Source: Yuukianura sp. NJ FZ-2021
Taxonomy: Eukaryota
Assembly (NCBI GenBank): GCA_046563655.1
Contig: CM102287.1
Coordinates: 1 to 64,000, forward strand
Length of the DNA: 64,000 nucleotides
Direction of reading: 5' to 3'
Within the stretch, counting starts at the first letter, position 1; each line of letters starts with the position of its first letter. The position numbers and the translations under genes are program-made. This document shows, piece by piece, positions 1 to 64,000 of this stretch. The notes below the pieces were generated by a model that did not search any database, was not told the origin of the DNA, and saw nothing but the letters and a program-made list of their open reading frames with translations.

Positions 1-3000
1 TTAGATTTATGCACTTGTTGCATAGTGGAGTTGGGCTAAAATATAATTCCAGATTATTGTTGAACACCAGTTATTCAGGTGTGCTTTATTGGAAGTGCAA
101 GGTGGTAGTGTCACATAAAAAAGCATTTCCTAAAAATTTTAATCAAAATAACAAATAATGCGGAATGTTTCATTTTGATTTAGACAATGTAATAATGGGA
201 TTTCCCCTGAAGTTCCATTGCCGTCTGAGTCATTGTGATTCATAGTGTCAAAATGAGTACTGGTTGGTATCTGTAGTGAGGACGAGCTTGTCATTTCACC
301 GGCACTTCTCCTTTGTGCTCAAAGATGAAGGCTGACAACAAGTGGTTCACCGTGTGTAATAGTCGTTGATGCACTACGACAAAGTGGACCGGTATTAGAT
401 GCGTTCCATGAAGATGGTTAGAAGCGATAACAAGGCATAAATTCCATTTTTCAGTATGTTTAAAACTTCGTTGTATAGTTCCCACATTAGTTTATACCAA
501 AATGACAGTTAGATTTATGCACTTGTTGCATAGTGGAGTTGGGCTAAAATATAATTCCAGATTATTGTTGAACACCAGTTATTCAGGTGTGCTTTATTGG
601 AAGTGCAGGGTGGTTGTACGACATAAAAAATTATTTCCTAAAAATTCTAATCAAGATAACAAATAATGCGGAATGTTTCATTTTGATTTAGACAATGTAA
701 TAATGGGATTTCCCCTGAAGTTCCATTGCCGTCTGAGTCATTGTGATTCATAGTGTCAAAATGAGTACTGGTTGGTATCTGTAGTGAGGACGAGCTTGTC
801 ATTTCACCGGCACTTCTCCTTTGTGCTCAAAGATGAAGGCTGACAACAAGTGGTTCACCGTGTGTAATAGTCGTTGATGCACTACGACAAAGTGGACCGG
901 TATTAGATGCGTTCCATGAAGATGGTTAGAAGCGATAACAAGGCATAAATTCCATTTTTCAGTATGTTTAAAACTTCGTTGTATAGTTCCCACATTAGTT
1001 TATACCAAAATGACAGTTAGATTTATGCACTTGTTGCATAGTGGAGTTGGGCTAAAATATAATTCCAGATTATTGTTGAACACCAGTTATTCAGGTGTGC
1101 TTTATTGGAAGTGCAAGGTGGTTAGTATGACATAAAAAATTATTTCCTAAAAATTCTAATCAAGATAACAAATAATGCGGAATGTTTCATTTTGATTTAG
1201 ACAATGTAATAATGGGATTTCCCCTGAAGTTCCATTGCCGTCTGAGTCATTGTGATTCATAGTGTCAAAATGAGTACTGGTTGGTATCTGTAGTGAGGAC
1301 GAGCTTGTCATTTCACCGGCACTTCTCCTTTGTGCTCAAAGATGAAGGCTGACAACAAGTGGTTCACCGTGTGTAATAGTCGTTGATGCACTACGACAAA
1401 GTGGACCGGTATTAGATGCGTTCCATGAAGATGGTTAGAAGCGATAATCAAGGCATAAATTCCATTTTTCAGTATGTTTAAAACTTCGTTGTATAGTTCC
1501 CACATTAGTTTATACCAAAATGACAGTTAGATTTATGCACTTGTTGCATAGTGGAGTTGGGCTAAAATATAATTCCAGATTATTGTTGAACACCAGTTAT
1601 TCAGGTGTGCTTTATTGGAAGTGCAAGGTGGTAGTGTCACATAAAAAAGCATTTCCTAAAAATTTTAATCAAAATAACAAATAATGCGGAATGTTCGATT
1701 TTGATTTAGACAATGTAATAATGGGATTTCCCCTGAAGTTCCATTGCCGTCTGAGTCATTGTGATTCATAGTGTCAAAATGAGTACTGGTTGGTATCTGT
1801 AGTGAGGACGAGCTTGTCATTTCACCGGCACTTCTCCTTTGTGCTCAAAGATGAAGGCTGACAACAAGTGGTTCACCGTGTGTAATAGTCGTTGATGCAC
1901 TACGACAAAGTGGACCGGTATTAGATGCGTTCCATGAAGATGGTTAGAAGCGATAACAAGGCATAAATTCCAATTTTCAGTATGTTTAAAACTTCGTTGT
2001 ATAGTTCCCACATTAGTTTATACCAAAATGACAGTTAGATTTATGCACTTGTTGCATAGTGGAGTTGGGCTAAAATATAATTCCAGATTATTGTTGAACA
2101 CCAGTTATTCAGGTGTGCTTTATTGGAAGTGCAGGGTGGTTGTACGACATAAAAAATTATTTCCTAAAAATTCTAATCAAGATAACAAATAATGCGGAAT
2201 GTTTCATTTTGATTTAGACAATGTAATAATGGGATTTCCCCTGAAGTTCCATTGCCGTCTGAGTCATTGTGATTCATAGTGTCAAAATGAGTACTGGTTG
2301 GTATCTGTAGTGAGGACGAGCTTGTCATTTCACCGGCACTTCTCCTTTGTGCTCAAAGATGAAGGCTGACAACAAGTGGTTCACCGTGTGTAATAGTCGT
2401 TGATGCACTACGACAAAGTGGACCGGTATTAGATGCGTTCCATGAAGATGGTTAGAAGCGATAACAAGGCATAAATTCCATTTTTCAGTATGTTTAAAAC
2501 TTCGTTGTATAGTTCCCACATTAGTTTATACCAAAATGACAGTTAGATTTATGCACTTGTTGCATAGTGGAGTTGGGCTAAAATATAATTCCAGATTATT
2601 GTTGAACACCAGTTATTCAGGTGTGCTTTATTGGAAGTGCAGGGTGGTTGTACGACATAAAAAATTATTTCCTAAAAATTCTAATCAAGATAACAAATAA
2701 TGCGGAATGTTTCATTTTGATTTAGACAATGTAATAATGGGATTTCCCCTGAAGTTCCATTGCCGTCTGAGTCATTGTGATTCATAGTGTCAAAATGAGT
2801 ACTGGTTGGTATCTGTAGTGAGGACGAGCTTGTCATTTCACCGGCACTTCTCCTTTGTGCTCAAAGATGAAGGCTGACAACAAGTGGTTTACCGTGTGTA
2901 ATAGTCGTTGATGCACTACGACAAAGTGGACCGGTATTAGATGCGTTCCATGAAGATGGTTAGAAGCGATAACAAGGCATAAATTCCATTTTTCAGTATG

Positions 3001-6000
3001 TTTAAAACTTCGTTGTATAGTTCCCACATTAGTTTATACCAAAATGACAGTTAGATTTATGCACTTGTTGCATAGTGGAGTTGGGCTAAAATATAATTCC
3101 AGATTATTGTTGAACACCAGTTATTCAGGTGTGCTTTATTGGAAGTGCAAGGTGGTAGTGTCACATAAAAAAGCATTTCCTAAAAATTTTAATCAAGATA
3201 ACAAATAATGCGGAATGTTTCGATTTTGATTTAGACAATGTAATAATGGGATTTCCCCTGAAGTTCCATTGCCGTCTGAGTCATTGTGATTCATAGTGTC
3301 AAAATGAGTACTGGTTGGTATCTGTAGTGAGGACGAGCTTGTCATTTCACCGGCACTTCTCCTTTGTGCTCAAAGATGAAGGCTGACAACAAGTGGTTTA
3401 CCGTGTGTAATAGTCGTTGATGCACTACGACAAAGTGGACCGGTATTAGATGCGTTCCATGAAGATGGTTAGAAGCGATAACAAGGCATAAATTCCATTT
3501 TTCAGTATGTTTAAAACTTCGTTGTATAGTTCCCACATTAGTTTATACCAAAATGACAGTTAGATTTATGCACTTGTTGCATAGTGGAGTTGGGCTAAAA
3601 TATAATTCCAGATTATTGTTGAACACCAGTTATTCAGGTGTGCTTTATTGGAAGTGCAGGGTGGTTGTACGACATAAAAAATTATTTCCTAAAAATTCTA
3701 ATCAAGATAACAAATAATGCGGAATGTTTCATTTTGATTTAGACAATGTAATAATGGGATTTCCCCTGAAGTTCCATTGCCGTCTGAGTCATTGTGATTC
3801 ATAGTGTCAAAATGAGTACTGGTTGGTATCTGTAGTGAGGACGAGCTTGTCATTTCACCGGCACTTCTCCTTTGTGCTCAAAGATGAAGGCTGACAACAA
3901 GTGGTTTACCGTGTGTAATAGTCGTTGATGCACTACGACAAAGTGGACCGGTATTAGATGCGTTCCATGAAGATGGTTAGAAGCGATAACAAGGCATAAA
4001 TTCCATTTTTCAGTATGTTTAAAACTTCGTTGTATAGTTCCCACATTAGTTTATACCAAAATGACAGTTAGATTTATGCACTTGTTGCATAGTGGAGTTG
4101 GGCTAAAATATAATTCCAGATTATTGTTGAACACCAGTTATTCAGGTGTGCTTTATTGGAAGTGCAAGGTGGTTGTACGACATAAAAAATTATTTCCTAA
4201 AAATTCTAATCAAGATAACAAATAATGCGGAATGTTTCATTTTGATTTAGACAATGTAATAATGGGATTTCCCCTGAAGTTCCATTGCCGTCTGAGTCAT
4301 TGTGATTCATAGTGTCAAAATGAGTACTGGTTGGTATCTGTAGTGAGGACGAGCTTGTCATTTCACCGGCACTTCTCCTTTGTGCTCAAAGATGAAGGCT
4401 GACAACAAGTGGTTTACCGTGTGTAATAGTCGTTGATGCACTACGACAAAGTGGACCGGTATTAGATGCGTTCCATGAAGATGGTTAGAAGCGATAACAA
4501 GGCATAAATTCCATTTTTCAGTATGTTTAAAACTTCGTTGTATAGTTCCCACATTAGTTTATACCAAAATGACAGTTAGATTTATGCACTTGTTGCATAG
4601 TGGAGTTGGGCTAAAATATAATTCCAGATTATTGTTGAACACCAGTTATTCAGGTGTGCTTTATTGGAAGTGCAGGGTGGTTGTACGACATAAAAAATTA
4701 TTTCCTAAAAATTCTAATCAAGATAACAAATAATGCGGAATGTTTCATTTTGATTTAGACAATGTAATAATGGGATTTCCCCTGAAGTTCCATTGCCGTC
4801 TGAGTCATTGTGATTCATAGTGTCAAAATGAGTACTGGTTGGTATCTGTAGTGAGGACGAGCTTGTCATTTCACCGGCACTTCTCCTTTGTGCTCAAAGA
4901 TGAAGGCTGACAACAAGTGGTTCACCGTGTGTAATAGTCGTTGATGCACTACGACAAAGTGGACCGGTATTAGATGCGTTCCATGAAGATGGTTAGAAGC
5001 GATAACAAGGCATAAATTCCAATTTTCAGTATGTTTAAAACTTCGTTGTATAGTTCCCACATTAGTTTATACCAAAATGACAGTTAGATTTATGCACTTG
5101 TTGCATAGTGGAGTTGGGCTAAAATATAATTCCAGATTATTGTTGAACACCAGTTATTCAGGTGTGCTTTATTGGAAGTGCAGGGTGGTTGTACGACATA
5201 AAAAATTATTTCCTAAAAATTCTAATCAAGATAACAAATAATGCGGAATGTTTCATTTTGATTTAGACAATGTAATAATGGGATTTCCCCTGAAGTTCCA
5301 TTGCCGTCTGAGTCATTGTGATTCATAGTGTCAAAATGAGTACTGGTTGGTATCTGTAGTGAGGACGAGCTTGTCATTTCACCGGCACTTCTCCTTTGTG
5401 CTCAAAGATGAAGGCTGACAACAAGTGGTTCACCGTGTGTAATAGTCGTTGATGCACTACGACAAAGTGGACCGGTATTAGATGCGTTCCATGAAGATGG
5501 TTAGAAGCGATAACAAGGCATAAATTCCATTTTTCAGTATGTTTAAAACTTCGTTGTATAGTTCCCACATTAGTTTATACCAAAATGACAGTTAGATTTA
5601 TGCACTTGTTGCATAGTGGAGTTGGGCTAAAATATAATTCCAGATTATTGTTGAACACCAGTTATTCAGGTGTGCTTTATTGGAAGTGCAGGGTGGTTGT
5701 ACGACATAAAAAATTATTTCCTAAAAATTCTAATCAAGATAACAAATAATGCGGAATGTTTCATTTTGATTTAGACAATGTAATAATGGGATTTCCCCTG
5801 AAGTTCCATTGCCGTCTGAGTCATTGTGATTCATAGTGTCAAAATGAGTACTGGTTGGTATCTGTAGTGAGGACGAGCTTGTCATTTCACCGGCACTTCT
5901 CCTTTGTGCTCAAAGATGAAGGCTGACAACAAGTGGTTCACCGTGTGTAATAGTCGTTGATGCACTACGACAAAGTGGACCGGTATTAGATGCGTTCCAT

Positions 6001-9000
6001 GAAGATGGTTAGAAGCGATAACAAGGCATAAATTCCAATTTTCAGTATGTTTAAAACTTCGTTGTATAGTTCCCACATTAGTTTATACCAAAATGACAGT
6101 TAGATTTATGCACTTGTTGCATAGTGGAGTTGGGCTAAAATATAATTCCAGATTATTGTTGAACACCAGTTATTCAGGTGTGCTTTATTGGAAGTGCAGG
6201 GTGGTTGTACGACATAAAAAATTATTTCCTAAAAATTCTAATCAAGATAACAAATAATGCGGAATGTTTCATTTTGATTTAGACAATGTAATAATGGGAT
6301 TTCCCCTGAAGTTCCATTGCCGTCTGAGTCATTGTGATTCATAGTGTCAAAATGAGTACTGGTTGGTATCTGTAGTGAGGACGAGCTTGTCATTTCACCG
6401 GCACTTCTCCTTTGTGCTCAAAGATGAAGGCTGACAACAAGTGGTTTACCGTGTGTAATAGTCGTTGATGCACTACGACAAAGTGGACCGGTATTAGATG
6501 CGTTCCATGAAGATGGTTAGAAGCGATAACAAGGCATAAATTCCAATTTTCAGTATGTTTAAAACTTCGTTGTATAGTTCCCACATTAGTTTATACCAAA
6601 ATGACAGTTAGATTTATGCACTTGTTCGCATAGTGGAGTTGGGCTAAAATATAATTCCAGATTATTGTTGAACACCAGTTATTCAGGTGTGCTTTATTGG
6701 AAGTGCAGGGTGGTTGTACGACATAAAAAATTATTTCCTAAAAATTCTAATCAAGATAACAAATAATGCGGAATGTTTCATTTTGATTTAGACAATGTAA
6801 TAATGGGATTTCCCCTGAAGTTCCATTGCCGTCTGAGTCATTGTGATTCATAGTGTCAAAATGAGTACTGGTTGGTATCTGTAGTGAGGACGAGCTTGTC
6901 ATTTCACCGGCACTTCTCCTTTGTGCTCAAAGATGAAGGCTGACAACAAGTGGTTCACCGTGTGTAATAGTCGTTGATGCACTACGACAAAGTGGACCGG
7001 TATTAGATGCGTTCCATGAAGATGGTTAGAAGCGATAACAAGGCATAAATTCCATTTTTCAGTATGTTTAAAACTTCGTTGTATAGTTCCCACATTAGTT
7101 TATACCAAAATGACAGTTAGATTTATGCACTTGTTGCATAGTGGAGTTGGGCTAAAATATAATTCCAGATTATTGTTGAACACCAGTTATTCAGGTGTGC
7201 TTTATTGGAAGTGCAGGGTGGTTGTACGACATAAAAAATTATTTCCTAAAAATTCTAATCAAGATAACAAATAATGCGGAATGTTTCATTTTGATTTAGA
7301 CAATGTAATAATGGGATTTCCCCTGAAGTTCCATTGCCGTTTGAGTCATTGTGATTTATAGTGTCAAAATGAGTACTGGTTGGTATCTGTAGTGAGGACG
7401 AGCTTGTCATTTCACGGCACTTCTCCTTTGTGCTCAAAGATGAAGGCTGACAACAAGTGGTTCACCGTGTGTAATAGTCGTTGATGCACTACGACAAAGT
7501 GGACCGGTATTAGATGCGTTCCATGAAGATGGTTAGAAGCGATAACAAGGCATAAATTCCAATTTTCAGTATGTTTAAAACTTCGTTGTATAGTTCCCAC
7601 ATTAGTTTATACCAAAATGACAGTTAGATTTATGCACTTGTTGCATAGTGGAGTTGGGCTAAAATATAATTCCAGATTATTGTTGAACACCAGTTATTCA
7701 GGTGTGCTTGATTGGAAGTGCAAGGTGGTAGTGTCACATAAAAAAGCATTTCCAAAAAATTTTAATCAAAATAACAAATACTGCGGAATGTTCGATTTTG
7801 ATTTAGACAATGTAATAATGGGATTTCCCCTGAAGTTCCATTGCCGTCTGAGTCATTGTGATTCATAGTGTCAAAATGAGTACTGGTTGGTATCTGTAGT
7901 GAGGACGAGCTTGTCATTTCACCGGCACTTCTCCTTTGTGCTCAAAGATGAAGGCTGACAACAAGTGGTTCACCGTGTGTAATAGTCGTTGATGCACTAC
8001 GACAAAGTGGACCGGTATTAGATGCGTTCCATGAAGATGGTTAGAAGCGATAACAAGGCATAAATTCCATTTTTCAGTATGTTTCAAACTTCGTTGTATA
8101 GTTCCCACATTAGTTTATACCAAAATGACAGTTAGATTTATGCACTTGTTGCATAGTGGAGTTGGGCTAAAATATAATTCCAGATTATTGTTGAACACCA
8201 GTTATTCAGGTGTGCTTTATTGGAAGTGCAAGGTGGTAGTGTCACATAAAAAAGCATTTCCTAAAAATTTTAATCAAAATAACAAATAATGCGGAATGTT
8301 CGATTTTGATTTAGACAATGTAATAATGGGATTTCCCCTGAAGTTCCATTGCCGTCTGAGTCATTGTGATTCATAGTGTCAAAATGAGTACTGGTTGGTA
8401 TCTGTAGTGAGGACGAGCTTGTCATTTCACCGGCACTTCTCCTTTGTGCTCAAAGATGAAGGCTGACAACAAGTGGTTCACCGTGTGTAATAGTCGTTGA
8501 TGCACTACGACAAAGTGGACCGGTATTAGATGCGTTCCATGAAGATGGTTAGAAGGCGATAACAAGGCATAAATTCCAATTTTCAGTATGTTTAAAACTT
8601 CGTTGTATAGTTCCCACATTAGTTTATACCAAAATGACAGTTAGATTTATGCACTTGTTGCATAGTGGAGTTGGGCTAAAATATAATTCCAGATTATTGT
8701 TGAACACCAGTTATTCAGGTGTGCTTTGATTGGAAGTGCAAGGTGGTAGTGTCACATAAAAAAGCATTTCCAAAAAATTTTAATCAAAATAACAAATAAT
8801 GCGGAATGTTCGATTTTGATTTAGACAATGTAATAATGGGATTTCCCCTGAAGTTCCATTGCCGTCTGAGTCATTGTGATTCATAGTGTCAAAATGAGTA
8901 CTGGTTGGTATCTGTAGTGAGGACGAGCTTGTCATTTCACCGGCACTTCTCCTTTGTGCTCAAAGATGAAGGCTGACAACAAGTGGTTCACCGTGTGTAA

Positions 9001-12000
9001 TAGTCGTTGATGCACTACGACAAAGTGGACCGGTATTAGATGCGTTCCATGAAGATGGTTAGAAGCGATAACAAGGCATAAATTCCATTTTTCAGTATGT
9101 TTCAAACTTCGTTGTATAGTTCCCACATTAGTTTATACCAAAATGACAGTTAGATTTATGCACTTGTTGCATAGTGGAGTTGGGCTAAAATATAATTCCA
9201 GATTATTGTTGAACACCAGTTATTCAGGTGTGCTTTATTGGAAGTGCAAGGTGGTAGTGTCACATAAAAAAGCATTTCCTAAAAATTTTAATCAAAATAA
9301 CAAATAATGCGGAATGTTCGATTTTGATTTAGACAATGTAATAATGGGATTTCCCCTGAAGTTCCATTGCCGTCTGAGTCATTGTGATTCATAGTGTCAA
9401 AATGAGTACTGGTTGGTATCTGTAGTGAGGACGAGCTTGTCATTTCACCGGCACTTCTCCTTTGTGCTCAAAGATGAAGGCTGACAACAAGTGGTTCACC
9501 GTGTGTAATAGTCGTTGATGCACTACGACAAAGTGGACCGGTATTAGATGCGTTCCATGAAGATGGTTAGAAGCGATAACAAGGCATAAATTCCAATTTT
9601 CAGTATGTTTAAAACTTCGTTGTATAGTTCCCACATTAGTTTATACCAAAATGACAGTTAGATTTATGCACTTGTTGCATAGTGGAGTTGGGCTAAAATA
9701 TAATTCCAGATTATTGTTGAACACCAGTTATTCAGGTGTGCTTGATTGGAAGTGCAGGGTGGTTGTACGACATAAAAAATTATTTCCTAAAAATTCTAAT
9801 CAAGATAACAAATAATGCGGAATGTTTCATTTTGATTTAGACAATGTAATAATGGGATTTCCCCTGAAGTTCAATTGCCGTCTGAGTCATTGTGATTCAT
9901 AGTGTCAAAATGAGTACTGGTTGGTATCTGTAGTGAGGACGAGCTTGTCATTTCACCGGCACTTCTCCTTTGTGCTCAAAGATGAAGGCTGACAACAAGT
10001 GGTTCACCGTGTGTAATAGTCGTTGATGCACTACGACAAAGTGGACCGGTATTAGATGCGTTCCATGAAGATGGTTAGAAGCGATATCAAGGCATAAATT
10101 CCATTTTTCAGTATGTTTAAAACTTCGTTGTATAGTTCCCACATTAGTTTATACCAAAATGACAGTTAGATTTATGCACTTGTTGCATAGTGGAGTTGGG
10201 CTAAAATATAATTCCAGATTATTGTTGAACACCAGTTATTCAGGTGTGCTTTATTGGAAGTGCAGGGTGGTTGTACGACATAAAAAATTATTTCCTAAAA
10301 ATTCTAATCAAGATAACAAATAATGCGGAATGTTTCATTTTGATTTAGACAATGTAATAATGGGATTTCCCTGAAGTTCCATTGCCGTCTGAGTCATTGT
10401 GATTCATAGTGTCAAAATGAGTACTGGTTGGTATCTGTAGTGAGGACGAGCTTGTCATTTCACCGGCACTTCTCCTTTGTGCTCAAAGATGAAGGCTGAC
10501 AACAAGTGGTTTACCGTGTGTAATAGTCGTTGATGCACTACGACAAAGTGGACCGGTATTAGATGCGTTCCATGAAGATGGTTAGAAGCGATAACAAGGC
10601 ATAAATTCCATTTTTCAGTATGTTTAAAACTTCGTTGTATAGTTCCCACATTAGTTTATACCAAAATGACAGTTAGATTTATGCACTTGTTGCATAGTGG
10701 AGTTGGGCTAAAATATAATTCCAGATTATTGTTGAACACCAGTTATTCAGGTGTGCTTTATTGGAAGTGCAGGGTGGTTGTACGACATAAAAAATTATTT
10801 CCTAAAAATTCTAATCAAGATAACAAATAATGCGGAATGTTTCATTTTGATTTAGACAATGTAATAATGGGAGTTCCCCTGAAGTTCCATTGCCGTCTGA
10901 GTCATTGTGATTCATAGTGTCAAAATGAGTACTGGTTGGTATCTGTAGTGAGGACGAGCTTGTCATTTCACCGGCACTTCTCCTTTGTGCTCAAAGATGA
11001 AGGCTGACAACAAGTGGTTCACCGTGTGTAATAGTCGTTGATGCACTACGACAAAGTGGACCGGTATTAGATGCGTTCCATGAAGTTGGTTAGAAGCGAT
11101 AACAAGGCATAAATTCCATTTTTCAGTATGTTTCAAACTTCGTTGTATAGTTCCCACATTAGTTTATACCAAAATGACAGTTAGATTTATGCACTTGTTG
11201 CATAGTGGAGTTGGGCTAAAATATAATTCCAGATTATTGTTGAACACCAGTTATTCAGGTGTGCTTTATTGGAAGTGCAAGGTGGTAGTGTCACATAAAA
11301 AAGCATTTCCTAAAAATTTTAATCAAAATAACAAATAATGCGGAATGTTCGATTTTGATTTAGACAATGTAATAATGGGATTTCCCCTGAAGTTCCATTG
11401 CCGTCTGAGTCATTGTGATTCATAGTGTCAAAATGAGTACTGGTTGGTATCTGTAGTGAGGACGAGCTTGTCATTTCACCGGCACTTCTCCTTTGTGCTC
11501 AAAGATGAAGGCTGACAACAAGTGGTTCACCGTGTGTAATAGTCGTTGATGCACTACGACAAAGTGGACCGGTATTAGATGCGTTCCATGAAGATGGTTA
11601 GAAGCGATATCAAGGCATAAATTCCATTTTTCAGTATGTTTAAAACTTCGTTGTATAGTTCCCACATTAGTTTATACCAAAATGACAGTTAGATTTATGC
11701 ACTTGTTGCATAGTGGAGTTGGGCTAAAATATAATTCCAGATTATTGTTGAACACCAGTTATTCAGGTGTGCTTTATTGGAAGTGCAGGGTGGTTGTACG
11801 ACATAAAAAATTATTTCCTAAAAATTCTAATCAAGATAACAAATAATGCGGAATGTTTCATTTTGATTTAGACAATGTAATAATGGGATTTCCCCTGAAG
11901 TTCCATTGCCGTCTGAGTCATTGTGATTCATAGTGTCAAAATGAGTACTGGTTGGTATCTGTAGTGAGGACGAGCTTGTCATTTCACCGGCACTTCTCCT

Positions 12001-14721
12001 TTGTGCTCAAAGATGAAGGCTGACAACAAGTGGTTCACCGTGTGTAATAGTCGTTGATGCACTACGACAAAGTGGACCGGTATTAGATGCGTTCCATGAA
12101 GATGGTTAGAAGCGATAACAAGGCATAAATTCCATTTTTCAGTATGTTTCAAACTTCGTTGTATAGTTCCCACATTAGTTTATACCAAAATGACAGTTAG
12201 ATTTATGCACTTGTTGCATAGTGGAGTTGGGCTAAAATATAATTCCAGATTATTGTTGAACACCAGTTATTCAGGTGTGCTTTATTGGAAGTGCAAGGTG
12301 GTAGTGTCACATAAAAAAGCATTTCCTAAAAATTTTAATCAAAATAACAAATAATGCGGAATGTTCGATTTTGATTTAGACAATGTAATAATGGGATTTC
12401 CCCTGAAGTTCCATTGCCGTCTGAGTCATTGTGATTCATAGTGTCAAAATGAGTACTGGTTGGTATCTGTAGTGAGGACGAGCTTGTCATTTCACCGGCA
12501 CTTCTCCTTTGTGCTCAAAGATGAAGGCTGACAACAAGTGGTTCACCGTGTGTAATAGTCGTTGATGCACTACGACAAAGTGGACCGGTATTAGATGCGT
12601 TCCATGAAGATGGTTAGAAGCGATATCAAGGCATAAATTCCATTTTTCAGTATGTTTAAAACTTCGTTGTATAGTTCCCACATTAGTTTATACCAAAATG
12701 ACAGTTAGATTTATGCACTTGTTGCATAGTGGAGTTGGGCTAAAATATAATTCCAGATTATTGTTGAACACCAGTTATTCAGGTGTGCTTTATTGGAAGT
12801 GCAGGGTGGTTGTACGACATAAAAAATTATTTCCTAAAAATTCTAATCAAGATAACAAATAATGCGGAATGTTTCATTTTGATTTAGACAATGTAATAAT
12901 GGGATTTCCCCTGAAGTTCCATTGCCGTCTGAGTCATTGTGATTCATAGTGTCAAAATGAGTACTGGTTGGTATCTGTAGTGAGGACGAGCTTGTCATTT
13001 CACCGGCACTTCTCCTTTGTGCTCAAAGATGAAGGCTGACAACAAGTGGTTTACCGTGTGTAATAGTCGTTGATGCACTACGACAAAGTGGACCGGTATT
13101 AGATGCGTTCCATGAAGATGGTTAGAAGCGATAACAAGGCATAAATTCCATTTTTCAGTATGTTTAAAACTTCGTTGTATAGTTCCCACATTAGTTTATA
13201 CCAAAATGACAGTTAGATTTATGCACTTGTTGCATAGTGGAGTTGGGCTAAAATATAATTCCAGATTATTGTTGAACACCAGTTATTCAGGTGTGCTTTA
13301 TTGGAAGTGCAGGGTGGTTGTACGACATAAAAAATTATTTCCTAAAAATTCTAATCAAGATAACAAATAATGCGGAATGTTTCATTTTGATTTAGACAAT
13401 GTAATAATGGGAGTTCCCCTGAAGTTCCATTGCCGTCTGAGTCATTGTGATTCATAGTGTCAAAATGAGTACTGGTTGGTATCTGTAGTGAGGACGAGCT
13501 TGTCATTTCACCGGCACTTCTCCTTTGTGCTCAAAGATGAAGGCTGACAACAAGTGGTTCACCGTGTGTAATAGTCGTTGATGCACTACGACAAAGTGGA
13601 CCGGTATTAGATGCGTTCCATGAAGATGGTGAGAAGCGATAACAAGGCATAAATTCCATTTTTCAGTATGTTTCAAACTTCGTTGTATAGTTCCCACATT
13701 AGTTTATACCAAAATGACAGTTAGATTTATGCACTTGTTGCATAGTGGAGTTGGGCTAAAATATAATTCCAGATTATTGTTGAACACCAGTTATTCAGGT
13801 GTGCTTTATTGGAAGTGCAAGGTGGTAGTGTCACATAAAATAGCATTTCCTAAAAATTTTAATCAAAATAACAAATAATGCGGAATGTTCGATTTTGATT
13901 TAGACAATGTAATAATGGGATTTCCCCTGAAGTTCCATTGCCGTCTGAGTCATTGTGATTCATAGTGTCAAAATGAGTACTGGTTGGTATCTGTAGTGAG
14001 GACGAGCTTGTCATTTCACCGGCACTTCTCCTTTGTGCTCAAAGATGAAGGCTGACAACAAGTGGTTCACCGTGTGTAATAGTCGTTGATGCACTACGAC
14101 AAAGTGGACCGGTATTAGATGCGTTCCATGAAGATGGTTAGAAGCGATAACAAGGCATAAATTCCAATTTTCAGTATGTTTAAAACTTCGTTGTATAGTT
14201 CCCACATTAGTTTATACCAAAATGACAGTTAGATTTATGCACTTGTTGCATAGTGGAGTTGGGCTAAAATATAATTCCAGATTATTGTTGAACACCAGTT
14301 ATTCAGGTGTGCTTTATTGGAAGTGCAGGGTGGTTGTACGACATAAAAAATTATTTCCTAAAAATTCTAATCAAGATAACAAATAATGCGGAATGTTTCA
14401 TTTTGATTTAGACAATGTAATAATGGGATTTCCCCTGAAGTTCCATTGCCCTCTGAGTCATTGTGATTCATAGTGTCGAAATGAGTACTGGTTGGTATCT
14501 GTAGTGAGGACGAGCTTGTCATTTCACCGGCACTTCTCCTTTGTGCTCAAAGATGAAGGCTGACAACAAGTGGTTCACCGTGTGTAATAGTCGTTGATGC
14601 ACTACGACAAAGTGGACCGGTATTAGATGCGTTCCATGAAGATGGTTAGAAGCGATATCAAGGCATAAATTCCATTTTTCAGTATGTTTAAAACTTCGTT
14701 GTATAGTTCCCACATTAGTTT

Positions 14722-14932
14722 TGTGCCGGTAGGATGCTGGGTGACCTCTGACCTAACGGTGCTGGATGATGATGATGATGGAATGAGTGGCCGTAGAGAG
14801 ACAGACAGAGCAGATGATGATAGAAGCAGAGCTTTATTCAGACTGAGTGAATGAATGGAATGAATGTATGTGCAGTAGCCTATGCTTAGCCTATGAGGGG
14901 TGAGATGGGTGCTGTGTATGGGGTGTGCTACA
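14722..14932 (-). mobile_element. 211-bp solo-LTR-like insert (Ty3/Gypsy-type ends), copy 1
   Basis: TGT...ACA termini, 4-bp TSD GTTT (14718-21 and 14933-36), AATAAA on the minus strand. Confidence 0.75.
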
Positions 14933-15444
14933 GTTTATACCAAAATGACAGTTAGATTTATGCACTTGTTGCATAGTGGAGTTGGGCTAAAATATAATTC
15001 CAGATTATTGTTGAACACCAGTTATTCAGGTGTGCTTTATTGGAAGTGCAGGGTGGTTGTACGACATAAAAAATTATTTCCTAAAAATTCTAATCAAGAT
15101 AACAAATAATGCGGAATGTTTCATTTTGATTTAGACAATGTAATAATGGGATTTCCCCTGAAGTTCCATTGCCCTCTGAGTCATTGTGATTCATAGTGTC
15201 AAAATGAGTACTGGTTGGTATCTGTAGTGAGGACGAGCTTGTCATTTCACCGGCACTTCTCCTTTGTGCTCAAAGATGAAGGCTGACAACAAGTGGTTCA
15301 CCGTGTGTAATAGTCGTTGATGCACTACGACAAAGTGGACCGGTATTAGATGCGTTCCATGAAGATGGTTAGAAGCGATATCAAGGCATAAATTCCATTT
15401 TTCAGTATGTTTAAAACTTCGTTGTATAGTTCCCACATTAGTTT

Positions 15445-15655
15445 TGTGCCGGTAGGATGCTGGGTGACCTCTGACCTAACGGTGCTGGATGATGATGATG
15501 ATGGAATGAGTGGCCGTAGAGAGACAGACAGAGCAGATGATGATAGAAGCAGAGCTTTATTCAGACTGAGTGAATGAATGGAATGAATGTATGTGCAGTA
15601 GCCTATGCTTAGCCTATGAGGGGTGAGATGGGTGCTGTGTATGGGGTGTGCTACA
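15445..15655 (-). mobile_element. Solo-LTR-like insert, copy 2
   Basis: Same 211-bp sequence, same monomer position, GTTT TSD. Confidence 0.75.
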
Positions 15656-16640
15656 GTTTATACCAAAATGACAGTTAGATTTATGCACTTGTTGCATAGT
15701 GGAGTTGGGCTAAAATATAATTCCAGATTATTGTTGAACACCAGTTATTCAGGTGTGCTTTATTGGAAGTGCAGGGTGGTTGTACGACATAAAAAATTAT
15801 TTCCTAAAAATTCTAATCAAGATAACAAATAATGCGGAATGTTTCATTTTGATTTAGACAATGTAATAATGGGATTTCCCCTGAAGTTCCATTGCCCTCT
15901 GAGTCATTGTGATTCATAGTGTCAAAATGAGTACTGGTTGGTATCTGTAGTGAGGACGAGCTTGTCATTTCACCGGCACTTCTCCTTTGTGCTCAAAGAT
16001 GAAGGCTGACAACAAGTGGTTCACCGTGTGTAATAGTCGTTGATGCACTACGACAAAGTGGACCGGTATTAGATGCGTTCCATGAAGATGGTTAGAAGCG
16101 ATATCAAGGCATAAATTCCATTTTTCAGTATGTTTAAAACTTCGTTGTATAGTTCCCACATTAGTTTATACCAAAATGACAGTTAGGTTTATGCACTTGT
16201 TGCATAGTGGAGTTGGGCTAAAATATAATTCCAGATTATTGTTGAACACCAGTTATTCAGTTGTGCTTTATTGGAAGTGCAAGGTGGTAGTATGACATAA
16301 AAAATTATTTCCTAAAAATTCTAATCAAGATAACAAATAATGCGGAATGTTTCATTTTGATTTAGACATTGTAATAATGGGATTTCCCCTGAAGTTCCAT
16401 TGCCGTCTGAGTCATTGTGATTCATAGTGTCAAAATGAGTACTGGTTGGTATCTGTAGTGAGGACGAGCTTGTCATTTCACCGGCACTTCTCCTTTGTGC
16501 TCAAAGATGAAGGCTGACAACAAGTGGTTCACCGTGTGTAATAGTCGTTGATGCACTACGACAAAGTGGACCGGTATTAGATGCGTTCCATGAAGATGGT
16601 TAGAAGCGATAACAAGGCATAAATATCATTTTTCAGTATG

Positions 16641-16897
16641 AGTTAGTTATAAGTGTTTATCAATAGAAAATAGGTCAAGCCCCCCCTCCCCACATCCCCA
16701 GCCCCTGTCCATTCATCCCGGTCATGGGTGACGAAGTGCAACAGAGAAGAAAAAAAAAAAAATAAATAAATAAAAATACATTGTAAATTATTAAATTAAA
16801 TTTATTACTTTTTAAAATTAACCATTTTTAATTGTCTATAATTTATTTAAAAAAAAAAAAATAAAAAAAATATACAATTCCCGAGATTCGAACCCGC
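16641..16897 (+). repeat. Left terminal inverted repeat (near-perfect ~110 bp, degenerate to ~257 bp)
   Basis: Reverse complement of the right end through ...GACGAAGTGCAACAGAGAAGAAAAA; patchy matches continue through TTTTTAATTGTCTAT to CCGAGATTCGAAC. Confidence 0.93.
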
Positions 16898-16956
16898 ATT
16901 TTTTTTTCTCAGGTTTAATTTGAACTGGTGGCTCATACCAATGAACCACATTGGCG
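16870..16956 (-). promoter_or_regulatory. tRNA-like Pol III type-2 promoter element (A box + B box), pointing toward the left end
   Basis: Minus strand reads TGGTTCATTGGTATGAGC ... GCGGGTTCGAATCTCGG followed by T runs; there is no canonical anticodon arm. Confidence 0.45.
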
Positions 16957-17233
16957 TAGCTTACAAATCATAAGAAAAGAATAGCATGACATACAATTAC
17001 TTCATTTACAGCAAAAGTAAAAAAGTACAAGTGATATTCTCTTGATGGCGCTGGGGATGTATTTTTAGTTGCACGGGGATGAAATTCAACTGAGTTTGTT
17101 TCTTCTAAACTTTCGGGGTGAAAAAAATGTTCTGTTTTTAATTCGTCAGCTGAGTTTGTTTCTGTCTAAACTTGACGTGCAACAAAAAGCAACGCAAAAA
17201 TCAAACATTTCCGAGATTTACATTGAAAAAAAA

Positions 17234-18428
17234 ATGGAGGTAAGTCAATCAAATTTGGAACAATTTGGTTCTAAATTTAATTTACTTATTTTATTTATTT
17301 CAGAACGAATTGGACAACGTGGTCGTAGATCCGGATTTTAACCCAGAAGGGGTTGTCGTCGAGGGGGTAATTTTTGTTCTACTATTTTTTTGAAAATTTT
17401 TCTAAAATTCTAATACAAGTTTAAATTAATTTAGCCCCGGTTGTACAACCTCCGCACGACACCTGTACCTTCGCAACCAATTGTCCAATTTCCGATTCCC
17501 TCTCAACGATTTGACAATTGGGGGGAATTAAAGAAACGGAAAGAAACGCTACCACGATTCCACGATATGAACATCACGAACGTGTTCTGGGTACGACGCG
17601 TCGGTGACGGGCCGGCAGCGGAAAATCAAAAACAGCGAGACTACCAATGGCAAGCCTATGTTGGCTTTGGCACAGAAGAAAATGAGTTTGAGCCGTAAGA
17701 AAATTTTGAAATCAACAATTACTTTTGTAGTTATTTTAAATTACCAAAACAACTTTTTTTTCTCTGTATAGTTACCATTGGGTACTTATAACTGAGAAAA
17801 CGCCGCCGCATGTGAAAGCCATGGTGACGACGGTGCGAAAAAGGATGCGAGGAATGATGGACGCAATAAGCTTTTTTCCGCCTCCGGTGAGGCCAGCACG
17901 ACTAGACCAGCTCGGTCTCCGGCCCAGGATTGAGGTAAGCTCTTTTTTTCATGGAAAATAACTTTGATTTAATTTTATTTGTATTAATTTTAGCCTTCAA
18001 GACCAGACTACTACATTTGTTACAAATGTCGCTGCACTTTTCCTGGTCTCGGATATTTAAGGAGGCACAACTGCTATCGGACGGAGGTCAACGGAATTGG
18101 CACTCAAACGACGCAACTAGTGCATAGCATCGCAACTCAGACTCCACCATCTGAGGAATGTCTCCCAGGACCTTCACGAGGAGCAATTCTTCCCGACTTT
18201 TCCACACTAAAATGTCAAAAGTGTGAAATGAAATTTTCAAAAAAGGCAAACTTCAAGCGTCATTATTTTACGATGCACCTTACAATGGGCATCAATAACG
18301 AAATGCACTACAAACACGAGTGCCGCTGTAAATACAAAACAAATCGATACGACAACTATATGCGCCACGTTTTGTCATGTAACATTGTATTAGGTGTTAG
18401 GTGCATGATTGAACTCGACCTCTTTTAG
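17234..18428 (+). CDS. Spliced zinc-finger protein with possible chromo-like N-terminal region and two TQT motifs (5 exons)
   Basis: GT-AG introns 17240-17303, 17367-17434, 17695-17771 and 17935-17993 join one open frame. Fingers: CYKC..HNC, CQKC..F..KANFKRHYFTMH, CRC..YMRHVLSC. Motifs GIGTQT and SIATQT. Confidence 0.75.
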
Positions 18429-18654
18429 CCAATTTTTTGTTAAATAAATTTTGTTGGTTTAAATTTAATTTTGTGCTACTTTATTTTAAAATGCTTTGGC
18501 AACTTTCGGAGTTGCCTTTGAGATGATTCTTAACAAGGTTTGGGACTTTGGGTGGATCACCCAGGATGGGTGGTCTGTTTGGACGTTGGACACACCCTCC
18601 TAATCTTTTCACTCCAAGCATGTGAGAAAAGCTTTCACGAAGATAGAAAGCATC

Positions 18655-18778
18655 AGATGGGGATTTGTGTGAGGAGCAGGCGATCATTTTTGCTCCTCAC
18701 GGCAGCTTATGTAAGAAGGAGAGGAAGCTGAGAGATGGGGATTTGTGTGAGGAGCAGCCGAACATTTTTGCTCCTCAT
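18655..18778. repeat. Two ~46-bp direct repeats, each containing a 10-bp hairpin
   Basis: AGATGGGGATTTGT-GTGAGGAGCA-N12-TGCTCCTCA(C/T) at 18655-18700 and 18733-18778. Confidence 0.85.
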
Positions 18779-19040
18779 GGGGCCTTATGAGAGAAACTTC
18801 TCAGTGCCACTATGTAGTGTGGGTGGTGGTGTTCTGAAAGAGGAGGATTTTTTTGTTTGAAAAAAAAATACTTGAGAAAGATACTCAATGTTCCAAAGAC
18901 GCCAGGCTTTGACAGTGGTAAGCTTTATTTTCAAAAGAGATGGCGCAGAGGAAGGATTTTTTGACAAACGGAGCTACAGTATATTTTAAAAAGAAAAGTA
19001 AAATTGTAGCAAAAAAAAAAGATTTTCACTCTATTCGGAT

Positions 19041-19842
19041 TCAAAGGGAGCTTTCACGGGCGGTAAAAGTTTCCAGTTGAAGCGCAGCTGCACCCCTCTG
19101 GAGTTGGTCACTCAGAGGTCTTGGCCTGCGGCAACGCTTCAATACACGAACGGCCATATATGAACCGATGATCACCAGTAGCCCCACTAGAATTAAAATG
19201 TGAGTCATGAGTACAAATTTGTTTTGAAATGATTACCTAAAACTTACCAATAATCAGAATCAACAAAAGAGTCAAGTCCAAACCTCCCTCTTGAACTGCC
19301 GGCTGCGGGATTACCGTGGTTGTTGGTTCGGTTGTCGGTGAGGTGGGTGGTGTCGTAGGGGCCTCAGTTGTGGTGATGTTCCTAATATTCCTGCAGGCCT
19401 CCCAGTTTGGCGGGTTTACGTTAAAAACGTATCCTCGGGCTGTCCCCTCCAGTCCACAAAACGTTTTACGTCGCCCCTCGTTGAACTCGAAAAATGAGCA
19501 CGCCTTAAGGACACACTCCACGCATTTCCACAATGCATTACACTTTGCTAAAAATGAATTATAAATTAAAATATGCAAATTGAAATTTTACAAATTAAAA
19601 ATCTTTTACTTACACATAATTGCAACTTCTTTGACTTTAGAGTTCTTGGAGTACGAAATACAGACTGATGAGCAATCTCATGCAAAATTTATTATTAGAG
19701 CTAAAATGAGTTCTCTTAAGTTGATGAACTAGTAATTGATCTGGATTTGAAACATCTCATACGATCAAATAGCAAGGATAATAAAAACTCCAGCGTCTAG
19801 ACAATTCCTTTCAGATGAGTTTATTCGAAGTTACCAAACCAT
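19041..19842 (-). CDS. Membrane protein 1: Cys-rich (PSI-like) domain, Thr/Pro mucin-like stalk, TM helix, tail ending ESSL; 5' end uncertain
   Basis: Introns 19548-19613 and 19187-19247 give ...KCNALWKCVECVLKACSF...TTTEAPTTPPTSPTTEPTTT...LTLLLILIIVGLLVIIGSYMAV-RVLKRCRR...TARESSL*. A signal-peptide-like exon (TLEFLLSLLF) lies near 19763-19796. Confidence 0.65.
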
Positions 19843-19845
19843 TTG

Positions 19846-22800
19846 TCATCCGCCTAACTTATTTTTCAAATCATAGTCAATAATAGATTCGATTCGCTTG
19901 TCACCAAATGGAAGGGAAATTGTGTTGGACACAAAAAATCTTGACGCGTTAATGCTTGATGTTAGGGATGCTCGGCTACTTGTGATCATCAGCATCTGGT
20001 CATCCAAAATTTTCACCTGAGAAACTTTGACTTTTTTCAGGGCTTCTCCATGCTCCACGACACGTTTGAAATCTGCATGCCTAAGTTCCTTGGCCTGTTT
20101 TTTTGGAATTCCACCGGCTTTCAGAATGTCGGATTCTCCAAACGCAGAGTCAATTTCCATTGAATATTGAGAACAGGAAGTAGAGTAAAATTCTTTGATC
20201 CCTTCAGCTTGAATCTTCAAGAGACCCGGGATTCCTGCCCGAGAAGCATCATAGAGTTCGGACGTCGGCTGTAGATTGGAAAAGTCGAAGCGATTCGAAA
20301 GTCGTTTCAGTCCAGCAACGTATTCGGCTCTGCTACAGTGGATCTCGGCCACAATACTGTCTGTATGAGTCATCACATGATGGCACCTGTCTCCAAACTC
20401 ACGTTTCAATCCGTCATAATAGTGTGAGTACAGCATAATTTTTGCATTTGAAAGTATAGCGAGTCCAATCATGCGCAGATTGTAATCTGTGATTTCCCCC
20501 TTGGAAAAGTCAAATAGCGCCGTATCTTCGTCCAAAATCTCGAACGACTTGAAAGTTGCCTTGGCTAGTTCTGCTTTCGCTTCTACCGAAGATCGGATGG
20601 CTTTTGACCGCATGTAATCTGAATTGTTTTTTAACATTTGTCCATAGAGCGAGTTGTTTAAAAGCTTCCGAAGTTGCTTTTGGAGGGGAAACTTTGCTTG
20701 ATTTCTTGCAATGACATTACTAGCAGCAAAATTTGCGAAAATTGGAGACTCCCTAAATCGAACTGCTGAATAGTACTTGGTAGGCATGGCGCCATGATCA
20801 ATCATGAACTTGAGGTATTTCCCATAGTAGACTTGTCGTTGTTTTTTGTAGAGGGTCAGCAACACTCGTTCCTGTTCAATTTTTGTTTTTTCTCTGAAAC
20901 TTTCTTGTTGGAATGGAGATAGCTCTTGAGTAGAAACCTTAAGTCGCTGTTGTGGGAAAGGAAAGTCTGAGAGAAAGTTTTTCACTTCCTCACTTTGATA
21001 TTCAAGGTCGACTTCAAAGAGGTAACCCCAACCGTCATCAAAATCTGGTTTGTTGAAATCAAATTTTATAATCTCCTCCGCGGTGAGTTTTTTGTAGCCT
21101 CCGCACGGTAGGTTACCCAAGAAGCACTTACTGTAGCACGAGTTAATGTCAGCATAAAAAATTATTTTTTGCGGAAGGTTATGGTCATAGTTGGAGAGCT
21201 GTTCATTGTTGGCTATAGACTTTAACTTTGTGACTTGAATGACAGGCCCATAGATTCCTTTCGTGATGAGTTTTGAAATTTCTTCATCCGTGACGGCTTG
21301 AATTTCACATTTCTCCATTAGGAACGCGGCTTCCCTTGAAAATGAAGAAATGCTCCAAAAAGAAGCCAAATCCAAATGAAACTCTTTCCAATATTCGTTT
21401 CGAATCGCTTGGAAAACGTCTGCGGTAAGAGCAGTGACACTATTTAGCTTGTGGCGGACTATGTTTTCCAGTGAAAGTTGTTTCCATGAATCGGGAACGT
21501 GGAATTCACTTGAACATTCTAGACTCTTGTAGGCAACTGATTTGTTTTCGAAAAAATCATCAACGGAAGAAAACTCAGGAAAAATCTCGTCTACTGCACT
21601 GTGTGTAGGGTCAGGAGAAAGTTGATTACCGAAAATTTGCTGGAAAATTGGAAATCCAATTCCGGACATCTTTAACTCTTCCACAAGTTCAGCGAGCGGC
21701 GAGTCTGGACGAAAATTTTGAAAGTCTATAAATTTGAGTCCAAAGTGAAGGTCATAGTTTTGCTTGCAAATAGTTTTTCTCAAGTCCAAACCAATTGTGT
21801 TTCCTTCTTTTCTTCGAATTGGGGTAGCAATTCCGTGTTCATCTTTTAGGCATTTTAGCAGAAGATTAAACTCATTCTTCTCACAAAATGCAATCGCTGT
21901 GATACGGTTCTTTGGTTTTATTTCCAAGTTGCAGTTTGTGCAACAGGTCTGCATCTTCTCCCCTGTGAAATGATCATGGTGATAAGCTCTCAGCACTAAA
22001 TCGTGGTTAAATTGCTTTCCACAAATTTCACAGTTTGTTGCTTTTATAAAAAGCCCTTCCTGTTCCTCAGTCATAGGGAGCATCTTGTTTGTGAATTTAA
22101 TTTCGTCGAGCTTCATTTTCGCCATTTCCATTGCAGTTTTAAAAAAAATGTCCACACAATCTTTTCCAATGTAAGAGTGCCGGTCTATGTGTCCCGTTTC
22201 GCATACACTCAGTAGACTGAAGCCAACTGGAATTTTTTGAGTAACACTGATACATTCTTGTCCTATGGTCATCGGAGTTTGTACAGAGACGTAGAAGAAC
22301 TTGTAGAAAAAAATGTAAGGAGCTTTCAGGAGGGCATCAAACTTTCGAAATTTCACAATATCATTCCTAGGCACTTTTACTTTTACAGAGTTTTCACCGC
22401 AAGTATGGTTTACGGAAGACCAAGTCCTAGAATCAAAACGTTTTTGACAAACAGGACAAAATTGATGCCGGAAATGATTATGTTTTCCGAGGAGTGCCGA
22501 AATGTCCCGAATGCAAACAAAGTGATGTTCTTCGCGTTCCGGATGCTTGATTAGTAGGAGATTGACATGATTCGCTCTTTCAGTTTGTGGTGCCCTCCAT
22601 AGAACAATTTCTGGCCCCTGATTTCCGTACACGGTGATGCTAAGGTCTGGGAATTTCTCTTCGACCAAGTCAATGTCCAAAAGAGAAACGTCCGGGTGAG
22701 GGAGAAAGCTCAAATCCATTCTCTCCAAGAAGGCTTCATAACTTGCTGTTTTCTCCAAAATTGCTCTCTCAACTTTAGACTTTTGATGATCTTTGAGCCC

Positions 22801-23711
22801 AAGACAGTGACGCTTCATTCTTCCCAGCTCCAAAATTTCATCTTCATATAGTGCACATAGCACGCTCAATTGGAAGCAGTTGGAATTGGTATTTATCGAC
22901 AAAAGTCCACGTCTGCGAGCCAATTCCTTTGGAATGGGAATGTAACCCCGCCCCCGAACAACTGGATTCCATTGACCGACACCAATGTGGAGAGAACGTA
23001 GCCGCAGAATCTGCCAATTGCTTCCGTTTTCTAGGTATAAGTTGAGGGCGTTGATGATGTATACACAAGAGTTTGTTACCACCCTTGAAATGAAATCGGG
23101 ATGAGAGAGAGGCATGAAGGGAGCTCCGATGGCGTCTCCGAGGTGAATGACATTGTGTGTGACCTCAATCATGTCAGCAATCAAAGTAAAGTTGACTTTG
23201 ACTCCACTGTACTGCCCGATCACTGATTTCAGTAACTTTCTAATAGGAAAGTCGAGGTTTTCAAAAACAGAAAGTACTTGACATTCGGTGGGTGGTTCAA
23301 CGGGTGCAGAAAATAACTTCAAAGTCCCCTTAAGAGCATGGCGGATTTCTTTGAAAGGACGGATATCCACCATAGCTAGGTCATCGGTTGGTCTACTACC
23401 CATGCCTCTCTGAGGACAGATTGGACGGTGAAGAGGAGCCTCGTCAAAGTACCCTCCACAAGAATTACAGCTATGTACCTGCATCAAAAGTGGAATTTTC
23501 ACATCTTTCCTCATGCTTGTGCTAAGTGTAACGTCTTACAGTTTCCACGTGGATGGCCATGGCCTTGTAGGTCGTGCATTTGAAAGTGCAAAGTAACGTA
23601 GGGCTCTGATATCCGCAACTAAACTGCAAATAAAAATTTTTGTGAAACAACAATAATAAGACGGCTTAGAATTTTTTTTACCTCGGCTGCCCGTTTATTC
23701 AGAAAACTCAT
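19846..23711 (-). CDS. pPolB: Protein-primed family B DNA polymerase with N-terminal zinc finger, TP/vOTU-like region and endonuclease VII-like insert
   Basis: 1222-aa ORF with YADINSCY, KLLNNSLYG and THTDS; GSNW...YIPIP...NSNCF...HF N-terminal block; CEIC...HHDHFTGE...CTNCN. Probable 5' exons via introns 23624-23681 and 23479-23539 complete a C2H2 finger (C..C..HVET|VH). Confidence 0.93.
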
Positions 23712-23757
23712 TTTATTAAATTATTAAACAATTTTTTCCAATTAGCTAGCTTCAGAC

Positions 23758-24429
23758 TCAGACTTCGGACTGACGGGGGGATCGACGAAGGGCGACGTTA
23801 AATACACTGCCGTATGTCCCGCGCGATTGGCTACCATGACATTGACCTCCCAAGCTCCACCCCAAAACGTTTGCCACGACAGCAGCAAAGGTCATGCATG
23901 ACAAGGCTGTGGATGAACAACACGATTAATTGGGGACCCATCTAAAAGGAATACGACGTCTTACCCAGAATAGTCCGTAAAATCGGAAGTTGGGAGGGTG
24001 CTTCAAATTTTTGTTGCTTTTTGCAGCCGGTCATTGCTCTCAATAGGTTTGAAATATCTTTCAGTGCCGTTCCGTTGCTGATGTTATCAGCAAACAAAGT
24101 TCCATAAACGATTCCATCCGTGTCTTGCTGATGCGAATCGCACTTGGCCGTGACATTTGTGCTGCCCATTATGAGGGTTCCTGGGAGGTTCCGCGTCATG
24201 TCATTTGTGCAAAAAAAGTTTTGAACCGAATTGAAATGCCATCCTTTGATGAACACATGACCGCCTGAGATGCAACTCCTGCAGCGTTCTTGGAGACTTT
24301 TGTCTTCTCCAGTTTTCAAAAAGAAAGGAATCACTCACCTTCTAAAATGAAGGAAATAGTAGCTTACTTACCTTGACACGATGACGCGGTGATTAGAAAG
24401 CACAACAGGACAAGATTCGAGAGAGCCAT
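23758..24429 (-). CDS. Membrane protein 2: signal peptide, Cys-containing glycosylated ectodomain, TM helix, tail ending QSEV
   Basis: MALSNLVLLCFLITASSCQ | intron ~24308-24371 | ORF body (CRSC; sequons NVT, NIS, NGT) | intron 23907-23964 | ILRTILALSCMTFAAVVANVLGWSL...RRSPRQSEV*. Confidence 0.68.
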
Positions 24430-24522
24430 TACACTACTTGTCGACTCGAATAGAGTAAAATGAATACTGAAGCGTTTGTCAGGCAGTTGCTGAATTTTTA
24501 TGTTTTATTTACATTTGAAAAA

Positions 24523-25082
24523 TTAGTTTTGCCAATCACATAAAGAATAGCATGTCTGAGATGACCCTGAGTGACCCCTTTTCGTACAGATGCCTAAACT
24601 ACTATAAAAATCAAGTACAATTTTTTCGTTTTTGTTTAAATTTTTAGGACTAAATATACGTAAAGAACTACACAAATCTTTTCCGCTGCTCAACTCTTGA
24701 AAGACTTTTAAGCAGAACATGCCGCACGTTGCACTGTCATCCTTTTGTAGTTTTTTAGTGTTCCATTCCGAGATTGTAGTGCATGGGCCGTAAGGAAGAG
24801 ATAGGTTGTAATCGCTAGGCAATTTCCCAAAACTGTCAAAAAAAACCAACCGGCCTTGCTCCAAGTGCGCCCAGAGAACCCAATGGATTCCTAAATTAAA
24901 ACAAAAAATAAATCTCTTGCGTTTCCATATTTTTTTTACCTCAAGCATTTACCTGGAGAAGAAGTTAAGCCGGTATTTTGTATACAACAGAATGGAGGGC
25001 GTGGGTTTAGAAGGCTAATTCCATCATTAGAACTAACAAAAGTTCGAATTTTCGGGTCAGAGCACTCTTTTATACACGCCAT
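24523..25082 (-). CDS. Adenain-like (adenovirus C5/Ulp1-fold) maturation cysteine protease, 2 exons
   Basis: IQNT...G|IHWV...FFDSFG...LQ..DSATCGMFC gives the H-D-Q-C catalytic set; intron 24891-24952. Confidence 0.9.
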
Positions 25083-25110
25083 CGCTTCCTCCAGTTCCGC
25101 CCGTTCATCC

Positions 25111-26412
25111 TCAAGTTTTAAGAACTTGCGCGTTTCTGTTTTTGTCAATTGTTAATACGTTTTGAAAAGTTCCCAGCACAATCAACTCGACTGGCTCGTT
25201 CAGGGCTTCACCAAAGACTGCAGTTACACGGACGGGTCCTTCGCGAGCAGGAAGGAGGTCATTGTTGGATACAGCAGCTTCAGAAAGTTGGAAAAGGTAG
25301 ACGGCGTTGCCAAGTTTGAAATTCTCGCGGGAAATTCCGTTTCCAAAAGAACCGAGTGTATCAAATAGAGCCACGAATGGTTCCATGTACAGGTTTGCAG
25401 CGTAATTACAGACAAGTTCTCTGTAAAATGGAACAAATTCTTCGGTTCTGACGCTGATTGAAGTTATGCCAAAGTCGGCAAAATTCTGTGCGCTATTCTT
25501 GTAGTTTCCTCGAAACGCTTTTGATTTAACCAAGGCAATTGCAACAATCGTAGGCATCCTGCGAAGAAAAAGTCGATCCGAGGTGAAGCTGACAGTTCCG
25601 GAAGCGATTGTGTTTCTTTCAATTTCAATTTCTCGGTAACTGTAGATTGCTTTTTTTCCATGGTTGAATAGTTGCTGATGGTTAGAGTAGATTCGAGGGC
25701 TAATTGTATGTGCCTTGAGATGAAAGACGGCATCTTCAATGGAATACGTATACTTTGTGTCGGTGGGCGTGTCCAAGCAGAAAGGGGCTGAGTTTTTAGT
25801 CAGTGTAAGTTCAATTTTTAGTCCCGAAGGAATCCATCGTTGGAGTTCACACAATGAACATGAAATTTTTCCAAACAAATCAAAGGTCTTTGACCCGGCA
25901 CACATTGCTTTTCGTTTCGTATATCCAGTGTTTGTTGCGTCAAAGACATCCTGTTTGGAATCTGGGTAGTAGGCAATTGATGACAGGAGGCTCGCTTTGA
26001 GTTCTTGACTGTAGCCCAGGAGATGCGACAGAATTCCTCTGTAACTGTAACTTTGTGGGTACTCACTCATTTGGACGCCACCTACCGTGACCGTGCAGGA
26101 GTCAAAGATTGTGTAGAACATCATGTTGCTAATAGCAACGTCGGCAGTATCCGGAAGCGTTTCTCCACTTGCAGTGAGAACTTTACATTTTAGGTATAGG
26201 TATGAAGATGAGAAATCCAAGTAAACGTTTGGCGGAAATTGAAACTGCCCAATGTTGAATGTGATTTGAGGATTTTCTTTTACAGTATTCACAGGAATAA
26301 TCTTGATGAACTCTGTTTGCTGCACACTAATGTCAGTCGGGGGAACTGAAAATAGATCGAGTTGGGAAACGTAGTTGGGCTTTGTACCCGGAAGCGTGTT
26401 TACTGAAGCCAT
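25111..26412 (-). CDS. Major capsid protein (double jelly-roll, Polinton PY-type), 433 aa, intronless
   Basis: N-terminal SQLDLFSVPPTDISV, YLDFSSSYLYLKCKV, YSYRG and ...IVLGTFQNVLTIDKNR patterns typical of Polinton MCP; size and position next to the protease. Confidence 0.88.
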   Translation of the reverse strand: MASVNTLPGTKPNYVSQLDLFSVPPTDISVQQTEFIKIIPVNTVKENPQITFNIGQFQFPPNVYLDFSSSYLYLKCKVLTASGETLPDTADVAISNMMFYTIFDSCTVTVGGVQMSEYPQSYSYRGILSHLLGYSQELKASLLSSIAYYPDSKQDVFDATNTGYTKRKAMCAGSKTFDLFGKISCSLCELQRWIPSGLKIELTLTKNSAPFCLDTPTDTKYTYSIEDAVFHLKAHTISPRIYSNHQQLFNHGKKAIYSYREIEIERNTIASGTVSFTSDRLFLRRMPTIVAIALVKSKAFRGNYKNSAQNFADFGITSISVRTEEFVPFYRELVCNYAANLYMEPFVALFDTLGSFGNGISRENFKLGNAVYLFQLSEAAVSNNDLLPAREGPVRVTAVFGEALNEPVELIVLGTFQNVLTIDKNRNAQVLKT

Positions 26413-26473
26413 CTTGAGACTGACTACCGACTAACGCAGGACAGAAGACTGAGGAATCTTGTAAATGGTTCTT

Positions 26474-26830
26474 CTATTTAAACGATTTTGGCTTAGCTTG
26501 TTTTGTTGGTCCACAGCCGATCTTTTTCTTTTTAGGAGTTTTCTTTTTAGAAGCAGAAGTTTCCACCGCGGAGACTTTCTTTTGTGGTGATTTTCCTTTT
26601 CTTTTAGCAGCTCCCGTCTTTTTGCGACCTTTGGATTTTTTTCTTCCTTCTCCTGTCATTTCTGAAGCACCGTTCTTTTTACCCTTTTTAGCCTTTTTCA
26701 CACTCTGAAATGGAATTGAATTTGGTAAAACTACCGGGGTCAATGCCCCATACCCAACCTGACGAGTCTTTTCTCCGTCCATTCTTTTTAAAAGCTTACA
26801 ACTTTCACCTTCACACACAACTTCAAGCAT
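26474..26830 (-). CDS. Lys-rich basic protein, putative DNA-condensing core protein
   Basis: Highly basic; xxGxG motifs QVGYG, MTGEG, KIGCG resemble adenain cleavage sites; lies between minor and major capsid genes. Confidence 0.6.
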   Translation of the reverse strand: MLEVVCEGESCKLLKRMDGEKTRQVGYGALTPVVLPNSIPFQSVKKAKKGKKNGASEMTGEGRKKSKGRKKTGAAKRKGKSPQKKVSAVETSASKKKTPKKKKIGCGPTKQAKPKSFK

Positions 26831-26896
26831 GTGGCCTGTGGATCCGACGAAAGTCAAATGACGACTAACTAATGGAGCAGATTATTTATATTGGTT

Positions 26897-27997
26897 TCAC
26901 AAAGTTTTATTTTGAAAATGAAGTACGACCGCAGAATATAAATCGTTAGCTTGAGGGATTGGTTCCATATTTTCAAAAACGAGATCGATTCCAATTTCAC
27001 TAATTTCCCTCCGGTCCATGTCAACAGGAAAGTATAGCAATGGCCGTGGGGTTTCGTGTACAATTCTAACAACTTCTTCTTTTTTCACATCTCGCCTTGG
27101 TAAAATGCTCATATGCCGAACTGCCTTGGATTTGAATTCCTGTGGTTTAACAGCATCGCAGAGCACAATCACATTGTTGTGATGTATATCCAGGTCAATG
27201 TTGGCGATTGTCGGGGATGAAGTGTTGCTGTAGCTGAACCAACATGGAGTTTTGAGGCCAAAAGTTTTTTCTAGAAATTCCGAGAGACGAACACTATAGC
27301 CTCTTCCGGAGACACCGTTGACGCTGAGCTTGCTTTCGTCGTAGGAAAATGTAATTCCCAACTGTTTCAAAGCAACGTTGATTTCACTAACTATGCCTTC
27401 GACCGTCTTGTCTTTGGGTTCATTGACCTTTACGGTAGAACTGACTTCACGAAAAACAGTAAACTTTAGCGGCTCTGAAATGTCAATTGCGTCCAACGCT
27501 GCTTGGCTTGGAGACGACGGGGCATCGGTTTCACCTTGGCCAAACACATTTTTTGTAAATCCGAGAGCACGCGCATAGACTTCTGGAATCTTCACGTCGT
27601 AGCCAGTGTCATTGTTGCGAAATATTAAAAAGTCCTTTCCTTCTTCTACTTCCAATAGGAATGTCAGCTTGTTGTTGAATATTGCAAAATTCGTATTGCA
27701 TTTGTTCATTGTTTCAATATAACTTTCACCTTCGGCTCGAAACACTTCCATGCTCGATTCAAAGCGCTGAACCACGGAAACGACATTGTCGTCGGGTTCA
27801 TGGCCAAAAATCGTATACTTTCCAGTGTCTGGCGTTGCGGGGTACCACAAATTACACACTGCAACTTCTAGCGGGAGATTTTTGTGCAAAGGAATATTGT
27901 CCAAAAGCTTATTTCGAAAAGAACTTGTATTATTAGATGGGAAGAATGAGGGAAATGAAGTAGAACCTAGAGTCACGAAGCGCGAAAACGGGTACAT
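26897..27997 (-). CDS. Minor capsid (penton-like) protein, 366 aa, intronless
   Basis: FVTLGS..FPSNNTSSFRNKL..IPL..EVAVCNLWYP N-terminus and VLCDAVKPQ..YFPV..ISEIGIDL..VVLHF C-terminus match the Polinton minor capsid pattern. Confidence 0.82.
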   Translation of the reverse strand: MYPFSRFVTLGSTSFPSFFPSNNTSSFRNKLLDNIPLHKNLPLEVAVCNLWYPATPDTGKYTIFGHEPDDNVVSVVQRFESSMEVFRAEGESYIETMNKCNTNFAIFNNKLTFLLEVEEGKDFLIFRNNDTGYDVKIPEVYARALGFTKNVFGQGETDAPSSPSQAALDAIDISEPLKFTVFREVSSTVKVNEPKDKTVEGIVSEINVALKQLGITFSYDESKLSVNGVSGRGYSVRLSEFLEKTFGLKTPCWFSYSNTSSPTIANIDLDIHHNNVIVLCDAVKPQEFKSKAVRHMSILPRRDVKKEEVVRIVHETPRPLLYFPVDMDRREISEIGIDLVFENMEPIPQANDLYSAVVLHFQNKTL

Positions 27998-27998
27998 T

Positions 27999-29155
27999 TT
28001 ATGCGGTCACTGGGGTCAGATCTTCGTTTAAGAAACTCCTAAAAAAGAATTGGATGTGGCTTTGTCAACTGGCAAAATCCGTCTAAAATTATTACCTTTA
28101 ATCTCCTCCTTTTTTAGCGTCTCAAGATAGTAAAAGGGAGGCACGGCGCTGATTGCCTTTCTAATCCTATAAAAAAAAAGAAACGCTTGGCATACATTCC
28201 AAAACAGGGCTAATATGCTTCTTTACCTAAAGACTTCCGTAGAGTACGATTGTGACGTTGAAGCTTTTTCAAAAGTTAGCCGCTTTCTAGCGACCCTCAC
28301 AAGCTGACCCACCTGAAGAAAAAGACTGTTTTAATGAGACAAAGTGAATGTTTAACTGTTACCTTGAATTTTGGCTTTTCTGGTTTGGAATTTATTAGTT
28401 TGTCGTAGACGTTTATAAAAACTGTAGCTTTGTTTTTGGGGTCAATAGCCTCCGTGGGAGTCATCTTCAGGGTTGAATGCACCGTTTTATTGTAATTTGA
28501 AACAATATCCGGCCATAGAGTTTTCATTGAAGCCTTTGGATTGGCAAATTGAGCCCGGGTCAAGTTTCTTCTGAACGTTTGAATTACACGTTCTACCTGT
28601 GAAACTTTTCTCGCAGTTCTCGGAGAATAGCTGTGAATGTCATTGGCTTCCAAATATTTCAAAAGGCTTTTATTCTTGAATTCTTTTCCAAAATCGGAAG
28701 CCAAAAAATGCGGGAGATGCTGAGAGAAAAAATGATAAAGTGTAAATGCATTCGAAGAGAGAAAAGGAGACATTTACCCCAGCTTTCTTGAAGACTTTCT
28801 TTATTGCCTCCAAAACTACTCGTGCTGTCTTGTTGACACAGAACTCTGTCCACACAAAGCGGCTAAACAAGTCCATGCAGATGAGAATGAAGCCAATCTT
28901 TTCTTTTTTCGCAGACTTTTTGTCCAACTGCAAAAGGTCAACTCCGAACGTCATATAAGGAAAAAACGTTAATACTGGCCTGGTCCTTGGCTTTCTTTGC
29001 GGCCTGTGCAGAGAATATGCAGGAACTCCGGACAAAGCTTGCTTGACCTTCTCTTTGTCTAAAAAGCCTGATGACTTTAAGAATGACGGAAAACCAGAAA
29101 AGCTTCCAACTGCTTTTTTATTTAAATAGGCTGACTTTATTTGTCTTTCAGACAT
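27999..29155 (-). CDS. int: Retroviral-type (c-integrase) DDE integrase, spliced; last junction uncertain
   Basis: YSLHRP, GVDLL, CMDLFSRF, ASDFGKEF, VERVIQT, YNKTVHSTLKMTP, KFK|VGQLVRV. Introns 28720-28777, 28313-28362, 28167-28226 and probably 28039-28095. Confidence 0.92.
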
Positions 29156-29286
29156 GCTAAGAACCTACAAAAGAAATTACACAAGACAGTGTATGACGGC
29201 GACTGCCGTCTGAGTATGACTTTTTACCAAATTTATTTAAAAAACGACCGAATTTTCGAGAATTATTTAAGCTTAAGACTCAGGGG

Positions 29287-29750
29287 TCAGTTGGTATCCA
29301 TAGCGTCTTTGTCGTTCCAGTCCATTGACTTTACCAAGAAGCACGGATTTTCAAAACACTGTGATCCGGTTCGTCCACAGCCCAAGATACACGGTTCGGA
29401 GAGTACCAAGTGACACTTCATGTCCTTCATGAACTCTTCCAAGTCTCCTTCTCGAACATAGGCCGAATGATCCGCTGCGAGTTCATTTATTGTCTTGTCT
29501 TTGTTAATTTCTGCGTCGTAGACGTAACAGTCACGGTGACCCCTACGGTTCCAGCAGTTATGTTTTAGCACAGCACTTCCAAACTGACGTATGATAGGAT
29601 CTACTTCGGCAAGTTCATCCAAAAGTTGAGCCAATGGCTTTTCCTGTCTGTTTGGGCAATCTAGATACAAAAAGAAATTAGGTTCAAAGGTCAAAAACTG
29701 ACAATTTCTAAAATTTTACCCGCCAACGGTGGAGAATCTTTTGTCGGCAT
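29287..29750 (-). CDS. Hypothetical Cys/His-containing protein (~135 aa, 2 exons)
   Basis: MPTKDSPPLA|DCPNRQ... joined by a GT-AG intron ~29661-29719; TATAAA upstream near 29805-29810. Confidence 0.55.
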
Positions 29751-30051
29751 TTTGAAAATGATGGCGCTTACTACGGAATGATGGCTTTTCCAAACTCCTG
29801 TCGCTTTATATACCCTATCGAACTGAGTGGAAACGTTTTGAAAAAATGTTGACTAGAAATTTCCAAAATTTTCAGTCCATTGAAAATTCCGCTCTGTTGA
29901 ACTCAAAAGGCCCTACGGCATACTAAATGCGATTACTCATGCACACAAAAAAAAAGCCAAGGAAATATATTCTTGTGCACTTTCCTCCTTTGTATTCAGT
30001 CGCACTTTCCTCATCCCCTCCTCAAGTCACAAGCAAAATATTCAGAAAGCA

Positions 30052-30930
30052 ATGGAAAACACAGAGCCAGCTAACAACCAGTTTCCTAGCCATGAAGAAT
30101 TGCCAGAAGAAAGAGATTGGACAGAAGTATTCAAAGTGAAAATCAGTCATCCGGACACTGTGGATTGCACTTTAATTACGACAGGCCCTAAGATTTTCAA
30201 AGTACTACGCATTGAACAGCACGGCACGGCAACCACTTTGGATTTCAAAGTGATACCAAAACTCATCGGAAAGCTTTTTCAACTTTATCTTCAGAACGGT
30301 GGGCGAGCGAGCGAGCTGCCGTATGTAACACTTTATCATGAGAGAGGTTCAACTTGCCTTATAATTCGACACAAAGACTCCAAGGAGGTTAGAAGCTGGC
30401 CGCAGAATTCTGAAAACGGTCGTAAAACTGATCCAGACCCAATCCGCTGCCCACAAGGAATGTATCCCGCGCCAACTATCGTGTATCAGACGTCTCAAAT
30501 GGACGGGTTTTGGCCGAGGCAGGCTGAATCTCGTGATAGCAGTACCGATTGGGCACAAGTAGACAAATTGCGCATCAGTCAGCCGGACGCTTGGGATTGT
30601 TCTCTAATTACGGAAGATCTTAAGGTCTCGAAGGTCATCCGCATCGAACAGCACGGCGCGGCAGCCACCGTGGATTTCCAAATGATTCCGAGCCTAATCG
30701 GCAAATTGTTTCAACTCTTTCTTGGAAGCGGCGGGAGAGTAACAGAACTGCCGAGAGTAAAACTTTATCACCAGAAAGGCACTACATACCTCGTGATTCG
30801 GGACAATGACTCTGTGGACAATTGGAACTGGCCAACTGACTTGGAAACGGGTCCTAGGATCACGCCTCTAGGAAAATTAATCGAGTATCAGACATATCGA
30901 ATCGAAGGAGACGAGGTATTCGTGGCATGA
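30052..30930 (+). CDS. Hypothetical 292-aa protein made of two diverged ~100-aa repeats
   Basis: DWTEVFKVKISHPD..RIEQHG..LIGKLFQL..GGR..ELP..LYH vs DWAQVDKLRISQPD..RIEQHG..LIGKLFQL..GGR..ELP..LYH; synonymous divergence between copies supports coding. Confidence 0.85.
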   Translation: MENTEPANNQFPSHEELPEERDWTEVFKVKISHPDTVDCTLITTGPKIFKVLRIEQHGTATTLDFKVIPKLIGKLFQLYLQNGGRASELPYVTLYHERGSTCLIIRHKDSKEVRSWPQNSENGRKTDPDPIRCPQGMYPAPTIVYQTSQMDGFWPRQAESRDSSTDWAQVDKLRISQPDAWDCSLITEDLKVSKVIRIEQHGAAATVDFQMIPSLIGKLFQLFLGSGGRVTELPRVKLYHQKGTTYLVIRDNDSVDNWNWPTDLETGPRITPLGKLIEYQTYRIEGDEVFVA

Positions 30931-31149
30931 TTGGGCAAAAACTGAGCCACAGAGACGCCTCACTAGCGTTAGAAACGTATATTGAATAGCATTACTCCAC
31001 TAGCATTTGCATAAAAGAATTTTGTCTTTGTGAAATTTATTTGAATTCTGGTGAAAAATTTGTATTATTTAAAATTTGATAAAAAACTTTCAATTTTTCC
31101 GAAATCCTTTTTCCAAGCCTTGTTCAGTTTACAGAACACACCAAAAGTT

Positions 31150-31585
31150 GCTCACAAAAAAAAAAGAAAAGAAAGAAATCCATTCATTGCCATGCTCCGT
31201 TGAACTCGAAAATTTGTTACCAAATTGCAAGAAAAAGAAGTGCTCAAGAATCAAAACTCAAAATTTAACAATTTAAATAAATTTAAACTTCATTTCTTTT
31301 GTCTTAGAATTCTTTTTAAAAGGTTAAAAAGTTTTCAAAAAAAAACAACACATTTTTTTTAAAATTCAATTTAAAAAAAAAAGAAAAGAAAGAAATCCAT
31401 TCATTGTCATGCTCCGTTGAACTCAAAAATTTGTTACCAAATTACAAGAAAAAGAAGTGCTCAATAATCAAAACTCAAAAGTTAATAATTTAACTAAATT
31501 TAAATTTCATTTCTTTTGGCTTAGATTTTTTTTTAAAATGTCAAAAATTTTTCAAAGAAAAAACTGATTTTTTTGTTAAAAATTC
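31150..31585. repeat. Two diverged ~218-bp AT-rich direct repeats between convergent genes
   Basis: AAGAAAAGAAAGAAATCCATTCATTG(C/T)CATGCTCCGTTGAACTC...AATCAAAACTCAAAA at ~31163 and ~31381. Confidence 0.85.
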
Positions 31586-31789
31586 AACTAATCTTCCCTA
31601 GCCTGAATTTTTTAAAAACAAAGCAAAATGCAGTTGGTTCCAGTTCGCTGCACTCCACATACTACTCTGCCAAATTGTAAATACCAAAAAAATGCAAAAG
31701 AAATAAATAAATAAAAAAGAAAGAAACACAAGACATTTCAAAATCCATTTTTTATTTCTTTGTCTTTTTTTTAGCCTAACCGGAAGAAG

Positions 31790-32198
31790 TTAACGACGTA
31801 TCCTTTGTCGTAGATCCTCGTCACTTGCATTGTATATAACTGAAAAGACAAAAAAAATTACTATTTTAAATTGAGTTCGGTTTAAATAATTAATCAATTG
31901 TTGGCTTACTCTTCTCGATCAGCTTCATCTGCGCAAACCGGTGCATCTCGCGGTAGTGCAGAAATTCCTCCATTGCACCCGGCTCCTCTGGCTTCAAATA
32001 GTAGTTTGGAATCTCGCGGCGTCTCGCCCAGAAGTGGTGCCAAGCGGCACGTAAACAATCGTAGCGGAAAAAGGCCTCCAATGTTAGGCGCCGACGCCAG
32101 TTCCCGCCAGTCCTCTGGTCATCACAGATGACCTCCTGAGGGCACGAGCAGCCGTCCCAATCGTCGTGTTCACAAGGCCGCGACACAATACCTCCCAT
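31790..32198 (-). CDS. Small hypothetical protein with N-myristoylation-like start (MGGIVS), probably 2 exons
   Basis: ORF body 31890-32198; donor GTAAGC near 31909 and acceptor TTTCAG near 31840 give ...IEKIIYNASDEDLRQRIRR*; TATATAAA upstream near 32262-32269. Confidence 0.6.
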
Positions 32199-32352
32199 GG
32201 TAATGAAATGCAGTTTAAGGAGAAGAAAGTAATCTGACAAAAGACGGCCAATTCTCCAGAGTTTATATACTACCAGAAAATCATCTCAACTCCAATTAGA
32301 ACTGAGAAAAACACTAGCTCACAGCTAGAGATATTTATTCGAGCATAAATTC

Positions 32353-33271
32353 TCATAAATCTTCAGGGTCAACCTTAGCAACAATGTTTTGCATTGTTTT
32401 TACAAAACCGTCAATATCTCCCCGACAAAACGTTAACTTCGGCCCAAAATAGCCGTCAAACTTCGAGTTGTCGCTCGGGGAATTGAGATAGAAAAAATAT
32501 CTGTCCCTGCGGACGTTGATGAAGCGCATTCTAAAGCGCATAGTTTCGCTATACCAAGTATCGTCATGAGTCCAGAATGAGAGCTCTTTGGGCTCAATCA
32601 GGGTTCCCGGCTCGTACTTGAATAAGGGAGCTCCTGCCTTGACAGACTCGTCAATCTCGTCCAAGGTAGATTTTATTTGTTCCAGGATGACACCAACTTC
32701 TCGAAACAAGATTCCAAGGATCGTTGGGCTTGCGTTCGAGTTGAGCTTCTGGATGTAAATCTTCATGGCTGCAAAAGAAAAAAAATTTTGTGAAAAATTA
32801 CAATTGAAGCTTATTCATATTTTAGGTCAAACGTACTCTGAGAATACGGGTCAAATCCGAGCCGAGCGTAGAAAGTAGTTGATGTTCCGAACTTCTCCAC
32901 AAGTCCAGATTCAGAAAAGAATGCTTGGGCATTCTTCGGTCCAAGCTCCAGTTGCTTTGCTTTCGTGACGTAGCTCATGGGAATTCCGGAGAAAGCCTCC
33001 GTAAAAACAAACGGAGTCTGCGGCGGTCTTCCTTCCACGACGTCTTGACCCGGGTTAGCTACACCGGTCAACAAGTCAATCGCCCTCCGACTTCTTACAA
33101 GTGAAGTGGCTTCATCAACGTTATCAAAGTCCAAACGTCTTTTAAACGCTCCGACCTTTTGCGTTGGGGCTTCTGAAATTATTTTTAAAATGATTAAATT
33201 TTAAAAAAAATAGAAGAAAAAGTATTTTTAAAAAAACTGCAGTTCAAAAATTGTTACTCACCGCTTCCCAT
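32353..33271 (-). CDS. Hypothetical spliced protein with KRRLDF motif; possible PC4/PUR-like ssDNA-binding repeats
   Basis: MGS|EAPTQKVGAFKRRLDF...FDPYSQ|TMKIYIQ... joins ORFs 33254-33487, 32811-33134 and 32353-32766 by two GT-AG introns. The start may be at 33487. The fold guess is weak. Confidence 0.6.
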
Positions 33272-33858
33272 TGTCGAATTTCTTTGATATTGGCCCTTTT
33301 GAAATTGTAAAAGTTGAGTACTGATGACGGGATCACAAATACTGTCCCTTTTAAGGGAAAATTTCAACCCGATTGACCCCTGAGTTTCCCGAAGCAACCA
33401 ATCCGATGTCGTTTCAATTTCCCCCAGTTCCTCCCCCGACGCTTCTCCGCTCCGCTGACGATGAAATTTTCGACTCCGTTGACCCATGACTTTGGTGAAA
33501 GCAAACCGTCAACGTCTTAGCGTCACCGGAGATATGCTTCAATGCCGTTCTGGTGCAGGTCAGTTGTGGCCTGCACCGGATGTTCTAGAAGTTGAACTTT
33601 TGTTTGGACCCAAGCCGTTCCGGGTGACCGATTTAGGCGCGCGTCACGGCTCGCTAATTCCCGGCCACTGTCCTCGACGTTGTTCTAGGCTACAGTTCAA
33701 GAACTCCAGCCAAAACTGATTTCCAGTCTGATAAGCTCCGTTCATCGTCTTTTGCCCCTGTTTGACCTAGGGGGCAGTCCAACGGAAAAAAAAACATCGA
33801 TATAAAACACGGACTGAAAATCGTTTTTAGGGCCGAAAAGTTTGTTAAACCCCTCAGT

Positions 33859-34263
33859 ATGAATTCATCAACACATCATTGCTGTAAATGTGTAAAAATA
33901 TTTAGTCCAATCAGAATCAAGGTAATCAAAGACAGGCTTACTAAATCGCGCTGCCGAGACATTGAGAAAATTGTTCGGGAAGACTACTCACAGTGCACGA
34001 ACTGTGACATTGTGTGGGACGGATTTGCGCAACACGTCTGCCCGTCGACAAAGCCTTCGAAGCCCTTGAGTATTGTGGAGATTTTGTGCAGTATTCAGCG
34101 TTGGAGCAGCAAAGAGCCATTTACGTTTGGCGGATTTAGATTCAAAATTGGAAGAGTCACCGCATTGGACGCCGCTTACATTCAAGACGAAATTTTGAAA
34201 AACTTTAACGTTTTTTACTCTTCACGTCTGCCCGTAAAGTCCATCAAGCGTTGCAGACTGTAA
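33859..34263 (+). CDS. Hypothetical 134-aa protein with a Cys/His zinc-binding-like motif
   Basis: CTNCDIVWDGFAQHVC motif; TATAAA at ~33801 and TCAGT immediately before the ATG; abuts the helicase start. Confidence 0.6.
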   Translation: MNSSTHHCCKCVKIFSPIRIKVIKDRLTKSRCRDIEKIVREDYSQCTNCDIVWDGFAQHVCPSTKPSKPLSIVEILCSIQRWSSKEPFTFGGFRFKIGRVTALDAAYIQDEILKNFNVFYSSRLPVKSIKRCRL

Positions 34264-34265
34264 AG

Positions 34266-36176
34266 ATGGATAAAAGTTCACTCAAACGAAAGCTGGAGAA
34301 AGGAGAAAGCGGAGGAAACGTTGTACGCAAGTTGGTTCCGAGTAATCCATTAACGTTTTTAGAATACTGCAAAACTCAGCCCGTCAACAGAGTATTTCCG
34401 GTCGTTGAACTAGAGCAGCTCAATTCCAAGCAGCGTCAAACTGCAAAACTGGTGACTGAAGCCCTCTCTGCTCGTAACCAGGAATTCATTCTGTGCCACG
34501 GCGCGGCTGGGACAGGCAAGCCAACAGATATTTCTTTAGGAATTTCATCTGAAATTATTTTTTTTTTGAAATTTAGGAAAAAGCTTCATAATACACTATT
34601 TAAGAGGCTATTTTGAAAAAAAAAAGATTCGTTTCCGTGTCTTTGCATTTACTGGTGCAGCTGCATTCAACGCGGGAGGAATAACTGTTCATAGCGGCCT
34701 CTCATTAAGTCTAGGTCATCGAAAGCATGACCCGGAAAAATATGTCGAATTTCCAAGGGAGAGACTGAAGGGAGTACGACTTTTAATAATTGACGAAGTT
34801 TTTATGCTCGGGGTTGGTCTCCTGGGATACATGGAGCGAAGACTTCGGGCAATTTTCAGGACACAAGAACCATTTGGAGGTCTAACCGTGTTGGCCATGG
34901 GTGACCTGGCACAGTAAGCTACACTTTTAAATGTGGAAACCTCATAATAATGATGTTTGATGTTTAAGGCTAAGTCCAGTGGCGGATAGACCATTATACT
35001 ACAAGTCTGCGCATGCCGAAGGCTTGTGCTTGGATGGGATCAAGGCGTACGCGCATTTTAACAAATGCATAATACTGACAGAAATTATGCGGCAGGACGA
35101 GTCTCAAGCCAAGTTGAAAGAAATTTTGTCGCGCGTACGTTGCGGAAAACTAGAAGAACAAGACATTGAAGCGCTGCAATTGAGGTCTTTGGAACAACTT
35201 TCTTCAGTCCTGACTGCGGAAGAGCTTTCACTTTTCCTCTCCGCTCCTGTTCTCTTTGCAGAAAATCACAACGTGAATAGTTACAATGAGTAAGTCTCTA
35301 TAAGATACTGAATTTATGCATACTATTAAAAATGTAAAAAATAGAAAACGAATTTCGGAGCTGGGCGTTGACATTACGGAGGTGGACGCCATCGACATGC
35401 GAGATGAGACAAAGACTGGCGACAAATTGAAGCTAGCGGTTGGAGCCCGCTGCATGCTAACCAAGAATCTTTTTGTCGCAGCAGGTATACCATAGTAACC
35501 ATACTAATTTTAAAAAGACTAATTTCTGATTTTTCTAACAGGACTTTACAACGGAGCACTTGTCACAGTCACTCAGATTTCAACCGAAGTAGACGAAAAC
35601 GGAGTTCCAAGTTTCGTTTTCGTCCGTCCCGACACATATTTTGGCGTTCCATACCCACTCAGGAGAGATATTCCTATAGTTCCGCTCGTGATGCCATACT
35701 ATGACAAGTATGCGGGAAGAACTTACCAAAGAAAGTTATTCCCATTGCAACTGGCTTGGGGAATGACATGTCACAAGGCACAGGTGAATTACCTCAAGAC
35801 TATGCTAAAAACATTTGATCATTTGTTTTTTCTTTATAGGGCAAAACTTGCAAACGGGTAGTGGTGGGGAATCCAGCACCCGGTGACACATCAACAATGT
35901 TTACTAGTCAGGCGCCTCAGTTGGTTTATGTAGCAATGAGTAAGAAACAATTTTTTGCATTTTTTTTTCATATTTTTCAAGCTTAATAATGAAATTTAAA
36001 ATTTAGGTCGTGTCACAACTCTGGACGGATTAATGTTCCAGCACCCATTCAGTCCAAATCTGGTCGTGGGACATAGGAGCCTAGCTATTCGGCAATGGCA
36101 GGAGGAATTACAGCGCCTAGAAGCCATGGAAGCCAACACCAACACGAATTTCAATTTAATTTTAGATTTAAAATAA
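34266..36176 (+). CDS. pif1: PIF1-family SF1B DNA helicase, 7 exons
   Basis: GAAGTG|KS, AFTGAAAFNAGGITVHS, LLIIDEVFM, PFGG..GDLAQ|LSPV, LTEIMRQ, FPLQLAWGMTCHKAQ|G, YVAMS|RV. Introns approx. 34516-34576 (GC-AG), 34914-34968, 35290-35344, 35485-35541, 35783-35840, 35939-36006. Confidence 0.92.
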
Positions 36177-36273
36177 ATAGTTTTATGGTAGCATTGTGAA
36201 TTTTGGCTTTACTAGTAAAAGTATTCATAGATTTCCATTCAACTGTATTCAGTTTGCAAGAATTTTTAACAAA

Positions 36274-36357
36274 GTACAAGTGGTTCAGTGGTATGAGCGT
36301 GTTCCGAAAATTTTTGTTGCCATGGGTTCAAATCTCGTGTGGTTCAACTTTTTTTTT
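36274..36357 (+). promoter_or_regulatory. Second tRNA-like Pol III A/B-box element
   Basis: TGGTTCAGTGGTATGAGC (D-arm-like GTTC/GAGC stem) ... ATGGG-TTCAAAT-CTCGT (T-arm-like), then a T9 run; an internal T5 is also present. Confidence 0.45.
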
Positions 36358-36655
36358 ATTCCAAATACTATGTTTTCTTATTGTTGAAACAATTCGTTGT
36401 TTAAAAAAAATTATTTTTTATTTTTTTGAAAATTTTTAATATAATTGAAAAGATAAAACAGCATAATTAACTTAAAAACTAAATTCAAGTTAAAATTTGC
36501 CCATATGTACTCATCTCAGGGGAGTGGGTACAAAGGTGAATGCAGGTGTGCATGTGCAGCCGGTTGTAAACAAAAGCACGTGAAAGTGAAAGTTGTAAAA
36601 ACTCCCACTTCCTCGTGCTTCTGTTTTGTGGTGTGTTGCCGGAGGATTCCAAGAA

Positions 36656-38094
36656 ATGGTAAGTTTTTATAATTAAACTTAACCTAATTAAACTAAATTA
36701 AACTAAAAACTAAAAATTATTTATTAAAATTTGTTTTTAGGAAAATTTTAGAATGTTGTTGGGCCACTTGGCAGTCGTTGTCCTGTTTGGAGCCACCGGG
36801 TTTGGGGATCCCCCCAAATGTGACCTGAACTGGCCCTGTGTTCAGTGTCTGGGGGAGCGATGCGCTTGGTCGAGGCGTGAAGACGGGGTGGGGGTATGCC
36901 ACCCCATTGGGGAGACCCCCAATGGGCGCTACATCTTCTCGTGGCTGCCCCCTGACACCCTCAAGTGTCCCCAGCCTGACCAGGCACGAGAAGGGGTCCC
37001 CGCGGGGGAGTGGGAGACTGCTGCAATCGTTTTGGCAGCGTGGTTGGCACGTAAGTTTTTTTTTATAAAATTGGAACGATACAGAGTAAGGTTTGTTGAC
37101 TTTGATTTTCTTTAACAGGTTGAGTAATACCTCATGTTTTTTTAATTTTGCAAAAATAGTGTCTTTCATTTCATGATATCGTAGTCATAACAATACAGCC
37201 GATTTTTTTTTTAAATTTTGCATACGAATTGGTACCATTTTTTTTTGTATTTGTACAAAAATTTGCACCAATTTCCGTTTTTTTTCATTTTTTTTTTGTC
37301 AACGAGGAAGGTAGTACTCAACCTGTTAAAGAAAATACAGACAAATCACTAATTCATGATTTGTCTGTTTCAGTAGTGACAACATGTGTCGTGGGTGCAG
37401 GGATTCGGTGGTTGATTGGGTGGGTTCGGGAGTGGAGGGAGCCCCACCAACACCGGGGATTTAGGCCCCGCCCACCAACACCACATCCAGCACCGCCTGC
37501 TGCTCCACGACGTGCCACCACTGCACCACCACAGATGCCCCACCGTCCAGCTCCACCAACTCCTGCAGCAGCAGCGACTGGCTTGGCCCCACCACCGTGG
37601 GGTGAGTACCCCAATCTGACCAGCCCCACGATGGTGCAGCATCTGGAGCCGTTACGGCAGTCGGAGAGGCTGGCTGCCAAGCGGCAGCATCCGGGATATT
37701 CCCGGCCAAGGCAAGGTTTGTTTTTGTTTTTATTAAGTAGCGAAAGCTACTTTATTCAGAATCTGCAATGCAATTTTATTTGCAAGTAAACAGAATGAGA
37801 GTGGAGAGTAGAGTGGAGAGTGCGGACGTAGAAGTAAGCACCTCTCTCCATTGTCATTCTGTTTGCTTGCAAAAAAAAACTGCATTGCAGATTTTTGCAA
37901 CTTTTTTTTAATCAAATTTTGTTTTTATTTCAGGTACCGGTACTAGGTACCAAGCACCCAGCACCAGCACCAATCCATTTCTTCGCGGGAACATGGTTTC
38001 GTTCCCGTTTGCGGTTACAAATCCGCAGTATTCAGCACTGGATCTAAATCCTACGGGATTAGTTTCCAGTGCTGAAGAAACGTCATTTGTTTAA
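36656..38094 (+). CDS. Membrane protein 3: signal peptide, Cys-rich (PSI-like) domain, TM helix, Pro-rich tail with YPNL, NPF, NPQY and terminal TSFV (4 exons)
   Basis: Introns 36659-36740, 37051-37373 and 37716-37933 join M|ENFRMLLGHLAVVVLFGATG..KCDLNWPCVQCLGERCAW..AAIVLAAWLA|LVTTCVVGAGIRWLIGWV..PRQ|GTGTRYQAPSTSTNPFLRG..TNPQYSAL..AEETSFV*. Confidence 0.75.
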
Positions 38095-38421
38095 TGGCAA
38101 ATGGGAATGAACCATGTTCATTAGGTTAGGTTTCTTTTTCCAGTTATTTTCAATTTCAAATTCAATGTTGTTCAAAAGAAGAGCTTAGCCAAATAAAGTA
38201 CAAGGCATAACATTGAATTTGAAACTGAAAATAGCTGGAAAACGATAGTTAGTTTAAAAATTTTGCACAGTTTTCCAAAAATTTTCACTTTTTTGCAAAA
38301 ATAAAATTATTCGCGGCCCACCATTTACTTGTAGTTGTTTTTTTATTGGCTTTCCTCAAGTTAGCCACCACAGTCTTGTGGGATAGGAGAAGAGTAAAAA
38401 ACAAGGGGGATGGGAATTGGC

Positions 38422-38688
38422 GCGAGTTCGAATCTCGGAAATATTTTTTTTTATGTTTTTTTTTAAATAAATAAATCATAGACAATTAAAAATAATTAAT
38501 TTAAAATCAATAATACATTTCTTTTTTTTAATTTATATTTTTAGAAACTAATTACAATTTTATACTTTTTATTTTTCTTCTCTGTTGCACTTCGTCACCC
38601 ACCACTGACCGGGGTGAATGGACAGGGGCTGGGGATGTGGGGAGGGGGGCTTGACCTATTTTCTATTGATAAACACTTATAACTAACT
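38422..38688 (-). repeat. Right terminal inverted repeat
   Basis: Reverse complement of 16641-16897 with a few mismatches/indels in the outer 110 bp. Confidence 0.93.
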
Positions 38689-40251
38689 AGTATGTTTAAA
38701 ACTTCGTTGTATAGTTCCCACATTAGTTTATACCAAAATGACAGTTAGGTTTATGCACTTGTTGCATAGTGGAGTTGGGCTAAAATATAATTCCAGATTA
38801 TTGTTGAACACCAGTTATTCAGTTGTGCTTTATTGGAAGTGCAAGGTGGTAGTATGACATAAAAAATTATTTCCTAAAAATTCTAATCAAGATAACAAAT
38901 AATGCGGAATGTTTCATTTTGATTTAGACATTGTAATAATGGGATTTCCCCTGAAGTTCCATTGCCGTCTGAGTCATTGTGATTCATAGTGTCAAAATGA
39001 GTACTGGTTGGTATCTGTAGTGAGGACGAGCTTGTCATTTCACCGGCACTTCTCCTTTGTGCTCAAAGATGAAGGCTGACAACAAGTGGTTCACCGTGTG
39101 TAATAGTCGTTGATGCACTACGACAAAGTGGACCGGTATTAGATGCGTTCCATGAAGATGGTTAGAAGCGATAACAAGGCATAAATTCCATTTTTCAGTA
39201 TGTTTAAAACTTCGTTGTATAGTTCCCACATTAGTTTATACCAAAATGACAGTTAGGTTTATGCACTTGTTGCATAGTAGAGTTGGGCTAAAATATAATT
39301 CCAGATTATTGTTGAACACCAGTTATTCAGTTGTGCTTTATTGGAAGTGCAAGGTGGTAGTATGACATAAAAGATTATTTCCTAAAAATTCTAATCAAGA
39401 TAACAAATAATGCGGAATGTTTCATTTTGATTTAGACATTGTAATAATGGGATTTCCCTGAAGTTCCATTGCCGTCTGAGTCATTGTGATTCATAGTGTC
39501 AAAATGAGTACTGGTTGGTATCTGTAGTGAGGACGAGCTTGTCATTTCACCGGCACTTCTCCTTTGTGCTCAAAGATGAAGGCTGACAACAAGTGGTTCA
39601 CCGTGTGTAATAGTCGTTGATGCACTACGACAAAGTGGACCGGTATTAGATGCGTTCCATGAAGATGGTTAGAAGCGATAACAAGGCATAAATTCCATTT
39701 TTCAGTATGTTTAAAACTTCGTTGTATAGTTCCCACATTAGTTTATACCAAAATGACAGTTAGGTTTATGCACTTGTTGCATAGTGGAGTTGGGCTAAAA
39801 TATAATTCCAGATTATTGTTGAACACCAGTTATTCAGTTGTGCTTTATTGGAAGTGCAAGGTGGTAGTATGACATAAAAAATTATTTCCTAAAAATTCTA
39901 ATCAAGATAACAAATAATGCGGAATGTTTCATTTTGATTTAGACATTGTAATAATGGGATTTCCCCTGAAGTTCCATTGCCGTCTGAGTCATTGTGATTC
40001 ATAGTGTCAAAATGAGTACTGGTTGGTATCTGTAGTGAGGACGAGCTTGTCATTTCACGGCACTTCTCCTTTGTGCTCAAAGATGAAGGCTGACAAAAAG
40101 TGGTTCACCGTGTGTAATAGTCGTTGATGCACTACGACAAAGTGAACCGGTATTAGATGCGTTCCATGAAGATGGTTAGAAGCGATAACAAGGCATAAAT
40201 TCCATTTTTCAGTAGGTTTAAAACTTCGTTGTATAGTTCCCACATTAGTTT

Positions 40252-40462
40252 TGTGCCGGTAGGATGCTGGGTGACCTCTGACCTAACGGTGCTGGATGAT
40301 GATGATGATGGAATGAGTGGCCGTAGAGAGACAGACAGAGCAGATGATGATAGAAGCAGAGCTTTATTCAGACTGAGTGAATGAATGGAATGAATGTATG
40401 TGCAGTAGCCTATGCTTAGCCTATGAGGGGTGAGATGGGTGCTGTGTATGGGGTGTGCTACA
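40252..40462 (-). mobile_element. Solo-LTR-like insert, copy 3
   Basis: As copy 1. Confidence 0.75.
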
Positions 40463-41990
40463 GTTTATACCAAAATGACAGTTAGATTTATGCACTTGTT
40501 GCATAGTGGAGTTGGGCTAAAATATAATTCCAGATTATTGTTGAACACCAGTTATTCAGGTGTGCTTTATTGGAAGTGCAGGGTTGTTGTACGACATAAA
40601 AAATTATTTCCTAAAAATTCTAATCAAGATAACAAATAATGCGGAATGTTTCATTTTGATTTAGACAATGTAATAATGGGATTTCCCCTGAAGTTCCATT
40701 GCCCTCTGAGTCATTGTGATTCATAGTGTCAAAATGAGTACTGGTTGGTATCTGTAGTGAGGACGAGCTTGTCATTTCACCAGCACTTCTCCTTTGTGCT
40801 CAAAGATGAAGGCTGACAACAAGTGGTTCACCGTGTGTAATAGTCGTTGATGCACTACGACAAAGTGGACCGGTATTAGATGCGTTCCATGAAGATGGTT
40901 AGAAGCGATAACAAGGCATAAATTCCATTTTTCAGTATGTTTAAAACTTCGTTGTATAGTTCCCACATTAGTTTATACCAAAATGACAGTTAGGTTTATG
41001 CACTTGTTGCATAGTGGAGTTGGGCTAAAATATAATTCCAGATTATTGTTGAACACCAGTTATTCAGTTGTGCTTTATTGGAAGTGCAAGGTGGTAGTAT
41101 GACATAAAAAATTATTTCCTAAAAATTCTAATCAAGATAACAAATAATGCGGAATGTTTCATTTTGATTTAGACATTGTAATAATGGGATTTCCCCTGAA
41201 GTTCCATTGCCGTCTGAGTCATTGTGATTCATAGTGTCAAAATGAGTACTGGTTGGTATCTGTAGTGAGGACGAGCTTGTCATTTCACCGGCACTTCTCC
41301 TTTGTGCTCAAAGATGAAGGCTGACAACAAGTGGTTCACCGTGTGTAATAGTCGTTGATGCACTACGACAAAGTGGACCGGTATTAGATGCGTTCCATGA
41401 AGATGGTTAGAAGCGATATCAAGGCATAAATTCCATTTTTCAGTATGTTTAAAACTTCGTTGTATAGTTCCCACATTAGTTTATACCAAAATGACAGTTA
41501 GGTTTATGCACTTGTTGCATAGTGGAGTTGGGCTAAAATATAATTCCAGATTATTGTTGAACACCAGTTATTCAGTTGTGCTTTATTGGAAGTGCAAGGT
41601 GGTAGTATGACATAAAAAATTATTTCCTAAAAATTCTAATCAAGATAACAAATAATGCGGAATGTTTCATTTTGATTTAGACATTGTAATAATGGGATTT
41701 CCCCTGAAGTTCCATTGCCGTCTGAGTCATTGTGATTCATAGTGTCAAAATGAGTACTGGTTGGTATCTGTAGTGAGGACGAGCTTGTCATTTCACCGGC
41801 ACTTCTCCTTTGTGCTCAAAGATGAAGGCTGACAACAAGTGGTTCACCGTGTGTAATAGTCGTTGATGCACTACGACAAAGTGGACCGGTATTAGATGCG
41901 TTCCATGAAGATGGTTAGAAGCGATATCAAGGCATAAATTCCATTTTTCAGTATGTTTAAAACTTCGTTGTATAGTTCCCACATTAGTTT

Positions 41991-42201
41991 TGTGCCGGTA
42001 GGATGCTGGGTGACCTCTGACCTAACGGTGCTGGATGATGATGATGATGGAATGAGTGGCCGTAGAGAGACAGACAGAGCAGATGATGATAGAAGCAGAG
42101 CTTTATTCAGACTGAGTGAATGAATGGAATGAATGTATGTGCAGTAGCCTATGCTTAGCCTATGAGGGGTGAGATGGGTGCTGTGTATGGGGTGTGCTAC
42201 A
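41991..42201 (-). mobile_element. Solo-LTR-like insert, copy 4
   Basis: As copy 1. Confidence 0.75.
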
Positions 42202-43729
42202 GTTTATACCAAAATGACAGTTAGATTTATGCACTTGTTGCATAGTGGAGTTGGGCTAAAATATAATTCCAGATTATTGTTGAACACCAGTTATTCAGGT
42301 GTGCTTTATTGGAAGTGCAGGGTTGTTGTACGACATAAAAAATTATTTCCTAAAAATTCTAATCAAGATAACAAATAATGCGGAATGTTTCATTTTGATT
42401 TAGACAATGTAATAATGGGATTTCCCCTGAAGTTCCATTGCCCTCTGAGTCATTGTGATTCATAGTGTCAAAATGAGTACTGGTTGGTATCTGTAGTGAG
42501 GACGAGCTTGTCATTTCACCGGCACTTCTCCTTTGTGCTCAAAGATGAAGGCTGACAACAAGTGGTTCACCGCGTGTAATAGTCGTTGATGCACTACGAC
42601 AAAGTGGACCGGTATTAGATGCGTTCCATGAAGATGGTTAGAAGCGATAACAAGGCATAAATTCCATTTTTCAGTATGTTTAAAACTTCGTTGTATAGTT
42701 CCCACATTAGTTTATACCAAAGTGACAGTTAGGTTTATGCACTTGTTGCATAGTGGAGTTGGGCTAAAATATAATTCCAGATTATTGTTGAACACCAGTT
42801 ATTCAGTTGTGCTTTATTGGAAGTGCAAGGTGGTAGTATGACATAAAAAATTATTTCCTAAAAATTCTAATCAAGATAACAAATAATGCGGAATGTTTCA
42901 TTTTGATTTAGACATTGTAATAATGGGATTTCCCCTGAAGTTCCATTGCCGTCTGAGTCATTGTGATTCATAGTGTCAAAATGAGTACTGGTTGGTATCT
43001 GTAGTGAGGACGAGCTTGTCATTTCACCGGCACTTCTCCTTTGTGCTCAAAGATGAAGGCTGACAACAAGTGGTTCACCGTGTGTAATAGTCGTTGATGC
43101 ACTACGACAAAGTGGACCGGTATTAGATGCGTTCCATGAAGATGGTTAGAAGCGATATCAAGGCATAAATTCCATTTTTCAGTATGTTTAAAACTTCGTT
43201 GTATAGTTCCCACATTAGTTTATACCAAAATGACAGTTAGGTTTATGCACTTGTTGCATAGTGGAGTTGGGCTAAAATATAATTCCAGATTATTGTTGAA
43301 CACCAGTTATTCAGTTGTGCTTTATTGGAAGTGCAAGGTGGTAGTATGACATAAAAAATTATTTCCTAAAAATTCTAATCAAGATAACAAATAATGCGGA
43401 ATGTTTCATTTTGATTTAGACATTGTAATAATGGGATTTCCCCTGAAGTTCCATTGCCGTCTGAGTCATTGTGATTCATAGTGTCAAAATGAGTACTGGT
43501 TGGTATCTGTAGTGAGGACGAGCTTGTCATTTCACCGGCACTTCTCCTTTGTGCTCAAAGATGAAGGCTGACAACAAGTGGTTCACCGTGTGTAATAGTC
43601 GTTGATGCACTACGACAAAGTGGACCGGTATTAGATGCGTTCCATGAAGATGGTTAGAAGCGATATCAAGGCATAAATTCCATTTTTCAGTATGTTTAAA
43701 ACTTCGTTGTATAGTTCCCACATTAGTTT

Positions 43730-43940
43730 TGTGCCGGTAGGATGCTGGGTGACCTCTGACCTAACGGTGCTGGATGATGATGATGATGGAATGAGTGGCC
43801 GTAGAGAGACAGACAGAGCAGATGATGATAGAAGCAGAGCTTTATTCAGACTGAGTGAATGAATGGAATGAATGTATGTGCAGTAGCCTATGCTTAGCCT
43901 ATGAGGGGTGAGATGGGTGCTGTGTATGGGGTGTGCTACA
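43730..43940 (-). mobile_element. Solo-LTR-like insert, copy 5
   Basis: As copy 1. Confidence 0.75.
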
Positions 43941-44959
43941 GTTTATACCAAAATGACAGTTAGGTTTATGCACTTGTTGCATAGTGGAGTTGGGCTAAAA
44001 TATAATTCCAGATTATTGTTGAACACCAGTTATTCAGTTGTGCTTTATTGGAAGTGCAAGGTGGTAGTATGACATAAAAAATTATTTCCTAAAAATTCTA
44101 ATCAAGATAACAAATAATGCGGAATGTTTCATTTTGATTTAGACATTGTAATAATGGGATTTCCCTGAAGTTCCATTGCCGTCTGAGTCATTGTGATTCA
44201 TAGTGTCAAAATGAGTACTGGTTGGTATCTGTAGTGAGGACGAGCTTGTCATTTCACCGGCACTTCTCCTTTGTGCTCAAAGATGAAGGCTGACAACAAG
44301 TGGTTCACCGTGTGTAATAGTCGTTGATGCACTACGACAAAGTGGACCGGTATTAGATGCGTTCCATGAAGATGGTTAGAAGCGATATCAAGGCATAAAT
44401 TCCATTTTTCAGTATGTTTAAAACTTCGTTGTATAGTTCCCACATTAGTTTATACCAAAATGACAGTTAGGTTTATGCACTTGTTGCATAGTGGAGTTGG
44501 GCTAAAATATAATTCCAGATTATTGTTGAACACCAGTTATTCAGTTGTGCTTTATTGGAAGTGCAAGGTGGTAGTATGACATAAAAAATTATTTCCTAAA
44601 AATTCTAATCAAGATAACAAATAATGCGGAATGTTTCATTTTGATTTAGACATTGTAATAATGGGATTTCCCCTGAAGTTCCATTGCCGTCTGAGTCATT
44701 GTGATTCATAGTGTCAAAATGAGTACTGGTTGGTATCTGTAGTGAGGACGAGCTTGTCATTTCACCGGCACTTCTCCTTTGTGCTCAAAGATGAAGGCTG
44801 ACAACAAGTGGTTCACCGTGTGTAATAGTCGTTGATGCACTACGACAAAGTGGACCGGTATTAGATGCGTTCCATGAAGATGGTTAGAAGCGATATCAAG
44901 GCATAAATTCCATTTTTCAGTATGTTTAAAACTTCGTTGTATAGTTCCCACATTAGTTT

Positions 44960-45170
44960 TGTGCCGGTAGGATGCTGGGTGACCTCTGACCTAACGGTGC
45001 TGGATGATGATGATGATGGAATGAGTGGCCGTAGAGAGACAGACAGAGCAGATGATGATAGAAGCAGAGCTTTATTCAGACTGAGTGAATGAATGGAATG
45101 AATGTATGTGCAGTAGCCTATGCTTAGCCTATGAGGGGTGAGATGGGTGCTGTGTATGGGGTGTGCTACA
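44960..45170 (-). mobile_element. Solo-LTR-like insert, copy 6
   Basis: As copy 1. Confidence 0.75.
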
Positions 45171-46697
45171 GTTTATACCAAAATGACAGTTAGATTTATG
45201 CACTTGTTGCATAGTGGAGTTGGGCTAAAATATAATTCCAGATTATTGTTGAACACCAGTTATTCAGGTGTGCTTTATTGGAAGTGCAGGGTTGTTGTAC
45301 GACATAAAAAATTATTTCCTAAAAATTCTAATCAAGATAACAAATAATGCGGAATGTTTCATTTTGATTTAGACAATGTAATAATGGGATTTCTCCTAAA
45401 GTTCCATTGCCGTCTGAGTCATTGTGATTCATAGTGTCAAAATGAGTACTGGTTGGTATCTGTAGTGAGGACGAGCTTGTCATTTCACCGGCACTTCTCC
45501 TTTGTGCTCAAAGATGAAGGCTGACAACAAGTGGTTCACCGCGTGTAATAGTCGTTGATGCACTACGACAAAGTGGACCGGTATTAGATGCGTTCCATGA
45601 AGATGGTTAGAAGCGATAACAAGGCATAAATTCCATTTTTCAGTATGTTTAAAACTTCGTTGTATAGTTCCCACATTAGTTTATACCAAAGTGACAGTTA
45701 GGTTTATGCACTTGTTGCATAGTGGAGTTGGGCTAAAATATAATTCCAGATTATTGTTGAACACCAGTTATTCAGTTGTGCTTTATTGGAAGTGCAAGGT
45801 GGTAGTATGACATAAAAAATTATTTCCTAAAAATTCTAATCAAGATAACAAATAATGCGGAATGTTTCATTTTGATTTAGACATTGTAATAATGGGATTT
45901 CCCCTGAAGTTCCATTGCCGTCTGAGTCATTGTGATTCATAGTGTCAAAATGAGTACTGGTTGGTATCTGTAGTGAGGACGAGCTTGTCATTTCACCGGC
46001 ACTTCTCCTTTGTGCTCAAAGATGAAGGCTGACAACAAGTGGTTCACCGTGTGTAATAGTCGTTGATGCACTACGACAAAGTGGACCGGTATTAGATGCG
46101 TTCCATGAAGATGGTTAGAAGCGATATCAAGGCATAAATTCCATTTTTCAGTATGTTTAAAACTTCGTTGTATAGTTCCCACATTAGTTTATACCAAAAT
46201 GACAGTTAGGTTTATGCACTTGTTGCATAGTGGAGTTGGGCTAAAATATAATTCCAGATTATTGTTGAACACCAGTTATTCAGTTGTGCTTTATTGGAAG
46301 TGCAAGGTGGTAGTATGACATAAAAAATTATTTCCTAAAAATTCTAATCAAGATAACAAATAATGCGGAATGTTTCATTTTGATTTAGACATTGTAATAA
46401 TGGGATTTCCCTGAAGTTCCATTGCCGTCTGAGTCATTGTGATTCATAGTGTCAAAATGAGTACTGGTTGGTATCTGTAGTGAGGACGAGCTTGTCATTT
46501 CACCGGCACTTCTCCTTTGTGCTCAAAGATGAAGGCTGACAACAAGTGGTTCACCGTGTGTAATAGTCGTTGATGCACTACGACAAAGTGGACCGGTATT
46601 AGATGCGTTCCATGAAGATGGTTAGAAGCGATATCAAGGCATAAATTCCATTTTTCAGTATGTTTAAAACTTCGTTGTATAGTTCCCACATTAGTTT

Positions 46698-46908
46698 TGT
46701 GCCGGTAGGATGCTGGGTGACCTCTGACCTAACGGTGCTGGATGATGATGATGATGGAATGAGTGGCCGTAGAGAGACAGACAGAGCAGATGATGATAGA
46801 AGCAGAGCTTTATTCAGACTGAGTGAATGAATGGAATGAATGTATGTGCAGTAGCCTATGCTTAGCCTATGAGGGGTGAGATGGGTGCTGTGTATGGGGT
46901 GTGCTACA
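46698..46908 (-). mobile_element. Solo-LTR-like insert, copy 7
   Basis: As copy 1. Confidence 0.75.
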
Positions 46909-47420
46909 GTTTATACCAAAATGACAGTTAGGTTTATGCACTTGTTGCATAGTGGAGTTGGGCTAAAATATAATTCCAGATTATTGTTGAACACCAGTTA
47001 TTCAGTTGTGCTTTATTGGAAGTGCAAGGTGGTAGTATGACATAAAAAATTATTTCCTAAAAATTCTAATCAAGATAACAAATAATGCGGAATGTTTCAT
47101 TTTGATTTAGACATTGTAATAATGGGATTTCCCCTGAAGTTCCATTGCCGTCTGAGTCATTGTGATTCATAGTGTCAAAATGAGTACTGGTTGGTATCTG
47201 TAGTGAGGACGAGCTTGTCATTTCACCGGCACTTCTCCTTTGTGCTCAAAGATGAAGGCTGACAACAAGTGGTTCACCGTGTGTAATAGTCGTTGATGCA
47301 CTACGACAAAGTGGACCGGTATTAGATGCGTTCCATGAAGATGGTTAGAAGCGATATCAAGGCATAAATTCCATTTTTCAGTATGTTTAAAACTTCGTTG
47401 TATAGTTCCCACATTAGTTT

Positions 47421-47631
47421 TGTGCCGGTAGGATGCTGGGTGACCTCTGACCTAACGGTGCTGGATGATGATGATGATGGAATGAGTGGCCGTAGAGAGA
47501 CAGACAGAGCAGATGATGATAGAAGCAGAGCTTTATTCAGACTGAGTGAATGAATGGAATGAATGTATGTGCAGTAGCCTATGCTTAGCCTATGAGGGGT
47601 GAGATGGGTGCTGTGTATGGGGTGTGCTACA
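47421..47631 (-). mobile_element. Solo-LTR-like insert, copy 8
   Basis: As copy 1. Confidence 0.75.
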
Positions 47632-48651
47632 GTTTATACCAAAATGACAGTTAGATTTATGCACTTGTTGCATAGTGGAGTTGGGCTAAAATATAATTCC
47701 ACATTATTGTTGAACACCAGTTATTCAGGTGTGCTTTATTGGAAGTGCAAGGTGGTAGTATGACATAAAAAATTATTTCCTAAAAATTCTAATCAAGATA
47801 ACAAATAATGCGGAATGTTTCATTTTGATTTAGACATTGTAATAATGGGATTTCCCCTGAAGTTCCATTGCCGTCTGAGTCATTGTGATTCATAGTGTCA
47901 AAATGAGTACTGGTTGGTATCTGTAGTGAGGACGAGCTTGTCATTTCACCGGCACTTCTCCTTTGTGCTCAAAGATGAAGGCTGACAACAAGTGGTTCAC
48001 CGTGTGTAATAGTCGTTGATGCACTACGACAAAGTGGACCGGTATGAGATGCGTTCCATGAAGATGGTTAGAAGCGATATCAAGGCATAAATTCCATTTT
48101 TCAGTATGTTTAAAACTTCGTTGTATAGTTCCCACATTAGTTTATATCAAAATGACAGTTAGATTTATGCACTTGTTGCATAGTGGAGTTGGGCTAAAAT
48201 ATAATTCCAGATTATTGTTGAACACCAGTTATTCAGTTGTGCTTTATTGGAAGTGCAAGGTGGTAGTATGACATAAAAAATTATTTCCGAAAAATTCTAA
48301 TCAAGATAACAAATAATGCGGAATGTTTCATTTTGATTTAGACATTGTAATAATGGGATTTCCCCTGAAGTTCCATTGCCGTCTGAGTCATTGTGATTCA
48401 TAGTGTCAAAATGAGTACTGGTTGGTATCTGTAGTGAGGACGAGCTTGTCATTTCACCGGCACTTCTCCTTTGTGCTCAAAGATGAAGGCTGACAACAAG
48501 TGGTTCACCGTGTGTAATAGTCGTTGATGCACTACGACAAAGTGGACCGGTATTAGATGCGTTCCATGAAGATGGTTAGAAGCGATATCAAGGCATAAAT
48601 TCCATTTTTCAGTATGTTTAAAACTTCGTTGTATAGTTCCCACATTAGTTT

Positions 48652-48853
48652 TGTGCCGGTAGGATGCTGGGTGACCTCTGACCTAACGGTGCTGGATGAT
48701 GATGATGATGGAATGAGTGGCCGTAGAGAGACAGACAGAGCAGATGATGATAGAAGCAGAGCTTTATTCAGACTGAGTGAATGAATGTATGTGCAGTAGC
48801 CTATGCTTAGCCTATGAGGGGTGAGATGGGTGCTGTGTATGGGGTGTGCTACA
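48652..48853 (-). mobile_element. Solo-LTR-like insert, copy 9 (202 bp, 9-bp internal deletion)
   Basis: As copy 1 but lacks one GGAATGAAT unit. Confidence 0.75.
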
Positions 48854-49873
48854 GTTTATACCAAAATGACAGTTAGATTTATGCACTTGTTGCATAGTGG
48901 AGTTGGGCTAAAATATAATTCCAGATTATTGTTGAACACCAGTTATTCAGGTGTGCTTTATTGGAAGTGCAGGATGGTTGTACGACATAAAAAATTATTT
49001 CCTAAAAATTCTAATCAAGATAACAAATAATGCGGAATGTTTCATTTTGATTTAGACAATGTAATAATGGGATTTCCCCTGAAGTTCCATTGCCCTCTGA
49101 GTCATTGTGATTCATAGTGTCAAAATGAGTACTGGTTGGTATCTGTAGTGAGGACGAGCTTGTCATTTCACCGGCACTTCTCCTTTGTGCTCAAAGATGA
49201 AGGCTGACAACAAGTGGTTCACCGTGTGTAATAGTCGTTGATGCACTACGACAAAGTGGACCGGTATTAGATGCGTTCCATGAAGATGGTTAGAAGCGAT
49301 AACAAGGCATAAATTCCATTTTTCAGTATGTTTAAAACTTCGTTGTATAGTTCCCACATTAGTTTATACCAAAATGACAGCTAGGTTTATGCACTTGTTG
49401 CATAGTGGAGTTGGGCTAAAATATAATTCCAGATTATTGTTGAACACCAGTTATTCAGTTGTGCTTTATTGGAAGTGCAAGGTGGTAGTATGACATAAAA
49501 AATTATTTCCTAAAAATTCTAATCAAGATAACAAATAATGCGGAATGTTTCATTTTGATTTAGACATTGTAATAATGGGATTTCCCCTGAAGTTCCATTG
49601 CCGTCTGAGTCATTGTGATTCATAGTGTCAAAATGAGTACTGGTTGGTATCTGTAGTGAGGACGAGCTTGTCATTTCACCGGCACTTCTCCTTTGTGCTC
49701 AAAGATGAAGGCTGACAACAAGTGGTTCACCGTGTGTAATAGTCGTTGATGCACTACGACAAAGTGGACCGGTATTAGATGCGTTCCATGAAGATGGTTA
49801 GAAGCGATATCAAGGCATAAATTCCATTTTTCAGTATGTTTAAAACTTCGTTGTATAGTTCCCACATTAGTTT

Positions 49874-50084
49874 TGTGCCGGTAGGATGCTGGGTGACCTC
49901 TGACCTAACGGTGCTGGATGATGATGATGATGGAATGAGTGGCCGTAGAGAGACAGACAGAGCAGATGATGATAGAAGCAGAGCTTTATTCAGACTGAGT
50001 GAATGAATGGAATGAATGTATGTGCAGTAGCCTATGCTTAGCCTATGAGGGGTGAGATGGGTGCTGTGTATGGGGTGTGCTACA
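49874..50084 (-). mobile_element. Solo-LTR-like insert, copy 10
   Basis: As copy 1. Confidence 0.75.
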
Positions 50085-53000
50085 GTTTATACCAAAATGA
50101 CAGTTAGATTTATGCACTTGTTGCATAGTGGAGTTGGGCTAAAATATAATTCCAGATTATTGTTGAACACCAGTTATTCAGGTGTGCTTTATTGGAAGTG
50201 CAGGGTGGTTGTACGACATAAAAAATAATTTCCTAAAAATTCTAATCAAGATAACAAATAATGCGGAATGTTTCATTTTGATTTAGACAATGTAATAATG
50301 GGATTTCCCCTGAAGTTCCATTGCCGTCTGAGTCATTGTGATTCATAGTGTCAAAATGAGTACTGGTTGGTATCTGTAGTGAGGACGAGCTTGTCATTTC
50401 ACCGGCACTTCTCCTTTGTGCTCAAAGATGAAGGCTGACAACAAGTGGTTCACCGTGTGTAATAGTCGTTGATGCACTACGACAAAGTGGACCGGTATTA
50501 GATGCGTTCCATGAAGATGGTTAGAAGCGATAACAAGGCATAAATTCCATTTTTCAGTATGTTTAAAACTTCGTTGTATAGTTCCCACATTAGTTTATAC
50601 CAAAATGACAGTTAGATTTATGCACTTGTTGCATAGTGGAGTTGGGCTAAAATATAATTCCAGATTATTGTTGAACACCAGTTATTCAGGTGTGCTTTAT
50701 TGGAAGTGCAGGGTGGTTGTACGACATAAAAAATTATTTCCTAAAAATTCTTATCAAGATAACAAATAATGCGGAATGTTTCATTTTGATTTAGACAATG
50801 TAATAATGGGATTTCCCCTGAAGTTCCATTGCCGTCTGAGTCATTGTGATTCATAGTGTCAAAATGAGTACTGGTTGGTATCTGTAGTGAGGACGAGCTT
50901 GTCATTTCACCGGCACTTCTCCTTTGTGCTCAAAGATGAAGGCTGACAACAAGTGGTTTACCGTGTGTAATAGTCGTTGATGCACTACGACAAAGTGGAC
51001 CGGTATTAGATGCGTTCCATGAAGATGGTTAGAAGCGATAACAAGGCATAAATTCCATTTTTCAGTATGTTTAAAACTTCGTTGTATAGTTCCCACATTA
51101 GTTTATACCAAAATGACAGTTAGATTTATGCACTTGTTGCATAGTGGAGTTGGGCTAAAATATAATTCCAGATTATTGTTGAACACCAGTTATTCAGGTG
51201 TGCTTTATTGGAAGTGCAGGGTGGTTGTACGACATAAAAAATTATTTCCTAAAAATTCTTATCAAGATAACAAATAATGCGGAATGTTTCATTTTGATTT
51301 AGACAATGTAATAATGGGATTTCCCCTGAAGTTCCATTGCCGTCTGAGTCATTGTGATTCATAGTGTCAAAATGAGTACTGGTTGGTATCTGTAGTGAGG
51401 ACGAGCTTGTCATTTCACCGGCACTTCTCCTTTGTGCTCAAAGATGAAGGCTGACAACAAGTGGTTTACCGTGTGTAATAGTCGTTGATGCACTACGACA
51501 AAGTGGACCGGTATTAGATGCGTTCCATGAAGATGGTTAGAAGCGATAACAAGGCATAAATTCCATTTTTCAGCATGTTTAAAACTTCGTTGTATAGTTC
51601 CCACATTAGTTTATACCAAAATGACAGTTAGATTTATGCACTTGTTGCATAGTGGAGTTGGGCTAAAATATAATTCCAGATTATTGTTGAACACCAGTTA
51701 TTCAGGTGTGCTTTATTGGAAGTGCAGGGTGGTTGTACGACATAAAAAATTATTTCCTAAAAATTCTAATCAAGATAACAAATAATGCGGAATGTTTCAT
51801 TTTGATTTAGACAATGTAATAATGGGAGTTCCCCTGAAGTTCCATTGCCGTCTGAGTCATTGTGATTCATAGTGTCAAAATGAGTACTGGTTGGTATCTG
51901 TAGTGAGGACGAGCTTGTCATTTCACCGGCACTTCTCCTTTGTGCTCAAAGATGAAGGCTGACAACAAGTGGTTTACCGTGTGTAATAGTCGTTGATGCA
52001 CTACGACAAAGTGGACCGGTATTAGATGCGTTCCATGAAGATGGTTAGAAGCGATAACAAGGCATAAATTCCATTTTTCAGTATGTTTAAAACTTCGTTG
52101 TATAGTTCCCACATTAGTTTATACCAAAATGACAGTTAGATTTATGCACTTGTTGCATAGTGGAGTTGGGCTAAAATATAATTCCAGATTATTGTTGAAC
52201 ACCAGTTATTCAGGTGTGCTTTATTGGAAGTGCAGGGTGGTTGTACGACATAAAAAATTATTTCCTAAAAATTCTAATCAAGATAACAAATAATGCGGAA
52301 TGTTTCATTTTGATTTAGACAATGTAATAATGGGATTTCTCCTGAAGTTCCATTGCCGTCTGAGTCATTGTGATTCATAGTGTCAAAATGAGTACTGGTT
52401 GGTATCTGTAGTGAGGACGAGCTTGTCATTTCACCGGCACTTCTCCTTTGTGCTCAAAGATGAAGGCTGACAACAAGTGGTTTACCGTGTGTAATAGTCG
52501 TTGATGCACTACGACAAAGTGGACCGGTATTAGATGCGTTCCATGAAGATGGTTAGAAGCGATAACAAGGCATAAATTCCATTTTTCAGTATGTTTAAAA
52601 CTTCGTTGTATAGTTCCCACATTAGTTTATACCAAAATGACAGTTAGATTTATGCACTTGTCGCATAGTGGAGTTGGGCTAAAATATAATTCCAGATTAT
52701 TGTTGAACACCAGTTATTCAGTTGTGCTTTATTGGAAGTGCAAGGTGGTAGTATGACATAAAAAATTATTTCCTAAAAATTCTAATCAAGATAACAAATA
52801 ATGCGGAATGTTTCATTTTGATTTAGACAATGTAATAATGGGATTTCCCTTGAAGTTCCATTGCCGTCTGAGTCATTGTGATTCATAGTGTCAAAATGAG
52901 TACTGGTTGGTATCTGTAGTGAGGACGAGCTTGTCATTTCACCGGCACTTCTCCTTTGTGCTCAAAGATGAAGGCTGACAACAAGTGGTTTAGCGTGTGT

Positions 53001-56000
53001 AATAGTCGTTGATGCACTACGACAAAGTGGACCGGTATTAGATGCGTTCCATGAAGATGGTTAGAAGCGATAACAAGGCATAAATTCCATTTTTCAGTAT
53101 GTTTAAAACTTCGTTGTATAGTTCCCACATTAGTTTATACCAAAATGACAGTTAGATTTATGCACTTGTTGCATAGTGGAGTTGGGCTAAAATATAATTC
53201 CAGATTATTGTTGAACACCAGTTATTCAGGTGTGCTTTATTGGAAGTGCAGGGTGGTTGTACGACATAAAAAATTATTTCCTAAAAATTCTAATCAAGAT
53301 AACAAATAATGCGGAATGTTTCATTTTGATTTAGACAATGTAATAATGGGAGTTCCCCTGAAGTTCCATTGCCGTCTGAGTCATTGTGATTCATAGTGTC
53401 AAAATGAGTACTGGTTGGTATCTGTAGTGAGGACGAGCTTGTCATTTCACCGGCACTTCTCCTTTGTGCTCAAAGATGAAGGCTGACAACAAGTGGTTTA
53501 CCGTGTGTAATAGTCGTTGATGCACTACGACAAAGTGGACCGGTATTAGATGCGTTCCATGAAGATGGTTAGAAGCGATAACAAGGCATAAATTCCATTT
53601 TTCAGTATGTTTAAAACTTCGTTGTATAGTTCCCACATTAGTTTCAACCAAAATGACAGTTAGATTTATGCACTTGTTGCATAGTGGAGTTGGGCTAAAA
53701 TATAATTCCAGATTATTGTTGAACACCAGTTATTCAGGTGTGCTTTATTGGAAGTGCAAGGTGGTAGTATGACATAAAAAATTATTTCCTAAAAATTCTA
53801 ATCAAGATAACAAATAATGCGGAATGTTTCATTTTGATTTAGACAATGTAATAATGGGATTTCCCCTGAAGTTCCATTGCCGTCTGAGTCATTGTGATTC
53901 ATAGTGTCAAAATGAGTACTGGTTGGTATCTGTAGTGAGGACGAGCTTGTCATTTCACCGGCACTTCTCCTTTGTGCTCAAAGATGAAGGCTGACAACAA
54001 GTGGTTTACCGTGTGTAATAGTCGTTGATGCACTACGACAAAGTGGACCGGTATTAGATGCGTTCCATGAAGATGGTTAGAAGCGATAACAAGGCATAAA
54101 TTCCATTTTTCAGTATGTTTAAAACTTCGTTGTATAGTTCCCACATTAGTTTATACCAAAATGACAGTTAGATTTATGCACTTGTTGCATAGTGGAGTTG
54201 GGCTAAAATATAATTCCAGATTATTGTTGAACACCAGTTATTCAGGTGTGCTTTATTGGAAGTGCAGGGTGGTTGTACGACATAAAAAATTATTTCCTAA
54301 AAATTCTAATCAAGATAACAAATAATGCGGAATGTTTCATTTTGATTTAGACAATGTAATAATGGGATTTCCCCTGAAGTTCCATTGCCGTCTGAGTCAT
54401 TGTGATTCATAGTGTCAAAATGAGTACTGGTTGGTATCTGTAGTGAGGACGAGCTTGTCATTTCACCGGCACTTCTCCTTTGTGCTCAAAGATGAAGGCT
54501 GACAACAAGTGGTTTACCGTGTGTAATAGTCGTTGATGCACTACGACAAAGTGGACCGGTATTAGATGCGTTCCATGAAGATGGTTAGAAGCGATAACAA
54601 GGCATAAATTCCATTTTTCAGTATGTTTAAAACTTCGTTGTATAGTTCCCACATTAGTTTATACCAAAATGACAGTTAGATTTATGCACTTGTCGCATAG
54701 TGGAGTTGGGCTAAAATATAATTCCAGATTATTGTTGAACACCAGTTATTCAGGTGTGCTTTATTGGAAGTGCAGGGTGGTTGTACGACATAAAAAATTA
54801 TTTCCTAAAAATTCTAATCAAGATAACAAATAATGCGGAATGTTTCATTTTGATTTAGACAATGTAATAATGGGATTTCCCTTGAAGTTCCATTGCCGTC
54901 TGAGTCATTGTGATTCATAGTGTCAAAATGAGTACTGGTTGGTATCTGTAGTGAGGACGAGCTTGTCATTTCACCGGCACTTCTCCTTTGTGCTCAAAGA
55001 TGAAGGCTGACAACAAGTGGTTTACCGTGTGTAATAGTCGTTGATGCACTACGACAAAGTGGACCGGTATTAGATGCGTTCCATGAAGATGGTTAGAAGC
55101 GATAACAAGGCATAAATTCCATTTTTCAGTATGTTTAAAACTTCGTTGTATAGTTCCCACATTAGTTTATACCAAAATGACAGTTAGATTTATGCACTTG
55201 TCGCATAGTGGAGTTGGGCTAAAATATAATTCCAGATTATTGTTGAACACCAGTTATTCAGGTGTGCTTTATTGGAAGTGCAGGGTGGTTGTACGACATA
55301 AAAAATTATTTCCTAAAAATTCTAATCAAGATAACAAATAATGCGGAATGTTTCATTTTGATTTAGACAATGTAATAATGGGATTTCCCTTGAAGTTCCA
55401 TTGCCGTCTGAGTCATTGTGATTCATAGTGTCAAAATGAGTACTGGTTGGTATCTGTAGTGAGGACGAGCTTGTCATTTCACCGGCACTTCTCCTTTGTG
55501 CTCAAAGATGAAGGCTGACAACAAGTGGTTTACCGTGTGTAATAGTCGTTGATGCACTACGACAAAGTGGACCGGTATTAGATGCGTTCCATGAAGATGG
55601 TTAGAAGCGATAACAAGGCATAAATTCCATTTTTCAGTATGTTTAAAACTTCGTTGTATAGTTCCCACATTAGTTTATACCAAAATGACAGTTAGATTTA
55701 TGCACTTGTTGCATAGTGGAGTTGGGCTAAAATATAATTCCAGATTATTGTTGAACACCAGTTATTCAGGTGTGCTTTATTGGAAGTGCAGGGTGGTTGT
55801 ACGACATAAAAAATTATTTCCTAAAAATTCTAATCAAGATAACAAATAATGCGGAATGTTTCATTTTGATTTAGACAATGTAATAATGGGATTTCCCCTG
55901 AAGTTCCATTGCCGTCTGAGTCATTGTGATTCATAGTGTCAAAATGAGTACTGGTTGGTATCTGTAGTGAGGACGAGCTTGTCATTTCACCGGCACTTCT

Positions 56001-59000
56001 CCTTTGTGCTCAAAGATGAAGGCTGACAACAAGTGGTTTAGCGTGTGTAATAGTCGTTGATGCACTACGACAAAGTGGACCGGTATTAGATGCGTTCCAT
56101 GAAGATGGTTAGAAGCGATAACAAGGCATAAATTCCAATTTTCAGTATGTTTAAAACTTCGTTGTATAGTTCCCACATTAGTTTATACCAAAATGACAGT
56201 TAGATTTATGCACTTGTTGCATAGTGGAGTTGGGCTAAAATATAATTCCAGACTATTGTTGAACACCAGTTATTCAGTTGTGCTTTATTGGAAGTGCAAG
56301 GTGGTTGTACGACATAAAAAATTATTTCCTAAAAATTCTAATCAAGATAACAAATAATGCGGAATGTTTCATTTTGATTTAGACAATGTAATAATGGGAT
56401 TTCCCCTGAAGTTCCATTGCCGTCTGAGTCATTGTGATTCATAGTGTCAAAATGAGTACTGGTTGGTATCTGTAGTGAGGACGAGCTTGTCATTTCTCCG
56501 GCACTTCTCCTTTGTGCTCAAAGATGAAGGCGGACAACAAGTGGTACACTGTGTGTAATAGTCGTTGATGCACTACGACAAAGTGGACCGGTATTAGATG
56601 CGTTCCATGAAGATGGTTAGAAGCAATAACAAGGCATAAATTCCAATTTTCAGTATGTTTAAAACTTCGTTGTATAGTTCCCACATTAGTTTCAACCAAA
56701 ATGACAGTTAGATTTATGCACTTGTTGCATAGTGGAGTTGGGCTAAAATATAATTCCAGATTATTGTTGAACACCAGTTATTCAGGTGTGCTTTATTGGA
56801 AGTGCAAGGTGGTAGTATGACATAAAAAATTATTTCCTAAAAATTCTAATCAAGATAACAAATAATGCGGAATGTTTCATTTTGATTTAGACAATGTAAT
56901 AATGGGATTTCCCCTGAAGTTCCATTGCCGTCTGAGTCATTGTGATTCATAGTGTCAAAATGAGTACTGGTTGGTATCTGTAGTGAGGACGAGCTTGTCA
57001 TTTCACCGGCACTTCTCCTTTGTGCTCAAAGATGAAGGCTGACAACAAGTGGTTTACCGTGTGTAATAGTCGTTGATGCACTACGACAAAGTGGACCGGT
57101 ATTAGATGCGTTCCATGAAGATGGTTAGAAGCGATAACAAGGCATAAATTCCATTTTTCAGTATGTTTAAAACTTCGTTGTATAGTTCCCACATTAGCTT
57201 TATACCAAAATGACAGTTAGATTTATGCACTTGTTGCATAGTGGAGTTGGGCTAAAATATAATTCCAGATTATTGTTGAACACCAGTTATTCAGGTGTGC
57301 TTTATTGGAAGTGCAGGGTGGTTGTACGACATAAAAAATTATTTCCTAAAAATTCTAATCAAGATAACAAATAATGCGGAATGTTTCATTTTGATTTAGA
57401 CAATGTAATAATGGGATTTCCCCTGAAGTTCCATTGCCGTCTGAGTCATTGTGATTCATAGTGTCAAAATGAGTACTGGTTGGTATCTGTAGTGAGGACG
57501 AGCTTGTCATTTCACCGGCACTTCTCCTTTGTGCTCAAAGATGAAGGCTGACAACAAGTGGTTTACCGTGTGTAATAGTCGTTGATGCACTACGACAAAG
57601 TGGACCGGTATTAGATGCGTTCCATGAAGATGGTTAGAAGCGATAACAAGGCATAAATTCCATTTTTCAGTATGTTTAAAACTTCGTTGTATAGTTCCCA
57701 CATTAGTTTATACCAAAATGACAGTTAGATTTATGCACTTGTCGCATAGTGGAGTTGGGCTGAAATATAATTCCAGATTATTGTTGAACACCAGTTATTC
57801 AGTTGTGCTTTATTGGAAGTGCAAGGTGGTAGTATGACATAAAAAATTATTTCCTAAAAATTCTAATCAAGATAACAAATAATGCGGAATGTTTCATTTT
57901 GATTTAGACAATGTAATAATGGGATTTCCCTTGAAGTTCCATTGCCGTCTGAGTCATTGTGATTCATAGTGTCAAAATGAGTACTGGTTGGTATCTGTAG
58001 TGAGGACGAGCTTGTCATTTCTCCGGCACTTCTCCTTTGTGCTCAAAGATGAAGGCGGACAACAAGTGGTACACTGTGTGTAATAGTCGTTGATGCACTA
58101 CGACAAAGTGGACCGGTATTAGATGCGTTCCATGAAGATGGTTAGAAGCAATAACAAGGCATAAATTCCAATTTTCAGTATGTTTAAAACTTCGTTGTAT
58201 AGTTCCCACATTAGTTTCAACCAAAATGACAGTTAGATTTATGCACTTGTTGCATAGTGGAGTTGGGCTAAAATATAATTCCAGATTATTGTTGAACACC
58301 AGTTATTCAGTTGTGCTTTATTGGAAGTGCAAGGTGGTAGTATGACATAAAAAATTATTTCCTAAAAATTCTAATCAAGATAACAAATAATGCGGAATGT
58401 TTCATTTTGATTTAGACAATGTAATAATGGGATTTCCCCTGAAGTTCCATTGCCGTCTGAGTCATTGTGATTCATAGTGTCAAAATGAGTACTGGTTGGT
58501 ATCTGTAGTGAGGACGAGCTTGTCATTTCACCGGCACTTCTCCTTTGTGCTCAAAGATGAAGGCTGACAACAAGTGGTTTACCGTGTGTAATAGTCGTTG
58601 ATGCACTACGACAAAGTGGACCGGTATTAGATGCGTTCCATGAAGATGGTTAGAAGCGATAACAAGGCATAAATTCCATTTTTCAGTATGTTTAAAACTT
58701 CGTTGTATAGTTCGCACATTAGTTTATACCAAAATGACAGTTAGATTTATGCACTTGTTGCATAGTGGAGTTGGGCTAAAATATAATTCCAGATTATTGT
58801 TGAACACCAGTTATTCAGTTGTGCTTTATTGGAAGTGCAAGGTGGTAGTATGACATAAAAAATTATTTCCTAAAAATTCTAATCAAGATAACAAATAATG
58901 CGGAATGTTTCATTTTGATTTAGACAATGTAATAATGGGATTTCCCCTGAAGTTCCATTGCCGTCTGAGTCATTGTGATTCATAGTGTCAAAATGAGTAC

Positions 59001-62000
59001 TGGTTGGTATCTGTAGTGAGGACGAGCTTGTCATTTCACCGGCACTTCTCCTTTGTGCTCAAAGATGAAGGCTGACAACAAGTGGTTCACGGTGTGTAAT
59101 AGTCGTTGATGCACTACGACAAAGTGGACCGGTATTAGATGCGTTCCATGAAGATGGTTAGAAGCAATAACAAGGCATAAATTCCATTTTTCAGTATGTT
59201 TAAAACTTCGTTGTTTAGTTCCCACATTAGTTTATACCAAAATGACAGTTAGATTTATGCACTTGTTGCATAGTGGAGTTGGGGTAAAATATAATTCCAG
59301 ATTATTGTTGAACACCAGTTATTCAGTTGTGCTTTATTGGAAGTGCAAGGTGGTAGTATGACATAAAAAATTATTTCCTAAAAATTCTAATCAAGATAAC
59401 AAATAATGCGGAATGTTTCATTTTGATTTAGACAATGTAATAATGGGATTTCTCCTGAAGTTCCATTGCCGTCTGAGTCATTGTGATTCATAGTGTCAAA
59501 ATGAGTACTGGTTGGTATCTGTAGTGAGGACGAGCTTGTCATTTTACCGGCACTTCTCCTTTGTGCTCAAAGATGAAGGCTGACAACAAGTGGTTTACCG
59601 TGTGTAATAGTCGTTGATGCACTACGACAAAGTGGAACGGTATTAGATGCGTTCCATGAAGATGGTTAAAAGCGATAACAAGGCATAAATTCCATTTTTC
59701 AGTATGTTTAAAACTACGTTGTATAGTTCCCACATTAGTTTATATCAAAATGACAGTTAGATTTATGCACTTGTTGCATAGTGGAGTTGGGCTAAAATAT
59801 AATTCCAGATTATTGTTGAACACCAGTTATTCAGTTGTGCTTTATTGGAAGTGCAAGGTGGTAGTATGACATAAAAAATTATTTCCTAAAAATTCTAATC
59901 AAGATAACAAATAATGCGGAATGTTTCATTTTGATTTAGACAATGTAATAATGGGATTTCCCTGAAGTTCCATTGCCGTCTGAGTCATTGTGATTCATAG
60001 TGTCAAAATGAGTACTGGTTGGTATCTGTAGTGAGGGCGAGCTTGTCATTTCACCGGCACTTTTCCTTTGTGCTCAAAGATGAAGGCTGACAACAAGTGG
60101 TTCACCGTGTGTAATAGTCGTTGATGCACTACGACAAAGTGGACCGGTATTAGATGCGTTCCATGAAGATGGTTAGAAGCGTTAACAAGGCATAAATTTC
60201 ATTTTTCAGTATGTTTAAAACTTCGTTGTATAGTTCGCACATTAGTTTATACCAAAATGACAGTTAGATTTATGCACTTGTTGCATAGTGGAGTTGGGCT
60301 AAAATATAATTCCAGATTATTGTTGAACACCAGTTATTCAGTTGTGCTTTATTGGAAGTGCAAGGTGGTAGTATGACATAAAAAATTATTTCCTAAAAAT
60401 TCTAATCAAGATAACAAATAATGCGGAATGTTTCATTTTGATTTAGACAATGTAATAATGGGATTTCCCCTGAAGTTCCATTGCCCTCTGAGTCATTGTG
60501 ATTCATAGTGTCAAAATGAGTACTGGTTGGTATCTGTAGTGAGGACGAGCTTGTCATTTCACCAGCACTTCTCCGTTGTGCTCAAAGATGAAGGCTGACA
60601 ACAAGTGGTTCACCGTGTGTAATAGTCGTTGATGCACTACGACAAAGTGGACCGGTATTAGATGCGTTCCATGAAGATGGTTAGAAGCGTTAACAAGGCA
60701 TAAATTCCATTTTTCAGTATGTTTAAAACTTCGTTGTATAGTTCGCACATTAGTTTATACCAAAATGACAGTTAGATTTATGCACTTGTTGCATAGTGGA
60801 GTTGGGGTAAAATATAATTCCAGATTATTGTTGAACACCAGTTATTCAGGTGTGCTTTATTGGAAGTGCAGGGTGGTTGTACGACATAAAAAATTATTTC
60901 CTAAAAATTCTAATCAAGATAACAAATAATGCGGAATGTTTCATTTTGATTTAGACAATGTAATAATGGGATTTCCCCTGAAGTTCCATTGCCCTCTGAG
61001 TCATTGTGATTCATAGTGTCAAAATGAGTACTGGTTGGTATCTGTAGTGAGGACGAGCTTGTCATTTCACCAGCACTTCTCCGTTGTGCTCAAAGATGAA
61101 GGCTGACAACAAGTGGTTCACCGTGTGTAATAGTCGTTGATGCACTACGACAAAGTGGACCGGTATTAGATGCGTTCCATGAAGATGGTTAGAAGCGTTA
61201 ACAAGGCATAAATTCCATTTTTCAGTATGTTTAAAACTTCGTTGTATAGTTCGCACATTAGTTTATACCAAAATGACAGTTAGATTTATGCACTTGTTGC
61301 ATAGTGGAGTTGGGGTAAAATATAATTCCAGATTATTGTTGAACACCAGTTATTCAGGTGTGCTTTATTGGAAGTGCAGGGTGGTTGTACGACATAAAAA
61401 ATTATTTCCTAAAAATTCTAATCAAGATAACAAATAATGCGGAATGTTTCATTTTGATTTAGACAATGTAATAATGGGATTTCCCCTGAAGTTCCATTGC
61501 CGTCTGAGTCATTGTGATTCATAGTGTCAAAATGAGTACTGGTTGGTATCTGTAGTGAGGACGAGCTTGTCATTTCACCGGCACTTCTCCTTTGTGCTCA
61601 AAGATGAAGGCTGACAACAAGTGGTTCACCGTGTGTAATAGTCGTTGATGCACTACGACAAAGTGGACCGGTATTAGATGCGTTCCATGAAGATGGTTAG
61701 AAGCGTTAACAAGGCATAAATTCCATTTTTCAGTATGTTTAAAACTTCGTTGTATAGTTCGCACATTAGTTTATACCAAAATGACAGTTAGATTTATGCA
61801 CTTGTTGCATAGTGGAGTTGGGCTAAAATATAATTCCAGATTATTGTTGAACACCAGTTATTCAGGTGTGCTTTATTGGAAGTGCAGGGTGGTTGTACGA
61901 CATAAAAAATTATTTCCTAAAAATTCTAATCAAGATAACAAATAATGCGGAATGTTTCATTTTGATTTAGACAATGTAATAATGGGATTTCCCCTGAAGT

Positions 62001-64000
62001 TCCATTGCCGTCTGAGTCATTGTGATTCATAGTGTCAAAATGAGTACTGGTTGGTATCTGTAGTGAGGACGAGCTTGTCATTTCACCGGCACTTCTACTT
62101 TGTGCTCAAAGATGAAGGCTGACAACAAGTGGTTTTACCGTGTGTAATAGTCGTTGATGCACTACGACAAAGTGGACCGGTATTAGATGCGTTCCATGAA
62201 GATGGTTAGAAGCGCTAACAAGGCATAAATTCCATTTTTCAGTATGTTTAAAACTTCGTTGTATAGTTCGCACATTAGTTTATACCAAAATGACAGTTAG
62301 ATTTATGCACTTGTTGCATAGTGGAGTTGGGCTAAAATATAATTCCAGATTATTGTTGAACACCAGTTATTCAGTTGTGCTTTATTGGAAGTGCAAGGTG
62401 GTAGTATGACATAAAAAATTATTTCCTAAAAATTCTAATCAAGATAACAAATAATGCGGAATGTTTCATTTTGATTTAGACAATGTAATAATGGGATTTC
62501 CCCTGAAGTTCCATTGCCGTCTGAGTCATTGTGATTCATAGTGTCAAAATGAGTACTGGTTGGTATCTGTAGTGAGGACGAGCTTGTCATTTCACCGGCA
62601 CTTTTCCTTTGTGCTCAAAGATGAAGGCTGACAACAAGTGGTTCACCGTGTGTAATAGTCGTTGATGCACTACGACAAAGTGGACCGGTATTAGATGCGT
62701 TCCATGAAGATGGTTAGAAGCGTTAACAAGGCATAAATTCCATTTTTCAGTATGTTTAAAACTTCGTTGTATAGTTCGCACATTAGTTTATACCAAAATG
62801 ACAGTTAGATTTATGCACTTGTTGCATAGTGGAGTTGGGCTAAAATATAATTCCAGATTATTGTTGAACACCAGTTATTCAGTTGTGCTTTATTGGAAGT
62901 GCAAGGTGGTAGTATGACATAAAAAATTATTTCCTAAAAATTCTAATCAAGATAACAAATAATGCGGAATGTTTCATTTTGATTTAGACAATGTAATAAT
63001 GGGATTTCCCTGAAGTTCCATTGCCCTCTGAGTCATTGTGATTCATAGTGTCAAAATGAGTACTGGTTGGTATCTGTAGTGAGGACGAGCTTGTCATTTC
63101 ACCGGCACTTCTCCTTTGTGCTCAAAGATGAAGGCTGACAACAAGTGGTTCACCGTGTGTAATAGTCGTTGATGCACTACGACAAAGTGGACCGGTATTA
63201 GATGCGTTCCATGAAGATGGTTAGAAGCGTTAACAAGGCATAAATTCCATTTTTCAGTATGTTTAAAACTTCGTTGTATAGTTCGCACATTAGTTTATAC
63301 CAAAATGACAGTTAGATTTATGCACTTGTTGCATAGTGGAGTTGGGCTAAAATATAATTCCAGATTATTGTTGAACACCAGTTATTCAGGTGTGCTTTAT
63401 TGGAAGTGCAGGGTGGTTGTACGACATAAAAAATTATTTCCTAAAAATTCTAATCAAGATAACAAATAATGCGGAATGTTTCATTTTGATTTAGACAATG
63501 TAATAATGGGATTTCCCTGAAGTTCCATTGCCGTCTGAGTCATTGTGATTCATAGTGTCAAAATGAGTACTGGTTGGTATCTGTAGTGAGGACGAGCTTG
63601 TCATTTCACCGGCACTTCTCCTTTGTGCTCAAAGATGAAGGCTGACAACAAGTGGTTCACCGTGTGTAATAGTCGTTGATGCACTACGACAAAGTGGACC
63701 GGTATTAGATGCGTTCCATGAAGATGGTTAGAAGCGATAACAAGGCATAAATTCCATTTTTCAGTATGTTTAAAACTTCGTTGTATAGTTCGCACATTAG
63801 TTTATACCAAAATGACAGTTAGATTTATGCACTTGTTGCATAGTGGAGTTGGGCTAAAATATAATTCCAGATTATTGTTGAACACCAGTTATTCAGGTGT
63901 GCTTTATTGGAAGTGCAGGGTGGTTGTACGACATAAAAAATTATTTCCTAAAAATTCTAATCAAGATAACAAATAATGCGGAATGTTTCATTTTGATTTA

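Follow-up and report, generated by a model that had tools for sequence, protein, structure and literature searches.

The window analysed here, a stretch of 64,000 nt, contains one 22,048-bp element whose two flanks both consist of a 508-bp satellite (best self-shift 508, with values of 0.77 in the left flank and 0.72 in the right). The locus raises the question of what this element is, how complete it is, when it arrived and whether it was directed to the satellite. We favour, with a probability of about 0.7, the reading that an adintovirus-like Maverick/Polinton element inserted once and recently into one satellite monomer, that this copy has no recognisable packaging ATPase and that its location is passive. 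This is a known kind of element, and a well preserved and fairly ordinary case, in an arthropod-like genome.

Boundaries of the element and the age of the insertion

The element proper (positions 16641–38688) has AG...CT ends and is bracketed by the hexamer AGTATG (Table 1). Its inverted ends are identical over the first 39 bp, contain one mismatch and two indels within the first ~114 bp, and can be aligned over 257 bp on the left and 267 bp on the right, with differences accumulating beyond the first ~114 bp. Excision of the element together with one hexamer leaves 508 bp centred on the join that are 99.2% identical to both the left and the right neighbour with no gaps, and the second monomer rightward of the join is 99.6% identical to the restored monomer (BLAST, 89 rows). 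The three subtype markers proposed in the preliminary description co-occur in 11 of the 67 full-length monomers; all 11 directly flank the element (15879–16640 and 38695–46409), and 44 monomers without any marker surround them. The perfect 6-bp target-site duplication (TSD) with matched AG...CT ends, the resumption of the satellite in exact register and the presence of one monomer subtype on both sides, as described earlier, are thus all borne out. So is the assignment to Polintons/Mavericks, given the hallmark ends, the 6-bp duplication and the genes for PolB, integrase, capsid and penton.

A lone 6-bp match has a chance of 1/4096; once the inverted ends and the exactly restored monomer are considered as well, neither chance nor misassembly is a credible source of the insertion structure. 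We give next to no weight to an artefact in which satellite reads were misjoined to an element from elsewhere: among the contig pieces listed, none runs across the left junction 16640/16641 (the matches concern a 20-kb stretch that includes the left junction and leaves the right one outside), but a misjoin would account neither for the duplicated hexamer and the matching inverted ends nor for the exact monomer, free of gaps, that excision restores. The loose contig ends at 16640 resemble ordinary uninterrupted monomers and are uninformative on an empty allele. A 34-mer from the left end had no matches among metagenome contigs. The left terminal inverted repeat (TIR) also contains a motif resembling a tRNA T-arm/B-box at 16880–16897; a tRNA scan found no tRNA.

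Table 1. Features of the element and of its host sub-block (positions in the window; a dot marks features without strand).
Feature	Position	Strand	Evidence and remarks
Young satellite sub-block hosting the element	14433..50307	.	marker-bearing 508-bp monomers and 723-bp variants with a co-amplified 215-bp foreign insert
Left TSD AGTATG	16635..16640	.	identical to 38689-38694
Left TIR; element starts AGTTAGTT	16641..16897	+	end-to-end alignment
C2H2 zinc-finger open frame, no ATG before the first two fingers	17994..18428	+	zf-C2H2_11 E 7.9e-05, below cut-off
Candidate small membrane protein, Thr/Pro-rich stretch and hydrophobic helix, two exons	19041..19587	-	predicted intron 19247-19187; no family match
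Protein-primed PolB with zinc-finger leader and endonuclease VII-like insert	19846..23711	-	relatives, motif residues
Candidate adenain/Ulp1-like cysteine protease, 165 aa, 2 exons	24523..25082	-	predicted intron 24952-24891
Major capsid protein, double jelly-roll, 433 aa	25111..26412	-	structure model pLDDT 73.7
Candidate DNA-binding core protein (composition only), Lys-rich, 118 aa, between capsid and penton genes	26474..26830	-	no family match
Penton (minor capsid) protein, 366 aa	26897..27997	-	99 relatives; structure model pLDDT 92.6
rve-type integrase, 300 aa, 5 exons	28028..29155	-	predicted introns 28777-28720, 28362-28313, 28226-28167, 28095-28039
Two-exon ORF	29287..29850	-	predicted intron 29719-29661; no family match
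292-aa ORF with internal duplication of ~90 aa	30052..30930	+	no family match; ESM Atlas: no usable match
AT-rich tandem repeat, 217 bp, 1.9 copies	31156..31581	.	repeat search
PIF1-like superfamily 1 helicase, 519 aa, 7 exons	34266..36176	+	PF05970 E 4e-12 on exon 2
Long near-perfect hairpin, right arm	37760..37895	.	-73.9 kcal/mol, z -13.3
Second long hairpin, right arm	38130..38250	.	-45.5 kcal/mol, z -9.2; also inverted-repeat pair
Right TIR; element ends AACTAACT	38422..38688	-	end-to-end alignment
Right TSD AGTATG	38689..38694	.	identical to 16635-16640

The satellite itself provides a measure of age. Monomers are 99–99.6% identical inside the host sub-block versus 96–98.8% outside, so that no other part of the array is as young. 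It also carries an older foreign insert of 215 bp in 10 copies, nine of which show at least 99.6% identity. The Maverick insertion is clean and, measured against the turnover of the array, young: it has stayed single, whereas the sub-block holds the older insert in 10 copies, and its duplication is perfect and its long frames are still open; the earlier proposal of a recent insertion, neither duplicated nor eroded by turnover, therefore stands. It is very improbable that the insertion is old and has merely been left unchanged by an arrest of local turnover. Maverick ends offer no molecular clock and the two ends here do differ past the first ~114 bp, but the duplication is perfect, the PolB frame of 3.7 kb is still open, as are five other genes, and the surrounding sub-block is the very part of the array that is youngest and in which an earlier insert multiplied to 10 near-identical copies. 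The locus offers a clean, datable example of how a virus-like transposon comes into a satellite array, and turnover can be gauged internally from the older insert that was co-amplified within this sub-block.

Gene content and predicted introns

Sixteen introns of 50–67 nt are predicted in the element, 15 of them GT-AG and one GC-AG. Their removal gives open frames of 1248 (PolB), 300, 165 and 519 aa and brings homologous segments back in order. A reading of the integrase and helicase as frame-broken pseudogenes is rejected, as the predicted short introns account for the frame changes. Because the 16 short introns predicted are of the spliceosomal type, expression of the genes would require the host nucleus.

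The PolB has 25 relatives (best E 3.3e-58), six of which carry PF03175 on record, and of the 14 members aligned, three match PF03175 (best 3.1e-32). When the element's own PolB is scanned directly against Pfam, PF03175 is not reached, and a PDB sequence search returns only the endonuclease VII-like zinc module and, at E 0.1, the phi29 polymerase. The polymerase and exonuclease motif residues that are invariant in the alignment occur in the element's protein as well, and the N-terminal part of the alignment contains a conserved Cys and a conserved His. The integrase is recovered by tblastn from the related locus L019 in three co-linear pieces (E 4.5e-26); the integrases of L019 and of a further locus, L026, carry PF00665, and the direct Pfam match of the element's integrase is weak (E 0.073). 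Its last 12 codons, after the final acceptor, are out of frame. A variant contig differs in length by one base at 28036, and the form found in the window is itself multi-copy (contigs of run X2 with a summed depth of 222, and also run X4 of organism B), so the out-of-frame tail may be tolerated rather than inactivating. The helicase shows weaker matches on exon 1 and on the 2B domain, and its first predicted intron (34516–34576), which is the GC-AG one, splits the P-loop.

Among the virion genes, the model of the capsid protein has as its best viral match a Maverick-like protein of a Cotesia bracovirus (23% identity, E 2.4e-21), followed by adintovirus and MELD virus entries, and it also matches the iridovirus capsid protein (8hif, 1.6e-14), the mavirus capsid (6g44, 4.4e-14) and that of Sputnik (3j26). 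The penton model matches the mavirus penton (6g41, 1.3e-07), the Sputnik penton and adenovirus penton bases. The candidate protease matches Peptidase_C48 only below the Pfam cut-off (E 0.0022) and is found by tblastn from relatives' ORFs (9e-09) that have no Pfam match themselves; its translation shows a His/Asp/Gln/Cys pattern. The zinc-finger frame represents a remnant or, alternatively, an internal exon, and a comparison with longer proteins found no longer relatives.

In the non-coding parts of the element, Rfam gives only sub-threshold matches resembling plant miRNA precursors, on two hairpins. Whether an inverted pair (31311–31364 and 36400–36453) bounds a nested element was also considered; the pair was rejected as an AT-rich, low-complexity chance pairing with 74% complementarity.

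Packaging ATPase and the family of copies

This copy appears to be without a recognisable packaging ATPase. A profile search for an A32/FtsK-HerA ATPase found none at E<0.3 among 915 six-frame fragments of the element, with the provision that the profile was built from distant relatives (PolB ~24% identical) and that a very divergent or replaced motor could escape it. With this profile, 24 of 34 related IMG/VR loci yield an ATPase; as a control, three held-out ATPases were taken in 24 pieces of 30 residues, nine of which the same search recovered at E<0.05. Across six frames there is no P-loop other than that of the helicase, even when a split after GK is allowed. Given the missing ATPase and the out-of-frame integrase tail, this copy probably cannot form filled virions unaided; it would transpose at most, or would depend on fuller siblings of a multi-copy family.

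Such a family exists in the source sample: contigs matching 20 kb at 90–100% identity number 1393, 1735 and 302 in runs X1, X2 and X3, and deletion derivatives are present, with contig joints that skip 17,063, 4,934, 2,706, 1,899 and 922 bp. In run X4 of organism B the PolB region 20402–23069 is uncovered at 90% likeness, which means "not covered" only.

The preliminary description had called the element an intact polintovirus. The PolB, integrase, capsid and penton genes, the ends and the TSD uphold this in part; the undetectable ATPase, the out-of-frame integrase tail, the lack of a start for the first half of the zinc-finger ORF and the need for splicing do not. We consider it quite unlikely that the element is nevertheless a fully intact autonomous polintovirus with an ATPase too divergent or too intron-split to detect. 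Every other core gene is open once the short introns are removed, and the intron-split P-loop of the helicase demonstrates that motifs can hide. Against this, the search that drew a blank on the element did recover thirty-residue pieces of held-out ATPases, no second P-loop appears even with the split allowed, the region past the zinc-finger ORF (18430–19230) is repeat-like without a long frame, and at 18688 the sequence of other copies departs from that of this one.

Position in the satellite and relation to known elements

By analogy with its family, a linear double-stranded copy of the element would be made by its protein-primed PolB and joined to the chromosome by the rve-type integrase, which would cut the target with a 6-bp stagger, so that repair would duplicate AGTATG. 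The satellite, which the preliminary description places in putative (peri)centromeric heterochromatin, is most likely a large tolerant target in which insertions survive, rather than the object of aimed integration; this is the default reading, drawn from one insertion. Targeting, raised earlier as a possibility, with the 508-bp satellite or heterochromatin as the goal, is unlikely; it could, for example, run through a chromatin protein of the host to which the integrase binds. The insertion does sit in a homogeneous array, and the older 215-bp insert lies only ~37 bp away in monomer phase. However, only one insertion was examined, and AGTATG, present once in each uninterrupted monomer, keeps its phase in 55 of the 67 full monomers (11 are shifted by one base and one is substituted), yet only one monomer is occupied. 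The integrase, moreover, lacks the chromodomain of its relatives.

Chromodomain integrases, as in chromoviruses, steer insertion to heterochromatin. The likeness here is that the integrases of L019, L026 and nine more related loci end in a Chromo domain and that the element lies in satellite DNA. Unlike those of chromoviruses, the element's integrase has no chromodomain: its stop precedes the penton ATG by 31 bp, which leaves no room for one, and the best chromodomain fragment in the element scores E 0.34, versus E 1e-3 or better for the integrase ORFs of the 11 relatives. This route to heterochromatin is thus closed to the element. No paper on the targeting of satellites by Mavericks turned up in our literature searches, which holds for those searches only. 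Targeting, if true, would matter for centromere and heterochromatin biology; it rests on a single insertion.

Animal Mavericks/Polintons, the adintoviruses (Starrett et al. 2021, PMC8502044), are alike in their size of 15–25 kb, inverted ends, 6-bp duplication, PF03175-related protein-primed PolB (fused to an OTU domain in Alpha adintovirus), rve integrase, double jelly-roll capsid and penton; their adenain-like protease has a candidate counterpart in the element. Nearly all adintovirus contigs longer than 10 kb are stated there to encode an FtsK/HerA ATPase, whereas the element has no detectable ATPase and has predicted short introns. It also has a PIF1-like helicase, while that study maps an S1H RecD/Pif1-like helicase only in non-animal relatives. 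Vertebrate Mavericks (Barreat and Katzourakis 2021, PMC8097293) share the inverted ends with their AGT-type motif, the 6-bp duplication without mismatch and the arrangement of the genes in two modules. "Intact" is defined there by eight conserved intronless ORFs; the element, with at least four genes split by predicted introns and the ATPase missing, falls outside that definition.

A more far-reaching alternative is that the whole lineage has lost the packaging ATPase, kept its capsid genes, gained a PIF1-type helicase and host-type introns, and prefers satellite heterochromatin without a chromodomain. We regard this as quite unlikely. If true, it would present a Maverick part-way from a virus to a nucleus-bound, satellite-dwelling transposon, and a lineage without a packaging motor and with a PIF1 helicase, if siblings confirm it, would bear on shifts between viral and transposon lifestyles. 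The introns predicted here also strengthen the case that Mavericks of arthropods can have ordinary short introns, because of which intron-blind gene finders would call such elements decayed.

Insertion into the satellite array

The Maverick insertion is real, clean and young. The element is flanked by a hexamer duplication (see the table) and has inverted ends, which in a gapped alignment are perfect over 39 bases, differ by one mismatch and two indels over the ~114 outermost bases and remain recognisable out to 257/267 bases. In both the left and the right flank, the best self-shift is 508 bp, the period of a satellite that TRF did not report because its period limit is 500. Excising the element and one hexamer leaves a 508-base unit, centred on the join, that is 99.2% identical to the neighbouring monomer on either side (508 bases, 0 gaps). 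This restored monomer is 99.6% identical to the next monomer rightward and 96–98.8% identical to more distant ones (89 match rows). Of the 67 full-length monomers, 11 carry all three subtype markers, and every one of these 11 adjoins the element (15879–16640 and 38695–46409); 44 monomers have none, ten have one and two have two. The preliminary description of a satellite-embedded element with a perfect 6-bp duplication, the monomer register restored without a gap and the same monomer subtype on both sides is thus borne out in every detail.

Both inverted ends contain a tRNA T-arm/B-box-like motif, GTTCGAATCT (16880–16897 and 38421–38440); at the right end, runs of T lie next to it toward the terminus. 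ARAGORN finds no tRNA. The right arm also carries two long near-perfect hairpins (37760–37895, z -13, and 38130–38250, z -9, relative to shuffles); nothing comparable occurs in the left arm.

Features of the element and its host satellite (window coordinates; exon structures are predicted)
Feature	Position	Strand	Length	Details
Target-site duplication, left copy	16635–16640			AGTATG, identical to right copy
Target-site duplication, right copy	38689–38694			AGTATG, identical to left copy
Element proper	16641–38688		22,048 bp	start AGTTAGTT, end AACTAACT
PolB open frame	19846–23514	minus	1222 aa	25 relatives, best E 3.3e-58
PolB model			1248 aa	3 exons, zinc-finger leader
Major capsid protein	25111–26412		433 aa	double jelly roll, predicted fold pLDDT 73.7
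Penton	26897–27997		366 aa	99 relatives, predicted fold pLDDT 92.6
Integrase model			300 aa	5 exons
Putative protease model			165 aa	2 exons
PIF1-like helicase model			519 aa	7 exons
215-bp insert copies	14722–14931; then 15445, 40252, 41991, 43730, 44960, 46698, 47421, 48652, 49874 onward

Gene content and predicted introns

The element is a Maverick/Polinton, a further representative of an already known type of transposon, and its first assignment as a polintovirus holds, with PolB, integrase, capsid and penton genes. PF03175 (organellar/viral type B polymerase family) is found in 6 of the 25 PolB relatives and in 3 of the 14 members of the PolB alignment (best 3.1e-32), and the element PolB has the exonuclease and polymerase motif residues that are invariant across these 14 sequences. 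An endonuclease VII-like zinc module is present in 11 of the 14 (PDB profile match 1e7d, 9.1e-05). Through the PolB alignment, 34 related IMG/VR loci were retrieved, whose ORFs match the element in tblastn on PolB, the putative protease (24673–24891, 9e-09), the capsid gene (1e-55) and the integrase, the last in three co-linear pieces (29149–28784, 28728–28360 and 28330–28094; E 4.5e-26). The best relatives of the integrase carry PF00665, and PF05970 is detected on one exon of the helicase (E 4e-12). The capsid protein model hits the capsid proteins of iridovirus, mavirus and Sputnik (E about 1e-14); among viral entries a Cotesia bracovirus protein comes first (23% identity), ahead of adintovirus and MELD virus entries. 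The penton model matches the pentons of mavirus (1.3e-07) and Sputnik and adenovirus penton bases.

The reading frame of several genes shifts repeatedly over short distances. Decay was dropped as the cause, since short predicted introns bring back open frames. A scan for short frame-restoring GT...AG intervals gave a tight class of 56–62 nt and, guided by homologous segments, 16 predicted introns of 50–67 nt were placed (15 GT-AG, one GC-AG). The predicted first helicase intron (34516–34576; GC-AG, donor GCAAGC) splits the P-loop, which is complete once the exons are joined. The 'intact' Mavericks of vertebrates lack introns according to PMC8097293, whereas the genes of the present element have predicted introns. 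With a PIF1-like helicase and no ATPase found, the gene set is non-standard.

Between the capsid and penton genes lies a lysine-rich ORF of 118 aa (26474–26830, minus strand), which by composition could be a candidate DNA-condensing core protein. An ORF of 292 aa (30052–30930, plus strand) consists of two copies, ~90 aa each, of one domain and matches nothing in Pfam or the ESM Atlas. Mid-element, an AT-rich 217-bp tandem repeat (31156–31581; 1.9 copies, 89–92% identical) has a GC content as low as 0.28.

Packaging ATPase and integrase tail

Six-frame P-loop searches of the element return the helicase P-loop only. A profile built from the ATPases of nine relatives, all confirmed as PF04665, recovers an ATPase ORF from 24 of the 34 related loci, and none of the element's 915 six-frame fragments (at least 15 aa) scores better than E 0.32 against it. 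As a control, three of the ATPases were withheld from a rebuilt profile, split into 24 pieces of thirty residues and added to the same fragment set; nine pieces, at least one per protein, were recovered at E<0.05, and the best element fragment had E 0.41. According to Starrett et al. (PMC8502044), this ATPase is encoded by nearly all adintovirus contigs that exceed 10 kb.

A zinc-finger frame (17994–18428) lacks a start codon for its first half and gives way to repeat-like DNA, and contigs of other copies part from the window copy at 18688 (a loose end). A deletion in the window copy is therefore plausible. Exactly where these contigs diverge lies a direct repeat of 63 nt, its two copies 87% identical (18655–18795), and contigs of other copies also contain a go-back joint, 18830 to 16667.

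The tail of Maverick integrases is probably a conserved motif. In the element, the last 12 integrase codons are shifted out of frame by one base beyond the final predicted acceptor, and the protein as encoded stops three codons into the last exon. A one-base length difference falls exactly at this tail in a diverged variant contig of the same sample, with depths of 249.6/249.6 in run X1 and 43.7/88.2 in run X3. Run X2 of that sample (0/222.1) and X4, whose label names another organism (0/9.0), read as the window, and the window form of the tail is therefore itself multi-copy. On both counts, ATPase and integrase tail, the element is, strictly speaking, not 'intact', contrary to what had been proposed.

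Target choice, age and family copies

The default reading of the satellite position is passive survival in tolerant DNA. Aimed integration into the satellite, which had been raised as a possibility, has a low probability, no evidence for it having been found. A chromodomain is a known route of chromoviruses to heterochromatin, and the integrase ORFs of 11 distant Polinton-like relatives (IMG/VR loci L019, L026 and nine others) carry a C-terminal Chromo domain (PF00385, E about 1e-9 to 1e-10). Unlike these, the element integrase has no chromodomain, and the penton ATG follows 31 bases past its stop. The target hexamer is in the same phase in 55 of the 67 full monomers, shifted by one base in 11 and substituted in one; one monomer alone is occupied by a Maverick. 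In monomer phase, a 215-bp insert found elsewhere in the array is offset from the Maverick site by ~37 bases, but for two events this has a roughly 1 in 6 chance and is not significant.

This insert, unrelated in sequence to the monomer, is shared by ten 723-bp variant monomers in the marker-bearing satellite around the element (14433–16640 and 38695–50307). Nine of its ten copies share at least 99.6% identity and the tenth has 96.6%; it is an older insertion, amplified along with the array. The Maverick, by contrast, is single and therefore postdates the most recent local amplification. A late arrival also fits the perfect duplication and the long open frames, in keeping with the recent insertion suggested at the outset.

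Runs X1, X2 and X3 come from one sample, probably the source. On a 20-kb stretch, X1 yields 570 contigs at ≥99%, 520 at 95–99% and 303 at 90–95% identity; X2 and X3 give similar cover, again with many variants. Contig joints skip 17,063, 4,934, 2,706, 1,899 and 922 bases. The family is therefore multi-copy, with deletion derivatives, and it is plausible that it is still active. Among the 40 best-supported base differences, beyond which there are 1135 more, 32 fall in 16956–18590, and thus the left arm of the window copy is unlike the commoner variants. Run X4 has no cover of PolB at ≥90% likeness; it carries the satellite and covers the capsid–integrase module (23901–31149) and the helicase region (33913–35910) at about 94–99.5% identity.

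What the first reader, a model, noticed from the sequence alone, without database searches (positions are those of the whole stretch)
16870..16956. tRNA-like Pol III elements inside the virus (VA-RNA-like transcripts or chromatin insulators?)
Seen: GTGGTTCA(T/G)TGGTATGAGC ... GGGTTC(G/A)AATCTCG followed by a T run occurs here (minus strand) and at 36280-36357 (plus strand) with unrelated middles. A lone B box, GAGTTCGAATCTCGG, sits at 38424-38438 and is conserved between otherwise diverged inner TIRs. Known: A/B boxes bind TFIIIC, adenovirus VA RNAs are Pol III products, and B boxes can act as heterochromatin barriers. Inference: small non-coding RNAs, or barriers shielding the element from flanking satellite heterochromatin.
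Basis: partly seen in the sequence, partly recalled or inferred. Interest (0 to 1): 0.7.

Follow-up and report, generated by a model that had tools for sequence, protein, structure and literature searches.

The report
tRNA-like Pol III cassettes in a Maverick
An intact-looking virus-like Maverick transposon lying in satellite DNA carries two short tRNA-derived units that look like RNA polymerase III genes but cannot be working tRNAs, and whether they are used remains untested.

Summary
The 19-nt A-box/D-arm core occurs only at 16931-16949(-) and 36280-36298(+), 18 of 19 identical. Each core is followed 44 or 54 nt later by a B box/T-arm and, within 13 nt of that, a T8-T9 run. This composite occurs twice in the element; 0 of 1000 shuffles gave two.

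The units are not tRNAs. ARAGORN finds none, Rfam gives 12.8 bits against a cut-off of 29 for copy 2 and nothing for copy 1, and neither folds as a cloverleaf.

The host is a 22,048-bp Maverick/Polinton (16641-38688) with TIRs and an AGTATG target duplication, inserted in a 508-bp satellite. The "lone" B box at 38424 is simply the right-TIR partner of copy 1's B box, and TIR homology ends exactly there.

Only the two promoter cores are shared between the copies; flanks and middles are unrelated.

Best reading (about 0.5): lineage-native, tRNA-derived type-2 Pol III cassettes giving roughly 75-95-nt non-tRNA RNAs, or at least TFIIIC sites. Expression, TFIIIC binding, conservation in sister copies and identity to a host repeat could not be tested, because no host genome, RNA run or close relative was available.

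The parts
16641..38688 (.). Maverick/Polinton-like element, 22,048 bp, inserted in a 508-bp satellite
   Evidence: TIRs. Protein-primed PolB: all 30 atlas hits fall in the DNA_pol_B_2 set. Double-jelly-roll capsid protein. The uninterrupted target site occurs 77 times in the flanking monomers.
16635..16640 (+). Left copy of the 6-bp target-site duplication AGTATG
38689..38694 (+). Right copy of the target-site duplication AGTATG
16641..16897 (+). Left TIR; its innermost 17 nt are the B box/T-arm of copy 1
   Evidence: 228 of 280 aligned columns identical to the right arm; the outer ~120 nt score 19-20 of 20 per window.
38422..38688 (+). Right TIR; starts with the mirrored B box (38424-38438) and T9 (38444-38452), with no recognisable A-box half inside it
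   Evidence: Similarity inward of the B box is not significant: 272 of 1000 shuffles score at least as well.
16861..16959 (-). tRNA-like unit 1, pointing out of the element: A core 16931-16949, 35-nt middle, B box 16885-16895, T8 at 16863-16870
   Evidence: Not a tRNA.
36273..36357 (+). tRNA-like unit 2, pointing toward the right end: A core 36280-36298, 25-nt middle, B box 36324-36334, T9 at 36349-36357
   Evidence: Rfam tRNA model scores 12.8 bits against a cut-off of 29. No cloverleaf.
19846..23514 (-). [quoted passage not shown]
25111..26412 (-). Major capsid protein (double jelly-roll type), 433 aa
   Evidence: animal DJR-like clusters, including the F54H12.2 cluster; 6 homologues at 22-31% identity.
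28297..29155 (-). Integrase-like gene in two exons separated by a GT..AG intron of about 58 nt (about 28721-28778)
   Evidence: The integrase identity is read by eye; Pfam gave no rve hit.
34209..35861 (+). PIF1-like helicase gene interrupted by introns of about 60 nt, ending about 420 nt upstream of unit 2
   Evidence: PF05970, E = 4e-12 on one exon; Walker A and GDLAQLSPV read across the introns.

Best explanation
The two complete units are tRNA-derived type-2 RNA polymerase III cassettes that belong to this Maverick lineage. TFIIIC would bind the B box and A box, TFIIIB and Pol III would start a few bases upstream of the A core, and transcription would stop in the T8-T9 run. That would give RNAs of roughly 75-95 nt that keep a D-arm and a T-arm but have no acceptor or anticodon stem, so they cannot serve in translation. 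Unit 1 straddles the inner edge of the left TIR and points outward. The right TIR carries only its B box plus T run, which would make it a TFIIIC site without a full gene. Shown: the anatomy, that it is not chance, that the units are not tRNAs, that only the promoter cores are shared, and that the host element looks intact. Inferred: TFIIIC binding, transcription, and any role of the RNA.
For: The A core and extended B box are unique to these sites in 64 kb. The composite occurs twice, against 0 of 1000 shuffles with two. Spacing from A-box start to B-box start is 44 nt (unit 2, the canonical tRNA distance) and 54 nt (unit 1). A T8-T9 run begins within 13 nt of the T-arm at all three sites, while T8+ runs occur only 39 times on both strands of the 22-kb element. 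Between the units only the A core (18 of 19) and B core (13 of 15) are alike. Upstream, middle and downstream parts are at shuffle level: 116, 383 and 759 of 1000 shuffles score at least as well. That is the pattern expected if the internal promoter, not the RNA body, is what is kept. The element looks young and intact: an unbroken 1222-aa PolB, an intact MCP, apparent gene breaks that are short introns, and outer TIRs at 19-20 of 20 per window. So the missing cloverleaf is unlikely to be decay since insertion. The T-stem pairs in all three copies despite two one-sided changes (read). Viral type-2 Pol III genes are known: passages of PMC8223928 describe adenovirus as having a canonical type-2 promoter and the MHV68 TMERs as tRNA-like.
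Against: There is no expression evidence of any kind. There is no conservation evidence from sister elements. There are only two full units in one element. Neither predicted RNA folds better than shuffles (z = -1.6 and +0.8), so nothing points to a structured functional RNA. Two different ancestral tRNAs that shared D- and T-arm sequence would also give 'conserved boxes, unrelated middles' without any selection. The right arm lacks an A box. One contig form from the sample behind runs X1 and X2 joins 16684 to 16900, so at least one relative may lack the B-box segment (the letters between are not known). In chromatin, many sequences with good A and B boxes are silent.
Confidence: 0.5

Rival explanations
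1. The units are inert relics. The lineage once captured one or two host tRNA genes with their terminators, as protist polinton-like viruses and virophages do, and these have degenerated. What remains looks like a promoter because D- and T-arms are the most stereotyped parts of any tRNA.
For: Real tRNA genes are reported in PLVs and virophages (passages of PMC12220804) and flagged in MELD viruses (figure legend in PMC8502044). Unit 2 has exact tRNA dimensions and a weak tRNA-model hit of 12.8 bits. The acceptor positions pair at only 4 of 7 in each unit (read). There is no fold signal.
Against: Uniform decay strong enough to erase the acceptor and anticodon stems should also have eroded an 18-of-19 A core and a 13-of-15 B core. 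The element shows almost no decay elsewhere. A T8-T9 run is kept at all three sites.
Confidence: 0.27
2. The sites work at the DNA level as TFIIIC-bound boundary or architectural elements. A B box sits in each TIR, facing outward, and would shield the element from the flanking satellite heterochromatin. Any RNA is a by-product.
For: B box plus T run is mirrored in both TIRs about 250 nt from each end. The element sits inside a long 508-bp satellite array. The right arm is B-box-only, like extra-TFIIIC sites. [quoted passage not shown]
Against: The symmetry follows automatically from being inside the TIR. There is one B box per end, against five per repeat in the yeast case. Unit 2 is internal and complete with its terminator, which a boundary does not need. 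The chromatin state is unknown. A possible relative lacks the segment.
Confidence: 0.12
3. The units are copies or fragments of a dispersed host tRNA-derived repeat (a SINE head or tRNA pseudogene family) that landed in the element, and have nothing to do with the Maverick.
For: tRNA-related heads with A and B boxes and a degenerate anticodon region are typical of SINEs (general knowledge). The host genome could not be searched.
Against: There is no tRNA-unrelated body or A-rich tail; a T8-T9 run follows the head at once. No flanking duplications are evident. One unit is built into the TIR and mirrored at the other end. The flanks of the two units are unrelated. There are no matches in the viral or metagenome collections, nor in print.
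Confidence: 0.08
4. The units are genuine but unusual tRNA genes, for example with an intron or a non-canonical structure.
For: They keep the universally conserved D-loop and T-loop positions.
Against: ARAGORN finds 0 at default and intron-tolerant settings; relaxed settings give dozens of junk calls across the element. Rfam gives 12.8 bits against 29 for unit 2 and nothing for unit 1. The anticodon stem pairs at 2 of 5 (unit 2) and 3 of 5 (unit 1) when read by eye. MFE folds are not cloverleaves.
Confidence: 0.02

Closest known systems
Adenovirus VA RNA genes
   Same: Pol III genes with internal A and B boxes and a T-run terminator, carried by a virus with a protein-primed PolB and TIRs. Adenovirus is described as having a canonical type-2 promoter in passages of PMC8223928. 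Mavericks and adenoviruses are grouped together among the bamfordviruses in the abstract of PMC10328495, seen only in the listing.
   Different: VA RNAs are described as adopting stable hairpin structures (abstract of PMC2777419, seen in the listing). Here the predicted RNAs are 75-95 nt with no fold signal. There was no Rfam hit to any viral RNA family at E <= 1. VA genes are not in the terminal repeats (recalled).
MHV68 TMERs (viral tRNA-like genes)
   Same: Virus-borne, non-decoding tRNA-like Pol III units with A and B boxes (passages of PMC8223928).
   Different: [quoted passage not shown] Here there is no cloverleaf and the terminator follows at once. Two strong hairpins do exist, but they lie 1.4-1.8 kb downstream, beyond the T9.
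tRNA genes of polinton-like viruses, virophages and MELD viruses
   Same: tRNA-type sequences carried by relatives of Mavericks (PMC12220804 passages; PMC8502044 figure legend).
   Different: Those are called as real tRNAs by ARAGORN or Rfam and are interpreted as codon compensation. These units fail both tools. The host here is an animal-type Maverick.
Extra-TFIIIC (ETC) sites and B-box boundary repeats (S. pombe IR-L/IR-R)
   Same: B boxes carried in a pair of inverted repeats at the edges of a roughly 20-kb domain (passages of PMC7474672; abstract of PMC3395662, seen in the listing).
   Different: There are five B boxes per repeat in yeast and one here. In yeast they bracket a heterochromatic domain; here they would bracket a unique element inside a satellite. 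Binding is untested.
tRNA-derived SINE heads
   Same: A tRNA-related region of about 75 nt with working-looking A and B boxes and a degenerate anticodon region (general knowledge).
   Different: There is no body, no tail and no evident target duplications, and a terminator follows directly after the head. One unit is part of the TIR.

Membership tests
tRNA gene | Cloverleaf with acceptor, D, anticodon and T stems, recognised by a tRNA finder | tested here: not met
   ARAGORN finds 0 genes in the window and in the element, with or without introns. MFE folds are not cloverleaves.
tRNA gene | Score at or above the Rfam RF00005 gathering threshold (29 bits) | tested here: not met
   Unit 2 scores 12.8 bits, E = 9.7. 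Unit 1 has no hit at E <= 10. There are no hits at gathering level.
Type-2 (tRNA-type) Pol III transcription unit | Internal A box and B box near consensus (consensus recalled: TRGYNNANNGG and GGTTCRANNC) | tested here: met
   Both units match both patterns exactly. The right-TIR site matches only the looser extended B-box pattern (its box begins GAGTTC rather than GGTTC) and has no A box.
Type-2 (tRNA-type) Pol III transcription unit | A-to-B spacing in the tRNA range, and a run of at least four T shortly downstream | tested here: met
   Spacing is 44 and 54 nt start to start. A T8 or T9 run begins within 13 nt of the T-arm. The composite occurs twice, against 0 of 1000 shuffles with two.
Type-2 (tRNA-type) Pol III transcription unit | Occupied by TFIIIC and Pol III, and transcribed | not testable with these tools
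   No RNA run is listed as holding the element, and no ChIP data are reachable.
Adenovirus VA RNA | Structured RNA related to the VA family | tested here: not met
   The predicted RNAs are 75-95 nt with z = -1.6 and +0.8. No viral RNA family is hit in the element at E <= 1.
MHV68 TMER-type gene | tRNA-like cloverleaf followed by pre-miRNA hairpins before the terminator | tested here: not met
   There is no cloverleaf. T9 starts 11 nt after the T-arm of unit 2. The nearest hairpins begin at 37760.
tRNA-derived SINE | tRNA-related head, then an unrelated body and an A-rich or repeat tail, flanked by target duplications | tested here: not met
   The head is followed directly by the T run, and the flanks of the two units are unrelated.
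tRNA-derived SINE | Many dispersed copies in the host genome outside the Maverick | not testable with these tools
   No host genome is held. The contig tables are cut and do not show these sites.
ETC / TFIIIC boundary element | B box bound by TFIIIC without Pol III, with barrier activity | not testable with these tools
   Only the sequence feature is shown: a B-box-only site in the right TIR.
Maverick/Polinton (host element) | Protein-primed PolB, double-jelly-roll capsid protein, TIRs and a 6-bp target duplication | tested here: met
   PolB: all 30 atlas hits are in the DNA_pol_B_2 set. MCP: animal DJR-like clusters. TIRs. AGTATG is duplicated around a site that is single in 77 neighbouring monomers.
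Maverick/Polinton (host element) | Retroviral-type (rve) integrase and adenovirus-like cysteine protease | tested here: inconclusive
   The integrase is recognised only by eye across an intron; Pfam gives no rve hit. The protease is a sub-threshold Peptidase_C48 hit of 18.3 bits against a cut-off of 20.7.

The most novel reading that the evidence does not exclude
Animal Mavericks of this lineage carry their own Pol III genes, a tRNA-derived counterpart of adenoviral VA RNAs, together with a TFIIIC site built into each terminal repeat. The small RNAs would act on host defence, and the TFIIIC sites would keep the provirus open even inside satellite heterochromatin. The boxes would be conserved across family copies in both host organisms while everything between them drifts.
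Probability: 0.15. Interest if true: 0.75.

Novelty: new variant of a known kind. Interest (0 to 1): 0.45.

Why it matters
Pol III-transcribed non-coding RNAs are a recurring device of nuclear DNA viruses (adenovirus VA, EBV EBERs, MHV68 TMERs). I found no report of them in Mavericks/Polintons, the endogenous relatives of adenoviruses. Two main animal-Maverick papers contain no occurrence of tRNA, Pol III, SINE, non-coding or small RNA, and a full-text search for Mavericks together with tRNA-like returned only an unrelated 2011 review holding both terms, which I did not open. If these cassettes are transcribed and conserved, they would be the first non-coding genes assigned to an animal Maverick. 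They would also give a handle on how such elements deal with host silencing, and a possible evolutionary bridge to VA-type genes. If they are relics, they still record tRNA-gene capture by an animal Maverick, so far described for protist relatives.

Tried and rejected
- Host genome: none is held.
- Earlier scan notes by place, sequence and words: nothing.
- Sister units by DNA pattern: 0 in viral contigs for the two-core pattern, the A core alone and the TIR terminus. 0 in metagenome contigs for a loosened two-core pattern.
- Relatives by protein: none in viral contigs for MCP or PolB. The 7-sequence MCP alignment was too diverged to seed a scan. A 3-sequence alignment gave one 4.8-kb metagenome contig, L001. 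L001 does not reach an element end and has no tRNA, B box or Rfam hit, so it says nothing either way.
- Expression: no RNA holder is listed.
- Contigs of 4 DNA runs laid on 16641-36640: they show many diverged relatives in both coded organisms, but the tables are cut. Cover and variants at the two units are not shown, and contig depth cannot rank parts. So they settle neither the conservation question nor the SINE question.
- ARAGORN at relaxed thresholds: dozens of calls all over the element, judged junk.
- Remnant A-box half in the right arm: not significant, 272 of 1000 shuffles.
- Guide or antisense role of the middles: only low-complexity matches of 13 nt or less.
- PDB sequence searches for four element proteins: 0 hits.
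- Text search for the four core motifs in papers: 0 papers.
- Chance as an explanation: rejected.

Full report
**Observation**

The sequence is as described. On the minus strand at 16861-16959, a 19-nt core (16931-16949) is followed by a 35-nt middle, a B box (16885-16895; extended form 16881-16897) and a T8 run (16863-16870) that continues into more T. On the plus strand, the same core with one change sits at 36280-36298. It is followed by a 25-nt middle, a B box (36324-36334) and T9 (36349-36357). A third B box lies at 38424-38438, with T9 at 38444-38452.

In the whole 64-kb window, on both strands, the core (up to two mismatches allowed) matches only those two sites, and the extended B box matches only those three. 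A generic composite (recalled A-box consensus, 20-50 nt, recalled B-box consensus, T4 within 30 nt) occurs twice in the element. Of 1000 dinucleotide-preserving shuffles, 2 had one match and none had two. This is not chance.

**Setting**

The window is a 508-bp satellite interrupted by a 22,048-bp element at 16641-38688.

- The element has terminal inverted repeats, 16641-16897 against 38422-38688, with 228 of 280 aligned columns identical.
- It is flanked by a duplicated AGTATG. The uninterrupted target sequence occurs 77 times in the neighbouring monomers on both sides, always on the plus strand. This is therefore a clean insertion with a 6-bp target duplication.
- It encodes an unbroken 1222-aa polymerase whose C-terminal part has all 30 atlas neighbours in the protein-primed DNA_pol_B_2 set.
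- It encodes a 433-aa capsid protein whose atlas neighbours are animal double-jelly-roll clusters. That protein has only six sequence homologues, at 22-31% identity.
- It has a sub-threshold Ulp1-type protease hit, an integrase-like gene and a PIF1-like helicase.
- The apparent breaks in the integrase and helicase are short GT(GC)..AG introns across which the reading frames and motifs continue.

It is therefore an animal-type Maverick/Polinton that looks young and intact.

**What the units are not**

ARAGORN finds no tRNA in the window or the element, with or without introns. Only at relaxed thresholds does it call anything, and then it makes dozens of calls all over the element. Rfam has no hit at gathering level. 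In permissive mode, unit 2 reaches 12.8 bits on the tRNA model against a cut-off of 29, and unit 1 gets nothing. Minimum-energy folds are not cloverleaves and are no better than shuffles (z = -1.6 and +0.8). Read by eye against the tRNA numbering, the D and T arms pair, but the acceptor pairs at 4 of 7 in both units and the anticodon stem at 3 of 5 and 2 of 5. They are not working tRNAs.

**What is conserved**

Between the two units only the A core (18 of 19) and the B core (13 of 15) are alike. The 140 nt upstream, the middles and the 100 nt downstream align no better than shuffles: 116, 383 and 759 of 1000 shuffles score at least as well. Spacing from A-box start to B-box start is 44 nt in unit 2, the canonical tRNA distance, and 54 nt in unit 1. 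Each B box is followed within 13 nt by a T8-T9 run, although such runs occur only 39 times on both strands of the 22-kb element.

**Relation to the TIRs**

TIR homology runs from the termini inward and stops exactly at the inner edge of the B box, at 16897 and 38422. The 'lone' B box is thus the mirror of unit 1's B box. It is not an island: adjacent 20-column windows score 14-18 of 20, and the indel-ridden stretch lies further out. Inward of the B box the two arms are unrelated (272 of 1000 shuffles), so the right arm has a B box and terminator but no A-box half. Both TIR copies point outward, and unit 2 points toward the right end.

**Comparative and expression evidence**

This could not be obtained.

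- No host genome is held.
- Pattern scans of the viral and metagenome collections found nothing.
- Protein-seeded scans gave only one partial 4.8-kb contig with no relevant feature.
- Five DNA runs from two coded organisms and two studies hold parts of the element, and none is on record as RNA.
- Laying contigs of four of those runs on 16641-36640 shows many relatives at all levels of divergence in both organisms: 682 pieces in X1, split 181/176/167/158 by likeness class, and 104 pieces in X4. The tables are cut, though, and do not show the two sites.
- Three contig joints are worth recording: 16684->16900 (in runs X1 and X2, which come from one sample), 36361->17192, and 18830->16667. Two of them break at the edges of the units. 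The first suggests a relative without the B-box segment, although the letters between are unknown.

**Mechanism**

The best-supported reading is that these are tRNA-derived type-2 Pol III cassettes native to the lineage. TFIIIC would recognise the B and A boxes, Pol III would start a few bases upstream of the A core, and it would terminate in the T run. That would give non-decoding RNAs of about 75-95 nt. The right-TIR copy would be a TFIIIC site only.

The argument rests on four points: near-consensus boxes, canonical spacing and terminators, conservation restricted to the promoter cores, and the intactness of the element. The last point makes decay since insertion an unlikely cause of the missing stems. 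Binding, transcription and any role of the RNA are inferences. I put this reading at about 0.5.

The main rival (about 0.27) is that the units are inert relics of captured tRNA genes. Two different tRNAs that shared D- and T-arm sequence would mimic the conservation pattern. The other rivals are:

- a DNA-level boundary role for the TIR B boxes (about 0.12);
- a host repeat (about 0.08), which the lack of a body, tail and shared flanks, and the TIR location, argue against;
- a real tRNA (about 0.02).

**Comparison with known systems**

- The promoter type is that of adenovirus VA genes and MHV68 TMERs (passages of PMC8223928). The units fail the defining features of both: they are neither a structured VA-like RNA nor a cloverleaf followed by miRNA hairpins.
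- Real tRNA genes are reported in protist polinton-like viruses and virophages (passages of PMC12220804) and flagged in MELD viruses (figure legend of PMC8502044).
- B boxes in paired inverted repeats at the edges of a chromatin domain are known from fission yeast (passages of PMC7474672).
- In two main animal-Maverick papers the words tRNA, Pol III, SINE, non-coding and small RNA do not occur.
- Searches for Maverick or Polinton together with tRNA or Pol III, and for Mavericks together with tRNA-like, returned no paper describing such units.
- The core motifs occur in no searchable paper.

**Verdict**

It is most likely a new variant of a known kind: virus-borne tRNA-like Pol III units, here in an animal Maverick and partly built into its TIR. 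Its activity and conservation are untested, so interest is moderate (0.45). The bold reading, VA-like small RNAs plus TFIIIC boundaries that keep the provirus active within a satellite, is not excluded (about 0.15) and would be of high interest.

Noticed in passing
window 37760-37892 and 38128-38250: Two very stable long hairpins lie between unit 2 and the right TIR: MFE -73 and -46 kcal/mol, z = -12.2 and -8.7, with 0 of 200 shuffles folding as well. They weakly hit plant miRNA-precursor models far below threshold (43 bits against a cut-off of 100). The first is followed by T runs. They could be small-RNA precursors, foldback insertions or cruciform sites. No counterpart was seen at the left end.
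   Followed up: partly
window, e.g. 338-349 and 39082-39093, versus 36276-36287: Many satellite monomers contain an exact 12-nt match to the 5' edge of unit 2, running into the A core; others match 9-10 nt. By my own rough estimate, a match this long against a single 508-nt monomer would arise by chance about 1 time in 100. No B box follows it in the satellite.
   Followed up: no
window 28721-28778; about 34517-34576; about 34916-34968: The element's genes contain short spliceosomal introns of about 55-60 nt. One appears to use a GC..AG boundary, inside the helicase Walker A motif. The apparently split integrase and helicase are therefore probably intact.
   Followed up: partly
window 30052-30930 (+): The 292-aa ORF is an internal duplication of a module of about 140 aa with no Pfam or PDB match.
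   Followed up: no
window 31156-31564: A 217-bp unit is repeated 1.9 times (92% matches) in the region between the minus-strand and plus-strand gene blocks.
   Followed up: no
window 14400-15123, and several places between 40 and 50 kb: Some satellite repeats are spaced about 723 nt apart instead of 508 nt, that is, about 215 nt longer. These variants are denser on the right flank, which also has slightly higher GC.
   Followed up: no
window 16641-36640, contigs of coded runs: Contig joints suggest rearranged or internally deleted family members: 18830->16667 with 17 extra letters in three runs of one sample, 36361->17192 with 18 extra letters, and 16684->16900. Two of these breakpoints fall at the edges of the tRNA-like units. 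The strand of the joints was not shown.
   Followed up: partly
window 21920-22045 (PolB residues 490-531): The N-terminal half of the 1222-aa polymerase ORF has a sub-threshold Endonuclease VII-like, cysteine-rich stretch: 19.1 bits against a cut-off of 23.6.
   Followed up: no

What the first reader, a model, noticed from the sequence alone, without database searches (positions are those of the whole stretch)
17234..38094. Intron-rich Polinton: about 25-30 short spliceosomal introns, including in core viral genes
Seen: integrase (3-4 introns), protease (1), PolB 5' end (2), PIF1 (6) and most accessory genes are split by mostly 50-80-nt AT-rich introns that restore conserved motifs exactly (SSPG|IHW, KAG|HLPHFLASDFGKEF, GDLAQ|LSPV, HKAQ|G, AMS|RV). 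Major capsid, minor capsid, the basic core ORF and the 3.6-kb PolB body are intron-free. Known: core Polinton genes are usually described as single ORFs. Inference: a lineage that has adopted host-like gene architecture, perhaps to escape silencing of intronless RNA or to regulate expression. ORF-based screens would wrongly call it decayed.
Basis: partly seen in the sequence, partly recalled or inferred. Interest (0 to 1): 0.82.

Follow-up and report, generated by a model that had tools for sequence, protein, structure and literature searches.

The report
Intron-bearing Polinton inserted in satellite DNA
A complete virus-like Polinton transposon has short host-type introns in its integrase, protease and helicase genes but none in its polymerase and capsid genes, so screens that expect unbroken reading frames would wrongly call it dead.

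Summary
The core observation holds. The element is wider than reported: 16641-38688 (22,048 bp), with ~260-bp TIRs, AG...CT termini and a 6-bp AGTATG duplication. Intact satellite monomers in the same window serve as empty sites.

I find 19 well-formed introns (50-89 nt, median 61; GC 0.23 against 0.43 for coding; 18 GT-AG, 1 GC-AG) in 8 genes: integrase 3, protease 1, PIF1-like helicase 6, zinc-finger gene 4, membrane gene 2, three small genes 1 each. Two more well-formed ones lie in a leader upstream of PolB and directly after the right-end gene's ATG. About 4 are ambiguous. The total is therefore 19-25, not 25-30.

All five cited junctions are confirmed. Integrase and helicase exons tile homologue-derived profiles contiguously. 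Related copies in two organisms keep the introns, and their best-supported indels avoid exon bodies.

Not supported: introns in the PolB coding sequence, and a fourth integrase intron (that segment is coding). No RNA data exist, so splicing itself is inferred.

In the papers I could read, Polinton core genes are described as intronless. I rate this a new variant of a known kind.

The parts
16635..16640 (.). Left target-site duplication, AGTATG
   Evidence: Read directly. The same 6 bases stand at 38689-38694. In other satellite monomers the two flanks overlap by exactly these 6 bp.
16641..38688 (.). Whole Polinton/Maverick element, 22,048 bp, termini 5'-AG...CT-3'
16641..16897 (+). Left terminal inverted repeat (~260 bp, in pieces 79-97% complementary to the right one)
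   Evidence: pairs I1, I2, I3, I5, I6.
38422..38688 (-). Right terminal inverted repeat
38689..38694 (.). Right target-site duplication, AGTATG
17234..18428 (+). C2H2 zinc-finger gene, 308 codons in 5 exons. Introns 17240-17303 (64 nt), 17367-17434 (68), 17695-17771 (77), 17935-17993 (59).
   Evidence: Weak zf-C2H2 hits. No homology support for the junctions.
19041..19617 (-). Membrane-protein gene, 149 codons. Introns 19613-19548 (66 nt) and 19247-19187 (61 nt). The second splits a hydrophobic helix that continues across the junction.
19846..23514 (-). Family B DNA polymerase ORF, 1222 codons, uninterrupted, with an Endonuclease VII/HNH-like insert at about residues 490-531
   Evidence: ORF. 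Atlas clusters carrying DNA_pol_B_2 and Endonuclease_7, score 0.97-0.98; weak Endonuclease_7 hits. Motif strings resembling DxxSxY, KxxxNSxYG and TDS read directly.
23624..23681 (-). Well-formed 58-nt intron in a short ORF or leader upstream of PolB (ATG 23711). It does not join the PolB frame.
   Evidence: score 8.8, GC 0.24.
23942..24429 (-). Gene for a Cys-rich protein with a signal-peptide-like start. One ambiguous intron 24371-24307 (65 nt, weak acceptor).
24523..25082 (-). Adenain/Ulp1-like cysteine protease gene, 165 codons. One intron 24952-24891 (62 nt, phase 1), two residues before the presumed catalytic His.
   Evidence: Peptidase_C48 E = 0.0022. Best PDB match is a chain titled 'Protease' (4piq), aligned over the Q..CG active-site stretch, E = 0.8.
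25111..26412 (-). Major capsid protein ORF (double jelly-roll type), 433 codons, uninterrupted
   Evidence: Atlas 0.98 to clusters with DJR-like_dom, 0.96 to a cluster with Capsid_N.
26474..26830 (-). Basic Lys/Arg-rich ORF, uninterrupted
26897..27997 (-). 366-codon ORF in the position of a minor capsid protein, uninterrupted. Identity not verified.
   Evidence: No family found. Fold unusable, pLDDT 33.
28028..29155 (-). rve integrase gene, 319 codons in 4 exons. Introns 28777-28720 (58 nt, phase 0), 28362-28313 (50, phase 0), 28226-28167 (60, phase 2).
29287..29750 (-). Small Cys-rich gene, 134 codons. Intron 29719-29661 (59 nt). A 170-nt GT..AG segment (29334-29165) could alternatively fuse it in frame to the integrase.
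30052..30930 (+). 292-codon ORF with an internal duplication, uninterrupted, no family found
31790..32198 (-). Small gene starting MGGIVS, 112 codons. Intron 31909-31840 (70 nt).
   Evidence: Start and stop coordinates worked out by hand from those outputs.
32353..32766 (-). 137-codon ORF, uninterrupted, 45 nt downstream of the preceding gene
32811..33271 (-). Small gene starting MGS, 123 codons. Intron 33261-33173 (89 nt).
33859..34263 (+). 134-codon Cys-rich ORF just upstream of PIF1. A link to PIF1 would need a 32-nt segment, which I reject.
34266..36176 (+). PIF1-like SF1 helicase gene, 519 codons in 7 exons. Introns 34516-34576 (61 nt, GC-AG, inside Walker A), 34914-34968 (55), 35290-35344 (55), 35485-35541 (57), 35784-35839 (56), 35940-36006 (67).
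36656..38094 (+). Right-end gene (signal peptide, Cys-rich domain, hydrophobic and Pro-rich segments). Intron 36659-36740 (82 nt) directly after the ATG. Two further long introns are ambiguous (37051-37373 or shorter; 37716 or 37602 to 37933).

Best explanation
This is a structurally complete copy of a multi-copy Polinton/Maverick family. Its genes are transcribed in the nucleus and must be spliced by the host's U2-type spliceosome. At least 19 short introns interrupt 8 genes, among them two core genes (the rve integrase and the adenain-like protease) and the PIF1-like helicase. The polymerase, capsid and several small ORFs have none. Polintons copy themselves as DNA, so introns, once gained, are passed to every new copy, unlike in retroelements. 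Shown: the boundaries, the composition, the restoration of frame and of homology, and the retention of introns in related copies. Inferred: that the segments are actually removed from RNA, and that the element is expressed at all.
For: (1) Element identity: TIRs, AG..CT termini and a 6-bp TSD, and dozens of empty sites where the flanks overlap by 6 bp.
(2) 19 of 19 introns have GT (18) or GC (1) at the 5' end and AG at the 3' end. Counts at 5' positions +1 to +5: G19, T18, A17, A18, G11/A6. There is a T-rich tract before the 3' end, and Y at -3 in 18 of 19. Lengths are 50-89 nt and GC is 0.229 against 0.427 for coding sequence. 16 of 19 lengths are not multiples of 3, and the 3 that are carry in-frame stops, so none can be read through.
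(3) Each of the 8 spliced coding sequences has a length that is a multiple of 3 (arithmetic coordinates), and accepted only candidates without a stop in the kept exon parts or the split codon.
(4) Integrase: against a profile of 80 full-length relatives, the exons match positions 1-130, 134-250, 251-277 and 279-307. With X at each junction they align as one domain, 1-306, 292 bits, E = 1.5e-90. tblastn with 89 full-length relatives gives 2 or more collinear pieces for 72 of 89; for example P0044 residues 1-133, 136-252 and 254-286. 5 of 5 references tested carry Pfam rve.
(5) PIF1: against a profile of 29 relatives, the 7 exons match in order 9-33, 36-153, 156-250, 276-297, 359-377, 389-400 and 403-428. 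X-joined they form one domain of 210 bits, against about 126 bits for the sum of the pieces.
(6) Controls: 0 of 1186 comparable segments in 6.1 kb of uninterrupted ORFs. In the three genes tested there are 14 intron-like donors on the sense strand and 4 on the antisense strand.
(7) Related copies: 2140, 1855, 404 and 842 contigs of four runs from two organisms lie on the stretch at 85-99+% identity. Organism-B contigs span the zinc-finger gene, the protease region and PIF1 introns 1-2 with length differences of only 9, 1 and 3 nt. Of the 12 best-supported indels shown, 7 lie in introns, 1 in a spacer and 4 within the last 5 codons of two genes; none lies in an exon body. None of the 15 joints shown excises an intron. 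At 34919 most copies read T, which turns the PIF1 intron 2 donor into GTAAGT.
Against: There is no RNA evidence: no RNA run holds the stretch, so splicing is not shown. Nine introns (zinc-finger 4, membrane 2, three small genes) rest only on signals and frame continuity, and the element's AT-rich non-coding DNA yields about 0.8 chance intron-like segments per kb. The protease junction has only weak homology support, and no relatives were found for it. One search shows only the best-supported rows: 194 indels and 19 joints are not shown, so an intron-less copy could be hidden there. The copy lacks a recognisable packaging ATPase, so it may not be autonomous.
Confidence: 0.82

Rival explanations
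1. Decay: the interruptions are random insertions and frameshifts in dead genes, and the GT..AG ends are coincidence.
For: Most Polinton copies in genomes are degraded; in vertebrates, spliced-alignment software reports insertions as 'introns' (passages of PMC8097293). No RNA data are available here.
Against: 19 of 19 have canonical ends, a narrow size range and GC 0.23. Every gene is open after their removal. None of the 12 best-supported indels in other copies falls in an exon body. There were 0 of 1186 control segments. About 13.6 kb of coding sequence has no stop or frameshift other than at these segments.
Confidence: 0.04
2. Introner-type origin: the introns are copies of an intron-generating transposon that invaded the element, as reported for dinoflagellate eupolintoviral proviruses.
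For: PMC12166617 (abstract and passages) reports introners in 25% of viral elements, with about 25% of viral introners in coding regions.
Against: All-against-all comparison of the 19 introns finds only 11-23-nt low-complexity matches. 18 of 19 occur once in the 64-kb window, and one has a second short match.
Confidence: 0.04
3. Mosaic origin: the intron-bearing genes were captured from the host or from another element with their introns, or evolved for a long time in a resident lineage, while the intron-free polymerase and capsid genes were acquired recently by recombination from an intron-less, virus-like relative.
For: There are 0 introns in about 8.1 kb of coding sequence (PolB, capsid, 366-aa, basic and three small ORFs) against 19 in about 5.5 kb; under random placement P is about 3e-8 (my arithmetic on coordinates). 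Polymerase replacement among Polintons is documented (10.1101/2023.08.22.554363, abstract and passages). In nematode Mavericks the introns are confined to cargo genes (10.1101/2022.07.12.499685, passages).
Against: The integrase and protease are core genes, not cargo, and the protease lies between the capsid gene and PolB in the same gene array. No composition break separates the two sets. This rival concerns the origin of the pattern and is compatible with the main explanation.
Confidence: 0.25
4. The segments are removed at the DNA level, like ciliate internal eliminated sequences, not by RNA splicing.
For: They are short and AT-rich, as such sequences are.
Against: The ends are GTAAG...YAG, not TA...TA. 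The ORFs use the standard code with all three stop codons. No listed DNA contig lacks any of them.
Confidence: 0.01

Closest known systems
Polintons/Mavericks of vertebrates and nematodes
   Same: TIRs, 6-bp TSD, family B polymerase, rve integrase, adenain-like protease, double jelly-roll capsid gene, and the size class.
   Different: Their core genes are described as intronless: PMC8097293 passages, '134 elements ... eight conserved and intronless ORFs'; 10.1101/2022.07.12.499685 passages, 'all of these intronless genes', with introns only in cargo. Here the integrase has 3 introns and the protease 1. No packaging ATPase was found. A PIF1-like helicase is present.
pPolB2-type Polintons with an HNH insert in the polymerase (nematodes, oomycetes)
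   Same: The polymerase ORF has a weak Endonuclease VII/HNH-type match at residues ~490-531 and resembles clusters that carry DNA_pol_B_2 plus Endonuclease_7. 10.1101/2023.08.22.554363 (abstract and passages) describes such an insert.
   Different: Membership in that clade is untested, since no tree was built. The Atlas clusters are commonest in Arthropoda. That paper's elements were defined from ORFfinder ORFs and include an ATPase and a fusogen.
Ginger1 DNA transposons (integrase-type transposase, some with a Ulp1 domain)
   Same: A DNA element whose integrase-type gene is interrupted by 1-4 introns, including one GC-AG (PMC2836005 passages and Table 1).
   Different: Ginger1 elements are 2.6-7 kb single-gene cut-and-paste transposons without polymerase or capsid genes.
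Introner-bearing eupolintoviral proviruses of dinoflagellates
   Same: Polinton-like integrated elements that contain spliceosomal introns, some in coding regions (PMC12166617).
   Different: Those introns are copies of transposon families. Here the introns are unrelated to one another.

Membership tests
Polinton/Maverick | Terminal inverted repeats | tested here: met
   16641-16897 against 38422-38688, pieces 79-97% complementary.
Polinton/Maverick | 6-bp target-site duplication and 5'-AG...CT-3' termini (definition recalled; 6-bp TSD also stated in the PMC8097293 passage) | tested here: met
   AGTATG on both sides; empty sites with a 6-bp overlap in other satellite monomers.
Polinton/Maverick | [quoted passage not shown] | tested here: inconclusive
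   Atlas feature search scores 0.97-0.98 to clusters with PF03175 (20-27% of members) and 0.91 to one where 100% carry it. Motif strings were read directly. Pfam, PHROGs and PDB sequence searches give no polymerase hit.
Polinton/Maverick | Retroviral-type (rve) DDE integrase | tested here: met
   Candidate D, D, E catalytic residues were read directly.
Polinton/Maverick | Adenain/Ulp1-like cysteine protease | tested here: inconclusive
   Peptidase_C48 E = 0.0022, below the curated cut-off. PDB 'Protease' 4piq E = 0.8, aligned over the Q..CG stretch. No relatives found.
Polinton/Maverick | Double jelly-roll major capsid protein | tested here: inconclusive
   Atlas 0.98 to DJR-like_dom clusters and 0.96 to a Capsid_N cluster. 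No Pfam hit. Not folded.
Polinton/Maverick | Minor (penton) capsid protein | tested here: inconclusive
   A 366-aa ORF stands in the expected position, but no family was found and the fold is unusable, pLDDT 33.
Polinton/Maverick | FtsK/HerA-type packaging ATPase | tested here: not met
   No continuous Walker A in six frames apart from two chance-looking strings. No ATPase family among 51 ORF pieces other than the PIF1 exon. An ATPase split by introns at its motifs cannot be excluded.
U2-type spliceosomal introns | GT(GC)-AG ends with extended donor consensus and a pyrimidine-rich 3' tract | tested here: met
   18 GT and 1 GC; AG in 19 of 19; counts at +1 to +5 are G19, T18, A17, A18, G11/A6; the 3' end is T-rich.
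U2-type spliceosomal introns | Removal restores one open frame and contiguous homology | tested here: met
   for the integrase and PIF1. For the other genes, frame only.
U2-type spliceosomal introns | Absent from mature RNA | not testable with these tools
   No RNA run holds the stretch.
Introners | Introns are copies of one or a few repeated families | tested here: not met
   no similarity beyond 11-23-nt low-complexity matches.

The most novel reading that the evidence does not exclude
The intron pattern is functional and not merely tolerated. Nearly every putative transcription unit of the element carries at least one intron, while the long replication and virion ORFs themselves stay intron-free. 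PolB has a leader intron. The capsid genes sit in a tightly packed integrase-to-protease array (spacers 28-66 nt, no poly(A) signal until after the protease) whose first and last genes are spliced. By my reading, 10 of 11 putative units have an intron; the 292-codon ORF is the exception. This would be a Polinton lineage selected so that all its messages pass through the spliceosome, for export or to avoid surveillance of unspliced foreign RNA, and it would be expressed partly from a polycistronic precursor.
Probability: 0.15. Interest if true: 0.75.

Novelty: new variant of a known kind. Interest (0 to 1): 0.6.

Why it matters
Surveys of Polintons, Mavericks and polinton-like viruses commonly define intact elements by uninterrupted ORFs or use prokaryotic gene callers, on the stated ground that such elements have no introns (PMC8097293, PMC10120064 and PMC9356565, passages). 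Under those rules, a family like this one (multi-copy, present in two organisms, with every gene open only after splicing) would be scored as degraded or have its integrase, protease and helicase missed. If the introns are spliced, the element also offers a dated, multi-copy system for studying intron gain in a DNA mobile element. It would also raise the question of why polymerase and capsid genes resist introns while neighbouring genes carry one per roughly 290 nt.

Tried and rejected
- RNA evidence: no RNA holder is listed for 28000-37999.
- Own genome: not held.
- Earlier notes on this genome: none.
- PolB relatives by word search: none. PolB against PDB, Pfam and PHROGs: no polymerase hit.
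- tblastn with distant PIF1 relatives found only 2 of the 7 exons, so I replaced it with a profile.
- Single exons against Pfam gave mostly sub-threshold hits.
- Protease relatives: none.
- Related integrase loci: the alignment was too diverse for the tool. The single closest relative returned one 1.2-kb metagenome contig that is not an integrase locus.
- Shared intron position in other elements: 13 of 53 N-terminally truncated integrase relatives begin at profile positions 133-139, just after my exon 1/2 junction, against about 2.7 expected. Two of the ten looked up lie on contigs of 2.2 Mb and 415 kb. Without their DNA this stays a hint only.
- Fold of the 366-aa ORF: pLDDT 33, unusable.
- Trans-splicing or leader splicing at acceptor-like sites before start codons: only 3 of 17 genes score >= 3.5, against 4.7% of random positions. 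Dropped.
- tRNA genes: none by ARAGORN or Rfam.
- Rejected introns: integrase '4th' (coding); 18-27-nt segments before PolB; a 23-nt segment at the end of the secreted-protein gene; a 32-nt segment between the 134-codon ORF and PIF1.
- Papers not held: Kapitonov & Jurka 2006 and two Polinton reviews. Pritham et al. 2007 was not looked up. What these say about introns is known to me only through PMC8097293's remark.
- My claim that introns in Polinton core genes are not in print rests on searches and on passages read. No supplements were opened.

Full report
WHAT IS THERE

The window is a 508-bp satellite array whose copies are mostly 99-100% alike, interrupted by one 22,048-bp insertion at 16641-38688. 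The insertion has ~260-bp terminal inverted repeats, begins AG and ends CT, and is flanked by AGTATG on both sides. In dozens of other monomers of the same satellite the two flanks lie side by side and overlap by exactly 6 bp, for example 209-458 with 453-702. The window therefore holds its own empty sites. The finding's coordinates, 17234 and 38094, are the first start codon and the last stop codon inside the element.

GENES

On the minus strand, reading from 29750 down to 19041:
- a small Cys-rich gene;
- an rve integrase;
- a 366-codon ORF;
- a basic ORF;
- a 433-codon capsid ORF, which resembles clusters carrying DJR-like_dom and Capsid_N (score 0.96-0.98);
- an adenain/Ulp1-like protease;
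- a gene with a signal-peptide-like start;
- a 1222-codon family B polymerase ORF, which resembles clusters carrying DNA_pol_B_2 plus Endonuclease_7 with proteins of 1159-1288 aa, and has a weak Endonuclease VII match at residues ~490-531;
- a membrane-protein gene.

On the plus strand lie a C2H2 zinc-finger gene at the left end, a 292-codon ORF, a 134-codon ORF, a PIF1-like helicase (Pfam PIF1 E = 4e-12 on one exon) and a right-end membrane-type gene. Three small genes lie on the minus strand at 31790-33271.

I found no packaging ATPase. The polymerase, protease and capsid assignments rest on leads and weak hits, not on significant alignments (see the membership rows). The minor-capsid label is unverified.

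THE INTRONS

I read each region in three frames. I then enumerated every frame-compatible GT/GC..AG segment between in-frame anchors.

Nineteen top-ranked segments form a tight class:
- Length is 50-89 nt, median 61.
- GC is 0.229, against 0.427 for 8,388 nt of coding sequence.
- Counts at 5' positions +1 to +5 are G19, T18 (C1), A17, A18 and G11/A6.
- The 3' end has a T-rich tract, Y at -3 in 18 of 19, and AG in 19 of 19.
- 16 of 19 lengths are not multiples of 3, and the other three carry in-frame stops, so none can be read through.

After removal, all 8 genes are open and their lengths are multiples of 3:

| Gene | Introns | Codons after removal |
|---|---|---|
| Zinc-finger gene | 4 | 308 |
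| Membrane gene | 2 | 149 |
| Protease | 1 | 165 |
| Integrase | 3 | 319 |
| Small Cys-rich gene | 1 | 134 |
| MGS gene | 1 | 123 |
| MGG gene | 1 | 112 |
| PIF1 helicase | 6 | 519 |

The intron that splits the helicase Walker A motif (34516-34576) is GC-AG, with an AG|GCAAGC donor. No GT alternative keeps the motif.

Two further segments are equally well formed: 23681-23624, in a short ORF or leader upstream of PolB, and 36659-36740, directly after the ATG of the right-end gene. About four more are ambiguous: one in the secreted-protein gene with a weak acceptor, two long ones in the right-end gene, and a 170-nt segment that could fuse the small upstream gene to the integrase.

HOMOLOGY TESTS

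An exhaustive search with integrase exon 2 gave 1104 relatives at E <= 0.001. The 5 of 5 tested carry Pfam rve above the threshold.

With 89 full-length relatives as tblastn queries, 72 of 89 give 2 or more collinear pieces on the integrase region and 17 give one. P0044, for example, maps residues 1-133, 136-252 and 254-286 to three pieces in frames -1, -2, -1.

Against a profile of 80 full-length relatives, the four exons match positions 1-130, 134-250, 251-277 and 279-307. With X at each junction they align as one domain of 292 bits, E = 1.5e-90.

For the helicase, against a profile of 29 relatives, the seven exons match in order. The X-joined set aligns as one domain, positions 9-427, at 210 bits, against about 126 bits for the sum of the pieces.

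The protease junction is supported only by motif reading and weak hits.

CONTROLS

Inside 6.1 kb of uninterrupted ORFs, 0 of 1186 GT/GC..AG segments of 50-89 nt reach the weakest observed score with GC <= 0.33. The element's AT-rich non-coding DNA gives 5 such donors in 6,374 nt, both strands summed. The sense strands of three intron-bearing genes give 14, and their antisense strands 4. Signals alone are therefore not fully specific in AT-rich DNA, and I treat the nine introns without homology support as probable.

RELATED COPIES

No RNA run holds the stretch. DNA contigs of four runs from two organisms do: 2140, 1855, 404 and 842 contigs at 85 to over 99% identity, so this is a multi-copy family.

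Organism-B contigs cover 17200-18491, 23901-26082 and 33913-34998 with length differences of 9, 1 and 3 nt, so they keep the introns in those stretches.

Of the 12 best-supported indels listed:
- 7 lie in predicted introns (four in integrase intron 2, one each in PIF1 introns 2, 3 and 4);
- 1 lies in the capsid-protease spacer;
- 4 lie within the last five codons of the basic ORF and the integrase;
- none lies in an exon body.

None of the 15 listed joints removes an intron. 194 indels and 19 joints were not shown.

WHAT IS NOT SUPPORTED

The PolB coding sequence has no intron. No intron-like link joins an upstream piece to its frame, and the ORF already has the length of its relatives.

The integrase's supposed fourth intron is coding: if retained, it gives G-NNF-RR-IL, which fits the family's GxxYxxEL.

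The introns are not introners. Acceptor-like sites before start codons are not systematic.

PATTERN

About 8.1 kb of coding sequence (PolB, capsid, 366-aa, basic and three small ORFs) has no intron, while about 5.5 kb has 19. Random placement would give that with P of about 3e-8 (my arithmetic).

The array from the integrase to the protease has spacers of 30, 66, 61 and 28 nt and no AATAAA/ATTAAA until 14 nt after the protease stop. This suggests one transcription unit whose end genes are spliced. That is inference.

COMPARISON WITH WHAT IS KNOWN

In the papers I could read (passages only), core genes are called intronless in vertebrate Mavericks (PMC8097293) and nematode Mavericks (10.1101/2022.07.12.499685). 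Surveys assume endogenous viral genes have no introns (PMC10120064, PMC9356565).

The nearest precedents are Ginger1 transposons, with 1-4 introns in an integrase-type gene (PMC2836005), and introners in dinoflagellate eupolintoviral proviruses (PMC12166617).

Kapitonov & Jurka 2006 and the main reviews were not held, and Pritham et al. 2007 was not looked up. An earlier mention of introns in some Polinton cannot be excluded.

VERDICT

This is a real and mostly correctly described feature: a structurally complete Polinton with genuine-looking spliceosomal introns in core and accessory genes, conserved across a multi-copy family. The count is somewhat lower than claimed, and PolB is intron-free throughout its coding sequence. 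Splicing itself and any adaptive purpose remain to be shown.

Noticed in passing
window 16641-38688: No FtsK/HerA-type packaging ATPase gene is recognisable, although the other usual Polinton genes are present. The only good P-loop is the helicase's, and that one is split by an intron.
   Followed up: partly
window 24523-29155, minus strand: Integrase, the 366-aa ORF, the basic ORF, capsid and protease are separated by only 30, 66, 61 and 28 nt, with no poly(A) signal until 14 nt after the protease stop. This may be a polycistronic unit.
   Followed up: partly
window 37760-37895 and 38128-38250: Two very stable hairpins (-73.9 kcal/mol, z -13.3; and -45.5 kcal/mol, z -8.7). The first lies inside the putative long intron of the right-end gene. 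Rfam gives only sub-threshold miRNA-precursor-like matches.
   Followed up: partly
window ~16876-16897, ~38422-38443 and ~36262-36345: tRNA-like strings: a T-arm-like GGTTCGAATC in both TIRs, and D-loop-like and T-loop-like strings after PIF1. ARAGORN and Rfam call no tRNA.
   Followed up: partly
window 1-16640 and 38689-64000: The host DNA is a 508-bp satellite with at least 78 copies in the window, mostly 99-100% identical, plus longer variants of ~723 bp. The element sits in one monomer.
   Followed up: partly
window 17240, 19613, 33261, 36659, 29719, 23681: Six genes or leaders have their first intron within 1-10 codons of the start codon. In the right-end gene it comes directly after the ATG.
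   Followed up: no
window 31156-31564: A 217-bp tandem repeat (1.9 copies, 92% matches) lies in a GC-poor (0.28) gene-free stretch between oppositely oriented genes. It may be a regulatory region.
   Followed up: no
window 18640-18790: Two direct copies of a ~60-nt unit, each containing an inverted repeat (GAGGAGCA...TGCTCCTC), lie between the zinc-finger gene and the membrane gene.
   Followed up: no
window 32196-32198 and 33269-33271: Two small proteins begin MGGIVS and MGS. The first fits the N-myristoylation pattern MGxxxS (pattern recalled, not tested).
   Followed up: no
proteins P0035, P0059, P0076, P0089, P0093, P0098, P0147, P0157, P0175 and others: 13 of 53 N-terminally truncated integrase relatives from public data start just after the position of this element's first integrase intron. 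Two lie on contigs of 0.4-2.2 Mb. This may be the same intron position in other elements.
   Followed up: partly

Follow-up and report, generated by a model that had tools for sequence, protein, structure and literature searches.

Three predicted single-pass membrane proteins with PDZ-type C-terminal ends in a Polinton of Yuukianura sp.

Does a Polinton carry genes whose products could act at the surface of its host cell? The question is raised by a locus in a 64,000-nt stretch of DNA from Yuukianura sp. NJ FZ-2021 (GCA_046563655.1, CM102287.1:1-64000), which we analysed whole and call the window; all positions count from its first letter. An original prediction had placed three hidden type I membrane proteins there, each with a Cys-rich ectodomain, one membrane span and a cytoplasmic tail ending in a class I PDZ-binding motif. 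We find that the three genes, here g1, g2 and g3, are a real, undescribed accessory gene set, and we weigh what the proteins may do.

An intact Polinton inserted into a satellite

The surrounding element had been assumed to be a Polinton, and its ends bear this out. A Polinton/Maverick of 22,048 bp occupies 16641-38688 of the window with clean boundaries. The same hexamer, AGTATG, lies outside both termini as a 6-bp target-site duplication (16635..16640 and 38689..38694), and the termini are imperfect inverted repeats of 257 nt on the left (16641..16897, plus strand) and 267 nt on the right (38422..38688, minus strand), with arms complementary at 85-97% in blocks. The insertion site is a satellite with a 508-bp unit, which breaks off at unit position 287 and restarts at 281, a 6-nt overlap.

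Between the terminal repeats, the Polinton is otherwise intact and holds long unbroken ORFs. An ORF of 1229 codons (19846..23535, minus strand), with g1 downstream and g2 upstream, is read as a protein-primed DNA polymerase B. It contains KxxxNSxYG and DxxSxYS-type motifs, which we take to be polymerase motifs, and a weak Endonuclease_7/HNH-like insert (E 0.0013); a polymerase match was found in none of Pfam, PDB and PHROGs. Directly upstream of g2 is a block (24523..26430) made up of a protease-like ORF (24523-24948, minus strand; a sub-cut-off Peptidase_C48 match, E 0.0022) and a major-capsid-like ORF (25111-26430, minus strand). Relatives of the capsid-like ORF comprise 5 proteins and 21 metagenome loci, the latter short (1.0-5.8 kb) and covering the capsid neighbourhood only; 11 of the 21 have a protease match (E<=0.1) after the capsid match. 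Two overlapping ORF pieces occupy 28297-29164, and one of them matches rve integrase weakly (E 0.073; 13.8 bits, with a cut-off of 32.6).

Three spliced genes and their predicted topology

All three spliced reading frames were found in the sequence, and the coordinates originally given for them were right. In each gene the membrane span is complete only after a phase-1 splice, and unspliced reading stops at once. The introns are short and of the form GTAAGT/GTAAGA...YAG, the exons have 45-64% GC compared with 14-43% for the introns, and an AATAAA lies 41-112 nt past each of the three stops. The predicted proteins are 149-266 aa long, with ectodomains of about 70-110 residues.

g1 lies on the minus strand near the left end of the element (19041-19617, or to 19842). 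Its simplest start is an ATG at 19617 plus one base (19614..19617), followed by a GTAAGT donor and a 66-nt intron, and gives no signal peptide. The ectodomain exon (19248..19547) encodes a six-Cys domain, one N-x-T sequon, a Thr/Pro-rich stalk and the first half of the membrane span. Beyond a 61-nt phase-1 intron (GTAAGT...TTCTAG), the last exon (19041..19186) supplies the second half of the span, a polybasic juxtamembrane stretch, a 35-aa tail and the stop, with ESSL as the C-terminal four codons (19044..19055). The span is strong (KD 2.76), and the charges around it (-2 before, +5 after) favour an N-out orientation. When we enumerated 950 GT/GC-AG models of the 5' end, only 9 had a signal-like N-terminus, and all 9 rely on weak donors and one common hydrophobic patch of 7 residues. 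Weak donors underlie the alternative 5' exons at 19840-19849 and 19763-19796.

g2 (23758-24429, minus strand, 182 aa) lies upstream of the polymerase-read ORF and shows no relation to g1 or g3 in sequence comparison. Its first exon (24372..24429) encodes a hydrophobic N-terminal segment, the predicted signal peptide, and ends in phase 1 at a GTAAGT donor. The ectodomain exon (23965..24306) holds 5 Cys and 3 N-x-S/T sequons. The last exon (23758..23906), preceded by a 58-nt phase-1 intron (GTAAGA...CCACAG), carries most of the single membrane span (KD 1.95), a 34-aa tail with YGSV, and the stop; the final four codons (23761..23772) read QSEV. The charges, +2 before the span and +1 after, do not alone favour a tail-inside orientation.

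g3 (36656-38094, plus strand) is near the right end and encodes 266 aa from an ATG at 36753. An optional ATG-only first exon (36656..36658), in frame with the next, adjoins a GTAAGT donor and an 82-nt intron that runs to 36740. The exon that follows (36741..37050; 63% GC versus 28% in the next intron) contains the ATG at 36753 as a second start, a signal-like segment, the six-Cys domain and the first half of the membrane span. The exon at 37374..37715 encodes the second half of the span and a Pro-rich tail with RxxPxxP and PxxPxR motifs, and can be left either by a GTTTGT donor at 37716 or by an in-frame GTGAGT at 37602. The last exon (37934..38094) has the best polypyrimidine acceptor of the region and contains NPF, NPQY overlapping YSAL, and the stop, the C-terminal four codons (38080..38091) being TSFV. 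The protein would have one membrane span (KD 2.26; charges -3 before and +1 after, favouring N-out) and a 156-aa Pro-rich tail. Its last exon is the weakest point of the gene, as the C-terminus rests on the choice of the last intron: TSFV results from 2 of 8 consensus-like donor/acceptor pairs, read-through gives a different end, and across all GT/GC x AG pairs a motif-type end results from 166 of 1633.

All three proteins had been put forward as type I. By a hydropathy criterion alone, g2 and g3 have signal-like N-termini (19-mer KD 1.63 and 1.57; 9-mer KD 3.17 and 2.91), in which small residues precede the predicted cleavage site. Of the element's 12 hydrophobic starts led by an ATG, only these two head a sense gene. 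Because a signal peptide is unsupported in g1, the type I assignment stands for two of the three genes. Two AlphaFold models were both of low confidence (pLDDT 50.9 and 37.1), and the ectodomains are therefore without fold support.

Judged by sequence, g1 and g3 are paralogues, a relationship newly found here. Their ectodomains match by BLASTP (E 2e-5) and reach a Smith-Waterman score of 63, compared with 24.2 +/- 4.7 for shuffles, 0 of 2000 of which attained it. All six Cys align; the first four are spaced C-x5-C-x2-C-x4-C and followed by an aromatic residue. A phase-1 intron also falls at the matching point of the membrane span. Because the six-Cys domain and this intron point are common to both, the pair would derive from duplication of one gene.

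C-terminal ends and searches for relatives

Under the most parsimonious splicing, the ends ESSL, QSEV and TSFV fit [ST]-x-[VL], as predicted, that of g3 depending on its last intron; those of g1 and g2 follow from the sole splices that complete their membrane spans. Against this, ORF ends in the element background fit [ST]-x-[VL] at 2.0-4.2% and [ST]-x-[VLI] at 3.3-5.9%. Such ends make up 14 of 369 in the 21 related loci and 0 of the 11 other ORF ends read in the element. Because only 2-6% of element ORF ends carry the motif, three of three are unlikely by chance (about 1e-5 to 2e-4); for at least three among about 20 genes the value is 0.008-0.04, with a pattern picked post hoc. The tails contain further short trafficking motifs, YxxPhi in g2 and g3 and NPxY/NPF in g3. 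Four-residue and other tail motifs of this kind are short and can arise by chance.

The g1/g3 ectodomain exons matched no Pfam family at E<=1, and a two-sequence g1/g3 profile found no PDB profile match at E<=10 and no homologue among 1.84 billion representative proteins. Word-based protein searches with g1 and g2 gave no homologue, and no relatives of the three genes were found in Pfam or in the PDB sequences, viral contigs or literature searched. The 21 related metagenome loci, which at 1.0-5.8 kb span the capsid neighbourhood only, hold no analogue of them. Within the reach of these sources, the genes are indeed undescribed.

The Cys spacing of the g1/g3 domain is PSI-like (plexin-semaphorin-integrin). 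Membership of that family (Pfam PF01437) was rejected on the Pfam and PDB results above and on the number of Cys, six where eight would be expected. The layout of g1 and g3 is similar to that of small type I proteins with a PSI domain, for instance PTTG1IP, in which a single span joins a small Cys domain to a tail.

Possible roles and known systems

We tentatively favour, as a reading that falls somewhat short of probable, a model in which an intact, recently inserted Polinton carries the three as lineage-specific accessory (cargo) genes, whose products have adaptor-recruiting tails and remodel or label the cell surface. If expressed and spliced as modelled, each gene would yield a small glycoprotein with one membrane span that passes into the ER, exposes the ectodomain with its Cys residues on the outside and keeps a short tail, probably disordered, on the cytosolic side. 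The tails would act as adaptor-recruiting strings: PDZ scaffolds at the cortex of the host cell would bind the free S-x-V/L C-terminus, and in g2 and g3 the upstream YxxPhi, NPxY and NPF signals would link to endocytic adaptors. Where the element is active, it would thereby probably remodel or label the cell's surface, for instance to pass between cells or to prevent re-entry. Hijacking of PDZ proteins would be a plausible role. The roles named in the original prediction, namely spread, envelopment, superinfection exclusion and immune modulation, are conjectural. A non-animal host would have few PDZ scaffolds, and the PDZ reading would therefore be weaker.

The proposed tail logic would be that of HTLV-1 Env, which the accessible part of one source describes as a type I glycoprotein whose short tail carries a YSLI sorting motif and a C-terminal ESSL that binds hDlg (PMC3185783). 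On that partial description, the end of g1 is the identical ESSL, and g2 and g3 combine YxxPhi with S-x-V. Unlike Env, the Polinton proteins have small ectodomains and no fusion machinery; they are not related to it in sequence, and their PDZ binding is a prediction.

Alternatively, the genes may be passengers, captured from host surface-receptor or foreign genes, with the PDZ-type ends and sorting motifs as a legacy of the donor that plays no role in the life cycle of the element. We consider this rather unlikely, although it would account for several features. The genes have spliceosomal introns and ectodomain exons with phase-1 bounds, and in animals phase-1-bounded exons typically mark extracellular modules that have been shuffled; g1 and g3 lie towards the two ends of the element, the usual location of cargo. 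The GC content of the three genes (48-60%; GC3 51-57%) is clearly higher than that of the core genes (38-43%; GC3 39-43%) and is compatible with later acquisition, also under the accessory-gene model; exchange of Maverick cargo in nematodes is documented in the available text of one study (10.1101/2022.07.12.499685). However, neither the g1/g3 profile search nor the word-based searches with g1 and g2 found a donor-like protein, and one capture event does not account for three separate membrane-protein genes with one type of ending in one 22-kb element. Nor would capture preclude that the element later put the genes to use.

The accessory-gene model must also be set against chance. A further reading, which we likewise consider rather unlikely, accepts them as real membrane proteins but takes the common ending for coincidence or, in part, for an effect of the gene models. 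The tails would then bind no PDZ domain, and any activity would lie in the ectodomains or spans, for instance as small fusion, membrane-active or virion-associated proteins. The splice dependence of the g3 end speaks for this, as do a motif of two fixed positions only and its post hoc choice among many possible C-terminal signals; so does the layout of g1, with no signal peptide but a polybasic stretch after the span, which we take to resemble that of reovirus FAST proteins. The low background, the motif-free ends of the other element ORFs and the sole span-completing splices of g1 and g2 argue the other way. That the frames are not genes at all, but either chance openings or relics left to decay in a dead element, is very improbable: two separately placed frames share a six-Cys domain, a span and an intron position far above shuffles, exons and introns differ in composition, polyadenylation signals follow, and the remainder of the element is intact. 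What this reading has in its favour is the lack of homologues in the databases searched, the low-confidence structure models and the ambiguous 5' end of g1, where signal-like models have only weak donors.

Distinctly unlikely, in our estimate, is a host-interface module in which a duplicated six-Cys glycoprotein pair and an unrelated third protein capture PDZ polarity or junction scaffolds and endocytic adaptors through their tails, in the manner of retroviral and rhabdoviral glycoprotein tails. If true, a Polinton outside the nematode fusogen lineage would go through an active phase at the cell surface, be it envelopment, transfer between cells or superinfection exclusion, and would do so in an animal host. 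To the premise of a non-enveloped Polinton there is already a published exception: MFUS-1 (PC1), a glycoprotein-B-like fusogen that nematode Mavericks encode, with 866 aa and a class III fusogen fold (10.1101/2022.07.12.499685; PMC10748475). As far as the accessible portions of these sources extend, MFUS-1 is, like the proteins predicted here, Polinton-encoded and single-pass; it has a signal peptide, as predicted for g2 and g3, and is not reported to have a PDZ-type end. It demonstrates that surface proteins can be part of a Polinton and that such elements may be enveloped. An MFUS-1-type glycoprotein-B-like fusogen (ectodomain about 750 aa) was rejected for this element on the size of the ectodomains, about 70-110 aa, and the lack of a long ORF beyond the polymerase-read one.

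The adenovirus lineage is related to Polintons, and adenovirus E3 membrane proteins, Ad9 E4-ORF1 and HPV E6 are DNA-virus accessory proteins whose targets are the host cell surface or PDZ scaffolds; neither E4-ORF1 nor E6 is a membrane protein. The comparison with E3 made in the original prediction is a functional analogy only, with no Pfam or sequence match. Adintoviruses encode the membrane-disrupting, virion-associated accessory proteins PLA2X, GasderminX and cupiennin-like (PMC8502044). What these have in common with the three genes here is their accessory, membrane-related nature, in their case in animal Polinton-like viruses. In the available part of that source they are not described as glycoproteins built from a signal peptide, a single span and a tail, and the three genes gave no match to them.

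Gene models of three membrane proteins

We rebuilt from sequence the models of three spliced genes, g1, g2 and g3, carried by the Polinton/Maverick insert at 16641-38688. The original prediction held that they encode three hidden type I membrane proteins with PDZ-binding motifs, proposed as a cell-surface module. As an observation this was largely right: full type I models were obtained for g2 and g3, while g1 came without a signal peptide.

The 182-aa g2 product is encoded on the minus strand by exons 24429-24372, 24306-23965 and 23906-23758. A separate exon, closing in phase 1 at a GTAAGT donor, encodes its hydrophobic, signal-like N-terminus; then come a mature ectodomain with five cysteines and three N-x-S/T sequons, a single membrane span, and a tail of 34 aa that contains YGSV and ends in QSEV. 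On the plus strand, g3 starts at ATG 36656 or 36753 and continues through exons to 37050, 37374-37715 and 37934-38094, giving 266-271 aa. It comprises a signal-like N-terminus, a six-Cys domain, one span and a Pro-rich tail of 156 aa with RxxPxxP, PxxPxR, NPF and an NPQY overlapping YSAL, ending in TSFV. The g1 product (minus strand; exons 19547-19248 and 19186-19041) has a six-Cys domain, a single sequon, a stalk rich in Thr and Pro, a strongly hydrophobic span and a polybasic stretch, and its 35-aa tail ends in ESSL.

In each gene a phase-1 splice alone completes the membrane span, unspliced read-through hits a stop within a few codons, and AATAAA lies 41-112 nt past the stop codon. Exons are 45-64% GC, versus 14-43% for introns. 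The span is split by an intron of 61 nt in g1 and one of 58 nt in g2, with GTAAGT/GTAAGA donors, in agreement with the short introns that we read by eye in the element's helicase gene. The two long introns of g3 (323 and 218 nt) owe their length to inverted-repeat inserts, one in each. These inserts (37105-37336 and 37760-37893) resemble small insertions of the foldback or MITE type: in one, 28-nt arms that are 96% alike stand 176 nt apart, and the other forms a nested hairpin whose arms are 22-35 nt long.

The models are weakest at the 5' end of g1 and the 3' end of g3. No credible signal peptide was found among 950 enumerated 5' models of g1. By a loose criterion, nine of the 950 yielded a signal-like N-terminus, all on one 7-residue patch and with weak donors, and the simplest start, 19617, runs directly into the Cys domain. 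The charges around the g1 span (-2 before, +5 after) favour a tail-inside orientation. The g1 protein may insert via its span alone, or the 5' end of the gene may be damaged. For g3, the C-terminus hinges on the last intron: donors at 37602 (GTGAGT) and 37716 (GTTTGT) are both in frame with the best acceptor, 37933, TSFV results from two of eight consensus-like splice pairs, and read-through gives another end.

The shared C-terminal ending

All three predicted tails close with a class I PDZ-binding-type C-terminus. Within the element, 40 of 1634 ORFs terminate in [ST]-x-[VL] when the minimum length is set at 4 codons; the figures are 9 of 451 for a minimum of 30 codons and 5 of 118 for one of 60, and for [ST]-x-[VLI] the corresponding counts are 57, 15 and 7. 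In 21 related metagenome loci, which match the capsid-like protein of the element, 14 of 369 ORFs with 60 codons or more close with the same PDZ-type ending. In the element itself, it is absent from the 11 further ORF ends that we read. The chance of three such ends in three genes is about 1e-5 to 2e-4, and that of at least three in about 20 genes is 0.008-0.04, figures that are somewhat flattering because the pattern was spotted post hoc. Even so, the ending remains unlikely to be a coincidence in g1 and g2, where a single workable splice dictates it. Judged from sequence, the PDZ-type ending of all three genes is notable; PDZ docking and a cell-surface role are hypothetical functions for it.

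No paper in the literature searched treats Polintons or adintoviruses together with PDZ binding. In the available text of the adintovirus paper, the membrane-active genes are PLA2-, gasdermin- and cupiennin-like, and none is of the g1-g3 type (PMC8502044). Nematode Mavericks encode a gB-like fusogen of 866 aa that combines a signal peptide with a single span (10.1101/2022.07.12.499685), and a 2023 paper names the question of whether envelopment is confined to the nematode Polintons as still to be investigated (PMC10748475). The closest working analogy to the g1-g3 tails is HTLV-1 Env, which carries YSLI and a C-terminal ESSL, the latter binding hDlg (PMC3185783). Our observations touch on whether Polintons behave as true viruses and on how they engage the surface of the host cell. 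If the element does encode surface proteins with scaffold-docking tails, then three small proteins, three four-residue ends and a six-Cys domain would offer testable handles; if the gene models fail, the element would still be a clean case of an intact Polinton that carries orphan cargo genes.

Paralogy and relatives

New in this analysis is that g1 and g3 are paralogues. BLASTP matched them over 47 residues (E 2e-5), and a gapped alignment paired six of six cysteines with a local score of 63, which none of 2000 shuffles attained (mean 24.2, SD 4.7). In both genes, too, a phase-1 intron interrupts the membrane span after roughly its first 8-10 residues. We tried g2 as a third paralogue and rejected it (BLASTP E 0.086; hhalign probability 0.13; shuffle counts of 83/2000 and 1178/2000). 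No further paralogue was found in the window, and no convincing further membrane-protein gene in the element. The GC and GC3 of g1-g3 lie above those of the core genes, which, taken with the introns and with exon borders in phase 1, suggests that the three genes were acquired later.

Searches for relatives yielded none. Seven exon translations matched no Pfam family, with two chance-level rows only, and a word-based protein search returned no match for the g1 exon or the g2 exon. A full HMMER search with a g1/g3 profile gave three matches at E<=1e-3 and none at 1e-10; we judged all three spurious (a bacterial PKD/GEVED protein, a plant-mobile-domain protein and one without a Pfam family). Top scores in the ESM Atlas were 0.75 for g3 and 0.89 for g2, to unnamed clusters and below the useful range, and PDB sequence and profile searches returned nothing significant. 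Scans of viral contigs, for which g2, the g1/g3 alignment and both the capsid protein and the capsid alignment served as queries, produced no match, and neither did a first metagenome scan. Against the 21 related loci, which are short and span the capsid neighbourhood only, tblastn with g1, g2 and g3 gave no match at E<=1, and the ORFs beyond the protease in 12 of these loci included no obvious analogue of g1-g3. AlphaFold2 confidence was too low for fold matches to carry meaning, with a pLDDT of 50.9 for the six-Cys domain (from a two-row alignment) and 37.1 for the g2 ectodomain. The spacing of the first four cysteines in the six-Cys domain is one that we take to be PSI-like; Pfam and PDB profile tests for a PSI domain were negative, and it was not assigned to g1 or g3. 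On these searches, the six-Cys domain appears to be without a known relative.

The element in its satellite array

Around the element the window is filled by an array of a 508-bp satellite, constant in composition, whose copies are 99-100% alike; 32 of them lie in 1-17000. The array, at 1-16640 and 38689-64000 on both sides of the element, is highly homogeneous and has a strong G-over-C skew. It is broken at 16641-38688 by the 22,048-bp insert, which has imperfect inverted repeats at 16641-16897 and 38422-38688 and is bordered on either side by AGTATG. Because the satellite unit ends at position 287 and restarts at 281, 6 bp were duplicated on insertion; the Polinton sits within a single satellite unit, with a clean 6-bp duplication.

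A 1229-codon ORF (19846-23535, minus strand) carries polymerase-B-type motifs and, at residues 497-538, a weak Endonuclease_7/HNH-like zinc-binding insert (E 0.0013). The element also contains an Ulp1/adenain-like protease ORF (E 0.0022, under the cut-off), a capsid-like ORF of 439 codons, integrase-like pieces (rve, E 0.073), a spliced PIF1-type helicase (E 4e-12) and a C2H2 zinc-finger ORF. Between the capsid-like gene and a 369-codon ORF lies a small, very basic, Lys/Arg-rich ORF (26474-26881, minus strand) without a family match, which recalls adenovirus-type core proteins. The capsid-like protein has just five relatives in 5.8 billion clusters, the top one at 48% identity, and a protease match (E<=0.1) adjoins the capsid match in 11 of the 21 related loci. 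We interpret the insert as a complete Polinton/Maverick from a lineage that is sparsely sampled; its polymerase and integrase assignments are tentative, being based on weak scores and on motifs. According to one study, an HNH domain in pPolB2 is common to oomycete and nematode Polintons (PMC10748475); by its HNH-like insert the element could belong to this class, which would give a clue to its host.

No packaging-ATPase gene was recognised in 16641-38688 by a six-frame Walker A search, whose only intact strings fell within the basic ORF and antisense to g1. An ATPase could be concealed by introns, as the Walker A of the helicase is. No Rfam families or tRNAs were found. Read by eye, the helicase gene has an apparent GC-AG intron of 61 nt (34516-34576, plus strand; GCAAGC donor) that splits its Walker A, and a second intron of 54 nt at about 34914-34967 with an AAG acceptor. 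A module of about 90 residues occurs twice in a 348-codon ORF (29884-30930, plus strand) that has no family match. Another ORF without a family match (31890-32285, minus strand) has G-G-I-V-S after its first Met, presumably an N-myristoylation-type start. Mid-element, within an A-rich intergenic stretch, 1.9 copies of a 217-bp unit (92% match) lie at 31156-31564.
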